Shown: piece by piece, positions 1 to 20,401 of the stretch | Layout of the letters: every line of letters starts with the position of its first letter | Position numbering within the stretch: position 1 is the first letter of the stretch | Virus record (IMG/VR): IMGVR_UViG_2513237219_000003 | Strand: one strand, 5' to 3' | Length of the DNA: 20,401 bases | Source: a virus | Lineage: Duplodnaviria > Heunggongvirae > Uroviricota > Caudoviricetes | Translations under genes and position numbers: made by a program | The notes under the pieces: model-generated | Databases searched by the model: none | Told to the model about the DNA's origin: nothing | What the model saw: the letters and a program-made list of their open reading frames with translations, nothing else

Positions 1-1284
1 TTACTTCTTCGCCTCTGCAACCACTTTACTACCCACGCCGCGGTTATTGTATTCCCACATGCGGTTGTAGTTAGTGTCATTCAGATTGCGCTGTATTTCG
101 TCGTTATCATCTACGCTGCCGGTATTACCCGCAAACGGACGATTAGAGATCACCGCATCGGCCCACGGTTTAGCCGTGTTAAAACCTTCGTTGATGGCGC
201 TATCACGGATCACCACCTGACCGTTGGTATTGGCATCAACATCCAGCGAGCGGCCCAGTTGCGCCACACCATCACCGAAAGCATTGAAACGGCTGTTTAC
301 GGCGAGGAAACCGTAGTAAATGTTGGACAGCGTAGCCGGTGCAAACACATACGCTTCTTGCTGAGTACGTGAGTTCACCACGCGGAATTCGGTGTTATCG
401 AACACCACTGCGCCGCGACCAGAAACGATATCCACATCCCCTTCAATGTAGCTGTTGGTCACCAGCGTACGCGGCTGACGATTTGTTTCCAGACGGTTCT
501 GCACACCGCTGTTGGTGACAAAGAAGGTGTTCTGACGACCGAGAATGTTAACGTTGTTAATCTGTACCTGGTCACCATCAGTACGCAGTGCCACCGCCGG
601 ATGGTTACCTGCATCTACGCTATCGCCCAGCGTGTTTTCGATGGTCAGATTTTGCAGTTGCAGGCCATTGTTTTGTGACCAGAAGACCGCAGAGCAGAGA
701 ACACCGATACTGTCGCTGCGTTTGCTCTGGCAGCTATCGTACATATACCACGCTGGTTTACCTGGCATATATTTGCCGCGCGGGTTGACGTCGTGACGCC
801 AGTCGGCAGGGCTCATGCCACCATCAAGGGAAAGCCCAATCTTCACATCAATCGGTTTTTCACCTGTACCGTACAGAGTAATTCCACCCGGAGCGGCAGG
901 GACATATACCGTTCCCTGATACTCACCAGGCATCACGGCAATATACTGGCGCTTGTTGGTACGCTTGATAATTGCCGCATCTACCGCCGCCTGAATCGTG
1001 GTATGCGTTACACCTTGAGTGCCCGCCGGGCCGACAACAAAGTCAGGTTGCGCAGGCAGGGTAATCGGGGAAGGATTCCACGCTGCAGCACCTGGTGTCA
1101 GGGATGCAAAATAGTGTTGAGCATCGAAATTCTGCGCTTCTTTTGCCGACAGAATCGGGCGAGAAGAGGTACCAGGCGCGGTTTGATCAGAAGGACGTTG
1201 ATCGGGCGGGGTTGAGCTACAGGCGGTCAGCGTCACGCCAAAAGCCAATGCCAGCGCCAGACGGGAAACTGAAAATGTGTTCAC
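1..1284 (-). CDS. ybhC: YbhC, pectinesterase-family outer-membrane lipoprotein (acyl-CoA thioesterase); complete 427-aa gene flanking attB-lambda
   Basis: Full-length ORF whose translation matches E. coli YbhC as recalled; N-terminal lipoprotein signal with LTAC lipobox; ybhC is the known gal-side neighbour of the lambda attachment site. Confidence 0.85.
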   Translation of the reverse strand: MNTFSVSRLALALAFGVTLTACSSTPPDQRPSDQTAPGTSSRPILSAKEAQNFDAQHYFASLTPGAAAWNPSPITLPAQPDFVVGPAGTQGVTHTTIQAAVDAAIIKRTNKRQYIAVMPGEYQGTVYVPAAPGGITLYGTGEKPIDVKIGLSLDGGMSPADWRHDVNPRGKYMPGKPAWYMYDSCQSKRSDSIGVLCSAVFWSQNNGLQLQNLTIENTLGDSVDAGNHPAVALRTDGDQVQINNVNILGRQNTFFVTNSGVQNRLETNRQPRTLVTNSYIEGDVDIVSGRGAVVFDNTEFRVVNSRTQQEAYVFAPATLSNIYYGFLAVNSRFNAFGDGVAQLGRSLDVDANTNGQVVIRDSAINEGFNTAKPWADAVISNRPFAGNTGSVDDNDEIQRNLNDTNYNRMWEYNNRGVGSKVVAEAKK

Positions 1285-1330
1285 AGGTTGCTCCGGGCTA
1301 TGAAATAGAAAAATGAATCCGTTGAAGCCT

Positions 1331-1420
1331 GCTTTTTTATACTAAGTTGGCATTATAAAAAAGCATTGCTTATCAATTTGTTGCAACGAACAGGTCACTA
1401 TCAGTCAAAATAAAATCATT
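1331..1420. other. Prophage attL: 15-bp lambda att core (1331..1345) followed by the P' arm with Int arm-type sites and IHF site
   Basis: Exact core GCTTTTTTATACTAA; downstream GTTGGCATTATAAAAAAGCATTGCTTATCAATTTGTTGCAACGAACAGGTCACTATCAGTCAAAATAAAATCATTATTTG matches the lambda P' arm as recalled; host sequence to the left, int to the right. Confidence 0.85.
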
Positions 1421-2489
1421 ATTTGATTTCAATTTTGTCCCACTCCCTGCCTCTGTCATCACGATACTGTGATGCCATGGTGTCCGACTTATGCCCGAGA
1501 AGATGTTGAGCAAATTTATCGCTTATCTGCTTCTCATAGAGTCTTGCAGACAAACTGCGCAACTCGTGAAAGGTTGGCGGATCCCCTTCGAAGGAGAGAC
1601 CTGATGCTTTTCGTGCGCGCATAAAATACCTTGATACTGTGCCGGATGAAAGCGGTTCACGACGAGTAGATGCAATTATGGTTTCTCCGCCAAGAATCTT
1701 TTTGCATTTATCAAGTGTTTCCTTCATTGATATCCCGAGAGCATCAACATGCAATGTTGTTGGGATGGCAATTTTTACGCCTGTTTTGCTTTGCTCGACA
1801 TAAAGATATCCATCTACGATATCAGACCACTTCATTTCGCATAAATCACCAACTCGCTGCCCGGTAACAACAGCCAGTTCCATTGCAAGTCTAAGCCAAC
1901 ATGGTGATGATTCTGCTGCTTGATAAATTTTCAGGTATTCGTCAGCCGTAAGTCTTGATCTCCTTACCTCTGATTTTGCAGCGCGAGTGGCTGCGACCGG
2001 GTTTGTTGTTATATGGCCTTCAGCCATAGCCTCTCGGAATGCATCGCTCAGTGTTGATCTGATTAACTTGGCTGATGCCGCCTTTCCCTCGTCTATGTAT
2101 CCATTGAGCATTGCCGCAATTTCTTTTGTGGTGATGTCTTCAAGTGGAGCATCAGGCAGACCCCTCCTTATTGCTTTAATTTTGCTCATGTAATTTATGA
2201 GTGTCTTCTGCTTGATTCCTCTGCTGGCCAGGATTTTTTCGTAGCGATCAAGCCATGAATGTAACGTAACGGAATTATCACTGTTGATTCTCGCTGTCAG
2301 AGGCTTGTGTTTGTGTCCTGAAAATAACTCAATGTTGGCCTGTATAGCTTCAGTGATTGCGATTCGCCTGTCTCGGCCTAATCCAAACTCTTTACCCGTC
2401 CTTGGGTCCCTGTAGCAGTAATATCCATTGTTTCTTATATAAAGGTTAGGGGGTAAATCCCGGCGCTCATGACTTCGCCTTCTTCCCAT
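1419..2489 (-). CDS. int: Lambda-type integrase (tyrosine recombinase), 356 aa
   Basis: Translation matches lambda Int along its full length and has the same size; sits next to the P' arm and overlaps xis as in lambda. Confidence 0.95.
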   Translation of the reverse strand: MGRRRSHERRDLPPNLYIRNNGYYCYRDPRTGKEFGLGRDRRIAITEAIQANIELFSGHKHKPLTARINSDNSVTLHSWLDRYEKILASRGIKQKTLINYMSKIKAIRRGLPDAPLEDITTKEIAAMLNGYIDEGKAASAKLIRSTLSDAFREAMAEGHITTNPVAATRAAKSEVRRSRLTADEYLKIYQAAESSPCWLRLAMELAVVTGQRVGDLCEMKWSDIVDGYLYVEQSKTGVKIAIPTTLHVDALGISMKETLDKCKKILGGETIIASTRREPLSSGTVSRYFMRARKASGLSFEGDPPTFHELRSLSARLYEKQISDKFAQHLLGHKSDTMASQYRDDRGREWDKIEIK

Positions 2490-2685
2490 TTCTGATCCTC
2501 TTCAAAAGGCTACCTGTTACTGGTCGATTTAAGTCAACCTTTACCGCTGATTCGTGGAACAGATATTCTCTTCCATCCTTAACCGGAGGAGGGAATATCC
2601 TGCATTCGCGCACCCATCGACGAACTGTTTCAAGGCTTCTTGGGCGTCGCTGGCGAGCGTTCCACTCCTGAAGTGTCAAGTACAT
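2467..2685 (-). CDS. xis: Lambda-type excisionase, 72 aa
   Basis: Translation MYLTLQEWNARQRRPRSLETVRRW... matches lambda Xis; 3' end overlaps the int start. Confidence 0.95.
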   Translation of the reverse strand: MYLTLQEWNARQRRPRSLETVRRWVRECRIFPPPVKDGREYLFHESAVKVDLNRPVTGSLLKRIRNGKKAKS

Positions 2686-2712
2686 CGCAAAGTCTCCGCA
2701 ATTACACGCAAG

Positions 2713-2732
2713 AAAAAACCGCCATCAGGCGG
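2713..2732 (-). terminator. Intrinsic-terminator-like hairpin between orf55 and xis (minus-strand sense)
   Basis: GC-rich 5-bp stem CCGCC/GGCGG with 4-nt loop, followed on the minus strand by a six-U tract; the loop contains the orf55 stop codon. Confidence 0.45.
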
Positions 2733-2892
2733 CTTGGTGTTCTTTCAGTTCTTCAATTCGAATATTGGTTATGTCTGCATGTGCTATCTGCGCCCATATC
2801 ATCCAGTGGTCATAGCAGTCATTGATGTTCTCTGCTTCGATAACTCTGTTGAATGGTTCTCCATTCCATTCACCTGTGACTCGGAAGTGCAT
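2725..2892 (-). CDS. Small hypothetical protein (55 aa) in the position of the lambda ORF between xis and ea8.5
   Basis: ATG with GGAG Shine-Dalgarno 8 nt upstream; translation MHFRVTGEWNGEPFNRVIEAENINDCYDHWMIWAQIAHADITNIRIEELKEHQAA; not in the ORF track because it is under 60 aa. Identity with the lambda ORF is from memory. Confidence 0.5.
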   Translation of the reverse strand: MHFRVTGEWNGEPFNRVIEAENINDCYDHWMIWAQIAHADITNIRIEELKEHQAA

Positions 2893-2902
2893 TTATCATC
2901 TC

Positions 2903-2930
2903 CATAAAACAAAACTCGCCGTAGCGAGTT
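2903..2930 (-). terminator. Intrinsic-terminator-like hairpin downstream of the 142-aa gene and IS1-A (minus-strand sense)
   Basis: 7-bp stem AACTCGC/GCGAGTT with 4-nt loop, followed on the minus strand by a U-rich tract (TTTGTTTTAT). Confidence 0.45.
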
Positions 2931-3031
2931 CAGATATAATTTCCACCAAAGGCAGTAGTTGCTGATGCTAAGAATTGGTGATGCTGCCAACTTACTGATT
3001 TAGTGTATGATGGTGTTTTTGAGGTGCTCCA

Positions 3032-3307
3032 GTGGCTTCTGTTTCTATCAGCTGTCCCTCCTGTTCAGCTACTGACGGGGTGGTGCGTAACGGCAAAAGC
3101 ACTGCCGGACATCAGCGCTATCTCTGCTCTCACTGCCGTAAAACATGGCAACTGCAGTTCACTTACACCGCTTCTCAACCCGGTACGCACCAGAAAATCA
3201 TTGATATGGCCATGAATGGCGTTGGATGCCGGGCAACCGCCCGCATTATGGGCGTTGGCCTCAACACGATTTTCCGCCATTTAAAAAACTCAGGCCGCAG
3301 TCGGTAA
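3032..3307 (+). CDS. insA: IS1 InsA (copy A), 91 aa
   Basis: Translation matches IS1 InsA; the A6C slippery motif TTAAAAAAC for the InsAB' -1 frameshift lies at about 3281..3289. Confidence 0.9.
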
Positions 3308-3729
3308 CCTCGCGCATACAGCCGGGCAGTGACGTCATCGTCTGCGCGGAAATGGACGAACAGTGGGGATACGTCGGGGCTAAATCGCGCCAGCGCTGGC
3401 TGTTTTACGCGTATGACAGGCTCCGGAAGACGGTTGTTGCGCACGTATTCGGTGAACGCACTATGGCGACGCTGGGGCGTCTTATGAGCCTGCTGTCACC
3501 CTTTGACGTGGTGATATGGATGACGGATGGCTGGCCGCTGTATGAATCCCGCCTGAAGGGAAAGCTGCACGTAATCAGCAAGCGATATACGCAGCGAATT
3601 GAGCGGCATAACCTGAATCTGAGGCAGCACCTGGCACGGCTGGGACGGAAGTCGCTGTCGTTCTCAAAATCGGTGGAGCTGCATGACAAAGTCATCGGGC
3701 ATTATCTGAACATAAAACACTATCAATAA
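3226..3729 (+). CDS. insB: IS1 InsB frame (copy A); expressed as an InsAB' fusion by -1 frameshifting
   Basis: Translation matches the IS1 InsB frame; overlaps insA in the -1 frame. Confidence 0.9.
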
Positions 3730-3751
3730 GTTGGGAGTCATTACCTAAGAA

Positions 3752-4180
3752 TTATTCAATATCTATTCCTGTAATATCTTTTATCTTTTTCCTTGCAAAG
3801 CCTTTTGCTAGTGATTTTGAAACACTTATTAGTGTACTAATTCCCTCATCCTTAAAGTTTGTTTTTATAGTTTGCCAGACCTCCTTTTGACGCAAGTCAG
3901 CAATAAAATCATGCCCTCTTGCTGTCAACCTCAGTGGTACTTCGATCCAACTATATCCAACACCTTCCCCTAACTCGTTGGACATTATATGACCGAACCC
4001 AGGTTTTCCATCAACCCTGACTATTAATTCGTAGTCGCATAATAATCGCATATGGAAAATAAAATTTTGGTCATATCTATTAAAGCCATTATCCTCTAGT
4101 TCACTAAGCATCGTGTCAGGGCCATGAGTTTTTTCGAATGCGATAAGTAGATCTTTTAGATATTGCTGGTCTAATTTCAT
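3752..4180 (-). CDS. Hypothetical 142-aa protein with a winged-helix-like N-terminus (DUF2513-like by motif recall); accessory gene in the ea8.5/ea22 position
   Basis: Intact ORF with GGAGG Shine-Dalgarno 6 nt upstream; motif LTARGHDFIADLRQKEVWQTIK resembles the conserved GH-F...R...VW core recalled for DUF2513 proteins; AT-rich codon usage; no lambda counterpart recognised. Confidence 0.6.
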   Translation of the reverse strand: MKLDQQYLKDLLIAFEKTHGPDTMLSELEDNGFNRYDQNFIFHMRLLCDYELIVRVDGKPGFGHIMSNELGEGVGYSWIEVPLRLTARGHDFIADLRQKEVWQTIKTNFKDEGISTLISVSKSLAKGFARKKIKDITGIDIE

Positions 4181-4208
4181 TGCCGCCTCCGTGACATGTC
4201 ACAGAGAT

Positions 4209-4547
4209 TTATATCATTAATTTTGTTTCGTGCCAGCCTTTGGTCACCCAGCATTGTGAGTCACCATTACACGGGCATGAATTAACAGGAACTCTCTCGC
4301 CGCACTTACCGCAACGTTTTCTGCTGATCGATTTTATACGCCAGCGCACACGTGCATCATCCTGGCGGCTCAGTAACGCGATGTACTCACCAAACTCGTA
4401 AGGCGCATGCCTGAAGCGGCGCGTGGCTCAGTTACGATCCAGCATTTCAATTTCCTGAGCATCAAGTACAAGCTCCAGCTTACGCATACCGGATGATGCT
4501 TGCTTGGCTCTCTGATCGACTTTGCGCTCTGCTGATGATTTAGCCAT
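4209..4547 (-). pseudogene. 112-codon zinc-finger-like ORF interrupted by a single in-frame TGA at codon 40 (4428..4430); possibly Ea8.5-like
   Basis: Manual translation MAKSSAERKVDQRAKQASSGMRKLELVLDAQEIEMLDRN-stop-ATRRFRHAPYEFGEYIALLSRQDDARVRWRIKSISRKRCGKCGERVPVNSCPCNGDSQCWVTKGWHETKLMI; CxxC...CxC motif; ends 28 nt upstream of the 142-aa gene start. Confidence 0.4.
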
Positions 4548-4743
4548 TCTGCTTTTCCTGCATTAGGAGAAAGACAATCATGGCGGCGCGGATACTTCCG
4601 GTATCTTTTTACTCGATATTACCCTTCAATGGCACATACAAGAAGAGAGCCATCAACAGGAGTGAGTGAGGAATCGACAACCAGCAACGCTTAATTATCT
4701 ATAGTGTCGTATTTGCTTCATAAAATATGGCGAATAACACAAA

Positions 4744-4775
4744 GCCCGCAGCAGCTCATTGTGCGGGCTTTTCTT
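4744..4775. terminator. Terminator-like hairpin (GCCCGCA / TGCGGGC stem) with flanking T and A tracts; strand ambiguous
   Basis: Perfect 7-bp GC-rich stem with 11-nt loop followed by TTTTCTT on the plus strand and preceded by AAA; lies between the truncated gene at 4841..5298 and the zinc-finger-like ORF. Confidence 0.45.
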
Positions 4776-4840
4776 ATACATACTTCCTAGAGATAATTCT
4801 ATGGAGGCATTAAATTAATACTGTCATTGGTAATATCATA

Positions 4841-5298
4841 TTATCTAAAAGTCTTTCCACTTTTAACGTCTAGGTATATTCTGTTCGACAACGTCATTCC
4901 TCCGCAATATGTGAAATAGATGTTTTTCCCCTTATTGCTTGATGCCATCCACCCTCCGATTTCCTTAAAGTCGCTTTCCGTGCAGACCCCTTCGTTTATT
5001 AACTTCCTAGCTGCCGAAGAAAACTCTTTTTTGTATATACGGTAGTCATCAGATCCTTTGATTAAAGTATCATCTCCGCTCGCATTTTCAGCAGGATCTG
5101 ATGGCCTTTCACTGCTAAGATCACTAAGTTTAACCCATTCTGAAAACTTGCCATTGACGATTCCGTTTTTTCTTGTGCAGGATTTATTACCTTCTTTAAT
5201 ATATTCGCTTTCCCCTCCCACACATGAGGCTGAATATGGCTCAGTTATACGAACCCATTCACCTTTTTTTTCTAGAAAATCTACGCCTTCCCTGAAAA
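4841..5298 (-). pseudogene. C-terminal fragment of an unknown protein; N-terminus removed at the IS1-B boundary
   Basis: Reading frame stays open from 5221 up to the IS1-B end at 5298 (…FREGVDFLEKKGEWVRITEPYSASCVGGESEY…) with no start codon before the IS; lysine-rich and AT-rich; no recognised family. Confidence 0.5.
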
Positions 5299-5313
5299 GG
5301 TAATGACTCTAAC

Positions 5314-5817
5314 TTATTGATAGTGTTTTATGTTCAGATAATGCCCGATGACTTTGTCATGCAGCTCCACCGATTTTGAGAACGACAGCGACTTCCGTCC
5401 CAGCCGTGCCAGGTGCTGCCTCAGATTCAGGTTATGCCGCTCAATTCGCTGCGTATATCGCTTGCTGATTACGTGCAGCTTTCCCTTCAGGCGGGATTCA
5501 TACAGCGGCCAGCCATCCGTCATCCATATCACCACGTCAAAGGGTGACAGCAGGCTCATAAGACGCCCCAGCGTCGCCATAGTGCGTTCACCGAATACGT
5601 GCGCAACAACCGTCTTCCGGAGCCTGTCATACGCGTAAAACAGCCAGCGCTGGCGCGATTTAGCCCCGACATAGCCCCACTGTTCGTCCATTTCCGCGCA
5701 GACGATGACGTCACTGCCCGGCTGTATGCGCGAGGTTACCGACTGCGGCCTGAGTTTTTTAAGTGACGTAAAATCGTGTTGAGGCCAACGCCCATAATGC
5801 GGGCTGTTGCCCGGCAT
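5314..5817 (-). CDS. insB: IS1 InsB frame (copy B)
   Basis: Translation matches IS1 InsB. Confidence 0.9.
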
Positions 5818-6011
5818 CCAACGCCATTCATGGCCATATCAATGATTTTCTGGTGCGTACCGGGTTGAGAAGCGGTGTAAGTGAACTGCAGTTGCCATGT
5901 TTTACGGCAGTGAGAGCAGAGATAGCGCTGATGTCCGGCGGTGCTTTTGCCGTTACGCACCACCCCGTCAGTAGCTGAACAGGAGGGACAGCTGATAGAA
6001 ACAGAAGCCAC
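5736..6011 (-). CDS. insA: IS1 InsA (copy B)
   Basis: Translation matches IS1 InsA. Confidence 0.9.
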
Positions 6012-6066
6012 TGGAGCACCTCAAAAACACCATCATACACTAAATCAGTAAGTTGGCAGCATCACC

Positions 6067-6283
6067 CCATCAGCGTTACCGTTTCGCGGTGCTTCTTCAG
6101 TACGCTACGGCAAATGTCATCGACGTTTTTATCCGGAAACTGCTGTCTGGCTTTTTTGATTTCAGAATTAGCCTGACGGGCAATGCTGCGAAGGGCGTTT
6201 TCCTGCTGAGGTGTCACTGAACAAGCCCCATGTCGGCAAGCATAAGCACACAGAATATGAAGCCCGCTGCCAGAAAAATGCAT
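6067..6283 (-). pseudogene. Lambda orf61-region ORF, 3'-truncated by IS1 copy B
   Basis: Frame ...VTPQQENALRSIARQANSEIKKARQQFPDKNVDDICRSVLKKHRETVTLMG runs straight into the IS1 end, with its stop supplied by IS1 sequence; lies in the orf61 position upstream of orf63. True start uncertain. Confidence 0.4.
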
Positions 6284-6293
6284 TCAGTGGTTG

Positions 6294-6485
6294 TCATACC
6301 TGGTCTCTCTCATCTGCTTCTGCTTTCGCCACCATCATTTCCAGTTTTTGTGAAAGGGATGTGGCTAACGTATGAAATTCTTCGTCTGTTTCTACTGGTA
6401 TTGGCACAAACCTGATTCCAATTTGAGCAAGGCTATGTGCCATCTCGATACTCGTTCTTAACTCAACAGGAGATGCTTTGTGCAT
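6294..6485 (-). CDS. Lambda orf63-like protein, 63 aa
   Basis: Translation and length match lambda orf63 as recalled; 28-nt overlap with orf60a as in lambda. Confidence 0.75.
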   Translation of the reverse strand: MHKASPVELRTSIEMAHSLAQIGIRFVPIPVETDEEFHTLATSLSQKLEMMVAKAEADERDQV

Positions 6486-6640
6486 ACAGCCCCTCGTTTA
6501 TTATTTATCTCCTCAGCCAGCCGCTGTGCTTTCAGTGGATTTCGGATAACAGAAAGGCCGGGAAATACCCAGCCTCGCTTTGTAACGGAGTAGACGAAAG
6601 TGATTGCGCCTACCCGGATATTATCGTGAGGATGCGTCAT
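6458..6640 (-). CDS. Lambda orf60a-like protein, 60 aa
   Basis: Translation [60 protein letters not shown] matches lambda orf60a; start overlaps the exo stop (ATGA). Confidence 0.75.
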
Positions 6641-7317
6641 CGCCATTGCTCCCCAAATACAAAACCAATTTCAGCCAGTGCCTCGTCCATTTTTTCGATG
6701 AACACCGGCACCATCTCGTCAAAACTCGCCATGTACTTTTCATCCCGCTCAACCACGACATAATGCAGTCCTTCACGCTTCATACGCGGGTCATAGTTGG
6801 CAAAGTACCAGGCATCTTTTCGTGTCACCCACATGCTGTACTGCACCTGGGCCATGTAAGCCGACTTTATGGCCTCGAAACCACCGAGCCGGAACTTCAT
6901 GAAATCCCGGGAGGTAAACGGGCATTTCAGCTCAAGGCCATTGCCGTCACTGCATAAACCATCGGGAGAGCAGGCGGTGCGCATACTTTCGTCGCGATAG
7001 ATGATCGGGGATTCAGTAACATTCACGCCGGAAGTGAATTCAAACAGGGTTCTGGCGTCGTTCTCGTACTGTTTTCCCCATGCCAGCGCCTTAGCATTAA
7101 CTTCCGGAGCCACACCGGTGCAAACCTCAGCCAGCAGGGTGTGGAAGTAGGACATTTTCATGTCAGGCCACTTCTTTCCTGAGCGGGGCTTGGCTATCAC
7201 GTTGTGAACTTCTGAAGCGGTGATGACGCCGAGCCGTAATTTGTGCCATGCATCATCCCCCTGTTCGACAGCTCTCACGTCGATCCCGGTACGCTGCAGG
7301 ATAATGTCCGGTGTCAT
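6637..7317 (-). CDS. exo: Lambda exonuclease (Red-alpha), 226 aa
   Basis: Full-length translation matches lambda Exo; start overlaps the bet 3' end as in lambda. Confidence 0.95.
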
Positions 7318-7760
7318 GCTGCCACCTTCTGCTCAGTGGCTTTCTGTTTCAGGAATCCAAGAGCTTTCACTGCTTCGGCCTGTGTCAGTTCTGACGATGC
7401 GCGAATGTCGCGGCGAAATATCTGGGAACAGAGCGGCAATAAGTCGTCATCCCATGTTTTGTCCAGGGCAATCAGCAGAGTGTTAATCTCCTGCATGGTT
7501 TCATCGTTAACCGGAGTAATGTCGCGTTCCGGCTGACGTTCTGCGGTGTATGCGGTATTTTCGACAATGCGCTCGGCTTCATCCTTGTCATAGATACCAG
7601 CAAATCCGAAGGCCAGACGGGCACACTGAATCATGGCTTTATGCCGTAACATCCGTTTGGGATGCGACTGCCACGGCCCCGTAATTTCTCTGCCTTCGCG
7701 GGTTTTGAATGGTTCGCGGCGGCATTCATCCATCCACTCGGTAACGCAGATCGGATGATT
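7314..7760 (-). pseudogene. bet: bet (Red-beta) 3' fragment; 5' part deleted, junction at about 7760/7761
   Basis: Translation matches the C-terminal part of lambda Bet (…NHPICVTEWMDECRREPFKTREGREI… to the end); upstream frame hits a stop and unrelated sequence beyond 7760. Confidence 0.9.
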
Positions 7761-7795
7761 ACCGGTTCGCTACCAGGGAAGAACGGGAAGGAAAG

Positions 7796-7882
7796 GTGAG
7801 CACGAATCTGATTTTCAAGGAGTGTCGCCAGAGTGCCGCGATGAAGCGGGTGTTGGCATTTTATCGCGGCAATTTTCAATAG
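7796..7882 (+). CDS. Hypothetical 28-aa ORF just past the bet deletion junction
   Basis: GTG start preceded by GGAAGGAAAG; translation VSTNLIFKECRQSAAMKRVLAFYRGNFQ; may correspond to a small DLP12-type ORF upstream of ybcN, but that could not be confirmed. Confidence 0.2.
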   Translation: MSTNLIFKECRQSAAMKRVLAFYRGNFQ

Positions 7883-7919
7883 ACTATGTACATAAAAATA
7901 TCATTTTTTTAATACATGT

Positions 7920-8111
7920 CTAATTATTGGACGAAATTGGTTTTTGCTTTGGTTTAGTTAGCCTAGCAATCAAGCCAGAGGCAATAATGATGATCCAAGC
8001 AATTTGATGCAATGCTACTCCAATATAAGAACCTTTATAGATAATAAAGGCATAGATCGCTAGAAACGAAATAAATATCCATAACGAAAGTTGATAAATT
8101 TTGGCGCGCAT
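7920..8111 (-). CDS. Hypothetical small membrane protein (about 63 aa, two predicted transmembrane helices, basic C-terminal tail)
   Basis: ORF with internal ATG start (MRAKIYQLSLWIFISFLAIYAFIIYKGSYIGVALHQIAWIIIIASGLIARLTKPKQKPISSNN); the longer track ORF begins at a TTG; very AT-rich; weak Shine-Dalgarno. Confidence 0.3.
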   Translation of the reverse strand: MRAKIYQLSLWIFISFLAIYAFIIYKGSYIGVALHQIAWIIIIASGLIARLTKPKQKPISSNN

Positions 8112-8367
8112 ATTTAATCCAATCAATCAGAAAGACGAGTAATCATAGAGGTACTATCACCCGGGTAACTATTGCTATTATGAACGGATAGGATAGAGGC
8201 TTCAATAACATATGCATCAAGTATGATGGAATATGTAGGTGAAAATGACTTGTGTCAAATTTGTGGAAATGAGTACCATGTTTCTCTGAAATTGATGTCG
8301 TTAATGGCTAGTGATAGTGAACTTTTTTACTTTATAATTCCTTTGGTTATAACAATAAGGTAAATTT

Positions 8368-8928
8368 ATGAAGAAGATAATATTATTAGCCATGATTATT
8401 GGTTCTTTAACAGGTTGCGCTAGTGTGCCACCATTGAATTTTTCAACACCTAACGTGGGAGTTAGCCAGAAAAAAATAGATGCTGAAATTAAGTCATTAA
8501 CGGTATCACTTGCTCGTCCAGATGAGCAGAAAGGGGATATCACTGCTGGTATGGAGGCTATAACTCCAATTTGGCGTGAATCTTTGCAGGAAGCACTCGA
8601 CCGAATGACTATTTTTCGTGATAGTTCACCAAATACGGTTAGCTTAAATGTTAAAGTGTTGGCTCTTGACGTTCCTGCTTTTGGTGTTTCAATGACAACT
8701 AAAGCAATTGCAAGGTATGAAATAATCAACCGTGCGAATGGTGATATTATATATACGCAGGATATTGAGTCTACCGGTACTGTTCCAGCCAGTTACGCAT
8801 TCTACGGTATTGTTCGAGCACGCGAATCTGTTAATCGCGCGGTGCAAAACAACATAACGCAGTTCTTGCAAGCATTAGAAAGTGTTGATCTTTCTCGTCC
8901 AATGTTTCCTGTTAGGGTAGCTAAATGA
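8368..8928 (+). CDS. Hypothetical outer-membrane lipoprotein, 186 aa (first gene of a two-lipoprotein operon)
   Basis: ATG with AAGG Shine-Dalgarno 7 nt upstream; signal peptide MKKIILLAMIIGSLTGC with lipobox LTGC and Ala at +2; AT-rich; stop overlaps the start of the next gene (ATGA). Confidence 0.75.
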   Translation: MKKIILLAMIIGSLTGCASVPPLNFSTPNVGVSQKKIDAEIKSLTVSLARPDEQKGDITAGMEAITPIWRESLQEALDRMTIFRDSSPNTVSLNVKVLALDVPAFGVSMTTKAIARYEIINRANGDIIYTQDIESTGTVPASYAFYGIVRARESVNRAVQNNITQFLQALESVDLSRPMFPVRVAK

Positions 8929-9377
8929 AGCGATTATTCGTAATTGCTCCACTCTTAGTGTTGGTTGGATGCGCACAAAATATATCGCCAAATAGTTATT
9001 CTGTTGGCTCTGTGGGCATGGTTAATCGAACTATCGCTGGTACAGTTATTAGTGCTAGGGGGGTTGATATCAGTGGGACTTCCGCGTTAGGCGGGACTGC
9101 TGGGGCTGCCGTGGGGGCAACCGCTGGTTCTGCGCTTGGTGGGGGAGTTCGTTCTAATATCGTTGGTGCCGTTGGTGGTGCAGTCATTGGTGGTATTGCC
9201 GGGGCAGCAATCGAATCTTCAGCAACAAAACAAACAGGCATGGAATATGTTGTCGAAACTGAGAATGGGAATTTAATGACCATTGTTCAAGGCAAAGATC
9301 CGTTATTTACTCAAGGAAGTAAGGTCCTTGTTTTATACGGAAACCCTTCTCGCATAATAACAGACCCGCGTCACTAA
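8925..9377 (+). CDS. SlyB/Pcp-like glycine-zipper outer-membrane lipoprotein, 150 aa
   Basis: Lipobox LVGC; central Gly/Ala zipper (GTSALGGTAGAAVGATAGSALGGGVRSNIVGAVGGAVIGGIAGAAI) and C-terminal region laid out like E. coli SlyB as recalled; translationally coupled to the upstream lipoprotein gene. Confidence 0.8.
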   Translation: MKRLFVIAPLLVLVGCAQNISPNSYSVGSVGMVNRTIAGTVISARGVDISGTSALGGTAGAAVGATAGSALGGGVRSNIVGAVGGAVIGGIAGAAIESSATKQTGMEYVVETENGNLMTIVQGKDPLFTQGSKVLVLYGNPSRIITDPRH

Positions 9378-9567
9378 CATACCTTTTGATTTTGTAAAAT
9401 CAATTCGTAATAATAAAGTCATCGGAGCTTGAACAACTCCGGTGACTTCTGCGCTAAACGGGGACGTTTATGCGCACATACAATCCAAACTCTCTTCTCC
9501 CTTCACAGATGCAGAAATGCACCTGCGATTTTTTGCATCCAGCGTCTGACCTCTGCGGAGGTGAAGC

Positions 9568-10023
9568 GTGAACCTACCACAAGATGGCATCAAACTGCAT
9601 CGCGGTAACTTCACCGCTATCGGCCAGCAGATCCAGCCTTATCTGGAGGACGGAAAATGCTTTCGCATGGTGCTTAAACCGTGGCGTGAGAAACGCAGTC
9701 TTTCCCAGAATGCACTCAGCCACATGTGGTACAGCGAAATCAGTGAATACCTCATCAGCAGGGGGAAATCGTTCGCTACCGCAGCATGGGTAAAAGATGC
9801 TCTCAAACACACATACCTCGGTTATGAAACCAAGGACCTGGTTGATGTCGTAACCGGCGAAATCACTACTATCCAGTCGTTACGCCATACCTCCGATCTT
9901 GATACCGGAGAGATGTATATCTTCCTGTGTAAGGTTGAAGCCTGGGCGGTGAATATTGGCTGCCACCTGACTATTCCGCAGAGCTGCGAGTTCCAGCAGC
10001 TCCGCGACAAACAGGAGGCGTAA
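9568..10023 (+). CDS. ybcN: YbcN-family DLP12-type prophage protein, 151 aa
   Basis: Translation matches K-12 DLP12 YbcN as recalled; GTG start with GGAGGTGA Shine-Dalgarno. Confidence 0.9.
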
Positions 10024-10193
10024 TGGCTACACCGCTTATTCGTGTCATGAACGGACACATCTACAGAGTACCAAATCGTCGTAAGCGTAAACCGGAGCTG
10101 AAGCCTTCCGAAATACCAACACTGCTCGGATATACCGCCAGCCTGGTTGATAAAAAATGGTTGCGACTGGCAGCAAGGAGGAGTCATGGCTGA
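10023..10193 (+). CDS. ninE: NinE-family protein, 56 aa
   Basis: ATG overlapping the ybcN stop (TAATG); translation [56 protein letters not shown]; not in the ORF track (under 60 aa). Confidence 0.8.
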   Translation: MATPLIRVMNGHIYRVPNRRKRKPELKPSEIPTLLGYTASLVDKKWLRLAARRSHG

Positions 10194-10476
10194 TTTGAGA
10201 AAAGCAGCGCGTGGTCGGGAATGCCAGGTAAGAATCCCTGGCGTATGTAATGGCAACCCTGAAACGTCTGTACTGGCACATATCCGGCTGACTGGATTGT
10301 GCGGCACCGGTACGAAACCGCCAGACCTGATTGCCACCATTGCATGTTCTGCCTGCCACGACGAAATCGACCGCCGCACACATTTTGTCGATGCTGCATA
10401 TGCAAAAGAATGCGCGCTGGAAGGTATGGCGAGAACACAGGTTATCTGGCTGAAAGAGGGGGTTATTAAGGCGTGA
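10186..10476 (+). CDS. ybcO: YbcO (DUF1364) putative nuclease, 96 aa
   Basis: ATG at 10186 with AGGAGG Shine-Dalgarno; translation from [26 protein letters not shown]… matches DLP12 YbcO; Cys-rich motif; the longer track ORF starts upstream inside ninE. Confidence 0.85.
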
Positions 10477-10835
10477 ATACCTACAGCATCACATTACCCT
10501 GGCCTCCGAGCAATAATCGCTATTACCGCCATAATCGCGGGCGCACACACATCAGCGCAGAAGGGCAGGCATACCGCGATAACGTCACCCGAATCATTAA
10601 AAACGCAATGCTGGATATCGGCCTGGCTATGCCAGTGAAAATCCGTATTGAGTGCCACATGCCGGATCGCCGTCGCCGTGACCTGGATAATCTGCAAAAA
10701 GCCGCTTTTGACGCACTCACCAAAGCAGGTTTCTGGCTGGATGATGCTCAGGTCGTTGATTACCGCGTTGTGAAGATGCCTGTTACCAAAGGTGGGAGGC
10801 TGGAACTGACCATCACCGAAATGGGGAATGAATGA
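10473..10835 (+). CDS. rusA: RusA Holliday-junction resolvase, 120 aa
   Basis: Translation matches DLP12 RusA nearly residue for residue; GTG start overlapping the ybcO stop. Confidence 0.95.
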
Positions 10836-10972
10836 TGTTTGAGTTTAATATGGCAGAACTTCTTCGCCACCGCTGGATGCGCCTGCGCTTATATCGTTTC
10901 CCCAGTTCTGTTTTGACCGATTACCGAATACTGAGGAATTACGCCAAAACCCTGACAGGAGCAGGAGTATGA
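10832..10972 (+). CDS. ylcG: YlcG-like small protein, 46 aa
   Basis: ATG overlapping the rusA stop; translation [46 protein letters not shown]; position downstream of rusA as in DLP12. Confidence 0.7.
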
Positions 10973-11057
10973 AGTCAGAGATAACAATCAACTAATACTG
11001 TTTTATTGATTTTTGCTTGTAATTGGCGTTCTGGTCTGATTTTTGTGGAGTAAGTTG

Positions 11058-11441
11058 ATGCGTGATATTCAGATGGTTCTTGAGCGTTGGGGAGCGTGGG
11101 CGGCTAATAATCATGAAGATGTGACCTGGTCGTCCATTGCCGCCGGTTTTAAGGGATTAATTACTTCAAAAGTAAAATCTCGCCCGCAATGTTGTGACGA
11201 TGACGCGATGATCATTTGCGGGTGCATGGCCCGTCTGAAAAAGAACAACAGCGATTTGCACGATTTATTAGTAGATTATTATGTAGTCGGTATGACATTC
11301 ATGTCACTGGCAGGTAAGCATTGCTGCTCTGATGGTTATATCGGGAAAAGGTTACAGAAGGCTGAGGGTATAATTGAAGGGATGTTAATGGCATTAGATA
11401 TCCGGTTAGAGATGGATATCGTTGTTAATAACTCTAATTAA
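11058..11441 (+). CDS. quuD: Q-family late-gene antiterminator (phage-21 / DLP12 type), 127 aa
   Basis: Translation [24 protein letters not shown]… matches DLP12 QuuD as recalled; ATG with GTGGAG Shine-Dalgarno; Cys-rich zinc-binding region. Confidence 0.9.
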
Positions 11442-11468
11442 TATGCCAATTGTTTACTAAAAATTATT

Positions 11469-11492
11469 AAAAATGGGGCGTTGAGACGCCCC
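11469..11492 (-). terminator. Intrinsic terminator for the nmpC transcript (minus-strand sense)
   Basis: 6-bp GC stem GGGGCG/CGCCCC with 6-nt loop, followed on the minus strand by ATTTTT. Confidence 0.6.
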
Positions 11493-11629
11493 CAAAAATA
11501 AAGGGTAATATATAACAGAAGGTTTATATAGTTAGAAGCAAGGTTGTGCTCCTAAAGGAAGTGGCTTGAGGGAGCCACTTATATGTTGGGGAGGCAAAGC
11601 CTCCCGCAACATATCTTTTAGTAATCAAA
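11469..11629 (-). ncRNA. ipeX: Structured 3' region of the nmpC transcript; candidate IpeX-like small RNA
   Basis: About 160 nt between the nmpC stop and the terminator, holding two further perfect hairpins (GGGAGGC/GCCTCCC and AAGTGGCT/AGCCACTT). Assignment rests on recall that the IpeX sRNA lies just 3' of nmpC in DLP12. Confidence 0.4.
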
Positions 11630-12712
11630 TTAGAACTGGTAAACCATACCTACAGCAACGATATCATCGGTAGCAACGCCAGATGCTTTCGTGAAATCGC
11701 TCTTATCAATCAGGTTGATTTTGTAATCAACAAAAGTGGACATATTTTTGTTGAAGTAATAGGTTGCACCTACATCAATATATTCAACCAGGTCCTGATC
11801 ACCCCACGCACCCAAGTCTTTTCCTTTAGATTGCAGGTAAGCAACGGACGGACGCAGACCGAAGTCGAACTGATATTGTGCAACTACTTCGAAGTTTTGT
11901 GCTTTGTTGGCAATATGGTTATTACCAAAAACAGTCATGTTCTGGGTTTCAGAATAGGTGGTAGCCAGATAGATGTTGTTCGCATCATATTTCAGACCAG
12001 CTGCCCATACTTCAGCATTTTGACCAGATGCATTCAGGCTGTTGTTACCGTAGATAACCTGATTATTAGTGCGGTCAGATTTAGCATAGGTTGCACCTAC
12101 ACCGAATCCTTCATACTCATAAGTAGTGGAGAAACCGAAACCATCACCATTAGCTTCAGTTACGTCAGTGCGGTCATTTTTACCCTGATACTGAGCAGCA
12201 AAGTTCAGACCATCAACCAGACCAAAGAAGTCATTGTTACGATAAGTTGCAACACCTGTGGTGCGACCAGTCATGAATACATCTGTTTGGGTCCAGGTAT
12301 CGCCACCGAATTCTGGCAGAACGTCGGTCCATGCACCAATATCGTATGCTACACCGTAGTTACGGCCATAATCGATGGAGCCGTAGTCACCGAATTTCAG
12401 GCCAGCGAAGGCAAGACGGGTTTTATCTTTGGAGGAACCTTGAGATTCAGCGCGGTTGCCTTTGAATTCATATTCCCACTGACCGAAACCAGTCAGTTGA
12501 TCGTTGATTTGGGTTTCACCTTTGAAGCCAAGACGGGCATAAGTAGTATCACCATCATCTGCATCATTAGAGGAGAAGTAGTGCTTAGCATTAACTTTCC
12601 CGTACAGATCCAGCTTGTTACTGTCTTTATTATAAATTTCAGCTGCCTGAGCAGACATCGCCATCAGTACTGATGCAGCTACAGCAGAAATTGCCACTGT
12701 TAATTTTTTCAT
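11630..12712 (-). CDS. nmpC: NmpC/OmpD-family general porin, apparently intact (360 aa with signal peptide)
   Basis: Translation matches the NmpC/OmpC porin family with signal peptide [23 protein letters not shown] and C-terminal …VAVGMVYQF; the track ORF starts 20 codons upstream, but the MKKL start fits the signal peptide. Confidence 0.9.
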
Positions 12713-13139
12713 CGTGAGCCCTTTTTTTGAACTATTATTAAAAAATGATGTCACTGCGCGATAAATATTCATCTAATCAATGTGATTATTTCAAGATGTA
12801 AGTTTTGGTTTCTCATTTGATTTGTGAAGTAGATCTCTATTTTTATCTGAACTTTTTCTATCGAATCCTATTCATGGCTCTTGGCTGAATAAAAATAAAT
12901 CTATTAGCCAATTTATATTAATGGCTGTTATTTATAAGTGCTCTATAATTTGAAGATTCAATTTAAACCAGCTAAAAATAACGCTGGAAATTATTTGTTG
13001 GTTATTTGTTGAGATTTGCTTATGTATTTGTAGTGGTGTTTTCAATACTCGGTAGCATTCTCGCAAATATCATTTAGTGGTTTACGTACGTAAAAAATTG
13101 GTTATGCTGTTAAGAGTGGTTACTTCGTCACACAGCTTA

Positions 13140-13170
13140 AACCCGCCGTCGAGCGGGTTTTTCCATTTTT
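13140..13170 (+). terminator. Intrinsic terminator upstream of the lysis genes; candidate tR'-like site
   Basis: 7-bp stem AACCCGC/GCGGGTT with 6-nt loop followed by a T-rich tract (TTTTCCATTTTTT), about 130 nt upstream of essD. Confidence 0.55.
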
Positions 13171-13299
13171 TGAGTCTCGATATTAGCTGATAACCCAATA
13201 CCTGAGTTATTCACTGACTCCGAGTCTGTTACGTTTCTGCTTTTTTGCGATACGTTGTATTCCCTCAATTTACACCCGCTTTGTCTGCGAGGTGGGGTT

Positions 13300-13515
13300 A
13301 TGAAATCCATGGATAAGTTAACAACGGGTGTCGCCTATGGCACCTCAGCAGGTAGTGCCGGTTACTGGTTTTTACAGCTGCTCGATAAAGTCACGCCCTC
13401 ACAGTGGGCAGCAATAGGTGTGCTGGGTAGCCTGGTATTTGGCCTGCTGACGTACCTGACAAACCTTTATTTCAAGATTAAAGAAGATAAGCGCAAGGCT
13501 GCGAGAGGTGAATAA
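13300..13515 (+). CDS. essD: S21-type class II holin (pinholin) with dual-start motif, 71 aa
   Basis: Translation [71 protein letters not shown] matches phage-21 S / DLP12 EssD; Met1 and Met4 fit antiholin/holin dual starts; strong Shine-Dalgarno. Confidence 0.9.
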
Positions 13516-14012
13516 TGCCTCCATCATTACGAAAAGCCGTTGCTGCTGCTATTGGTGGCGGAGCAATTGCTATAGCATCAGTGTTAATTACTGGCCCAAG
13601 TGGTAACGATGGTCTGGAAGGTGTCAGCTACGTACCATACAAAGATATCGTTGGCGTATGGACTGTATGTCACGGACACACCGGAAAAGACATCATGCTC
13701 GGTAAAACGTATACCAAAGCAGAATGCAAAGCACTCTTGAATAAAGACCTTGCCACTGTCGCCAGACAAATTAACCCGTACATCAAAGTCGATATACCGG
13801 AAACAACGCGCGGCGCTCTTTACTCATTCGTTTACAACGTGGGTGCTGGCAATTTCAGAACATCGACGCTTCTTCGCAAAATAAACCAGGGCGATATCAA
13901 AGGCGCATGTGATCAGCTACGTCGCTGGACATATGCTGGCGGTAAGCAATGGAAAGGTCTCATGACTCGTCGTGAGATTGAGCGTGAAATCTGTTTGTGG
14001 GGTCAGCAATGA
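13515..14012 (+). CDS. rrrD: SAR endolysin (lysozyme, R21 type), 165 aa
   Basis: Translation matches DLP12 RrrD; N-terminal Gly/Ala-rich signal-arrest-release segment; start overlaps the essD stop (TAATG). Confidence 0.95.
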
Positions 14013-14470
14013 ACAGAGTAACCGCGATTATCTCCGCTCTGGTTATCTGCATCATCGTCTACCTGTCATGGGCTGTTAATCATTACCGTGATAACGCCAT
14101 TACCTACAAAGCCCAGCGCGACAAAAATGCCAGAGAACTGAAGCTGGCGAACGCGGCAATTACTGACATGCAGATGCGTCAGCGTGATGTTGCTGCGCTC
14201 GATGCAAAATACACGAAGGAGTTAGCTGATGCGAAAGCTGAAAATGATGCTCTGCGTGATGATGTTGCCGCTGGTCGTCGTCGGTTGCACATCAAAGCAG
14301 TCTGTCAGTCAGTGCGTGAAGCCACCACCGCCTCCGGCGTGGATAATGCAGCCTCCCCCCGACTGGCAGACACCGCTGAACGGGATTATTTCACCCTCAG
14401 AGAGAGGCTGATCACTATGCAAAAACAACTGGAAGGAACCCAGAAGTATATTAATGAGCAGTGCAGATAG
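14009..14470 (+). CDS. rzpD: Rz-type inner-membrane spanin, 153 aa
   Basis: Translation from [29 protein letters not shown]… matches DLP12 RzpD; N-terminal transmembrane helix; ATGA overlap with rrrD. Confidence 0.9.
14229..14411 (+). CDS. rzoD: Rz1-type outer-membrane lipoprotein spanin, nested in the +1 frame of rzpD, 60 aa
   Basis: Translation [24 protein letters not shown]…PPPPP… with lipobox VVGC and proline-rich region; wholly embedded in rzpD. Confidence 0.85.
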
Positions 14471-14501
14471 AGTTGCCCATATCGATGGGCAACTCATGCA
14501 A

Positions 14502-14795
14502 TTATTGTGAGCAATACACACGCGCTTCCAGCGGAGTATAAATGCCTAAAGTAATAAAACCGAGCAATCCATTTACGAATGTTTGCTGGGTTTCTGTTTT
14601 AACAACATTTTCTGCGCCGCCACAAATTTTGGCTGCATCGACAGTTTTCTTCTGCCCAATTCCAGAAACGAAGAAATGATGGGTGATGGTTTCCTTTGGT
14701 GCTACTGCTGCCGGTTTGTTTTGAACAGTAAACGTCTGTTGAGCACATCCTGTAATAAGCAGGGCCAGCGCAGTAGCGAGTAGCATTTTTTTCAT
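14502..14795 (-). CDS. borD: Bor-family lipoprotein (serum-resistance-associated), 97 aa
   Basis: Translation matches lambda Bor / DLP12 BorD; lipobox ITGC. Confidence 0.9.
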   Translation of the reverse strand: MKKMLLATALALLITGCAQQTFTVQNKPAAVAPKETITHHFFVSGIGQKKTVDAAKICGGAENVVKTETQQTFVNGLLGFITLGIYTPLEARVYCSQ

Positions 14796-15085
14796 GGTGT
14801 TATTCCCGATGCTTTTTGAAGTTCGCAGAATCGTATGTGTAGAAAATTAAACAAACCCTAAACAATGAGTTGAAATTTCATATTGTTAATATTTATTAAT
14901 GTATGTCAGGTGCGATGAATCGTCATTGTATTCCCGGATTAACTATGTCCACAGCCCTGACGGGGAACTTCTCTGCGGGAGTGTCCGGGAATAATTAAAA
15001 ACGATGCACACAGGGTTTAGCGCGTACACGTATTGCATTATGCCAACGCCCCGGTGCTGACACGGAAGAAACCGGACGTTATGAT

Positions 15086-15538
15086 TTAGCGTGGAAAGAT
15101 TTGTGTAGTGTTCTGAATGCTCTCAGTAAATAGTAATGAATTATCAAAGGTATAGTAATATCTTTTATGTTCATGGATATTTGTAACCCATCGGAAAACT
15201 CCTGCTTTAGCAAGATTTTCCCTGTATTGCTGAAATGTGATTTCTCTTGATTTCAACCTATCATAGGACGTTTCTATAAGATGCGTGTTTCTTGAGAATT
15301 TAACATTTACAACCTTTTTAAGTCCTTTTATTAACACGGTGTTATCGTTTTCTAACACGATGTGAATATTATCTGTGGCTAGATAGTAAATATAATGTGA
15401 GACGTTGTGACGTTTTAGTTCAGAATAAAACAATTCACAGTTTAAATCTTTTCGCACTTGATCGAATATTTCTTTAAAAATGGCAACCTGAGCCATTGGT
15501 AAAACCTTCCATGTGATACGAGGGCGCGTAGTTTGCAT
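15086..15538 (-). CDS. ybcV: YbcV-family (DUF1398) protein; start uncertain
   Basis: Translation …[38 protein letters not shown]… matches DLP12 YbcV as recalled; the track ORF runs to 15619; candidate starts at 15538 or 15496. Confidence 0.8.
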
Positions 15539-15781
15539 TATCGTTTTTATCGTTTCAATCTGGTCTGACCTCTTTGTGTTTTGTTGATGATTTATGTCAA
15601 ATATTAGGAATGTTTTCACTTAATAGTATTGGTTGCGTAACAAAGTGCGGTCCTGCTGGCATTCTGGAGGGAAATACAACCGACAGATGTATGTAAGGCC
15701 AACGTGCTCAAATCTTCATACAGAAAGATTTGAAGTAATATTTTAACCGCTAGATGAAGAGCAAGCGCATGGAGCGACAAA

Positions 15782-15988
15782 ATGAATAAAGAACAATCTG
15801 CTGATGATCCCTCCGTGGATCTGATTCGTGTAAAAAATATGCTTAATAGCACCATTTCTATGAGTTACCCTGATGTTGTAATTGCATGTATAGAACATAA
15901 GGTGTCTCTGGAAGCATTCAGAGCAATTGAGGCAGCGTTGGTGAAGCACGATAATAATATGAAGGATTATTCCCTGGTGGTTGACTGA
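15782..15988 (+). CDS. ybcW: YbcW-like small protein, 68 aa
   Basis: ORF of the expected length and position (divergent from ybcV); translation [68 protein letters not shown]. Confidence 0.7.
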
Positions 15989-16152
15989 TCACCATAACTG
16001 CTAATCATTCAAACTATTTAGCCTGTGACAGAGCCAACACGCAGTCTGTCACTGTCAGGAAAGTGGTAAAACTGCAACTCAATTACTGCAATGCCCTCGT
16101 AATTAAGTGAATTTACAATATCGTCCTGTTCGGAGGGAAGAACGCGGGATGT

Positions 16153-16347
16153 TCATTCTTCATCACTTTTAATTGATGTATATGCTCTCTTTTCTGACGT
16201 TAGTCTCCGACGGCAGGCTTCAATGACCCAGGCTGAGAAATTCCCGGACCCTTTTTGCTCAAGAGCGATGTTAATTTGTTCAATCATTTGGTTAGGAAAG
16301 CGGATGTTGCGGGTTGTTGTTCTGCGGGTTCTGTTCTTCGTTGACAT
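16153..16347 (-). CDS. ylcI: YlcI-like (DUF3950) small protein, 64 aa
   Basis: Translation MSTKNRTRRTTTRNIRFPNQMIEQINIALEQKGSGNFSAWVIEACRRRLTSEKRAYTSIKSDEE; basic N-terminus and ribbon-helix-helix-like core. Confidence 0.65.
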   Translation of the reverse strand: MSTKNRTRRTTTRNIRFPNQMIEQINIALEQKGSGNFSAWVIEACRRRLTSEKRAYTSIKSDEE

Positions 16348-16546
16348 GAGGTTGCCCCGTATTCAGTGTCGCTGATTTGTATTGTCTGAAGTTGTTTTTA
16401 CGTTAAGTTGATGCAGATCAATTAATACGATACCTGCGTCATAATTGATTATTTGACGTGGTTTGATGGCGTAGATGCACGTTGTGACATGTAGATGATA
16501 ATTATTATCATTTTGCGGGTCCTTTCCGGCGATCCGACAGGTTACG

Positions 16547-16558
16547 GGGCGGCGACCT
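16547..16558. other. Lambda cosN cohesive-end sequence (GGGCGGCGACCT), with cosB/Nu1-binding region following to about 16735
   Basis: Exact 12-nt lambda cohesive end preceded by the lambda right-end sequence …CCGACAGGTTACG and followed by lambda left-end sequence CGCGGGTTTTCGCTATTTATGAAAATTTTCCGG…. Confidence 0.85.
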
Positions 16559-16735
16559 CGCGGGTTTTCGCTATTTATGAAAATTTTCCGGTTTAAGGCG
16601 TTTCCGTTCTTCTTCGTCATAACTTAATGTTTTTATTTAAAATACCCTCTGAAAAGAAAGGAAGCGACAGGTGCTGAAAGCGAGCTTTTTGGCCTCTGTC
16701 GTTTCCTTTCTCTGTTTTTGTCCGTGGAATGAACA

Positions 16736-16795
16736 ATGGAAGTCAACAAAAAGCAGCTGGCTGACATTTTCGGTGCGAGTATAAGTTCTGATTAG
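16736..16795 (+). pseudogene. nu1: nu1 (terminase small subunit) remnant: first 16 codons only, then deletion junction at about 16782/16783
   Basis: MEVNKKQLADIFGASI matches the lambda Nu1 N-terminus; the frame then diverges and stops after 3 more codons; downstream sequence looks like the last codons of lom plus its terminator. Confidence 0.8.
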
Positions 16796-16818
16796 CCAGG
16801 TAACACAGTGTTATGACA

Positions 16819-16844
16819 GCCCGCCGGTTCAGGCGGGCTTTTTT
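16819..16844 (+). terminator. Intrinsic terminator (GCCCGCC / GGCGGGC stem plus T6) upstream of stf; probable lom terminator
   Basis: Perfect 7-bp GC-rich stem, 6-nt loop, TTTTTT run. Confidence 0.7.
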
Positions 16845-16855
16845 GTGGGGTGAAT

Positions 16856-19819
16856 ATGGCAGTAAAGATTTCAGGTGTACTGAAAGACAGCACAGGAAAA
16901 CCGGTACAGAACTGCACAATCCAGCTGAAAGCAAAACGTAACAGCACCGCGGTGGTGGTGAACACGCTGGCCTCAGAAAATCCGGATGAAGCCGGGCGTT
17001 ACAGCATGGACGTTGAGTACGGTCAGTACAGCGTTATTCTGTTGGTGGAAGGATTCCCGCCGTCACATGCCGGGACCATCACCGTGTATGAAGATTCCCG
17101 ACCCGGTACGCTGAATGATTTTCTCGGTGCCATGACGGAGGATGATGCCCGTCCGGAGGCTCTGCGCCGTTTTGAACTGATGGTGGAAGAGGTGGCGCGT
17201 AACGCGTCCGCAGTGGCACAGAACACGGCAGCCGCGAAGAAGTCAGCCAGTGATGCCAGCACATCTGCCAGTGAGGCGGCAACTCATACAACCGATGCTG
17301 CAGGCTCAGCTCGTGCCGCCAGCACGTCAGCCGGACAGGCTGCATCATCTGCTCAGTCAGCATCTTCCAGCGCAGGAACGGCATCAACAAAGGCCAGTGA
17401 AGCATCGAAAAGTGCTGCTGCTGCAGAGTCCTCAAAAAGCGCGGCAGCTACCAGTGCCGCTGCGGCGAAAACGTCAGAAACGAATGCGGCAGCGTCACAA
17501 CAATCAGCAGCCACTTCTGCATCCGCCGCGACCACGAAGGCGTCAGAAGCTGCCACCTCAGCCCGGGATGCGGCGGCCTCAAAAGAGGCGGCAAAATCAT
17601 CAGAAACGAGCGCAGCCTCGAGCGCCAGTAGTGCAGCCTCCTCGGCAACAGCGGCAGGAAATTCCGCGAAGGCGGCAAAAACGTCCGAGACGAACGCTAA
17701 GTCTTCTGAGACGGCAGCAGCACAGAGTGCCTCCGCAGCAGCAGACTCAAAAACAGCGGCTGCCTCATCTGCCAGCGCCGCGTCAACAAATGCCGGGCAG
17801 GCCTCAGCCAGTGCCACCGCTGCCGGAAAGTCGGCAGAAAGCGCCGCATCATCCGCTTCAACAGCCACAACGAAGGCTGGCGAAGCCACTGAACAGGCCA
17901 CGGCAGCAGCGAGGTCAGCTTCCGCAGCGAAGACATCCGAAACGAACGCGAAAGCGTCGGAAACCAGCGCAGAATCCTCAAAAACGGCTGCCGCATCGTC
18001 AGCCAGTTCGGCGGCGTCATCGGCATCATCGGCGTCTGCTTCAAAAGATGAGGCGACCAGACAGGCGTCAGCAGCGAAGGGCAGCGCCACGACGGCATCC
18101 ACGAAGGCGACAGAGGCAGCTGGCAGTGCGACGGCGGCAGCTCAGAGCAAAAGTACGGCGGAATCCGCGGCAACGCGCGCCGAGACAGCAGCAAAACGGG
18201 CAGAGGATATTGCATCCGCCGTGGCGCTTGAGGATGCGAGCACGACGAAAAAGGGGATAGTACAGCTCAGCAGTGCGACTAACAGCACTTCCGAGTCACT
18301 GGCGGCAACGCCAAAAGCCGTTAAGGCCGCGTATGAGCTGGCTAACGGGAAATACACCGCACAGGATGCAACGACAGCACAGAAAGGGATAGTTCAGCTT
18401 AGCAACGCGACCAACAGCACATCTGAAATGCTGGCGGCAACGCCAAAGTCGGTAAAGGCAGCCTATGACCTTGCTAACGGGAAATATACTGCTCAGGACG
18501 CTACGACAGCACAAAAAGGAATTGTCCAGCTCAGTAGTGCAACCAACAGCGCATCTGAAACGCTTGCCGCGACACCGAAAGCAGTGAAAGCAGCTAATGA
18601 TAATGCGAATGGTCGGGTACCTTCTGCCCGTAAGGTGAATGGTAAGGCGCTTTCAGCGGATATAACACTGACGCCGAAAGATATTGGTACGCTTAACTCA
18701 ACAACAATGTCATTCAGCGGTGGTGCTGGTTGGTTCAAATTAGCAACGGTAACCATGCCACAGGCGAGTTCTGTTGTTTCAATTACGTTGATTGGTGGCG
18801 CGGGATTTAACGTGGGGTCACCTCAACAGGCAGGTATATCTGAACTTGTTTTGCGTGCAGGTAATGGTAATCCGAAGGGGATTACTGGTGCTTTATGGCA
18901 GCGCACATCGACAGGGTTTACAAATTTTGCCTGGGTCAATACATCTGGTGATACTTACGATATTTACGTTGCAATCGGAAATTATGCGACTGGTGTAAAT
19001 ATTCAATGGGATTATACCAGTAATGCCAGCGTGACGATTCATACGTCACCAGCATATTCTGCTAATAAGCCGGAAGGGTTAACGGACGGTACAGTTTATT
19101 CACTCTATACGCCATCAGAGCAGTTTTATCCGCCTGGCGCACCAATCCCGTGGCCATCAGATACCGTTCCGTCTGGCTATGCCCTGATGCAGGGGCAGAC
19201 TTTTGACAAATCTGCATACCCGAAACTTGCAGCCGCTTATCCGTCAGCCGTGATCCCTGATATGCGTGGCTGGACGATTAAGGGCAAACCCGCCAGTGGT
19301 CGTGCCGTATTGTCTCAGGAACAGGACGGCATTAAATCGCACACCCACAGCGCCAGCGCATCCAGTACGGATTTGGGGACGAAAAACACATCGTCGTTTG
19401 ATTACGGAACCAAATCCACGAATAACACCGGGGCGCATACCCATAGTATTAGCGGGACTGCAAATAGTACCGGTGCGCACCAACACAAGAGTTCCGGTGC
19501 ATTTGGTGGCACGAACACGAGCATTTTCCCTAATGGTTATACCGCGATTTCAAATCTAAGCGCGGGGATTATGAGCACAACAAGCGGTAGTGGCCAGACT
19601 CGTAATGCAGGGAAGACATCATCAGATGGTGCTCATACCCACTCGCTGTCCGGCACTGCTGCAAGCGCAGGCGCACATGCACATACTGTCGGTATTGGTG
19701 CTCATACGCACTCCGTTGCGATTGGCTCACACGGACACACCATCACCGTTAACGCTGCTGGTAACGCGGAAAACACCGTCAAAAACATCGCATTTAACTA
19801 TATTGTGAGGCTTGCATAA
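16856..19819 (+). CDS. stf: Side tail fiber protein Stf, full-length single ORF (about 987 aa)
   Basis: N-terminus [26 protein letters not shown]… and C-terminus …[31 protein letters not shown] match lambda Stf; long Ala/Ser/Thr-rich shaft; His-rich HxH repeats near the tip; ATG at 16856 with GTGGGGTGA upstream. Confidence 0.95.
18242..18615 (+). repeat. Three tandem copies of a 129-132 bp unit inside stf, encoding 43-44 aa tail-fibre repeats
   Basis: Units begin at 18242, 18371 and 18503; encoded peptides TT(A)(Q)KGIVQLS(S/N)ATNS(T/A)SE(S/M/T)LAATPK(A/S)VKAAY(E/D)[11 protein letters not shown]; the third copy diverges at its end. Confidence 0.85.
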
Positions 19820-20401
19820 TGGCATTCAGAATGAGTGAACAACCACGGACCATAAAAATTTATAATCTGCTGGCCGGAACTAATGAATTTATTGGTGAAG
19901 GTGATGCATATATTCCGCCTCATACAGGTCTGCCAGCAAACAGTACCGATATTGCACCGCCAGATATTCCGGCTGGCTTCGTGGCTGTTTTCAACAGTGA
20001 TGAGTCATCGTGGCATCTTGTTGAAGACCATCGGGGTAAAACAGTTTATGACGTGGCATCAGGGGACGCGTTATTTATTTCTGAACTCGGCTCATTACCG
20101 GAAAATGTTACCTGGTTATCCCCGGAAGGGGAGTTTCAGAAGTGGAACGGCACAGCCTGGGTGAAGGATACGGAAGCAGAAAAACTGTTCCGGATCCGGG
20201 AGGTGGAAGAAACAAAAAACAAGCCTGATGCAGGTAGCCAGTGAGCATATAGCGCCGCTTCAGGATGCTGTGGATCTGGAAATCGCAACGGAGGAAGAAA
20301 CCTTGTTGCTGGAAGCCTGGAAAAAGTATCGGGTATTGCTGAACCGTGTTGATACGTCAACTGCACAGGATATTGAATGGCCAGTAGCACCTATAGGGTA
20401 A
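19819..20401 (+). pseudogene. tfa: Tail fiber assembly gene tfa with a frameshift at the A-run near 20214..20223
   Basis: Frame 1 (19819..20244) gives [24 protein letters not shown]… matching the lambda Tfa N-terminus, then stops; the next frame continues [59 protein letters not shown] to the stop at 20399..20401, matching the Tfa C-terminus. Start overlaps the stf stop (TAATG). Confidence 0.85.

Follow-up and report, generated by a model that had tools for sequence, protein, structure and literature searches.

Introduction

E. coli B and Crooks are recorded as carrying defective lambda-type prophages between ybhC and ybhB (PMC3032704), and O157 carries one, Sp3 (PMC8190617). Lambda*B of E. 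coli B (REL606), the prophage of strain 38 and Sp3/CP-933K of O157 share this site and a lambda-type int-xis (PMC3032704; PMC8190617). The immunity-replication genes and most structural genes were lost independently in REL606 and strain 38; strain 38 joins bet′ to ′P, REL606 retains just ~12 kb with unrelated late genes, and Sp3 measures ~38 kb. The DLP12 prophage of E. coli K-12 lies at argU with the integrase intD and retains Q-lysis-bor between an exo′/P′/ren remnant on the left and nohD-A′-tfa on the right. Its lysis module is reported to be domesticated, modulating vesiculation and cell-wall maintenance (PMC7918800).

Here we describe a 20,401 nt stretch of viral DNA (IMG/VR record IMGVR_UViG_2513237219_000003; hereafter the window), which covers ~19 kb, the left part, of a defective lambdoid prophage of 22-23 kb inserted at attλ between ybhC and ybhB. 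Its decay architecture is that of DLP12, while its junctions and cargo differ from those of REL606, strain 38 and Sp3. Very probably, the window represents a cryptic (defective) lambda-type prophage with a stepwise history of deletion and IS1 insertion.

Results

The element occupies attλ

The window opens in the host gene ybhC (1-1284, minus strand; RefSeq annotation of NCTC9040; 99.96% identical to K-12) on the gal side of attλ. An exact copy of the 15-bp lambda core, GCTTTTTTATACTAA, at 1331-1345 (plus strand), for which ~0.05 chance matches are expected, marks attL, flanked by the host B arm to the left and the phage P′ arm to the right. Homology to lambda begins exactly at lambda 27724; attL was also aligned with attB and attP. 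The first-pass annotation, made from the window sequence alone, had suggested looking downstream of tfa for an attR with the same core. Such a site exists in NCTC9040 ~3.25 kb beyond the window end, where ACTTTTTTATACTAA matches the core at 14 of 15 positions rather than in full. The mismatch is a G-to-A change in the C core site, and the changed site fits the CAACTTNNT consensus. The attR P arm is 98% identical to that of phage ev099, after which host DNA resumes exactly as in K-12 attB, and the remainder of the prophage between the window end and attR holds just an AraC-type regulator and IS3 fragments.

As in an attλ prophage, attL and attR flank the element between ybhC and ybhB, a lambda-type tyrosine integrase and excisionase adjoin attL, and the genes follow the lambdoid prophage permutation int-xis, red, nin, Q, lysis, cos, side tail fibre and b region. 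This order is collinear with lambda and ev099 except for two deletions and the IS1 copies. When the two IS1 copies are subtracted from the 23,426 bp prophage of NCTC9040 and the ~7.2-8.0 kb and ~19.4 kb of the deletions are added, the length becomes ~48-49 kb, the size of the lambda genome.

The mosaic of lambda and DLP12 segments is found in phage ev099

Lambda (NC_001416) shares with the element the att core, Int (98.6%), Xis, exo and bet (97.6% at the DNA level), the Rz-bor-cos stretch (99.3%) and the gene order. In contrast, lambda 32474-40448 and 238-19573 are absent from the element, the nin-Q-S-R region is of another type, stf is just 78-87% identical, and DUF2513 and phrog_8310 genes stand in place of ea8.5 and ea22. 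DLP12 is collinear from ylcH to ylcI (91-99%) but differs in its site and integrase, in its IS5-disrupted nmpC, and in carrying emrE, ybcK-ybcM, appY, ompT and envY, all missing here. We rejected identity with DLP12, as the element lies at ybhC-ybhB with a lambda Int and has the late block alone in common.

The best complete relative found was Escherichia phage ev099 (NC_049953, Radostvirus), which shares att/int (98.9%), the rusA-Q-porin-S-R block (95.9%) and the b region with tfa, the AraC regulator, IS3 fragments and attP (98.3%). Unlike the element, ev099 is a complete phage that carries immunity, replication, head and tail genes, and ninB and a methyltransferase occupy the part of its nin region where the window has a lipoprotein cassette and ybcN-ybcO. 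The join between the lambda arm and the DLP12-type late block did not arise by decay, as ev099 has this combination too. Since this phage has the same int/att, Q-porin-lysis block and b region, the mosaic is normal lambdoid mosaicism inherited from the ancestor.

Two IS1 copies interrupt the early-left arm

Positions 1331-2940 correspond to lambda 27724-29333 (97.9%) and encode, all on the minus strand, full-length Int (1419-2489, 356 aa) and Xis (2467-2685, 72 aa), each 98.6% identical to the lambda protein over its entire length (356/356 and 72/72 residues), and a 55-aa homologue of lambda p35 (2725-2892). The run from int and xis to orf63 had been described as contiguous. It is broken by two IS1 copies, inverted relative to each other and enclosing 1.55 kb of non-lambda DNA, all of which the first reading missed. 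The IS1B-type copy (2977-3745, plus strand) is a simple insertion bounded by a target duplication of 8-9 bp, (C)TAAGAATT. The empty site is present in PEC1009, and the copy has one additional G at 3735 compared with NCTC9040. The enclosed non-lambda cargo consists of a DUF2513 gene (phrog_585; 3752-4180, minus strand), pseudogenes at 4181-4840, and a 5′-truncated phrog_8310 gene (4841-5298, minus strand) with the C-terminal 126 of 204 codons left.

The phrog_8310 gene was cut by a deletion adjacent to the IS1A-type copy (5299-6066, minus strand). This copy is identical to that of NCTC9040 but lacks the left target duplication, and the adjoining 1,097 bp, comprising ead′, TraR/DksA and part of an orf61-like gene, are gone; this loss flush with the IS1 had likewise been overlooked. 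A composite IS1 transposon, in which the two copies would have moved together and a single target duplication would bound the outer ends, was considered and rejected: the duplications differ between the two copies, being TAAGAATT at IS1B and, as preserved in NCTC9040, CCATCAGCG at IS1A, and the segment between them still occupies its ancestral position, as PEC1009, free of IS1, shows.

A single deletion joins bet to ren

Rightward of IS1A, positions 6066-7762 correspond to lambda 30776-32473 (97.6%). They contain, on the minus strand, the orf61-like gene (6067-6283, annotated as ZapA-like and 3′-truncated by IS1A), full-length orf63, orf60a and exo (6294-7317), and the C-terminal 148 codons of bet (7314-7762). 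At 7758-7762, lambda 32473 in bet is joined to lambda 40449 in ren over 5 bp of microhomology (ATTAC). A bet deletion had been placed near 7760, in agreement with this mapping, while the C-terminal ren fragment at the junction (7758-7879, plus strand; 7758-7857 equals lambda 40449-40548) had gone unnoticed. The deletion measures ~7,975 bp by lambda or 7,186 bp by ev099, and took gam, kil, cIII, N, pL, immunity, pR, cro, cII, O/ori and P.

The late block is retained

Beyond ren lies a two-gene lipoprotein cassette (8368-9377, plus strand), absent from the first-pass annotation, which encodes proteins of 186 aa (lipobox LTGC) and 150 aa (lipobox LVGC and a glycine zipper). It has its own promoter-like (8311-8338) and terminator-like (9312-9330) sites and gave no match in PADLOC or NCBIfam. 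Of the two references, only DLP12 aligned to 9384-14008 (ylcH to rrrD, 91-98%). This part carries ylcH, ybcN, ninE, ybcO, rusA, ylcG and quuD (9470-11441, plus strand), the last encoding a Q antiterminator identical to DLP12 QuuD at all 127 residues. The intact NmpC/OmpD-type porin gene (11630-12712, minus strand; 360 aa) scored 518 bits, above the cut-off, with the NCBIfam porin OmpC subfamily model, and lacks the IS5 that interrupts the K-12 copy. It is followed by a lysis cassette (13300-14470, plus strand) of full-length essD (holin), rrrD (endolysin), and rzpD and rzoD (spanins), the bor lipoprotein gene (14502-14795, minus strand; 97/97 residues identical to lambda Bor), and ybcV (DUF1398), ybcW and ylcI (15086-16347). 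Assignment of the entire block to the DLP12 type holds from ylcH to rrrD and fails from Rz to ylcI, where similarity to lambda equals or exceeds that to DLP12: 14009-16546 equals lambda 45966-48502 (99.3%), a stretch common to both.

A second deletion joins nu1 to lom

The lambda-type cos (16500-16735, plus strand) has its cosN nick site between 16546 and 16547; its 12-nt end, GGGCGGCGACCT, is intact, and cosB has 2 differences from lambda. Positions 16547-16782 equal lambda 1-237 (cos and 47 nt of nu1), and from 16780 onward the sequence follows lambda from 19574, with the last 12 nt of lom and then stf and tfa. This nu1/lom junction (16780-16782; 3-bp microhomology TAT) removed ~19.3-19.4 kb, including the terminase, head and tail genes, J and most of lom, and left a nu1 stub (16736-16795, plus strand) in which 15 and two-thirds codons are joined to the end of lom and then a stop. 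The break had been assigned to nu1 codon 17, which is indeed the first altered codon, the junction falling within codon 16. That both junctions lie inside genes is correct as to position yet uninformative, because the genome is >90% coding. The stf gene (16856-19819, plus strand) encodes a full-length side tail fibre of 987 aa and has internal 132-bp repeats. The following tfa (19819-20401, plus strand; Rfam IS009 match at 20162-20361) is intact in NCTC9040 and sister strains (193 aa); in the window an extra A at 20222 causes a frameshift, not seen in the first reading.

The lytic and immunity modules are gone

All bases of the window were assigned, and tblastx gave no match to the missing lambda/ev099 modules anywhere in it. 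As had been noted, immunity, N, replication and all head and tail-shaft genes are absent, with every ORF region accounted for; the loss of the lytic-growth genes (replication, N, head, tail) together with immunity is one mark of a cryptic prophage. Likewise, the view that the element cannot replicate, set up immunity or build virions is borne out, because these modules are absent from the window and from the remainder out to attR. Int, Xis, Exo, QuuD, EssD, RrrD, Rz/Rz1, Bor, YbcV, YbcW and YlcI are full length and attL is exact, in line with the earlier claim that int, xis, attL, Q, the lysis cassette and several envelope genes were kept. Alignment to lambda and K-12 DLP12, the check proposed at the time, reproduced the block boundaries and junctions. 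We infer that the remnant is not inducible, as int/xis and Q lack promoters and activators.

Sister strains form a decay series

Among 5,426 complete E. coli genomes, the bet/ren junction was found in 19 and the nu1/lom junction in only 2. Sister strains with at least 99.9% identity have four different nu1/A-to-lom/stf junctions, at least two of which cannot be derived from each other, and random-looking deletions give the copies different lengths. Comparison across strains shows the order of events: first the immunity-replication deletion, which the strains share, then independent loss of the structural genes by different deletions, with IS1 driving further erosion. The 9.0 kb ren-to-cos block sustained 1 structural event of ~14-17, compared with 5.5-6.7 expected (P = 0.002-0.009), in 10 near-identical loci with kinship ignored, the counts, independence and uniform-target assumption all being approximate. 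Int, xis and the b region were likewise spared. Three features private to the window, namely the 1,097-bp loss and the additional bases G at 3735 and A at 20222, were found in none of the 5,426 complete genomes and could be assembly or sequencing errors.

Discussion

The history very probably began with a lambda- or ev099-like phage of ~48-49 kb, integrated by Int between ybhC and ybhB. With a single deletion from bet to ren, pL, N and kil went first, together with immunity, pR, cro, cII, the origin, O and P, a loss that is survivable because the killing and replication functions leave together with the repressor. The element was thereafter transcriptionally orphaned and unable to replicate. 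Later deletions of terminase, head and tail genes differed between lineages; the one in the lineage of the window fused codon 16 of nu1 with the final 12 nt of lom, before two IS1 copies inserted into the early-left region and one of them made the adjacent 1,097-bp deletion. Still present are int-xis, attL and attR that look proficient, part of red, the nin-Q-porin-lysis-bor genes, a functional-looking cos, stf-tfa and envelope cargo in the form of a porin, Bor and two lipoproteins.

The intact int, xis, attL and attR, and cosN/cosB almost identical to those of lambda, would also suit a helper-dependent satellite (a PICI or cos-type island) excised and packaged by a lambda-type helper. With an element of 22-23 kb, a dimer of ~45-47 kb falls within the lambda packaging range and would fit the lambda head. 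We consider such a satellite very improbable. What characterizes a PICI was not found, with no primase/rep, O/P/ori, AlpA-type or other helper-sensing regulator among the ORFs, and, outside the phrog_8310 fragment and the pseudogenes at 4181-4840, no assigned ORF was identified as a capsid-redirection or helper-interference gene. Moreover, the two deletions aside, the entire content is collinear with an ordinary phage genome, and the random-looking length variation of the sister copies contrasts with conserved satellite architecture. An origin of the deletions in misassembly, with an intact prophage in the source genome, is more improbable still: both large junctions recur identically in independently sequenced complete genomes (19 and 2, respectively) and neither lies within a repeat, although the 1,097-bp loss beside a repeat and the two single-base insertions in homopolymer-like runs, private to the window, could be errors of this sort.

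Domestication of the late block would add to the explanation by prophage decay rather than replace it. The host would use the porin, Bor, the two lipoproteins and/or the Q-lysis cassette, with decay confined to useless flanks. The deficit of structural events between ren and cos points in this direction, as do the full length of every gene in the block, a porin that is intact here and IS5-disrupted in K-12, the promoter-like and terminator-like sites of the lipoprotein cassette, and the reported functions of the DLP12 lysis module. However, dN/dS is uninformative because the copies are at least 99.9% identical, the statistics rest on approximate event counts that ignore kinship, int, xis and the b region are spared too, and late transcription by Q may be silent without pR. 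We regard domestication as a tentative proposal; the sparing could instead reflect fewer repeats or IS targets in the block.

Returning to the decaying lambda-type prophage, the remnant may persist partly through a late/envelope block that is useful or harmless and partly as a recombination reservoir for incoming lambdoid phages. It is conceivable, if somewhat doubtful, that in this E. coli lineage selection keeps the 9-kb ren-to-cos block, with its two lipoproteins, ybcN-rusA, Q, porin, holin-endolysin-spanin cassette and Bor, while repeated independent deletions and IS1 dismantle the rest. Since int, xis and both att sites survive along with a lambda-type cos, an incoming phage of the lambda/ev099 type may still excise the remnant or recombine with it. 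If true, the remnant would be a mobile reservoir of late-gene and host-range modules.

Otherwise this is an ordinary textbook cryptic prophage, of little consequence except for annotation. The appropriate label is cryptic lambda-type prophage at attλ rather than active phage, with the porin, Bor and the lipoproteins annotated as prophage cargo. The near-identical sister copies constitute a natural decay series, a small, well-resolved and modestly useful test case for prophage domestication; together with the spared Q-porin-lysis-envelope block, the series agrees with published ideas on how prophages are domesticated.

Structure of the prophage in the window

The window is ~100% identical to the ybhC-to-bioA region of the E. 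coli NCTC9040 chromosome (NZ_LR134247.1), from which it differs by the absence of 1,097 bp flush with the left end of one IS1 copy and by two added bases: a G at position 3735 in an IS1 terminal repeat (GGG for GG), and an A at 20222 in AAAAAACAAGCC, which shifts the reading frame of tfa and shortens its product from 193 to 141 aa. The single-base insertions may be sequencing errors of the source assembly, and the 1,097-bp deletion junction was found in none of 5,426 complete E. coli genomes. The only Rfam match in the window, IS009 (RF02111, 211 bits, 20162-20361), lies within the 3′ half of tfa, and a tRNA scan of the window yielded nothing.

The window was aligned to lambda, the K-12 cryptic prophage DLP12 and the complete Escherichia phage ev099 (NC_049953). 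Downstream of ybhC (1-1284), lambda homology starts exactly at the 15-bp att core (1331-1345; lambda position 27724), which is an exact match, and the int, xis and p35 segment (1331-2940) is 97.9% identical to lambda. An IS1 copy (2977-3745) and a second one in inverted orientation (5299-6066) bracket a segment without lambda match (3746-5298), which encodes a DUF2513 protein, pseudogenes and a 5′-truncated phrog_8310 gene. These are followed by orf61′, orf63, orf60a, exo and the last 148 codons of bet (6066-7762; lambda 30776-32473), the C-terminal part of ren (7758-7857; lambda 40449-40548) and a two-lipoprotein cassette matching neither lambda nor DLP12 (7858-9383). The block of ylcH, ybcN, ninE, ybcO, rusA, ylcG, quuD, an intact porin, essD and rrrD (9384-14008) matches DLP12 only, and that of Rz/Rz1, bor, ybcV, ybcW and ylcI (14009-16546), a region common to DLP12, is 99.3% identical to lambda 45966-48502. 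Finally, cos and 47 nt of nu1 (16547-16782; lambda 1-237) are joined to the last 12 nt of lom, stf and tfa (16780 onward; lambda 19574 onward).

The first-pass annotation had described a heavily deleted lambda/DLP12 mosaic with junctions inside bet and nu1. This observation is confirmed by the block map, the junctions, the full-length retained genes and the absence of the lost modules, and its interpretation as a defective lambdoid prophage is supported. All the genes named there as retained are full length, and both junctions were placed correctly; in nu1 the break falls in codon 16 and the first changed codon is 17. That annotation had made no mention of the IS1 pair and the 1.55 kb enclosed by it, of the ren fragment and two-gene cassette, or of the frameshift in tfa. 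The missing modules are truly absent: tblastx with the lost lambda and ev099 segments gave no match in the window (E ≤ 1e-4), which rules out an intact phage carrying these genes elsewhere in the window.

Two large deletions in an inherited mosaic

The bet/ren junction (7758-7762) lies at the pentamer ATTAC common to both genes, and the nu1/lom junction (16780-16782) at a common TAT. In NCTC9040, the attR that the first-pass annotation had proposed to look for is present 3.25 kb past the window end, where host DNA, preceded by ACTTTTTTATACTAA, resumes exactly as in the K-12 attB. Its P arm is 85% identical to lambda and 98% to ev099. Since the only core difference, CAGCTTTTT to CAACTTTTT, produces what we take to be the consensus core-type Int site, attR looks proficient from its sequence. 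The interval between tfa and attR (beyond the window; 35001-36531 of the NCTC9040 locus, L001) contains IS3 fragments and a regulator of the AraC family. In ev099 this arrangement is found between tfa and attP (L014 25210-26726, 98.3% identity), and these parts are thus cargo of the ancestral phage rather than something inserted later; appY is the analogous cargo of DLP12. The NCTC9040 prophage measures 23,426 bp. Without the two IS1 copies, and with the deleted 7.2-8.0 kb and about 19.4 kb restored, it would measure about 48-49 kb, a normal lambda-type genome size, and therefore two large deletions together with small events explain all losses.

A lambda-type int/red arm is likewise paired with a DLP12-type Q-porin-lysis block in ev099, whose rusA-to-Rz stretch is 95.9% identical to that of the element, and in further phage isolates. 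The mosaic is therefore inherited and was not made by decay. A literature search on ev099 returned nothing relevant. The ybhC-ybhB site is known to house defective prophages of lambda type in E. coli B and Crooks (PMC3032704) and in O157, where the element is Sp3 (PMC8190617). Our comparison confirmed independent remnants with the same loss pattern at this location in REL606 and strain 38, and DLP12 is built in the same way at a different site. The strain 38 element, with lipocalin, YbgA, IS2 and diguanylate cyclase, departs from the window in the Q and cargo regions. In its attλ remnant (L007 19715-20791), 561 nt of bet′ are joined to 231 nt of ′P, and ren is complete; the bet/ren junction of the window is either nested in this junction or an independent deletion of the same modules.

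IS1 insertions and an adjacent deletion

The pair of IS1 copies does not represent a composite transposon, as each has its own target duplication and the DNA between them occupies its ancestral position. IS1B is flanked by an 8-9 bp duplication, and PEC1009 shows the empty site. The IS1A copy of NCTC9040 lies in an orf61-like gene with the 9-bp duplication CCATCAGCG. The window copy matches it with 0 mismatches, but neither the left duplication nor the neighbouring 1,097 bp (L001 17298-18394) is left. Strain 1332KP has a different IS1A copy with the duplication ATCTACGCC, only 11 bp from the deletion endpoint of the window (5298/5299; about 9786 in the 1332KP locus, L016). This proximity had raised the suspicion of recombination between two IS1A copies, which we rejected because the 1332KP insertion is 11 bp off and its IS1 differs, while the IS1A of the window is identical to the NCTC9040 copy. 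The 1,097-bp loss fits better with a transposase-mediated adjacent deletion into an AT-rich target hotspot, and the short distance to the 1332KP insertion suggests a local IS1 hotspot in the phrog_8310 gene.

NCTC9104 (L008) has a 667-bp deletion, with a junction that corresponds to 9951|10619 of the locus L005, a few bases from the NCTC9040 IS1A site (L005 10610-10618). There is no IS1 at this deletion site; the deletion may be a trace of past IS1 activity, or the proximity may be fortuitous.

Decay among near-identical copies

Of 5,426 complete genomes, 19 have the bet/ren junction and only two, NCTC9040 being one, have the nu1/lom junction; the other is presumably 1332KP, which has the same nu1-stub/stf arrangement. 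We compared ten copies, each 99.9% or more identical, and found four distinct junctions in the morphogenesis region. In the lineage of the window, nu1 nt 47 is joined to the end of lom, and in PEC1009 nu1 nt 516 is joined to the 3′-terminal 438 nt of lom. The junction lies between nu1 nt 360 and stf in 23CRST021, BR1220 and SCPM-O-B-12142, while A14, NCTC9104, NCTC9087 and CM2010-0578/1 retain all of nu1 and 1,049 nt of A, followed by the final 1,203 nt of stf. The A14 type has terminase sequence missing from the other types, which in turn have lom and stf sequence missing from the A14 type. At least two of the structural-gene deletions are therefore independent, and both postdate the shared immunity-replication deletion. 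Within stf, the window contains 132-bp repeats (18249-18594; 2.6 copies, 78% alike). An in-frame 270-bp length difference in stf between sister strains (L005 23775-24044) and the A14-type deletion junction have the same end coordinate (L005 24045), and this site may be a recombination-prone spot.

The early-left arm of the ten copies varies by four different deletions and the IS1B and IS1A insertions; in addition, 1332KP has an IS1A insertion of its own, and BR1220 has acquired IS3 and IS4. The 9.0-kb ′ren-to-cos block has a single structural change, an IS1 in ybcV of NCTC9104. As this block makes up 39% of the element, 5.5-6.7 of the 14-17 events would be expected there (P = 0.002-0.009 for one or fewer), with events counted by eye from pairwise alignments without tree placement and a uniform target probability assumed. 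The avoidance of this block by structural events is suggestive but not conclusive.

Retained cargo and functional consequences

The surviving cargo is largely envelope-directed. The porin is intact and of NmpC/OmpD type (NCBIfam OmpC subfamily, above cut-off), and Bor is retained. The lipoprotein cassette (8368-9377), located in the nin region and low in GC (about 37-40%), encodes predicted lipoproteins of 186 aa (lipobox LTGC) and 150 aa (lipobox LVGC), the second with a glycine-zipper match below the Pfam cut-off, between a promoter-like site (8311-8338) and a terminator-like site (9312-9330). Its genes belong to the function-unknown PHROG families 12521 and 13877, received no PADLOC, Pfam or NCBIfam assignment, and lie downstream of ren in about 280 complete E. 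coli genomes. The cassette could be an envelope-acting moron, e.g. for receptor masking or exclusion. Assignment of the cassette and DUF2513 to known defence genes was rejected, as they have no PADLOC or NCBIfam match and belong only to PHROG families of unknown function.

The repressor, N, cro, cII, O, P, origin, terminase, head and tail-shaft genes are absent; int, xis, attL, attR, Q, holin, endolysin, spanins and cos are intact, with cosN identical to lambda and two differences in cosB. A satellite of the PICI kind was rejected, as no module for replication or regulation is present. From established lambda biology, excision and late transcription should not be inducible from within, because int and xis would be deprived of pL/N and cII-dependent pI activation, and Q of pR. 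The bet-to-ren deletion takes out killing and replication functions along with the repressor, which would explain how a cell can survive it. The remnant would, by the same biology, still be open to Int/Xis, a Q of matching specificity or homologous recombination provided by an incoming lambdoid phage. An influence of the DLP12 lysis module on cell-wall maintenance and vesiculation has been reported (PMC7918800).

How 'grounded' prophages decay by deletion and are domesticated has been reviewed, with an emphasis on att or int damage as the route of stranding (PMC6379469). As most copies have undamaged att sites and recombinase genes, what stranded this element was the loss of its regulatory and replication region, not such damage. 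It is a routine cryptic lambdoid prophage of a well-known kind, and its value, of modest size, lies in a decay series resolved in near-identical strains and in an uncharacterised lipoprotein cassette.

Follow-up and report, generated by a model that had tools for sequence, protein, structure and literature searches.

Two inverted IS1 elements around a short stretch of phage DNA may be the arms of a composite transposon that brought in what lies between them, or two separate insertions into a resident locus. This question is raised by the xis-exo region of a Caudoviricetes record (IMGVR_UViG_2513237219_000003), whose full 20,401 nucleotides are referred to here as the window and in which IS1 copies A and B are separated by 1,553 bp (3746..5298). 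A sequence-only reading of the window had left the choice between a composite transposon and two independent hits; the second proved right, given the IS-free relatives, the target-site duplications (TSDs) and the lack of a second location. We consider, with a probability of about 90%, that positions 2977 to 6066 are native DNA of a defective lambdoid prophage of an E. coli strain, located at attB-lambda beside ybhC, and that three successive IS1 events struck this DNA in situ.

Structure and types of the two IS1 copies

A repeat finder returned inverted arms at 2977-3732 and 5311-6066 (756 nt, 99% complementary), confirming the inverted orientation of the two copies, and the ends assigned to both copies and to the intervening segment by the sequence-only reading proved exact on reading of the ends (Table 1). 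Both copies have about the length of IS1 (768 bp; PMC12428005) and its ∼23-bp imperfect terminal inverted repeats (GGTGATGCTGCCAACTTACTGAT / GGTAATGACTCCAACTTATTGAT), both contain the 91-aa InsA and 167-aa InsB frames and the TTAAAAAAC motif (A6C, −1 frameshift), and both match the IS1 family transposase model NF033558 (NCBIfam) at 144 to 146 bits, against a cutoff of 100.

The copies were described at first as nonidentical in InsA (F/L), in the N-terminal region of InsB and in the right inverted repeat (IRR). This is confirmed by nine differences (eight substitutions and one indel), which include the InsA F/L exchange, InsB residues 5 and 17 to 19, two silent pairs and the IRR. The left inverted repeats (IRLs) of both copies equal the consensus without change. 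The IRR reads GTTGGGAGTC in copy A, with one additional G at 3733, and GTTAGAGTC in copy B, the canonical form being GTTGGAGTC. RefSeq names copy A as IS1B family and copy B as IS1A family in NCTC9040, and nine mismatches have been reported between the IS1A and IS1B types (PMC12428005). Naming and type difference together support the view that A and B are independent IS1 variants.

Table 1. Features in and around the two IS1 copies (window positions)
Feature	Position	Strand	Details
Left copy of 8-bp TAAGAATT duplication from IS1 A	2969..2976		
IS1 copy A (IS1B-type)	2977..3745	+	769 bp; NF033558; IRL from 2977
IS1 copy A, insA	3032..3307		
IS1 copy A, insB frame	3226..3729		
IS1 copy A, A6C frameshift motif	3283..3289		
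Right copy of 8-bp TAAGAATT duplication from IS1 A	3746..3753		
DUF2513 gene, 142 aa	3752..4180	−	Pfam PF10711, 6.8e-11; phrog_585; native prophage accessory gene
Pseudogene of 112-aa Cys-rich protein	4209..4547	−	phrog_536 "transcriptional regulator"
UmuD-like ("DNA repair protein") remnant	4622..4687	−	RefSeq annotation of identical stretch, L001 5877..5942
G+C-rich hairpin, then T-runs on both strands	4741..4771		Folding energy −17.5 and −18 kcal/mol
3' 152 codons of 204-aa secreted-protein gene	4841..5298	−	phrog_8310
Deletion junction	5298..5299		NCTC9040 L004 5899..6995 (1,097 bp) missing, from IRR tip of IS1 B
IS1 copy B (IS1A-type)	5299..6066	−	768 bp; NF033558; IRR from 5299, with G>A variant; IRL end 6066
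IS1 copy B, insB frame	5314..5817		
IS1 copy B, insA	5736..6011		
ZapA-like/orf61-position gene, 5' part	6062..6283	−	phrog_303; interrupted by IS1 B
Surviving copy of 9-bp CCATCAGCG duplication from IS1 B	6067..6075		Other copy gone with deletion

Origin and gene content of the intervening segment

Escherichia coli MS 124-1 carries the same defective lambdoid prophage at ybhC with no IS1. Its sequence is 100% identical to window positions 1..2976, 3745..5298 and 6066..9500, and the segment runs unbroken into both flanks. Contiguity in IS-free relatives was what the sequence-only reading had named as the mark of two insertions into a native phage locus, and it was found: the segment is joined to orf55 on the xis side and to the ea22/TraR/orf61-like/exo side in MS 124-1, in phage Chlobot, in PK8568 and in 16 plasmids. 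In Chlobot, PK8568 and the plasmids it lies within longer collinear prophage DNA, the ends of which differ from the segment ends. The segment between the IS1 copies is on this comparison native phage DNA and not mobile cargo, which makes the label "cargo" a misnomer.

Assignment of the locus to the xis-exo accessory slot is supported by an ea22-like remnant found there in relatives. In lambda the same place, between xis and exo, is that of ea8.5/ea22/orf61/orf63/orf60a, and in the relatives the ea22-like remnant is followed by DUF1382 and DUF1317 genes (the positions of lambda orf63 and orf60a) beside exo. Unlike in lambda, the gene content comes from another lambdoid mosaic, common to phage Chlobot, with which orf55, DUF2513, the Cys-rich regulator, the UmuD-like remnant, the 204-aa secreted protein and TraR/DksA are shared.

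The 142-aa gene, TGA-interrupted Cys-rich open reading frame (ORF), hairpin and truncated gene originally reported for the segment are all present. The DUF2513 gene is annotated alike in all relatives. The Cys-rich ORF has an in-frame TGA at codon 40 (4428..4430), where intact orthologues have TGC (Cys); the stop is older than the IS1 events, since IS-free MS 124-1 is annotated with the same internal stop. Where the UmuD-like remnant lies, phage Chlobot has an annotated 105-aa UmuD-like protein (phrog_10470/811). The hairpin (z = −4.0 on the plus strand and −2.25 on the minus strand, with a partial match on the plus strand in a second search) is plausibly a terminator downstream of the 204-aa gene. 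That gene lacks its first 52 codons, including the signal peptide, in the window, and its frame runs into a stop just within IS1 B. None of these three proteins (DUF2513, Cys-rich, 204-aa) was matched in PADLOC, NCBIfam and PDB sequence searches. For DUF2513, a putative winged-helix protein on the sequence-only reading, the single-sequence AlphaFold2 model (pLDDT of 45) was too poor for a fold search.

Target-site duplications and the adjacent deletion

Copy A has direct TAAGAATT on both sides in the window, NCTC9040 and 1332KP, and TAAGAATT is single copy in IS-free MS 124-1 (L005 3570-3577). NCTC9040 and 1332KP share this insertion at an unchanged position, and their copy measures 768 bp and is annotated as IS1B family. 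By these signs copy A is a simple insertion that made an 8-bp duplication of its own. Likewise, CCATCAGCG is single copy in MS 124-1 (L005 6211-6219) and stands on both sides of copy B in NCTC9040, where copy B is a simple insertion in the ZapA-like gene with a 9-bp duplication. The two insertions have therefore left duplications of the 8 to 9 bp expected of IS1, but in the window copy B is without an intact pair because a 1,097-bp deletion begins at its inner end.

The duplication at copy A, at 8 bp, contrasts with the usual 9 bp for IS1 and was counted against the main explanation; 8-bp duplications are also known for IS1.

The window shows no substitution relative to NCTC9040 over 20.4 kb (1..5298 and 5299..20401), and its copy B is identical to that of NCTC9040 at 768 of 768 positions, including the rare G>A variant of the IRR. 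The two sequences differ only by the 1,097-bp gap at the IRR of copy B and by two 1-bp insertions in the window, both in short homopolymers (3733 and 20222). In NCTC9040 a longer piece of native DNA, 2.65 kb, separates the two IS1 copies. Missing from the window are the left CCATCAGCG copy, the 3' fragment of the ZapA-like gene, the TraR/DksA gene, the ea22-like remnant and the 52 first codons of the 204-aa gene; it is this deletion that truncated the gene earlier listed as unknown. In 1332KP an independent IS1 insertion (TSD ATCTACGCC) is found 11 bp away from the deletion endpoint, and the surroundings are AT-rich (35 to 41% GC), all of which fits IS1 target choice.

These features are, as far as sequence can tell, those of a classic IS-adjacent deletion, of which IS1 in the gal region is the classical case. 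The IS remains intact at its original site, together with its right junction, the deletion starts from the exact IS terminus, the duplication is lost on one side and unchanged on the other, and NCTC9040 represents the TSD-flanked progenitor. Nothing of substance departs from the textbook event; the only peculiarity is that a second, inverted IS1 was brought close, creating a composite look-alike. That IS activity can cost an element its TSDs, by adjacent deletion or by IS × IS recombination, is established (PMC11708052). The deletion junction had no match in 5,426 complete E. coli genomes (171-bp query), in plasmids, or in GTDB representatives and JGI metagenomes (both scanned for exact matches).

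Order of events and alternative explanations

We propose that an IS1B-type element, copy A, entered a site between orf55 and the DUF2513 gene, duplicating TAAGAATT. An IS1A-type element, copy B, then entered the 3' part of the ZapA-like gene, ∼2.6 kb to the right of copy A and inverted relative to it, duplicating CCATCAGCG, and this state is the one kept in NCTC9040. In a third step the inner (IRR) end of copy B would have mediated the loss of the adjacent 1,097 bp, on one side only, leaving copy B 1,553 bp from copy A. Comparison of the genomes shows both insertions and the exact extent of the deletion, for which the most likely enzymatic route is intramolecular transposition, with an AT-rich stretch nearby serving as the IS1 target.

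Composite transposons with inverted IS1 arms are known (Tn1681), and carriage of the 1.55-kb segment into the xis-exo region as such a unit would account for two intact inverted IS1 copies with identical IRL outer ends and a short segment between them. This origin nevertheless deserves almost no credence and is refuted already by the IS-free MS 124-1 locus: IS-free relatives have the segment, 100% identical, joined to its two flanks, copy A carries its own TSD, the outer flanks (CTAAGAATT and CCATCAGCG) form no duplication around the unit, and in NCTC9040 extra native DNA separates the copies. Neither inner junction occurs at a second location in 5,426 E. coli genomes or on any of 72,556 plasmids, that of copy A being confined to two genomes and to the same locus in both; the movement of IS1-segment-IS1 to another context, proposed earlier as a check of mobility, was not seen in the genomes and plasmids searched. 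The arrangement resembles Tn1681 in its inversion with IRL ends outside, and both Tn1681 and Tn9 (an IS1 composite with direct arms) in having two complete IS1 copies around a short segment. Unlike in either, the unit as a whole is not bounded by a TSD, one arm has a TSD of its own, the segment is native and not foreign, the unit is found in a single genomic context, and the arms are two IS1 variants gained separately.

A more serious competitor, though an unlikely one, concerns only the deletion. A third IS1, in the orientation of copy B, might have inserted in the 204-aa gene at about L005 5114-5122, after which homologous recombination between the direct copies would have taken out the interval and one IS1. 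The expected product is the same as that of a single step (an intact IS1, no TSD and junctions from different copies), the 204-aa gene is a proven IS1 target in which the 1332KP insertion, 11 bp away, is of IS1A type and in the same orientation, and IS × IS recombination is a common cause of absent TSDs (PMC11708052). However, no genome was found with IS1 at that exact position, and one event more is needed than for direct intramolecular transposition. It is very improbable that the deletion and the 1.55-kb spacing are an assembly artefact and that the source strain has the NCTC9040 arrangement. Apart from the gap, the window has no substitution relative to NCTC9040, its two homopolymer 1-bp insertions (3733 and 20222) are typical of long-read assembly error, and the junction is in no other public assembly searched; yet for a collapse both ends of the lost piece should be repeats, and here IS1 stands at one end and unique sequence at the other, and the break coincides exactly with the IS1 terminus, the position expected of a biological event.

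The IS1 of 1332KP was also considered as a recombination partner and rejected on base-level comparison: it lies 11 bp off, has its own TSD and is without the IRR G>A variant. It is excluded because the IRR of a recombinant would come from the left-hand copy, yet the IRR in the window is the NCTC9040 variant.

Implications

Three successive IS1 events in native prophage DNA make an ordinary finding, because the segment is native and what befell it was two separate insertions and a deletion; events of this kind are already known. IS1 has struck the same region in relatives: 1332KP has an insertion inside the 204-aa secreted-protein gene, and in ATCC 8739 and KCTC 2571 an IS1 stands 58 bp upstream of the gene, of which KCTC 2571 has a shortened allele. 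The gene, which has lost its N-terminal part in the window, is carried by about 130 genomes. We regard it as an improbable idea that IS1 repeatedly targets the xis-exo region of the ybhC prophage lineage and converges on the 204-aa gene, with selection to switch off a costly prophage gene, and not mere AT-rich preference, as the possible cause. In a weaker variant, the IS1-A/B unit could be a nascent, still immobile composite transposon able to mobilise DUF2513; both copies look intact and have two good IRL outer ends, and the 3.09-kb unit may yet become mobile. The additional G in the IRR of copy A sits at an inner end and should have no bearing on this.

The locus provides a base-pair-resolved case of two unrelated IS1 insertions and an adjacent deletion that mimic a composite transposon. 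Its importance beyond the locus is small, but genome scans can draw a lesson from it: before a segment is called cargo, one should check the duplications of each IS, see whether the whole unit is bounded by one, and consult a relative that lacks the IS. At this locus, IS elements erode a defective prophage.

Organization of the prophage

In the window, ybhC is followed by a lambda-type int and xis, the pair of IS1 elements, DUF1382, DUF1317, exo, and a shortened bet gene in fusion with a ren fragment; downstream of this fusion come DLP12-like genes of the nin/Q/lysis set, then genes for a porin and tail fibres. The whole represents a defective lambdoid prophage located at attB-lambda: at 7314..7882, bet (RecT family) ends after 139 to 149 codons and abuts the ren fragment on the other strand, and the gam-kil-cIII-N-immunity-O-P block is therefore absent entirely. 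IS-free MS 124-1 has the same fusion, while ATCC 8739 and KCTC 2571 retain bet-gam-kil-cIII, ending in IS1SD. An OmpC/NmpC-type porin gene (11630..12712, minus strand) lies between the Q antiterminator and lysis genes, an arrangement also found in DLP12. Within a tail-fibre gene, a 132-nt unit (44 codons) occurs three times in tandem (18231..18626; 100, 77, and 62% identity) and looks like an in-frame repeat domain.

The repeat finder reported a single long inverted pair (2977-3732 and 5311-6066; 756 nt, 99% complementary), and the element ends were read out from its arms. The consensus left inverted repeat, GGTGATGCTGCCAACTTACTGAT, is on the outer side of both copies, each of which has an InsA frame of 91 aa, an InsB frame of 167 aa, and an A6C frameshift motif, and both exceed the curated cutoff of NF033558 (IS1 family transposase). 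They differ by eight substitutions and one indel, among them InsA F/L, four residues in the N-terminal part of InsB, and changes in the right inverted repeat (IRR): an additional G in copy A and G>A in copy B. RefSeq names the two arms IS1B family and IS1A family, types for which nine mismatches are reported (PMC12428005). The repeat finder and end reading thus confirmed that an IS1 pair brackets the segment, as the sequence-only reading had observed, and together with the copy comparison upheld its coordinates and list of differences.

Features of the IS1-flanked region and IS1 copies in relatives (L001, L006, and L007 are loci of further IS1-bearing relatives)
Feature	Location	Strand	Details
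IS1 copy A	2977..3745	+	769 bp
IS1 copy B	5299..6066	-	768 bp
Segment between copies	3746..5298		1,553 bp
DUF2513 gene	within 3746..5298		Pfam 6.8e-11; phrog_585
Pseudogene of Cys-rich 112-aa protein	within 3746..5298		phrog_536; codon 40 TGA, not TGC
UmuD-like remnant	within 3746..5298		
G+C-rich hairpin	4741..4771		
3' 152 codons of 204-aa gene	within 3746..5298		phrog_8310; product with N-terminal signal peptide
IS1 in relative	L001 6768..7535		
IS1 in relative	L006 5338..6105		
IS1 in relative	L007 5388..6155		

In the Cys-rich open reading frame, the TGA at 4428..4430 replaces a Cys codon, TGC. This stop is common to all ybhC-integrated copies examined (MS 124-1, ATCC 8739, NCTC9040, and 1332KP), and the frame is uninterrupted in PK8568 and on plasmids.

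Two independent insertions into a native prophage region

The arrangement had been proposed to be either a composite transposon or two independent hits, with contiguous cargo in IS-free relatives as the deciding observation. The full segment was found in 131 of 5,426 complete E. coli genomes, phage Chlobot, and 16 plasmids. At ybhC, E. coli MS 124-1 (coordinates L005) has the same prophage, which is 100% identical to window positions 1..2976, 3745..5298, and 6066..9500 and contains no IS1; its order is int, xis, orf55, DUF2513, the Cys-rich pseudogene (same internal stop), UmuD remnant, 204-aa gene, ea22-like remnant, TraR/DksA, ZapA-like gene, DUF1382, DUF1317, exo. The supposed cargo thus belongs to this locus natively and is continuous with both flanks, which refutes the composite transposon and leaves two independent hits. 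Elsewhere, the segment lies inside longer collinear stretches in Chlobot (L005 1932-7910), the PK8568 prophage at torS/torT (3310-6260), and plasmids pA18-1 (3385-6762) and pABWA45_1 (1935-6762), and no stretch end in these four matches the cargo ends (L005 3570 and 5122). The mobile elements flanking it on plasmids are IS26, IS5, and Tn5403, not IS1.

The arms themselves also argue against a composite element, being different IS1 variants, one with its own duplication. No duplication surrounds the whole unit (outer flanks CTAAGAATT versus CCATCAGCG), and junction searches of E. coli genomes and plasmids did not find the unit at another location; flank comparison, relatives, and these searches gave no evidence of past movement as a unit. 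With a left inverted repeat at either outer end and an intact transposase gene in each copy, the unit appears structurally competent, and future mobility is conceivable.

Large plasmids carry a 3.4- to 4.8-kb fragment derived from this arm of the prophage (at its largest, int-xis-orf55-DUF2513 ... DUF1317), adjoining ars genes and bounded by IS26, IS5, and Tn5403, in Escherichia, Klebsiella, Enterobacter, and Citrobacter hosts (pA18-1, Citrobacter freundii, IncA; pABWA45_1, E. coli, IncF; 14 further plasmids). The right-hand end at L005 6762, common to the two fragments examined, suggests a single capture event with later spread.

An IS1-adjacent deletion

Copy A is a simple insertion, as it has its own direct duplication TAAGAATT (2969..2976 and 3746..3753), single-copy in MS 124-1; a junction search returned exactly two other genomes with this insertion, NCTC9040 and 1332KP. 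Copy B has no duplication in the window (flanks ...CCTGAAAA versus CCATCAGCG...). In NCTC9040 (coordinates L004), an identical copy B (768/768, IRR G>A included) has the same right junction, in the ZapA-like gene, and direct CCATCAGCG on both sides. The window shows zero substitutions relative to NCTC9040 across all 20.4 kb and only three differences, the largest being 1,097 bp (L004 5899..6995) missing from the window, starting exactly at the copy B IRR tip. The missing piece comprises the left CCATCAGCG, the ZapA-like gene 3' fragment, TraR/DksA, and the ea22-like remnant; it also takes in the 204-aa gene's first 52 codons and the region upstream of them. An IS intact in place, one junction unchanged, a deletion running precisely from the other terminus, and a lost duplication constitute the signature of IS-adjacent deletion, a well-documented result of IS activity (PMC11708052). 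This deletion explains the truncated gene, which the sequence-only reading had recognized without the deletion behind it, and the short spacing between the copies. The other differences are 1-bp insertions in short homopolymers, at 3733 (GG to GGG, copy A IRR) and 20222 (A to AA, which would frameshift a tail-fibre assembly gene); both may stem from sequencing error in one assembly.

An assembly artefact is an unlikely source of the 1,097-bp gap: the deletion junction was found in no other public assembly searched, but the missing piece has repetitive sequence at just one of its ends. Copy B may have transposed intramolecularly to a site within the 204-aa gene, deleting the DNA between in one step. 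Alternatively, a further IS1 would have entered that gene in the same orientation and recombined homologously with copy B. Both routes yield the same product and are inseparable by sequence; we favor the one-step route, giving it roughly 0.6 of the total probability. The stretch around the deletion endpoint is AT rich (35 to 41% GC) and also received an IS1 in 1332KP; such attraction of IS1 fits a transposase-chosen endpoint. That 1332KP copy (IS1A type, same orientation, in the 204-aa gene) looked at first like a suitable recombination partner and was ruled out: its junction lies 11 bp further left, a 9-bp duplication of its own, ATCTACGCC, flanks it, and at the IRR position where window and NCTC9040 share a variant, it shows the canonical base. 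By these features it is an independent event.

Recurrent IS1 events in a decaying prophage

Among close relatives in this prophage lineage, at least four independent IS1 events fall within the ~2.7-kb xis-exo region: at site A, at the ZapA-like site, inside the 204-aa gene in 1332KP, and, in both ATCC 8739 and KCTC 2571, as a 95%-identical variant 58 bp upstream of that gene. This variant lacks a duplication and is accompanied by the loss of 10 bp (L005 5337..5346). Three of the events reach or directly border the 204-aa secreted-protein gene, which in KCTC 2571 is shortened by a 1-bp indel. A preference for AT-rich targets is the simplest explanation for the repeated hits. Two IS1 insertions and an adjacent deletion are a textbook kind of event, already known, in a decaying prophage.

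Follow-up and report, generated by a model that had tools for sequence, protein, structure and literature searches.

The exo-xis region is reported to influence the lysis-lysogeny decision. Regulators of the MarR type, in which a winged-helix (wHTH) fold is flanked by N- and C-terminal helices, act as homodimers on a palindromic operator, usually at their own promoter. In lambda, ea8.5 and orf55 are found between ea22 and xis; for the exo-xis region of the Stx phage phi24B there is already a model of a wHTH protein, Gp05 (PMC8614690). Two other reports place exo-xis genes among the earliest transcribed (PMC10834534, PMC4195576).

The window analysed here (the whole stretch of 20,401 nucleotides) carries a real, intact gene that belongs to the uncharacterised DUF2513 family and has been left stranded in a decayed lambda-like prophage. 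Like ea8.5, orf55 and ea22 of lambda, it is small and non-essential, and it shares with them its slot and its direction of transcription in the leftward early arm. The features on which the analysis draws are as follows.

1419-2489, minus strand: int, 3' of xis
2467-2685, minus strand: xis, 3' of the orf55 homologue
2725..2892, minus strand: orf55 homologue (55-aa ORF), last gene of the lambda exo-xis region, with W9, N43, R45 and E47
2902..2931, minus strand: intrinsic-terminator-like hairpin GAACTCGCTACGGCGAGTT (2912-2931), then a TTTGTTTT tract; from a terminator scan and an RNA fold of the ancestral sequence
2977..3745, plus strand: IS1 copy 1 (insA/insB), ending 6 nt past the DUF2513 stop
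3752..4180, minus strand: DUF2513-family gene, 142 aa, ATG start, TAA stop at 3752-3754
4186..4190, minus strand: Shine-Dalgarno sequence GGAGG, 5 nt before the ATG, read from the sequence
4191..4202, no strand assigned: perfect 12-bp palindrome GTGACATGTCAC, directly 5' of the Shine-Dalgarno sequence; candidate protein-binding site
4208..4236, minus strand: hypothetical promoter-like element, CTGGCA (4236-4231)-17 nt-TATAAA (4213-4208), with a TG extended -10 (4216-4215)
4209..4547, minus strand: pseudogene of a Zn-ribbon-type 112-aa protein (PHROG 536, 'transcriptional regulator'), with an in-frame TGA (4428-4430) at codon 40
4622..4687, minus strand: umuD/humD-like gene fragment, 5' of the pseudogene; RefSeq 'DNA repair protein, incomplete'
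4841..5298, minus strand: 3' part of a 204-aa gene (PHROG 8310, profile positions 79-204/204), truncated by IS1 copy 2; compared with loci L003 and L002
5299..6066, minus strand: IS1 copy 2 (insA/insB), oriented towards the DUF2513 gene; a 1.1-kb deletion adjoins it

The coding sequence is exactly as the original prediction drew it, an intact ORF at 3752..4180 on the minus strand behind a strong Shine-Dalgarno sequence (consensus GGAGG, 5-nt spacer), and its translation gives the peptides quoted there. Because it runs for 142 codons in 36% GC DNA, with a pN of 0.11-0.28 against a saturated pS of 0.65-0.90 between genera, it is no chance reading frame; the gene is under long-term purifying selection. 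The proposed family membership is confirmed by an HMM search, in which Pfam DUF2513 (PF10711) matches at 42.9 bits against a cut-off of 29.6 (E=6.8e-11) and residues 2-115 cover the full profile (positions 1-100/100). The PHROG search assigns the protein to PHROG 585, its 113 close homologues all bear the DUF2513 annotation and 111 of them contain PF10711, and it contains the DUF2513 motifs FxFH and PLRLTxxGHxF; in an alignment of 75 sequences, R84, T86, G89, H43 and D49 show no or almost no variation. Within PF10711 and PHROG 585 it is a plain member with no differing feature. The annotation is already in databases: the product is identical to RefSeq WP_000762730.1, named 'DUF2513 domain-containing protein'. 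An NCBIfam search gave no match to the protein, and a search of a literature library on the DUF2513 family found nothing relevant. A PF24409 wHTH-PRTase_assc match (E=0.1) was taken as noise.

In transcription order the gene precedes orf55-xis, as had been noted, with the 55-aa ORF, xis and int all on the minus strand. The 55-aa ORF has W9, N43, R45 and E47, all of which are discussed for lambda Orf55 (PMC8614690). Lying between exo and xis, co-oriented and adjoining orf55, the DUF2513 gene has the position of lambda exo-xis cargo, and its assignment to an ea8.5-type slot beside the orf55-xis-int of a lambdoid prophage stands. Unlike the lambda exo-xis genes, however, DUF2513 is one among several cargoes that can fill the slot, and it occupies quite different slots in other prophages; family searches returned no Ea8.5- or Ea22-type family for the protein.

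The immediate surroundings have been remodelled by insertion sequences. Comparison with an IS1-free, otherwise identical locus (L003) indicates that IS1 copy 1 generated a target duplication, TAAGAATT, at 2969-2976 and 3746-3753 (9 bp with the terminal C). The copy nearer the gene takes in 2 nt of the stop codon, so that IS1 ends 6 nt beyond it and leaves the ORF unharmed. The downstream terminator proposed for the gene calls for qualification: the terminator-like hairpin is real, and lay ~40 nt past the stop in the IS1-free ancestor, but in the window ~770 bp of IS1 now separates the two. A hairpin of this kind stands 3' of the gene in both lineages examined, E. coli and Cronobacter. The umuD/humD-like fragment is 87-91% identical at the DNA level to umuD-like genes of D6/P1-type phages, and a search of 4181-4830 for SOS control through it found no CTG-N10-CAG box. 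The host element is a lambdoid prophage at att-lambda from which the immunity region, with the expected pL promoter, is deleted, so that a truncated recT abuts a ren fragment. In light of the loss of pL and immunity, the partner's nonsense codon and IS1 on both sides, expression here would need the promoter-like element of the leader or read-through from IS1.

Beyond this locus, the DUF2513 gene is AT-rich, non-essential mobile cargo of temperate enterobacterial phages. Its GC content is 36%; the window as a whole has 47% and the upstream gene 50%. It occurs in 183/5426 complete E. coli genomes, 168/183 of which keep at least 80% of the gene, and some genomes hold truncated copies. An identical gene occurs in E. 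coli ATCC 8739, and a 94% identical one is found in the N...exo...xis-int arm of Chlobot, an intact lambda-like phage. The expectation that the family recurs in phage accessory regions is borne out at three slots, all co-oriented with early-region neighbours: exo-xis beside orf55-xis-int (the window, Chlobot), the nin region, and the position before the small terminase gene. TL-2011b has no DUF2513 gene where Cronobacter prophages have one, and a Pectobacterium copy is a lone gene between opposite-strand genes. When the 319 ORFs that flank DUF2513 genes at 65 genome loci were compared all against all by BLAST, no recurrent partner gene emerged, and a Pfam scan of 112 neighbours returned mixed phage, toxin-antitoxin, restriction-modification and housekeeping families. 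Between the two E. coli alleles there are 8 non-synonymous and 3 synonymous changes, a pattern indistinguishable from neutral drift. The terminator, deviant base composition and presence or absence between related phages are those of a phage moron, and a promoter-like leader stands 5' of the gene. Unlike morons, the gene is embedded in and co-oriented with early operons, is no lysogeny-expressed unit, and has a promoter that is predicted.

The description of the product as winged-helix-like is upheld by structure prediction. The model of the 142-aa protein (pLDDT 93.2, pTM 0.84) has a MarR-like topology, with an N-terminal helix, a helix-turn-helix, an enlarged four-stranded beta wing that closes with the canonical 'RLTxxG' strand, and three C-terminal helices; the wHTH fold and the flanking helices of the MarR type are both present. 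The best Foldseek matches are the MarR-family proteins PecS and MftR, over 120-130 columns. The protein departs from MarR, HxlR and PadR regulators in its wing, which is enlarged to four strands and has a variable insert at ~residues 58-80, and in its sequence, which matches none of the profiles (Pfam MarR, MarR_2, PadR and HxlR at E<=1) and combines an acidic wHTH with a hydrophobic recognition helix. The winged-helix part, residues 1-86, has a pI of 4.8, with 8 K/R versus 14 D/E. The recognition helix reads F-I-F-H-M-R-L-L, and H43 is its only near-invariant residue across the wider family. A PDB sequence search with both the single sequence and a profile found no relative of the protein and no solved structure.

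The palindrome of the leader, at 4191-4202, is a candidate for the kind of site that MarR-type regulators bind, and it adjoins the promoter-like element. Reading 5' to 3' on the minus strand, the start codon is preceded by GTGACATGTCAC-GGAGG-CGGCA-ATG. The palindrome has one copy in the window, where 0.03 would be expected by chance, and is kept in all lineages at >=64% identity though synonymous sites are saturated. A leader of ~60 nt is conserved 5' of the gene in every close lineage; the -35/-10-like blocks, palindrome and Shine-Dalgarno sequence are kept in seven lineages, four of them without the upstream gene, and among these four is the lone Pectobacterium copy with its flanking genes on the opposite strand. 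A second enterobacterial DUF2513 subfamily has a conserved leader of its own, in which an inverted repeat and a GATAAT box occur. On the minus strand of 4181-4830 the best promoter-like site is CTGGCA-17-TG.TATAAA (9/12 with the extended -10), a candidate promoter of the DUF2513 gene; a strict promoter scan returned nothing on the minus strand. This element overlaps the last codons and stop of the upstream pseudogene, and its predicted transcription start falls within the palindrome.

The palindrome also occurs 3' of the PHROG-536 gene in phages without DUF2513, and may therefore serve another protein or a role at the RNA level. A reading of it as a DUF2513-specific operator is rejected in its 'specific' part, as TL-2011b, a phage without the gene, has two copies. 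In the E. coli version of the leader RNA, a hairpin containing the palindrome core pairs with the Shine-Dalgarno sequence (9 bp, dG -10.8 kcal/mol). The extension that covers the Shine-Dalgarno sequence is conserved in E. coli only, and folding of the whole leader is unremarkable (z = -0.95), the local hairpin alone standing out.

A translational link to a zinc-finger-like ORF upstream, which was part of the original prediction, finds no support in the form proposed. The 46-aa ORF in question (4209-4349) is the C-terminal tail of the 112-codon pseudogene, whose codon 40 is TGA in the window and TGT (Cys) in Chlobot, where the gene is intact. RefSeq flags the upstream gene with 'internal stop', and the two fragments match the N-terminal and C-terminal parts of PHROG 536, respectively. 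From the end of the pseudogene to the DUF2513 ATG there are 28 nt, with the latter's own Shine-Dalgarno sequence inside and no overlap of reading frames.

The links to phage-host conflict are circumstantial. In a few distant homologues, at 28-43% identity over the domain, TIR, AbiTi-like or PDC-S60 modules are fused C-terminal of DUF2513, and among the 150 representatives listed such defence-type modules are carried by 5/9 proteins of >170 aa. P0154 ends in a PF10137 TIR domain that also matches PDC-S35 and PycTIR, P0225 has a PDC-S60-like domain (E=2e-28), and P0138, P0255 and P0231 have AbiTi-like tails; a profile search for more fusions recovered essentially the same proteins. The window protein is linked to Abi-type, TIR and AbiTi proteins through these homologues, but differs from PycTIR/CAP12 TIR effectors, PDC-S35, PDC-S60 and AbiTi in standing alone, three C-terminal helices replacing the effector. 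PADLOC 2.0 gave no match to it at E<=1, the C-terminal modules of the distant fused homologues alone matching. The Pectobacterium copy adjoins, divergently, the candidate defence system PDC-M65, and neighbours of DUF2513 genes include toxin-antitoxin and restriction-modification components, a DNA methylase, DinI and a dNTP pyrophosphohydrolase. The tightly linked 3' genes of distant loci have almost no family match and no recognisable effector domain, which leaves an operon that pairs a sensor with a recognisable effector unsupported. A TIR-like match in a 305-aa Serratia neighbour (E=1e-4) was unconfirmed by Pfam and taken as noise. Observations counted against reading DUF2513 as a regulator are the acidic winged helix, the hydrophobic recognition helix and the non-specific palindrome, together with the missing MarR Pfam and PADLOC matches, the neutral-like E. 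coli alleles and the null strict promoter scan.

The preferred reading, which has about an even chance of being right, is that the DUF2513 protein is mobile phage cargo, an early-made homodimeric winged-helix DNA-binding regulator that likely takes part in phage-host conflict. The protein would be made early after infection or induction and act on DNA as a homodimer, and it may repress its own leader at the 12-bp palindrome. Its role would most likely be to modulate host, competitor-phage or adjacent cargo genes.

An alternative judged very unlikely is that DUF2513 and the PHROG-536 Zn-ribbon gene form an obligate two-gene cassette, co-transcribed and translationally coupled, whose proteins cooperate. 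A discrete two-gene cassette had been suggested from the outset, and this is borne out in part: the pair does recur at different genome positions, with the same 27-28-nt spacer and palindrome, in E. coli lambdoid prophages and Chlobot, in Cronobacter prophages before terS and in a Yersinia prophage, the partner proteins being 47-62% identical across these lineages. In the E. coli version the hairpin that pairs with the Shine-Dalgarno sequence starts 1 nt past the partner stop, and a terminating ribosome could therefore unmask that sequence. Yet each gene also occurs alone, and co-occurrence is inconsistent, three lineages having the two adjacent and four having no partner. The partner is a pseudogene in the window and in identical E. 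coli loci where the DUF2513 ORF is intact, it was deleted by IS3 in STEC309, and in Enterobacter, Citrobacter, Pectobacterium and Serratia it is absent but for a ~35-nt 3' remnant, while phiV10/TL-2011b-type (Uetakevirus-type) phages have it without DUF2513. The two genes differ in GC content (50% versus 36%), their frames do not overlap, and the hairpin extension is unconserved beyond E. coli. In phiV10 and TL-2011b, variable cargo 3' of the PHROG-536 gene was considered and rejected: the annotated regions place the variable genes (DUF2591/NinX and others) upstream, with terS following directly. The decay of the prophage raises a different, somewhat unlikely account, in which the gene is an inert relic in this genome, intact through its shortness and the recency of the decay and without meaningful expression, which would be compatible with function in intact phages. 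The lost immunity region, with recT truncated against the ren fragment, fits this account, as do neighbours reduced to pseudogenes and fragments, the two IS1 copies and 1.1-kb IS1-adjacent deletion, the Shine-Dalgarno sequence sequestered in a stable hairpin, the AT-richness, the neutral-like ratio of the E. coli alleles and the truncated copies. Less easily accommodated are the retention of at least 80% of the gene in 168 of the 183 E. coli carriers, its persistence beside xis-int in several independently decayed prophage versions, and its own intact promoter-like leader.

The fused homologues invite yet another account, rather unlikely on present evidence, in which DUF2513 is a sensor/adaptor module of conflict systems and not a transcription factor. 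When joined to TIR, AbiTi-like or other effectors it would set off abortive infection, and the stand-alone phage copy would be an exclusion factor, decoy or anti-defence protein acting via protein or ligand binding. The high share of defence-type modules among the longer representatives listed is consistent with such a role, and so are the PDC-M65 neighbour in Pectobacterium, the conflict-related genes near other copies, the acidic surface of the winged helix, and early-operon positions typical of counter-defence genes. Fusions are nevertheless rare (5/150 among the representatives listed) and come from short metagenomic contigs or distant lineages; moreover, the window protein has no PADLOC match, there is no conserved partner gene, and the linked 3' genes of distant loci are without recognisable effector domains. 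A broader proposal, judged improbable, would make DUF2513 the dedicated sensing/regulatory winged-helix module of undescribed abortive-infection-type systems, of which the fusions to TIR, AbiTi-like and PDC-S60-type effectors and the copy adjoining PDC-M65 would be examples. Temperate phages would then carry stand-alone, self-regulated early-operon copies to exclude rivals or as decoys blunting host systems, and the conserved leader, with its promoter-like element and 12-bp palindrome, would be an autoregulatory switch.

The practical outcome is a clean annotation, in which the DUF2513 gene is one catalogued already and its 'zinc-finger partner' is a dead gene; two IS1 copies have shaped the decaying lambdoid prophage around them. 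Readily available carriers of DUF2513 are E. coli ATCC 8739 and phage Chlobot. The wider value is modest but real: the DUF2513 family is uncharacterised, and a portable conserved regulatory leader with a perfect palindrome, early-operon placement that is consistent across unrelated prophage backbones, and rare fusions together with adjacency to defence-type effectors are leads that make the family testable.

The ORF at 3752-4180 is a genuine, conserved and mobile accessory gene for a winged-helix protein, here stranded in a decayed prophage. Its coordinates are exactly those of the original prediction, on the minus strand, and its start is preceded by a consensus Shine-Dalgarno sequence with a 5-nt spacer (GTGACATGTCAC-GGAGG-CGGCA-ATG). 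The window protein covers the entire Pfam DUF2513 profile at 42.9 bits, against a cut-off of 29.6 (E=6.8e-11), which bears out the family assignment, and it matches PHROG 585 (E=2.3e-34); PADLOC, NCBIfam and PDB sequence searches gave no match. The gene is a plain DUF2513 member, already annotated so in RefSeq, where the identical protein is named 'DUF2513 domain-containing protein' (WP_000762730.1), and no mention of the family was found in the literature searched. It is carried by 183 of 5426 complete E. coli genomes, with at least 80% of the gene kept in 168 of the 183. PF10711 is present in all but 2 of 113 close homologues, which are spread across Enterobacterales, and an exhaustive search returned 347 cluster representatives at E<=1e-3, the majority stand-alone and some 135 aa long. 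The gene is under selection: between genera pN is 0.11-0.28, with synonymous sites saturated (pS 0.65-0.90); the two E. coli alleles differ at 8 non-synonymous and 3 synonymous positions, too few to tell from neutrality.

An AlphaFold2 model built from a 44-sequence alignment (pTM 0.84, pLDDT 93.2) has a helix at residues 5-16, a helix-turn-helix (helices 25-30 and 38-49), an enlarged wing (strands 53-55, 64-69, 73-78 and 83-85) and helices on the C-terminal side (87-97, 99-108 and 114-137). The description of the protein as winged-helix-like therefore holds at the level of the modelled fold, but not as sequence membership of winged-helix families. DNA binding is qualified by the pI of 4.8 for residues 1-86, by the mainly hydrophobic recognition helix (N-F-I-F-H-M-R-L-L), and by H43 being the only near-invariant residue of that helix across the wider family.

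The prophage is lambdoid and defective and occupies the lambda attachment site, in the order ybhC-int-xis-orf55-[IS1]-DUF2513-..., followed by a DLP12-like right arm. Features around the gene, the first four listed against its direction of transcription, are:

1419-2489, int, after xis in transcription order and followed by chromosomal ybhC
2467-2685, xis, after the 55-aa ORF
2725-2892, 55-aa ORF (orf55), following the DUF2513 gene
2977-3745, IS1 copy 1, with target duplication TAAGAATT at 2969-2976 and 3746-3753
3752-4180, minus strand, DUF2513 ORF, ATG start, 142 codons, TAA stop
4209-4547, minus strand, PHROG-536 pseudogene (the partner), with an in-frame TGA at 4428-4430, codon 40 (TGT-to-TGA)
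4622-4687, umuD/humD-like fragment, 87-91% identical in DNA to D6/P1-type phage-plasmids
upstream of that fragment, PHROG-8310 gene, truncated by the second IS1
5299-6066, IS1 copy 2, truncating the PHROG-8310 gene, with a deletion alongside

Residues considered for lambda Orf55 in PMC8614690, namely W9, N43, R45 and E47, are present in the 55-aa protein. The gene-side copy of TAAGAATT shares two bases with the DUF2513 stop codon, and an otherwise identical E. coli locus free of IS1 (L003) keeps undisturbed sequence at this site; from the duplication and this comparison, the claim that IS1 entered at the stop codon without disrupting the ORF is right to within 6 nt. The ends of the two IS1 copies differ, copy 1 (3730-3745) reading ...gttgggagtcattacc and copy 2 (5299-5325) reading ggtaatgactctaactt..., and copy 1 is one base longer than the corresponding copy of E. 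coli NCTC9040. Relative to NCTC9040, 1097 bp have been lost beside copy 2 (6899-7995 of locus L002), and with them went the 5' portion of PHROG-8310, one ea22-like pseudogene and an orf73-like gene of the TraR/DksA family. The umuD/humD-like fragment shows this exo-xis region to be pieced together from unrelated phage types. At about 7314-7882 a recT gene without its N-terminus abuts an oppositely oriented ren fragment, and therefore the whole immunity/replication region (pL, N, repressor, cro, cII, O, P) has been deleted, the expected pL promoter with it. The exact arrangement over 2400-6400 was found in no complete genome of the collection. E. coli STEC309 has this prophage in another decayed form (7430-8635 of L069), in which an IS3 lies directly upstream of the DUF2513 leader, and everything up to cII is lost while int-xis-orf55-DUF2513 is kept.

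A conserved leader of the gene is described here as new. About 60 nt 5' of the ATG are kept in every lineage with at least 64% protein identity, even where the remainder of the PHROG-536 gene is gone, with the consensus ...GGCTGGCA-(17 nt)-TG.TATAAA-(5-6 nt)-GTGACATGTCAC-GGAGG-(5 nt)-ATG. In the window its elements are:

4236-4231, -35-like element CTGGCA
4213-4208, -10-like element TATAAA, which overlaps the partner's stop codon and is preceded by a TG extended -10
4191-4202, perfect 12-bp palindrome GTGACATGTCAC, one copy in the window vs 0.03 expected

The leader reads as a predicted sigma-70 promoter, and the palindrome would coincide with the transcription start. The site has the best promoter-like score in the 650 nt upstream of the gene; a strict promoter scan did not pick it up. 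It is read as DUF2513's own promoter mainly because a Pectobacterium copy, a lone gene with opposite-strand genes on both sides and the nearest upstream gene 340 nt off, keeps it. In a second subfamily from enterobacteria (47-51% identity) a different leader is conserved, which contains GCATTACAG, GGCATTCACTGAGTGCC as an inverted repeat and a GATAAT box and is seen in six loci (L008, L010, L013, L014, L016, L017) about 120 nt before the start (5001). The palindrome looks like a functional site. It is conserved 3' of PHROG-536 whether or not the phage has DUF2513; there is a copy in Chlobot (17494-17505), and TL-2011b has two exact copies (11500-11511 and 32282-32293, the second just past ant). 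Since phages that do not have the gene carry it, twice in TL-2011b, it cannot be a site that the DUF2513 protein alone reads. In the E. coli version alone among the lineages, the palindrome extends to a 9-bp RNA hairpin (UCUCUGUGA-CAUG-UCACGGAGG; 4186-4207, minus strand; -10.8 kcal/mol) that starts 1 nt past the partner's stop codon and fully pairs the Shine-Dalgarno sequence, a possible means of coupling translation to the partner gene.

The original prediction had linked the gene translationally to a zinc-finger-like ORF and had seen in the two, with a terminator, a discrete cassette. The ORF in question is a pseudogene fragment: ORFs of 46 aa (4209-4349) and 39 aa (4428-4547) are halves of one 112-codon gene, flagged 'internal stop' in RefSeq and labelled 'transcriptional regulator' in PHROG 536; phage Chlobot and E. 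coli plasmid NZ_CP081768.1 have an intact copy whose codon 40 is TGT (Cys). As the last gene before the terminator and terS in Uetakevirus-type phages, this gene is a candidate that may regulate late genes. The pair itself, with a 27-28-nt spacer, does recur in three settings, namely lambdoid prophages of E. coli together with Chlobot, a complete lambda-like phage; Cronobacter prophages (immediately 5' of terS); and a Yersinia prophage (adjoining DUF1367). The partner proteins are 47-62% identical, and a terminator hairpin lies 3' of DUF2513 in the two copies examined, those of E. coli and Cronobacter. Against obligate pairing, each gene occurs without the other, since in phiV10/TL-2011b-type phages the PHROG-536 gene is followed directly by the terminator and terS, while DUF2513 stands without the partner in Enterobacter, Citrobacter, Pectobacterium and Serratia liquefaciens; the GC contents are 36% for DUF2513 vs 50% for the partner, and in the window the partner is dead and the DUF2513 ORF intact. 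That DUF2513 and its Zn-ribbon partner form an obligate cassette is very unlikely. The most economical history has an AT-rich DUF2513 unit entering some ancestor immediately behind PHROG-536 and later moving on, the pair reflecting ancestry and not obligate function.

Across 65 genome loci DUF2513 has no conserved neighbour, and it is co-oriented with the adjoining early-region genes of temperate phages: in the exo-xis arm (the window and Chlobot), in the nin region (Citrobacter, Serratia), close to the integrase end, following ParB-like and methylase genes (Serratia liquefaciens), or at the early-operon end before terS (Cronobacter). Published accounts describe exo-xis genes as among the earliest transcribed and as affecting the lysis-lysogeny decision (PMC10834534, PMC4195576, PMC7093339; PMC8614690), and a wHTH protein, Gp05, has been modelled in the phi24B exo-xis region (PMC8614690). 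We give about an even chance to a role in which the protein would be made early after infection or induction, would dimerise like MarR-type proteins and bind DNA, possibly autoregulating at the leader palindrome, and would modulate host, rival-phage or adjoining cargo genes. That the gene is an unexpressed relic in this genome, as loss of pL might suggest and the promoter-like leader would not, is a real if lesser possibility, compatible with the other readings.

The links of the family to defence are circumstantial. Nine proteins exceed 170 aa among the 150 representatives listed, and five of the nine carry defence-type C-terminal modules behind an N-terminal DUF2513 domain (loci L087-L089): a CAP12/Pycsar-type TIR in P0154, which PDC-S35 and PycTIR matched too, a PDC-S60-like domain in P0225 (E=2e-28), and AbiTi-like tails in P0138, P0255 and P0231. 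Besides the fusion gene, the P0225 locus contains another DUF2513 gene, this one stand-alone, together with an HTH_3/Peptidase_M78 pair. In Pectobacterium (288-4426 of L094) the lone gene is divergent from PDC-M65A/B, a candidate defence system made up of two genes (E=6e-45 and 2e-119). A role as sensor or decoy in defence or anti-defence, not in transcription, would fit these fusions and the acidity of the winged-helix part; the window protein matches no PADLOC defence model, and we consider such a role unlikely. What retains interest is the function of the family, its portable leader with the palindrome, and its defence-type fusions.

Follow-up and report, generated by a model that had tools for sequence, protein, structure and literature searches.

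Is a 112-codon reading frame that is broken by a single in-frame TGA a dead gene, a sequencing error, a pair of small genes or a case of stop-codon recoding? The question arises at positions 4209..4547, on the minus strand, of a 20,401-nucleotide stretch of tailed-phage DNA (IMG/VR record IMGVR_UViG_2513237219_000003), which we refer to in its full length as the window. The initial annotation described there a zinc-finger-like frame that begins at an ATG with an AGGA-type ribosome-binding site, encodes 39 residues, meets a TGA at 4428..4430 and continues in the same frame for 72 codons. Translation bears out this description, with the precision that every element lies on the minus strand, the strand having been left unnamed. 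The frame reads MAKSSAERKVDQRAKQASSGMRKLELVLDAQEIEMLDRN, TGA, ATRRFRHAPYEFGEYIALLSRQDDARVRWRIKSISRKRCGKCGERVPVNSCPCNGDSQCWVTKGWHETKLMI, TAA, that is, 39 codons, a stop and 72 codons. On the plus strand the stop appears as 'tca' at 4428..4430, the start codon as 'cat' at 4545..4547 and the Shine-Dalgarno-like AGGA, read directly from the sequence 8 nucleotides 5' of the ATG, as 'tcct' at 4556..4559.

The TGA, at codon 40, leaves an open reading frame of 39 codons (4431..4547, minus strand) and severs 72 codons and the TAA from translation (4209..4427, minus strand). The cysteine cluster noticed earlier downstream of the stop, CGKCGERVPVNSCPCNG, is indeed found in the translated downstream half, and the distance of 28 nucleotides to the following 142-amino-acid gene agrees with the coordinates: the frame ends with its TAA at 4209 and the next gene (3752..4180, minus strand) starts at 4180. 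This neighbor encodes a DUF2513 protein (Pfam E-value 6.8e-11); a literature search on DUF2513 in prophages returned nothing relevant. Across 4209..4547 the plus strand holds only short ORFs of 29 to 53 amino acids, without support. As we argue below, the feature is very probably an inherited nonsense pseudogene of a 112-amino-acid phage accessory gene, a member of the family of epsilon15 gp49, phiV10 p55 and PHROG 536.

Intact homologues carry a cysteine at codon 40

When codon 40 is read as Cys, the window frame matches PHROG 536 from end to end (E-value 6.7e-49), with residues 1-111 on profile positions 2-114 of 115. A search of a large protein database, with the stop-replaced frame as query, retrieved 299 homologous proteins, nearly all of them 112 amino acids long. 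Such matches exceed what a chance open frame would produce. In a tblastn search of phage genomes, the frame is recovered as one continuous match in 55 phages, and a single CDS of 339 nucleotides is annotated in phiV10 (PhiV10p55), epsilon15 (gp49) and Klebsiella phage ST11-OXA245phi3.2. Both epsilon15 gp49 (NP_848257) and phiV10 p55 (YP_512310) resemble the window frame over its full length, with 70-85% amino-acid identity, and have in common with it the 112 codons and the pattern of C79, C82, C91, C93 and C99. However, these two genes are intact, with Cys at codon 40, where the window copy has TGA. The uninterrupted ORF of about 112 codons that marks a functional member of the family is thus lacking in the window.

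The residue at the stop is well conserved among close relatives. C40, C79, C82, C91 and C93 are invariant in 44 aligned homologues, down to 69% identity, and C99 is nearly so. In the family at large, which counts hundreds of copies in enterobacterial prophages, C79 and C82 are invariant and C91, C93 and C99 conserved, C40 being a mark of the enterobacterial subfamily. Codons for the last five of these cysteines other than C40 are kept 3' of the stop, while C40 is the mutated codon. At this codon Chlobot, phiV10, ESBL15 and YSP8-1 have TGT, and TGC is found in both epsilon15 and the Klebsiella phage; in a DNA alignment with the phage homologues, TGA occurs in the window alone. Since the homologues have TGT or TGC at this position, the lesion amounts to a single third-position TGY to TGA nonsense change. 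The nearest intact alleles, 97% identical, are those of E. coli ESBL15 and YSP8-1 (both protein WP_001129736) and of phage Chlobot; all three have TGT, and they share with the window the int-xis-orf55-DUF2513 context. Inactivation has also occurred independently elsewhere in the family, as 7 of 116 TGY alleles are broken by a frameshift or by another stop, such as C79*. Repeated independent loss fits a dispensable accessory gene.

Predicted architecture of the intact protein

What would the stop remove? We modeled an intact homologue 93% identical to the window frame with AlphaFold. With distant representatives in the alignment the model reached a pLDDT of 90.2; a model based on close homologues alone (pLDDT 64.8) was discarded. 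Helices are predicted at residues 5-19, 30-43, 52-74 and 100-107, with a strand at about 23-29 and a cysteine knuckle between the last two helices. The architecture predicted from this confident model is made of an N-terminal helix, a putative ribbon-helix-helix (RHH) core (the strand, helix A at 30-43 and helix B at 52-74) and a C-terminal Cys knuckle, which probably binds zinc. On this model, the ancestor would have been a small dimeric DNA-binding transcriptional regulator of the RHH type. The 39-codon remnant would encode the N-terminal helix, the beta-strand and part of helix A; the severed codons would encode the remainder of helix A, helix B and the knuckle with its five cysteines.

The set of proteins against which this predicted fold can be compared is that of the RHH proteins: the MetJ/Arc/CopG group, the antitoxins ParD, MazE and TacA, NikR, the N-terminal domain of PutA, and MatP. 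Unlike these, the gp49 family adds an N-terminal helix and a C-terminal Cys knuckle, and the domain of the window copy is truncated within helix A. In RHH proteins, helix B is required for the dimer core. With helix B and the Cys knuckle lost, the product should be non-functional, and the model thus points to an inert 39-residue stub.

The family itself is small and stands apart in the databases. A profile search of 1.84 billion representatives returned only 179 clusters (at 50% identity), mostly full-length proteins of 105-135 amino acids, together with fragments. PHROG 536 bears the label 'transcriptional regulator', a name that comes from annotation and not from a tested function, and our literature search on epsilon15 gp49 found no experimental function for it. 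Comparing the repaired protein with Pfam, NCBIfam and PADLOC gave nothing above threshold, the one weak NCBIfam match being to a YbfE-like 'LexA regulated protein' (E-value 0.04). No Pfam RHH model reaches threshold for the gp49/PHROG 536 family. In phmmer searches against all PDB chains there was no match at an E-value of 10 or less, and Foldseek comparison of the model with the PDB gave no significant match (best E-value 3.9). When the family profile was compared with the PDB, its CxxCG..(L/V)P...C...C region aligned with the C4 zinc fingers of F-plasmid TraR and E. coli YbiI, at marginal E-values (0.067 and 0.085, respectively) and with a second cysteine pair that is not CxxC. Neither TraR nor YbiI appears in the two fold searches of the model. 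We regard this marginal likeness to the TraR/DksA zinc fingers as a lead and not as membership.

Relationship to lambda Ea8.5

Is this gene a counterpart of lambda ea8.5? That had been proposed initially, Ea8.5 being a small homeodomain/zinc-finger protein encoded at the equivalent position, together with an alignment to Ea8.5 homologues as a check. BLASTP against lambda Ea8.5 itself (93 amino acids, NC_001416) detected no similarity (E-value 25), and the comparison of the family profile with the PDB listed no Ea8.5 homologue. The folds also appear to differ: that of the gp49 family is predicted to be RHH and not homeodomain, and 2M7A, the solved Ea8.5 homologue, is absent from both our sequence and our fold searches. 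The 2M7A structure is described as a hybrid homeodomain/zinc-finger fold (Kwan et al. 2013, in the account given of that work in PMC8614690).

The two genes do resemble each other in being small genes for Cys-containing accessory proteins, placed between xis and ea22 in the exo-xis region. The order is int, xis, orf55, ea8.5, ea22 in lambda (NC_001416); in the window and in E. coli ATCC 8739 it is int, xis, an orf55-like gene, the DUF2513 gene, the pseudogene and, further on, an ea22-like gene. Since position alone does not define homology, a shared place on the map does not make the window gene Ea8.5-like. The approximate map position therefore stands, and the homology does not.

The TGA allele is shared by many genomes and is probably old

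If the TGA were a sequencing or assembly error, the true genome would have TGT at codon 40 and an intact gene, and the single-base difference from intact alleles is of the kind that an error could make. To count the allele, we used a 55-nucleotide probe in which the A of the TGA stands at position 28, a placement that forces each 28-mer megablast seed to include that base. Among 5,426 complete E. coli genomes, 638 have the gene and at least 64 match the probe. Among the matches listed (60 of the 64), strains PK6 and E7476, verified as TGA, are present, and ESBL15 and YSP8-1, which have TGT, are absent. Exact-pattern scans of IMG/VR, with the same 29-nucleotide context, found 19 TGA contigs versus at least 120 TGY contigs. 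The TGA is present in three independent assemblies of ATCC 8739 and in several NCTC strains, and bases 4100-4800 of the window are found with 100% identity in ATCC 8739 and some 30 further complete genomes. The allele is also found in prophages at other chromosomal sites, for instance in PK6, next to torI/dsdC. A sample of ten TGA alleles from E. coli yielded 7 haplotypes, which form two clades; overall there are 7-8 haplotypes or more.

An error would thus have had to arise in 64 or more complete genomes that were sequenced independently, as well as in 19 IMG/VR contigs, and to do so on 7-8 haplotypes or more, as a substitution and not as a homopolymer indel. We consider it almost certain that the TGA is real, and the suspicion of an error raised when the frame was first described can be dropped. 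A freshly inactivated gene had also been suggested. The gene is indeed inactivated; it is not freshly so, because the TGA is common to many genomes in haplotypes that have since diverged. RefSeq has reached the same diagnosis for the identical sequence in ATCC 8739, where ECOLC_RS26175 is recorded as a pseudogene ('hypothetical protein; internal stop'), and in each of the TGA genomes that we inspected PGAP likewise marks the locus as a pseudogene, noting its internal stop.

The same TGA allele occurs in E. coli SZQ1 on a 43,337-bp circular 'plasmid', pOHT76-1_1 (gene at 16041-16379). This lambdoid element has genes for tail, lysis and replication functions besides int/xis, and it may be an excised or episomal phage.

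Constraint appears relaxed on both sides of the stop

Do the TGA alleles still evolve as coding sequences? Replacements in the TGA haplotypes include A2T, K3R and A10V upstream of the stop, and R43H, R47H, A48S, R66H, G80R, G80D and C99Y downstream, several of them at residues that vary hardly or not at all among the aligned intact homologues; one TGA allele has a frameshift as well. R47H characterizes the window's own clade; G80R and C99Y are found throughout the second TGA clade, and G80D is an independent second replacement at G80. Within the TGA haplotypes, the ratio of non-synonymous to synonymous variants is 8:3 downstream of the stop and 5:0 upstream. Nei-Gojobori dN/dS values are 0.68-0.97 between TGA alleles, versus 0.10-0.25 between intact homologues; with 4-14 substitutions per pair and no formal test, these values are indicative. 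Taken as such, they suggest that constraint is relaxed on both halves in TGA alleles.

One contig, IMGVR_UViG_2711768040_000014, has an open TGT allele and yet bears both G80R and C99Y. It looks like a recombinant whose 5' half is ESBL15-like and whose 3' half is that of the second TGA clade. These sites have thus been shuffled by recombination, and an order in which the stop came first and G80R and C99Y followed is not strictly proven.

These patterns bear on the idea that the halves act separately, either as a functional 39-amino-acid N-terminal peptide or as a Cys-knuckle fragment started internally, for which a 46-amino-acid ORF with a GTG start (4349..4209) would be the candidate. Stubs of this kind have repeatedly been called as genes: a PHROG of 40 positions exists (phrog_34005), which the repaired frame also matches, as does a recorded 39-amino-acid peptide, P0207, which comes from a sister TGA allele and differs from the window peptide at residues 2 and 5. 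In addition, the depositors of Chlobot annotated the last 46 codons alone as a CDS. However, the Chlobot gene is an intact 112-codon ORF and the 46-codon CDS an annotation choice, and we found, in checking whether the two halves are normally separate genes, that homologues are overwhelmingly single 112-amino-acid ORFs. The five variants in the N-terminal 39 codons of the TGA alleles, all non-synonymous, include changes at K3, elsewhere invariant, and at A10, elsewhere nearly so, and the stub is without helix B of the RHH core. Nor did a crude scan of the minus strand upstream of the pseudogene find any sigma-70-like promoter, which suggests that the 39-amino-acid stub may not be expressed either. 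Two functional halves are, in our judgment, very unlikely.

The Chlobot record (positions 1361-1839) is itself worth a remark: the deposited annotation splits the intact 112-codon gene, calling its last 46 codons a 'transcriptional regulator', and it also has an overlapping, out-of-frame CDS for a 'UmuD-like protein'. The split annotation is probably an artefact.

Could the UGA be recoded?

A UGA at the position of a conserved cysteine is the textbook signature of a selenoprotein, and programmed read-through of a UGA is well known from the Qbeta coat gene. Read in this way, the window gene would specify selenocysteine at codon 40, or its stop would be read through in a programmed manner, giving a conditional or low-level full-length regulator. 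The locus has features in common with both systems: as in Qbeta coat/A1 and in selenocysteine UGAs such as that of fdhF, an in-frame UGA is followed by an open, homologous frame, and as in the latter, the homologues have Cys at the UGA position, a residue invariant among close relatives. Of 18 complete IMG/VR TGA alleles, 17 keep the 72 codons after the stop open. It is even possible to draw a weak hairpin 3' of the stop, with a 4-nucleotide apical loop at nucleotides 23-26 counted from the U of the UGA, a spacing roughly like that of the SECIS element of E. coli fdhF, which has a G23-U24 loop and a bulged U17.

However, unlike in Qbeta and fdhF, the stop in the window gene is not conserved, folding and an Rfam scan revealed nothing SECIS-like after it (a weak, non-canonical element might escape these general methods), and the downstream codons seem to be without purifying selection. 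The loop of the hairpin is AUGC, which has neither the G23-U24 nor the bulged U17. Over the 50-60 nucleotides 3' of the UGA, folding is no better than that of dinucleotide-shuffled sequence (z = +0.84 and -0.13). The AUGC hairpin, the only small one that recurs (nucleotides 19-30), is predicted as well in ESBL15, the nearest of the intact TGT alleles tested; the hairpin therefore did not arise together with the stop, and in ESBL15 it simply follows from the conserved protein sequence. An Rfam scan at E-values up to 10 found no family on the coding (minus) strand, the sole overlap being a chance-level snoRNA match on the plus strand (E-value 8).

The population data point the same way. The stop is a minority allele, in 64 of the 638 genomes with the gene and in 19 IMG/VR contigs versus at least 120. 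TGA alleles are altered at residues of the Cys knuckle itself (G80R, G80D, C99Y), with dN/dS near 1. Moreover, position 40 is often Arg in distant members of the family, so that Cys40 is not an obligatory metal or redox residue. We thus find no support for the read-through considered in the initial annotation, the close relatives having Cys at this position, the downstream half showing relaxed constraint and the RNA 3' of the stop being neither SECIS-like nor unusual in structure. Recoding by selenocysteine insertion or programmed read-through has, in our view, a very small probability.

A weaker form of the same idea deserves separate mention. In E. coli, UGA is subject to a basal read-through of 0.1 to a few percent by tRNA-Trp, and such leakage may affect the window allele too. 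In a further reading, the codon-40 UGA would be decoded at a low or conditional level (as selenocysteine, or by near-cognate Trp or Cys insertion), yielding traces of a full-length RHH/zinc-knuckle regulator. If so, the stop would be an expression throttle rather than a lesion. We hold this throttle to be extremely unlikely.

The pseudogene lies in a decaying prophage

The preferred reading, an inherited nonsense pseudogene, is to be set against the state of the prophage around it. In ATCC 8739, the locus belongs to a lambda-like prophage next to ybhC, with the order int, xis, orf55-like, DUF2513, pseudogene, a 'DNA repair protein' fragment, a 204-amino-acid hypothetical gene and an IS1; beyond this IS1 come an ea22-like fragment, a TraR/DksA-like gene, DUF1382, DUF1317, exo, bet, gam, kil and cIII. 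As a whole, the window is closest to strain NCTC9040, yet the two are not collinear. The RefSeq annotation of the NCTC9040 locus shows a truncated recT, to which a ren fragment is joined, as well as a umuD/humD-like remnant, and it lists no immunity, replication, head or tail-shaft genes. The recT fragment of the window (7314..7733) is an ORF of only 139 amino acids, its truncation being apparent from the comparison with NCTC9040.

Two IS1 copies have further altered the region. The first (2977..3732, plus strand) lies between the orf55-like and DUF2513 genes, where ATCC 8739 has none; the second (5311..6066, minus strand) is inverted with respect to the first and truncates the 204-amino-acid hypothetical gene. 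The two copies are 99% complementary and bracket a 1,578-bp segment that contains the DUF2513 gene, the pseudogene, the umuD-like remnant and the 3' part of the 204-amino-acid gene, in an arrangement like that of a composite transposon. The second copy also adjoins a deletion relative to ATCC 8739 and NCTC9040, which has taken the 5' part of the 204-amino-acid gene, the ea22-like fragment and the TraR/DksA (orf73-like) gene.

The umuD-like remnant itself, at 4622-4687 on the minus strand, corresponds to genes called 'DNA repair protein', 'HumD family translesion DNA polymerase' or 'S24 family peptidase' in relatives. It is missing its C-terminus and is a second pseudogene fragment, directly upstream of the first. 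A little further, between the 204-amino-acid gene and the pseudogene region, lies a GC-rich hairpin (4734-4775, AAAGCCCGCA...TGCGGGCTTT) that is flanked by T-runs on either side. It looks like a bidirectional intrinsic terminator; a terminator scan placed its plus-strand version at 4753-4769, where Rfam gave only chance-level 'leader' matches.

Further along the window, a DLP12-like late region (ybcN, ninE, rusA, quuD, an ompC/nmpC-like porin gene, essD, rrrD and bor) leads almost directly to a tail-fibre gene; the porin gene is at 11630-12772 and the tail-fibre gene at 16850-19819. Judging from this gene content, the window prophage is cryptic and heavily decayed.

The pseudogene region may not be expressed. 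In lambda, the exo-xis region is transcribed from pL. As the NCTC9040 locus has no annotated immunity genes and its recT is truncated beside a ren fragment, pL is probably missing here. An IS1 copy also lies upstream of the pseudogene in the window, where the terminator-like hairpin is found too.

Conclusions

The scenario that we favor is a simple one. The ancestor would have been a 112-amino-acid accessory gene in the exo-xis (early-left) region of a lambda-like prophage beside ybhC. One third-position transversion would have turned Cys40 (TGT or TGC) into TGA, so that translation would end after 39 residues, inside helix A, with the loss of helix B and the whole Cys knuckle. The lesion appears to be old and inherited, and to have spread with the prophage through descent and recombination, both halves of the gene now probably drifting, as does much of this IS1-riddled, deletion-bearing prophage.

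At the level of the locus, the result is a routine nonsense lesion in a cryptic prophage, at a place that RefSeq already flags as a pseudogene. It holds a lesson of method, however: allele frequency and downstream constraint should be checked before a Cys-to-UGA change followed by an open frame is read as recoding. If pOHT76-1_1 is a phage, losing the gene would be compatible with a largely complete phage genome. As for the family, gp49/PHROG 536 is without a Pfam model and is a candidate for curation, and the prediction of an RHH core joined to a Cys knuckle offers a lead into a poorly understood part of lambdoid and epsilon15-like phage genomes, the exo-xis region.

Follow-up and report, generated by a model that had tools for sequence, protein, structure and literature searches.

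The window analysed here, a stretch of 20,401 nucleotides from virus record IMGVR_UViG_2513237219_000003, carries a defective, heavily decayed lambdoid prophage of E. coli. Embedded in this prophage is a low-GC cassette with two overlapping genes for predicted outer-membrane lipoproteins, referred to as A and B in the following. The features of the locus, in window coordinates, are:

7758..7882, plus strand: C-terminal fragment of ren, bounded on the left (~7758-7760) by the junction of a 6.4-kb deletion
7856..9383, no strand: foreign cassette, best explained as a moron, in the ren-ninB/ylcH slot (1528 bp, GC 0.398)
7920..8126, minus strand: small hydrophobic ORF with two predicted TM segments (68 aa from a TTG or 63 aa from an ATG at 8111)
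8311..8338, plus strand: candidate sigma-70 promoter (GTGATA at 8311-8316, 16-nt spacer, TATAAT at 8333-8338; 10 of 12 consensus matches)
8357..8360, plus strand: Shine-Dalgarno-like AAGG, 7 nt ahead of the ATG of A
8368..8928, plus strand: gene A, 186-aa lipoprotein, predicted outer membrane (LTGC lipobox, Cys17, Ala at +2)
8925..9377, plus strand: gene B, 150-aa glycine-zipper lipoprotein, predicted outer membrane (LVGC lipobox, Cys16, Ala at +2)
9417..9447, plus strand: hairpin with an 11-bp stem, 40 nt past the stop codon of B, in the backbone outside the cassette

Comparison by blastn with the intact phage PhiR30_1 revealed how the left part of this region arose. Window positions 6483-7760 correspond to PhiR30_1 positions 2893-4169 and window positions 7758-16134 to PhiR30_1 positions 10541-18917, and a single deletion thus fuses a truncated bet gene to the C-terminal piece of ren. 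The 5' part of bet, gam, kil, cI, cro, cII, O, P and the 5' part of ren were lost in this event. At the junction, the RefSeq annotation lists “protein ren, incomplete” adjoining “RecT, missing N-terminus,” and the junction was found in only 19 of 5426 complete E. coli genomes. An earlier, sequence-only reading of the window had placed the AT-rich segment where gam through P are normally located and had proposed that the two-gene operon replaced the immunity and replication region. This proposal has to be abandoned, since the loss of gam through P is a separate deletion at ~7758-7760 that is independent of the cassette. Indeed, the window cassette is colinear with PhiR30_1 downstream of ren, and in this otherwise complete phage cI-cro-cII-O-P-ren precede the same cassette in the ren-ninB slot.

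The borders of the cassette are given by K-12 DLP12, whose homology to the window ends at position 7855 and restarts at 9384, leaving 7856..9383 as the variable slot. The same slot is occupied in K-12 DLP12 by emrE-ylcJ-ybcK-ybcL-ybcM (4070 bp). The GC content is 0.31-0.41 over positions 7800-9000 as compared to about 0.52 in the flanks; it amounts to 0.398 for the entire cassette, 0.322 for its upstream part and 0.477 for the remaining window. The AT-rich character noticed previously is therefore real, but the right border then assigned to the segment, 9567, takes in some 180 bp of ordinary phage backbone, namely ylcH and the sequence ahead of ybcN, as the slot already ends at 9383. Among the 5426 complete E. 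coli genomes, 280 (~5%) carry the A-B coding pair in near-clonal form (at least 99% identical), and about 2970 carry the flanks. The reading frames are unbroken in 279 of these 280 carriers, while the surrounding prophages decay differently. An optional insert in one backbone slot, as seen between K-12, the window and PhiR30_1, together with a foreign GC content is what would be expected of a moron, and the cassette is best explained as a mobile two-gene outer-membrane module that is carried as such by the phage. The window also encodes bor.

Gene A belongs to a family that comprises 512 homologues at 90% clustering and 907 representatives at 50% identity (E <= 1e-3). No relative of this protein had been recognised from the sequence alone, and profile searches likewise lead to an unnamed family of “unknown function” in PHROG (phrog_12521, 413 bits), with neither a Pfam domain nor an NCBIfam match. 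The AF2 model (pLDDT 81.3, pTM 0.76) predicts that the globular domain is an alpha/beta sandwich with the fold of LptE, PqiC, PelC and the core of TraT. Searches of the BFVD viral structures returned weak matches only, to a CsgG-like protein (E 2e-4 with low TM) and to Rad52/ERF-like proteins with which A has a generic sandwich in common. The relationship differs from membership in any of these known families: the identity of A to LptE, PqiC (DUF330), PelC and CsgG is 7-14%, the LptE (PF04390) and PqiC/DUF330 HMMs do not recognise A, and the ORFs neighboring A-B include no lptD, pqiAB/mce, pel or csg genes. One distant member of the A family reaches the LptE HMM at E 0.018.

The RefSeq name of A, “YajG family lipoprotein,” is not supported by these profiles either. 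A gives no match to PF03923 at E <= 1, nor do any of 38 diverse family members, while a genuine YajG used as control scores 176.8 bits; on PRK11627, A reaches 11.4 bits where 242 are required. A resembles YajG in being a lipoprotein of similar length, and the weak profile similarity (hhalign probability 66-89%) is confined to the N-terminal 52-120 columns, among them the signal peptide and first strand. The genomic setting differs as well, as yajG adjoins ampG and the host YajG and SlyB genes are not adjacent.

For gene B, the suggested resemblance to SlyB was confirmed over the full length of the protein. SlyB is a PhoPQ-regulated outer-membrane lipoprotein of E. coli and Salmonella (PDB 7ojf/7ojg), and the 7ojf structure shows SlyB13-BamA. 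A phmmer search aligned residues 2-149 of B with residues 3-155 of SlyB (7ojf_A, E 1.3e-14). In Foldseek, the same chain was the sole significant match (E 1.9e-8, probability 1.0, TM 0.60/0.64, all 138 target residues aligned) of a B model that is only moderately confident (pLDDT 62). The order of elements is identical from end to end, with a lipobox, a beta strand, a two-helix glycine-zipper hairpin and a beta domain. Alignment and predicted fold thus indicate that B is a SlyB-family lipoprotein with a lipid anchor, a membrane hairpin of two glycine-zipper helices and a small beta domain. However, B is only about 27% identical to SlyB and belongs to a mobile, phage-borne subfamily of its own (phrog_13877, 328 bits), with 581 homologues and mutual matches of E 1e-41 to 1e-70. 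The glycine-zipper Pfam models (PF05433 and PF13488) score below the gathering threshold on B itself (21.1 vs. 24.2 and 16.9 vs. 25 bits); precomputed annotation lists PF13488 or PF05433 for many subfamily members, and database sources label the subfamily SlyB or glycine zipper. YfgH, OsmB and YiaD are members of the same class of 2TM glycine-zipper lipoproteins, but B shows no specific sequence match to them beyond the zipper (12.7 bits on the YiaD NCBIfam model, cut-off 175), and to our knowledge no dedicated partner gene has been reported for any of the three.

Several observations link the two genes. A and B overlap in the ATGA at 8925-8928, and the lipoboxes noted in both (LTGC and LVGC) are present with Ala and not Asp at +2; the lipobox Cys is retained without exception in the 58 homologous pairs that could be cleanly extracted. 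A survey of 80 genomes of Gamma-, Beta- and Alphaproteobacteria located B immediately 3' of A in 61, and the start and stop codons overlap in 49 of these 61 pairs (46 with 4 nt, three with 1 nt), which bears out the translationally coupled operon postulated from the window. The pairwise identities of A and B co-vary (r = 0.85), both proteins are 60-87% identical across hosts of different classes, and dN is 0.11-0.29 for the pair with dS saturated. The families are of similar size (512 vs. 581 clusters), and A lies upstream of B wherever a B context was sampled, in contrast to slyB, a core gene that stands alone. All-against-all clustering of neighbor ORFs from the 80 loci identified no conserved third gene, as only antisense shadow ORFs recur. 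These comparisons show a self-contained module that is inherited, coupled and conserved as one unit; in E. coli it is accessory. Solo A was encountered in 19 of the 80 genomes and in 13 of 47 viral contigs, and A can consequently function alone or with another partner. No literature on the A-B pair was found and PHROG lists both families under “unknown function,” in agreement with the view that the pair is undescribed.

The pair is not specific to phages. Chromosomal copies outside prophages, with a GC content that matches the host, exist in Klebsiella oxytoca, Stenotrophomonas and others, and the pair is also chromosomal in Xanthomonas. In phages, it is found in the ren-ninB slot (window and PhiR30_1), between the tape measure and gpM genes of phages with two different types of tail module, in the nin-like region of a Salmonella prophage and, at 10 loci, directly downstream of or convergent with genes for CI-like repressors. 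Phages with different tail modules can harbor near-identical pairs. Solo copies of A are located in tail modules and beside integrase genes. The pair has thus entered phage genomes independently at a minimum of four positions, and solo A at further ones; temperate phages have captured A-B repeatedly at unrelated positions, often beside the repressor gene. The site beside the repressor is the usual place of lysogen-expressed genes, and such captures would agree with an envelope module that is expressed from the prophage.

All upstream phage promoters are deleted in the window, so that any expression of A and B must originate within the cassette. The TATAAT reported earlier at 8333..8338 is present and, together with its −35-like partner, ends 30 nt before the ATG of A. 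Promoter-like sites are no more common in the region than in shuffled sequence, however (six found vs. 5.0 ± 2.4), and 8311-8338 is therefore regarded as a candidate only. The leader and start region of A is unstructured (folding z = +0.89 for 8339-8400). AT-rich islands of this kind may be silenced by H-NS in E. coli, which would count against expression from the prophage.

On balance, we lean towards the view that A and B form a hetero-oligomeric, SlyB-type outer-membrane ring that acts as a lysogenic-conversion module and changes the envelope to the benefit of the lysogen. In this model, the two proteins would be made in fixed proportion, sorted to the outer membrane and assembled into a ring, in which B, like SlyB, would corral a lipid patch and/or outer-membrane proteins. 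The LptE-like domains of A would dock on the B ring as a cap, an adaptor or a subunit that binds an anionic lipid or glycan as its ligand. Once produced by the prophage, the complex would alter outer-membrane properties in favor of the lysogen. Its most likely effect would be a general robustness of the envelope, because A is so conserved from one bacterial class to another; incoming phages might as a result find the cell less accessible. Under stress, SlyB and YfgH assemble into rings that surround lipid/OMP nanodomains, and 2TM glycine-zipper lipoproteins were proposed to stabilise such nanodomains (bioRxiv 10.64898/2025.12.22.696046).

The two chains might jointly supply what a single chain supplies in TraT, the surface-exclusion and serum-resistance lipoprotein of IncF plasmids (PDB 9e2v, 9fs5). 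TraT consists of an LptE-like core and two TM helices and forms a decameric ring plugged by lipid (PMC12658005). In A-B, the LptE-like core would come from A, a likeness at the fold level only, and the two membrane helices from B, for which the match to TraT is weak (Foldseek E 0.07). The A-B locus lacks a single chain homologous to TraT with both an LptE-like core and two TM helices. The histories of the two systems are similar in that TraT was originally a chromosomal gene that mobile elements co-opted (PMC11733297) and A-B is also a chromosomal envelope gene set taken up by mobile elements. A more far-reaching version of the model, in which a split TraT/SlyB ring of two components, deployed from prophages in many Proteobacteria, sequesters some conserved constituent of the outer membrane (for example BamA, LptD, porins or a patch of LPS/phospholipid) and thereby excludes phages broadly and independently of their receptors, is considered unlikely; possibly, it would extend to the exclusion of conjugation or serum attack.

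A dedicated superinfection-exclusion system, in which A-B encircles or plugs a receptor or blocks DNA passage, is conceivable though somewhat improbable. Cor and Llp, the precedents for this function, inactivate FhuA. The lysogen would be protected and progeny phages would be spared adsorption to debris. The repeated presence of A-B in temperate phages, including the tape measure-gpM site and the sites beside repressors, which are typical for exclusion genes, is in line with such a function, as are the ability of SlyB to ring outer-membrane proteins, the fold that A shares with LptE, a beta-barrel plug, and the presence of the same core fold in the surface-exclusion protein TraT (PMC12658005). 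As cargo between conserved phage genes that is a candidate for expression from the prophage, A-B also resembles the lipoprotein or outer-membrane genes bor, lom, cor and llp, and the copies directly downstream of a repressor gene recall the cI-rexAB arrangement of lambda. On the other hand, A-B has two components, and many copies are chromosomal, outside prophages and of host-like GC. Neither a sequence nor a family relationship to Bor, Lom, Cor or Llp was detected in Pfam, PHROG and PADLOC, and no known defence system was matched in PADLOC. Receptor-specific blockers of the Cor/Llp type diversify along with their receptor, and the strong conservation of A across bacterial classes, as well as the near-identity of pairs in phages with different tail modules, argues against this assignment.

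It is less probable that A and B are ordinary cellular envelope lipoproteins that hitch-hike neutrally, serve neither phage nor lysogen in E. coli and are perhaps silent there. The host-adapted chromosomal copies of Stenotrophomonas, Xanthomonas and Klebsiella, a promoter match no better than chance and the heavy decay of the prophage analysed here would all be expected of such passengers, but the independent phage insertion positions are hard to explain neutrally, and the frames remained intact in nearly all E. coli carriers despite the differing decay of their prophages. A still more doubtful explanation holds that A is a YajG-type lipoprotein, that B is an extra copy of SlyB and that their adjacency reflects co-regulation only. 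The RefSeq name, the common occurrence of solo A and the separate locations of the host YajG and SlyB genes speak for it; the conserved start/stop overlap, the correlated divergence of A and B, the similar family sizes with A preceding B in every context sampled and the failure of A on the YajG HMMs speak against it. Finally, the name “UDP-N-acetylglucosamine acyltransferase,” which is merely propagated through NCBI and UniRef records and PhiR30_1, can be dismissed as a function of A, since the protein has a lipoprotein signal peptide and an LptE-like predicted fold in place of a left-handed beta-helix and matches no LpxA or hexapeptide-repeat domain.

Both of these database names of A, the YajG and the acyltransferase one, are misleading and are corrected here. 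B represents a distinct SlyB subfamily that is tied to a conserved partner of LptE-like fold, and the module is carried by hundreds of representative clusters in three proteobacterial classes. The role of SlyB-type glycine-zipper lipoproteins in organising outer-membrane nanodomains was recognised only recently, and to date these proteins are studied as stand-alone, stress-induced host proteins. The easily cloned 1-kb A-B operon raises the question of whether a partner can confer specificity on SlyB rings, and it bears on what phages gain from remodelling the outer membrane of the lysogen. For the ~5% of E. coli strains and the Salmonella and Klebsiella carriers, the question is whether phage susceptibility, serum tolerance or antibiotic tolerance is altered. 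If the split TraT/SlyB reading were true, A-B would represent a new class of lysogenic-conversion and exclusion systems and the first known case of a SlyB-type ring that has a specificity subunit of its own.

The surroundings of the pair contain two further elements. The ORF at 7920-8126, which had been missed in the sequence-only reading and is annotated as hypothetical in PhiR30_1, gave no match in Pfam, NCBIfam, PHROG or PADLOC and is absent from Klebsiella and other A-B loci; its homologues are confined to E. coli (five clusters), and its status as a real gene is uncertain. No part of the cassette matched an Rfam family at E <= 1. Downstream of B, the segment 9375-9465 folds with −25.3 kcal/mol (z = −4.25), and the hairpin at 9417-9447, which lacks a U-run and whose sequence is shared with K-12 DLP12, may serve as a terminator or processing site.

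At 7856-9383, the window carries a cassette with two lipoprotein genes, termed A and B, that form a real, accessory and uncharacterised module. This module is a variant on the SlyB/glycine-zipper lipoprotein theme joined to an unnamed LptE-fold family, and it behaves as a recurrent phage moron.

Features of the A-B region
8368..8928, plus strand: gene A, 186-aa ORF
8925..9377, plus strand: gene B, 150-aa ORF
7920-8126, minus strand: small hydrophobic ORF (63/68 aa), not annotated in RefSeq and oriented divergently to A within the AT-rich upstream portion of the cassette
9417-9447: strong hairpin with an 11-bp stem (z = -4.25), situated in conserved backbone sequence that separates the cassette from ylcH/ybcN and also occurs in the K-12 prophage DLP12

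The two-gene anatomy described in the sequence-only reading was borne out: A and B overlap by ATGA (8925-8928), and both N-termini exhibit a short basic/hydrophobic signal followed by a lipobox (LTGC in A, LVGC in B) whose Cys is followed by Ala. The AT-rich island was likewise recovered, with a GC content of 0.31-0.41 at 7800-9000 vs. ~0.52 on either side. The proposed -10 element, TATAAT at 8333-8338, is present with a -35-like GTGATA 16 nt upstream and forms a candidate promoter, but promoter-like matches are not enriched (6 found vs. 5.0 ± 2.4 in shuffled sequence). AAGG lies 7 nt upstream of the A ATG, and the A start region is unstructured. The small ORF at 7920-8126, hypothetical in the annotation of the intact phage PhiR30_1 and with homologues in E. 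coli only, could encode a small membrane protein or be a chance ORF of AT-rich DNA. The hairpin might serve as a tR2-like terminator, although it has no U-run, or mark a processing site.

The window originates from an E. coli chromosome and represents a defective lambdoid prophage adjoining ybhC, with DLP12-like late genes. In RefSeq, a C-terminal ren fragment is located directly left of the AT-rich segment and abuts a 5'-truncated recT/bet. The suggestion that the island replaces the immunity and replication region did not hold. PhiR30_1 (47.4 kb, one deposited phage) encodes A and B at 100% identity, and its gene order reads int...exo-bet-gam-kil...cI-cro-cII-O-P-ren, followed by the small minus-strand ORF, A, B, ninB-ybcO-rusA-ylcG-Q, porin, S-R-Rz and bor. 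Blastn aligned window 6483-7760 with phage 2893-4169 and window 7758-16134 with phage 10541-18917; therefore, the gam-to-P loss is a separate, single 6.4-kb deletion at ~7758-7760 that runs from bet' to 'ren. Window and PhiR30_1 are colinear across the cassette, while DLP12 homology ends at 7855 (inside ren) and restarts at 9384 (upstream of ylcH/ybcN), thus defining a 1528-bp cargo cassette in the ren-ninB slot. Rather than being core lipoproteins present at this position in all relatives, A and B occur as a coding pair in 280 of 5426 complete E. coli genomes, and the same slot in K-12 holds emrE-ylcJ-ybcK-ybcL-ybcM. Every copy is chromosomal and at least 99% identical, and the deletion junction of the window is shared by only 19 of the 5426 genomes. 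Consequently, one prophage lineage carries the cassette and is decaying in different ways.

The first protein had resembled nothing familiar in the sequence-only reading, and searches of Pfam and NCBIfam likewise gave no family; in PHROGs it belongs to phrog_12521, “unknown function.” Relatives number 512 among 90%-identity clusters, and an exhaustive profile search yielded 907 representatives at 50% identity (E ≤ 1e-3). A confident AF2 model (pLDDT 81, pTM 0.76) displays a beta-alpha-beta3-alpha sandwich. The database name “UDP-N-acetylglucosamine acyltransferase” was rejected because of the family searches and this fold. “YajG family lipoprotein,” used in recent RefSeq records, fails every test: genuine YajG scores 177 bits to PF03923, A and 38 diverse family members give no match, and profile-profile likeness is limited to the signal peptide and first strand.

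The proposed SlyB-like character of B was confirmed. A phmmer search of all PDB chains aligned B with SlyB (7ojf) over nearly the complete length of both proteins (E 1.3e-14). With 20 subfamily sequences as input, AF2 gave a model of modest confidence (pLDDT 62) in which a hairpin of two helices (55-71 and 75-100) is accompanied by a strand and a beta domain, and the sole significant Foldseek match of this model in the PDB was SlyB (E 1.9e-8, prob 1.0, TM 0.60/0.64). B falls slightly under the threshold of the Pfam glycine-zipper models, which many of its close relatives carry. However, B homologues adjoining A match B far better than SlyB does (E 1e-41 to 1e-70), and B is therefore a SlyB-family lipoprotein of a separate subfamily (phrog_13877, “unknown function”).

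The pair recurs well beyond E. coli. Scanning one genome per species revealed 80 loci with an A homologue in Enterobacterales, Xanthomonadales, Burkholderiales and Alphaproteobacteria, 61 of which carry a B homologue directly downstream on the same strand. Junctions of these pairs are mostly 4-nt overlaps (46 with ATGA, GTGA or TTGA), and three more read TAATG. Among 58 cleanly extracted pairs, the lipobox Cys of both proteins is kept in all, and pairwise identities of A and B co-vary (r = 0.85); dN is 0.11-0.29, with dS saturated. Clustering of all neighbouring ORFs gave no third conserved gene. The GC content of the pair is foreign in E. coli and fits the host in Klebsiella (0.50), Edaphovirga (0.45), Stenotrophomonas (0.63) and Xanthomonas (0.64); for Klebsiella oxytoca and Stenotrophomonas, ordinary chromosomal genes surround the pair. 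At one chromosomal locus (L095, 7078-7530), an extra glycine-zipper lipoprotein gene (Rick_17kDa_Anti) is convergent to A-B.

The closest A relatives outside E. coli (87, 77, 72, and 70% identity) all come from phage contigs on which A-B separates the tape-measure gene from gpM; the tail modules around it are of two different types, and a search begun from a B homologue gave the same picture. In IMG/VR, A is encoded on 47 viral contigs, 34 of which also encode B. In the nin-like region of a Salmonella enterica lambdoid prophage (L144, 3388-10580), an intact pair whose A is 72% identical lies upstream of ybcO-Q among toxin-antitoxin modules (YdaS/YdaT, ParE/PaaA2, PemK/MazE-like, YoeB/Phd and HigB). 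This densely packed region looks like a cargo hotspot. In six loci (L121, at 5259-7025, L019, L056, and L123-L125), the pair directly follows a CI-like repressor gene, in the same orientation and ~50 nt downstream of it, in Xanthomonadales-type prophages and one alphaproteobacterial prophage; four more pairs are convergent with such a gene. The same-strand arrangement suggests a repressor-A-B operon and resembles lambda cI-rexA-rexB. Prophages also carry A homologues of lower similarity that lack B; these occupy the gpK-gpI interval, immediately precede the tape-measure gene, or lie close to integrase and holin-like genes.

The analyses establish the identity and fold of A and B, their coupling and their mobility; no paper mentioning either protein was found. 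SlyB and YfgH are proposed to form oligomeric rings around lipid/outer-membrane-protein nanodomains during envelope stress (bioRxiv 10.64898/2025.12.22.696046). TraT, whose gene was chromosomal before plasmids co-opted it (PMC11733297), is a lipid-plugged decamer that combines an LptE-like core with two membrane helices (PMC12658005); A would be the counterpart of the core and B of the helices. Given these rings and the TraT elements split between A and B, we propose a hetero-oligomeric outer-membrane ring, in which B would form the membrane ring and A would act as cap, adaptor or ligand-binding subunit. Prophages might use it to alter the outer membrane of the lysogen. The function first suggested, superinfection exclusion or envelope protection, is plausible. 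A is extremely conserved between bacterial classes and also between phages whose tails differ, which points to a universal envelope target and hence favours general envelope robustness, including the A-B complex model, as the somewhat more probable role. Receptor-specific exclusion, less favoured by this conservation, appears rather unlikely.

Three outer-membrane cargo modules are kept by the decayed prophage: A-B, porin and bor. The porin gene (11630-12772, minus), downstream of the Q antiterminator, is intact (380 aa, Porin_1 510 bits), and its copy in the related strain JNQH498 contains an internal stop, making it a pseudogene. In the early-left region, two inverted IS1 copies (2977-3732 and 5311-6066; 756-nt arms, 99% complementary) bracket 1578 bp with a DUF2513 gene (3752-4180, minus) and a 126-aa ORF (4841-5221, minus) in a composite-transposon-like arrangement; in JNQH498, the DUF2513 gene is present and no IS1 copies are annotated. 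A long tail-fibre ORF (16850-19819) with phage_tail_N, Phage_fiber_2 repeats and Collar exhibits a GC content of 0.60-0.63, strong A-over-T skew and three 132-nt tandem repeats (18231-18626). In the RefSeq annotation of a related strain, the gene preceding it is a truncated nu1 packaging gene, which implies deletion of the head and tail-shaft genes.

Follow-up and report, generated by a model that had tools for sequence, protein, structure and literature searches.

Does a lambda-type cos site with no morphogenetic genes behind it mark a scar of prophage decay, or a packaging signal that a helper phage could still use? The question is raised by positions 16547–16855 of a 20,401-nucleotide stretch of viral DNA (the window; IMG/VR record IMGVR_UViG_2513237219_000003), which matches E. 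coli NCTC9040 at 100% and strain 1332KP at 99.9% identity. We read the feature as a deletion scar in a cryptic lambdoid prophage at att-lambda (ybhC / ybhB-bio), with a probability of about 0.85 that covers the whole of this explanation, a scar in a decayed lambdoid prophage. Such prophage decay is of a known kind, with parallels in DLP12 of E. coli K-12 and in Qin of the same host, which we take to be a similar cryptic prophage. The observation made in the first-pass annotation is confirmed, subject to small corrections at two points (a single base of the cosB subsite R2 and a frameshift in tfa), and its interpretation is supported in part.

On the left of the joint, window 16300–16782 corresponds without large gaps to lambda 48255–48502 followed by 1–237 across the circular junction, with lambda bp 1 at 16547, the start of the segment of interest. 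The nu1 stump ORF (16736–16795, plus strand) begins with the ATG at 16736 and consists of 47 nt of nu1 (16736–16782, lambda 191–237), 10 out-of-frame nucleotides and a TAG at 16793–16795, encoding MEVNKKQLADIFGASISSD before the stop. The match to lambda through codon 16, as first described, is correct: the 47 nt are identical and the frame then diverges, codon 16 being ATA in the window and ATC in lambda (Ile in both), after which the frame reads SSD and stops. With 19 codons, the stump would be too short to form the Nu1 winged helix-turn-helix DNA-binding domain.

On the right, the window from 16780 onward aligns to lambda from 19574. The breakpoint alignment proposed in the first-pass annotation as a check fixes the breakpoints at a 3-bp microhomology, the TAT at 16780–16782 (plus strand), which is common to nu1 (lambda 235–237) and lom (lambda 19574–19576); the left and right alignments share this overlap against lambda, TUM1887 and PEC1009. 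The TAT and the following AAG TTC TGA (16783–16791, plus strand), the last two lom codons and the stop, make up the final 12 nt of lom, which are the same in PEC1009 and differ from TAT AAA TTC TGA in lambda by one synonymous change. An intrinsic terminator lies 3′ of lom (16818–16845, plus strand), with an 8-bp stem (7 GC pairs), a 6-nt loop and a T-run; the hairpin at 16818–16839, with the T-run after it, is a homologue of the lambda hairpin in which stem and loop are altered. The stf ATG follows at 16856. These last codons, the terminator and the stf start bear out the suggestion that the sequence after 16782 is lom-derived, and the anatomy of cos, nu1 stump, lom tail and stf was described correctly, with no head or tail-shaft gene remaining. 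The junction joins nu1 nt 47 to lom nt 589 of 600, and the missing block in lambda coordinates is 238–19576, about 19.3 kb. The lambda matches on the left and right span hundreds of bases, far beyond chance. Illegitimate recombination across the 3-bp TAT would account for the joint, and its outcome would be the absence of all head and tail genes that fill this interval between cos and stf in lambda.

Over 3.6 kb, the lom-to-stf stretch and that of PEC1009, whose lom keeps 438 nt, are 99.9% identical. The side tail fibre gene stf (16856–19819, plus strand) is intact, with 987 codons plus the stop as in PEC1009. The claim that cos, stf and tfa were all spared holds for cos and stf, with a reservation for the tail-fibre assembly gene tfa (19819–20401, plus strand), which is frameshifted in the window by an extra A at 20221 (ACAAGCC, versus ACAGCC in all relatives). 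Its product is 141 aa long in the window, whereas RefSeq NCTC9040 and all sister strains encode 193 aa; the extra A may be a private mutation or else an error made in sequencing the source assembly. Two 1-bp indels and a 1,097-bp deletion next to an IS1 copy set the window apart from RefSeq NCTC9040, so that the source assembly is either not error-free or a variant, and these differences would allow the junction to be an assembly or sequencing artefact as well. However, the exact junction is found in 2 of 5426 complete E. coli genomes (NCTC9040 and 1332KP) at 100% identity over 501 bp, in independent assemblies from different sources, and it lies within unique, non-repetitive sequence. An artefact is scarcely conceivable on this evidence.

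The integration of the prophage is evident from its att site, its terminal integrase and both att cores. The attL common core, GCTTTTTTATACTAA, is an exact match at 1331–1345 (plus strand), between ybhC and int. The attR core lies outside the window, at 25247–25261 of the NCTC9040 locus (L001), with one mismatch and followed by the attB B′ arm, and the distance from attL to attR in RefSeq NCTC9040 is 23,411 bp. A full-length lambda-type module of int (1419–2489) and xis (2467–2685) occupies 1419–2685 (minus strand), in which Int and Xis are identical to lambda at 351/356 and 71/72 residues. The prophage combines this lambda-type int/xis/exo arm with a DLP12-like late region in the order ybcN, ninE, ybcO, rusA, ylcG, quuD, a porin gene (nmpC-type), essD, rrrD, rzpD, bor, ybcV, ybcW, ylcI and cos. 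In addition to the nu1-to-J block of head and tail genes, the essential genes for repressor, N, O and P are gone. The RefSeq annotation gives a recT'-'ren fusion, also present in the sister strains, and the immunity and replication region had therefore already been lost. This loss points to a long-dead prophage, with the nu1–lom joint as one of its scars. TUM1887, a less decayed relative at the same site, carries a cI-like gene, O, P, nu1, A, W, B, J and lom.

Other features were observed in the window. A truncated recT/bet is fused head-to-head to a truncated ren at about 7314–7882, with the junction near 7760; this scar alone removes gam, the repressor gene, cro, O and P, and it occurs in all near-identical sisters and not in TUM1887. 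An intact nmpC-type porin gene (annotated ompC; 11630–12712, minus strand) lies between quuD and the lysis cassette, and its homologue in K-12 DLP12 is interrupted by IS5. Two IS1 copies in inverted orientation (2976–3745 and 5298–6066) are absent from PEC1009. The first has a 9-bp target duplication and an extra G inside it at 3733. The second adjoins the missing 1,097 bp, which are still present in RefSeq NCTC9040 (L001 5803–6899), and this loss looks like an IS1-adjacent deletion.

The cos region to the left of the scar contains everything by which a lambda-type cos is recognized: cosN, cosQ at lambda spacing and a complex cosB in the arrangement R3-I1-R2-R1, with subsites as defined previously (PMC4669245, PMC4856287, PMC9026076). 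The packaging-termination subsite cosQ (PMC4669245), GGGTCCT, lies at 16517–16523 (plus strand) and equals lambda 48473–48479. At cosN (16547–16558, no strand assigned), the 12-nt cohesive end GGGCGGCGACCT is exactly lambda bp 1–12 and its flanking bases are identical; the sequence ACGGGGCGGCGACCTCG occurs once in the 36.5-kb NCTC9040 locus. R3, the critical binding site for TerS (Nu1) with a defined extent (PMC9026076), is unchanged at 16596–16611 (plus strand, lambda bp 50–65). The R3–R2 interval at 16612–16654 (no strand assigned) equals lambda bp 66–108 and includes the putative IHF site I1 (PMC4669245, PMC4856287). The inverted R2 follows at 16655–16670 (minus strand, lambda bp 109–124), and R1, CTGTCGTTTCCTTTCT, at 16696–16711 (plus strand) equals lambda 151–166. 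The window shows no differences from lambda over bp 1–117, and two differences from NC_001416 beyond that point, A118G and one G fewer at 138/139.

Only the first of these is a genuine change in cosB relative to lambda. A118G falls at window 16664 within R2, which reads AGAAAGGAAGCGACAG in the window versus AGAAAGGAAACGACAG in lambda and matches at 15 of its 16 positions. In the R orientation, the change converts CGTTTCC into CGCTTCC and falls on the counterpart of R3 bp 55. TerS contacts R3 bp 55–63, which places A118G at the edge of the equivalent R2 segment, and mutations in R2 or R1 are milder than those in R3 (PMC9026076). PEC1009 and NCTC9104 share A118G, and it is absent from TUM1887, PhiR11_1, K-12 DLP12 and all 49 phage records that carry the segment. 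Because of its place at the edge of the TerS-contact segment and its absence from sequenced phages, A118G may lower initiation efficiency, and it looks like drift in a dead prophage. The statement that cos and its cosB were preserved exactly is accurate for cosQ, the cohesive end, R3, the IHF-site region and R1, but fails at this one real base in R2.

The missing G was rejected as a feature of the window. NC_001416 has GCGAGGCTTTTT at bp 138/139, whereas resequenced lambda, DE3 and all natural relatives have GCGAGCTTTTT and align ungapped there, so the difference is a peculiarity of NC_001416. The extra G between R2 and R1 in this 1982 lambda reference is probably an error or a strain-specific base. 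To the left of cosN, nine substitutions at −17 to −76 separate the window from lambda; none is unique, as all occur in viable wild lambdoid phages, and all nine are common to the plaque-forming phage PhiR11_1, from which the window differs across 383 bp of the cos region only by A118G. With resequenced lambda as the reference, lambda bp 1–190 contain a single substitution. The lambda cos (cosQ-cosN-cosB) and that of the window thus have the same subsites in the same order and spacing, whereas the latter carries A118G in R2 and is followed by no cognate nu1 or A. Judged from its sequence, the window cos appears to retain every initiation subsite for a terminase of lambda specificity, and it is probably still cleavable by a lambda-type terminase.

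At this one chromosomal site, the prophage lineage shows at least six different junctions to the right of cos. NCTC9040, 1332KP and the window share nu1 nt 47 to lom nt 589 with the 3-bp TAT. In PEC1009 and EC416, the joint lies between nu1 nt 510 and lom nt 162 and has a 6-bp overlap, while NCTC9104 and ten others (11 genomes) retain full nu1 and join A nt 1049 to the 3′ part of stf. Further junctions run from nu1 nt 361 to stf (23CRST021 group, SCPM), from A nt 245 to tfa (VG48B2) and from A nt 245 to a point upstream of the AraC-family gene (E423). Similar junctions were found in K-12 DLP12 (A nt 308 to tfaD) and in the more divergent prophage of AR_0369 (nu1 nt 211 to lom nt 69). The arms of the strains with near-identical prophages differ by 0–2 SNPs per 10 kb, and chromosomal flanks and arms of the sister strains are 99.96–100% identical, while TUM1887 reaches 98–99% identity over the prophage and 99.36% over the flank. 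This co-divergence of prophage and flanks indicates vertical inheritance with rapid and repeated deletion in the remnant region.

Whether one deletion or several produced the window allele is a separate question. The first-pass annotation had held that one deletion removed everything from nu1 through lom. The joint is indeed simple and single, but a single event is not established by it, as there is a further route of 884 bp from PEC1009: the window lacks exactly 884 bp of the PEC1009 sequence (19326–20209 of L006), bounded by the same TAT at both edges, so that a second round of trimming in a PEC1009-like state could have produced it. Descent from the alleles that join A to stf is excluded, since those lack lom and the 5′ part of stf. 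The PEC1009 and NCTC9104 alleles cannot derive from each other in either direction, which requires at least two primary events and several later ones. We consider it most likely, at odds slightly better than even, that the junction is the last of several nested deletions. The remnant to the right of cos would have been deleted again and again in a near-clonal lineage, with the joint of nu1 nt 510 to lom nt 162 in a sister strain as a plausible intermediate. Progressive nested trimming is favoured because all alleles have both endpoints near the edges of the dispensable block.

A single deletion of 10–20 kb from a fuller ancestor is possible. Under this alternative, which we hold to be the less probable but a serious contender, one clean cut of about 10–19 kb removed a complete morphogenetic block from nu1 codon 16 to the last lom codons, as a simple joint with 3-bp microhomology and no filler would allow. 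The left arm of the window is identical to that of NCTC9104, which keeps A nt 1–1049, and differs from that of PEC1009 by 2 SNPs, so there is no positive evidence for passage via the PEC1009 state. However, both SNPs are private to PEC1009 and carry no grouping information, an exact candidate intermediate exists, and six near-edge junctions in near-clonal strains fit trimming better than six near-total losses. SNP polarity, scored for the window against PEC1009 and NCTC9104 with TUM1887 and K-12 as outgroups, gave no resolution of the deletion order, every variable site being private to one strain. A further explanation, that cleavage at cos caused the deletions, was rejected. Such a break should erode cos itself together with the unprotected left side (reasoned from PMC3945230), whereas cosN is intact and the sequence was lost from the right side, which terminase protects.

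The closest known system is DLP12 in K-12, which shares the late gene order from ybcN to ylcI followed by cos, the loss of head and tail genes by deletion from just right of cos into the tail-fibre genes, and an AraC-family gene to the right (appY in K-12). The cos regions of DLP12 and the window are about 97% identical, and the DLP12 cos lies in a block of homology with lambda that is a recombination hotspot (PMC3945230); PMC6379469 makes no mention of cos. DLP12 is organised as cos, nohD, aaaD' and tfaD, and it differs in being located at argU, with another integrase, a full-length nohD and 308 nt of A, whereas the window element is at att-lambda with lambda Int/Xis, only 47 nt of nu1 and an intact stf. 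Similarly, cos-type PICIs (EcCICFT073) and cosmids have a lambda-like cosQ/cosN and no packaging genes of their own and need a helper terminase (PMC6739421, PMC9026076). Unlike the window remnant, however, PICIs are small dedicated elements with their own replication module, in which lambda cosB is lacking and Rpp redirects TerS; the remnant has an ordinary lambda cosB, no rpp, no replicon and no sign of horizontal spread.

A third comparison is offered by the docL particles of lambda and in situ packaging from the cos of an unexcised prophage, reportedly described by Little and Gottesman in 1971 and by Sternberg in 1986. The geometry is the same, with a chromosomal cos, rightward direction toward bio and no terminating cos downstream. 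Those prophages were excision-defective but otherwise complete lambda, whereas the window remnant would need the terminase of another phage.

Could the cos keep the remnant mobilisable as a helper-dependent proto-satellite? In such a scheme, a lambda-type helper would supply Int/Xis, terminase and capsids, and the circle of about 22–23 kb would be packaged as a dimer (about 45–47 kb), or bio-uvrB would be transferred. Packaging in trans by a helper had been raised in the first-pass annotation, and it is tenable in a weak sense, as the initiation subsites are present, but there is no replicon and no second cos, and R2 is altered. The intact cosQ, cosN, R3, I1 region and R1 are compatible with packaging, as are int/xis at 99% identity to lambda, both att cores and an intact overlap region. 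The excised circle would be 22–23 kb, which is too small for packaging as a monomer; that a dimer would fit the lambda head is speculative. Dimerised, the 23.4 kb between attL and attR would fall within the packaging limits of lambda, said to be about 38–51 kb after Feiss et al. in 1977. Moreover, cos is kept in all the junction alleles observed. The idea that defective prophages act as proto-hitchers has been published (PMC11389934). On the other side, no replication module is available to form concatemers, which the element could not produce without a replicon. The RefSeq annotation of the whole element lists no primase/replicase, ori or alpA; rpp is also absent, and a standard lambda cosB, the nu1 stump and stf follow cosN where a PICI would have rpp beside a cos without helper cosB.

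The search for a second cos in the packaging direction (17-mer, up to 3 mismatches) found none within about 55 kb downstream, a stretch of core genes only, from bio via uvrB, moa, dinG, fiu, gln and dps to ompX. Cos-to-cos packaging in situ was thus rejected, and one-ended, unterminated packaging toward bio/uvrB is to be expected. Horizontal mobility was rejected as well, because the flanks are as similar as the prophage: in the limited strain sample, the flank values of the sister strains (99.96–100%) stand against 99.36% in the more distant relative, which gives no indication of helper-mediated transfer and is what vertical descent predicts. The lack of a replication module and of a second cos, together with the co-diverging flanks, argues against a working mobilisable element, and so does the R2 substitution, with its look of drift. 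Taken together, a mobilisable role for the remnant is improbable.

It might also be asked whether the retention of cos through at least six independent trimmings reflects selection, for a helper-dependent element or for a recombination landing pad. This is equally improbable, and the left endpoints do not argue for cos protection. With a length of about 390 bp, the cos-containing spacer takes up about 20% of the left-hand dispensable stretch, and by a rough calculation six alleles would all miss it with a chance of 0.8^6, about 0.26. A six-fold miss at this level is not statistically notable and provides no evidence for selection on cos. If cos were selected, the terminase of an infecting lambda-type phage would cut it, and the cut would favour either transfer of the stf-tfa-bio side or an exchange of the bor, lysis, nmpC and stf cassettes with the incoming phage.

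On the reading that we prefer, a deletion scar in a decayed prophage, the scar itself has no function, and its 19-codon stump would be unable to make a DNA-binding protein. When a lambda-like phage grows in the cell, the chromosomal cos is expected to be cut and recombination beside it stimulated; packaging, if any, would be one-ended and abortive, running rightward into stf, tfa, bio and uvrB. Stimulation of local recombination with infecting lambda by the cos of a defective prophage has been shown for DLP12 (PMC3945230), and on this precedent it is the best-documented consequence that such a cos would be expected to have. As one more decay allele, the scar matters little alone. Its modest value lies in the allelic series, with at least six junctions beside one cos in strains 0–2 SNPs per 10 kb apart. 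The series is a natural example of quick, microhomology-mediated trimming of pseudogene remnants while other prophage genes stay intact, and its members could serve as natural cos-only constructs to test if resident or infecting lambdoid phages cut or package a chromosomal cos.

Some endpoints in the series recur. In E423 (L013) and VG48B2 (L014), A is broken after the identical base (...GTGTTGGTTA, A nt 245), some 950 bp to the right of cos (in the parent sequence, L008, at about 23849), and joined to different right partners, the tfa ATG in VG48B2 and sequence upstream of the AraC-family gene in E423, each with 2-bp TA microhomology. It is unlikely that such a nucleotide-exact common endpoint arose from independent events. 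The A nt 1049|stf joint of NCTC9104 (L007 junction) and an internal 270-bp stf deletion in 23CRST021 (L011 second junction) have right endpoints within 1–3 nt, at …TA(C)|CTTCTGCCCGTAAGG; the stf endpoints concerned are window 18344 and 18615, the latter also being the start of a widely shared stf 3′ module. Because A (GATACGGGAAAAC) and stf near 18340 (GCTAACGGGAAAT) have 8 bp in common, the NCTC9104 allele may have formed in two steps. More fusions of nu1 or A to J, and of A to lom, were observed in other E. coli lambdoid prophages (TUM9812, E92/E94, 52F4, LR-58-1 etc.), which suggests that prophages of various lineages commonly decay by deletions that begin just right of cos and end close to J, lom or stf.
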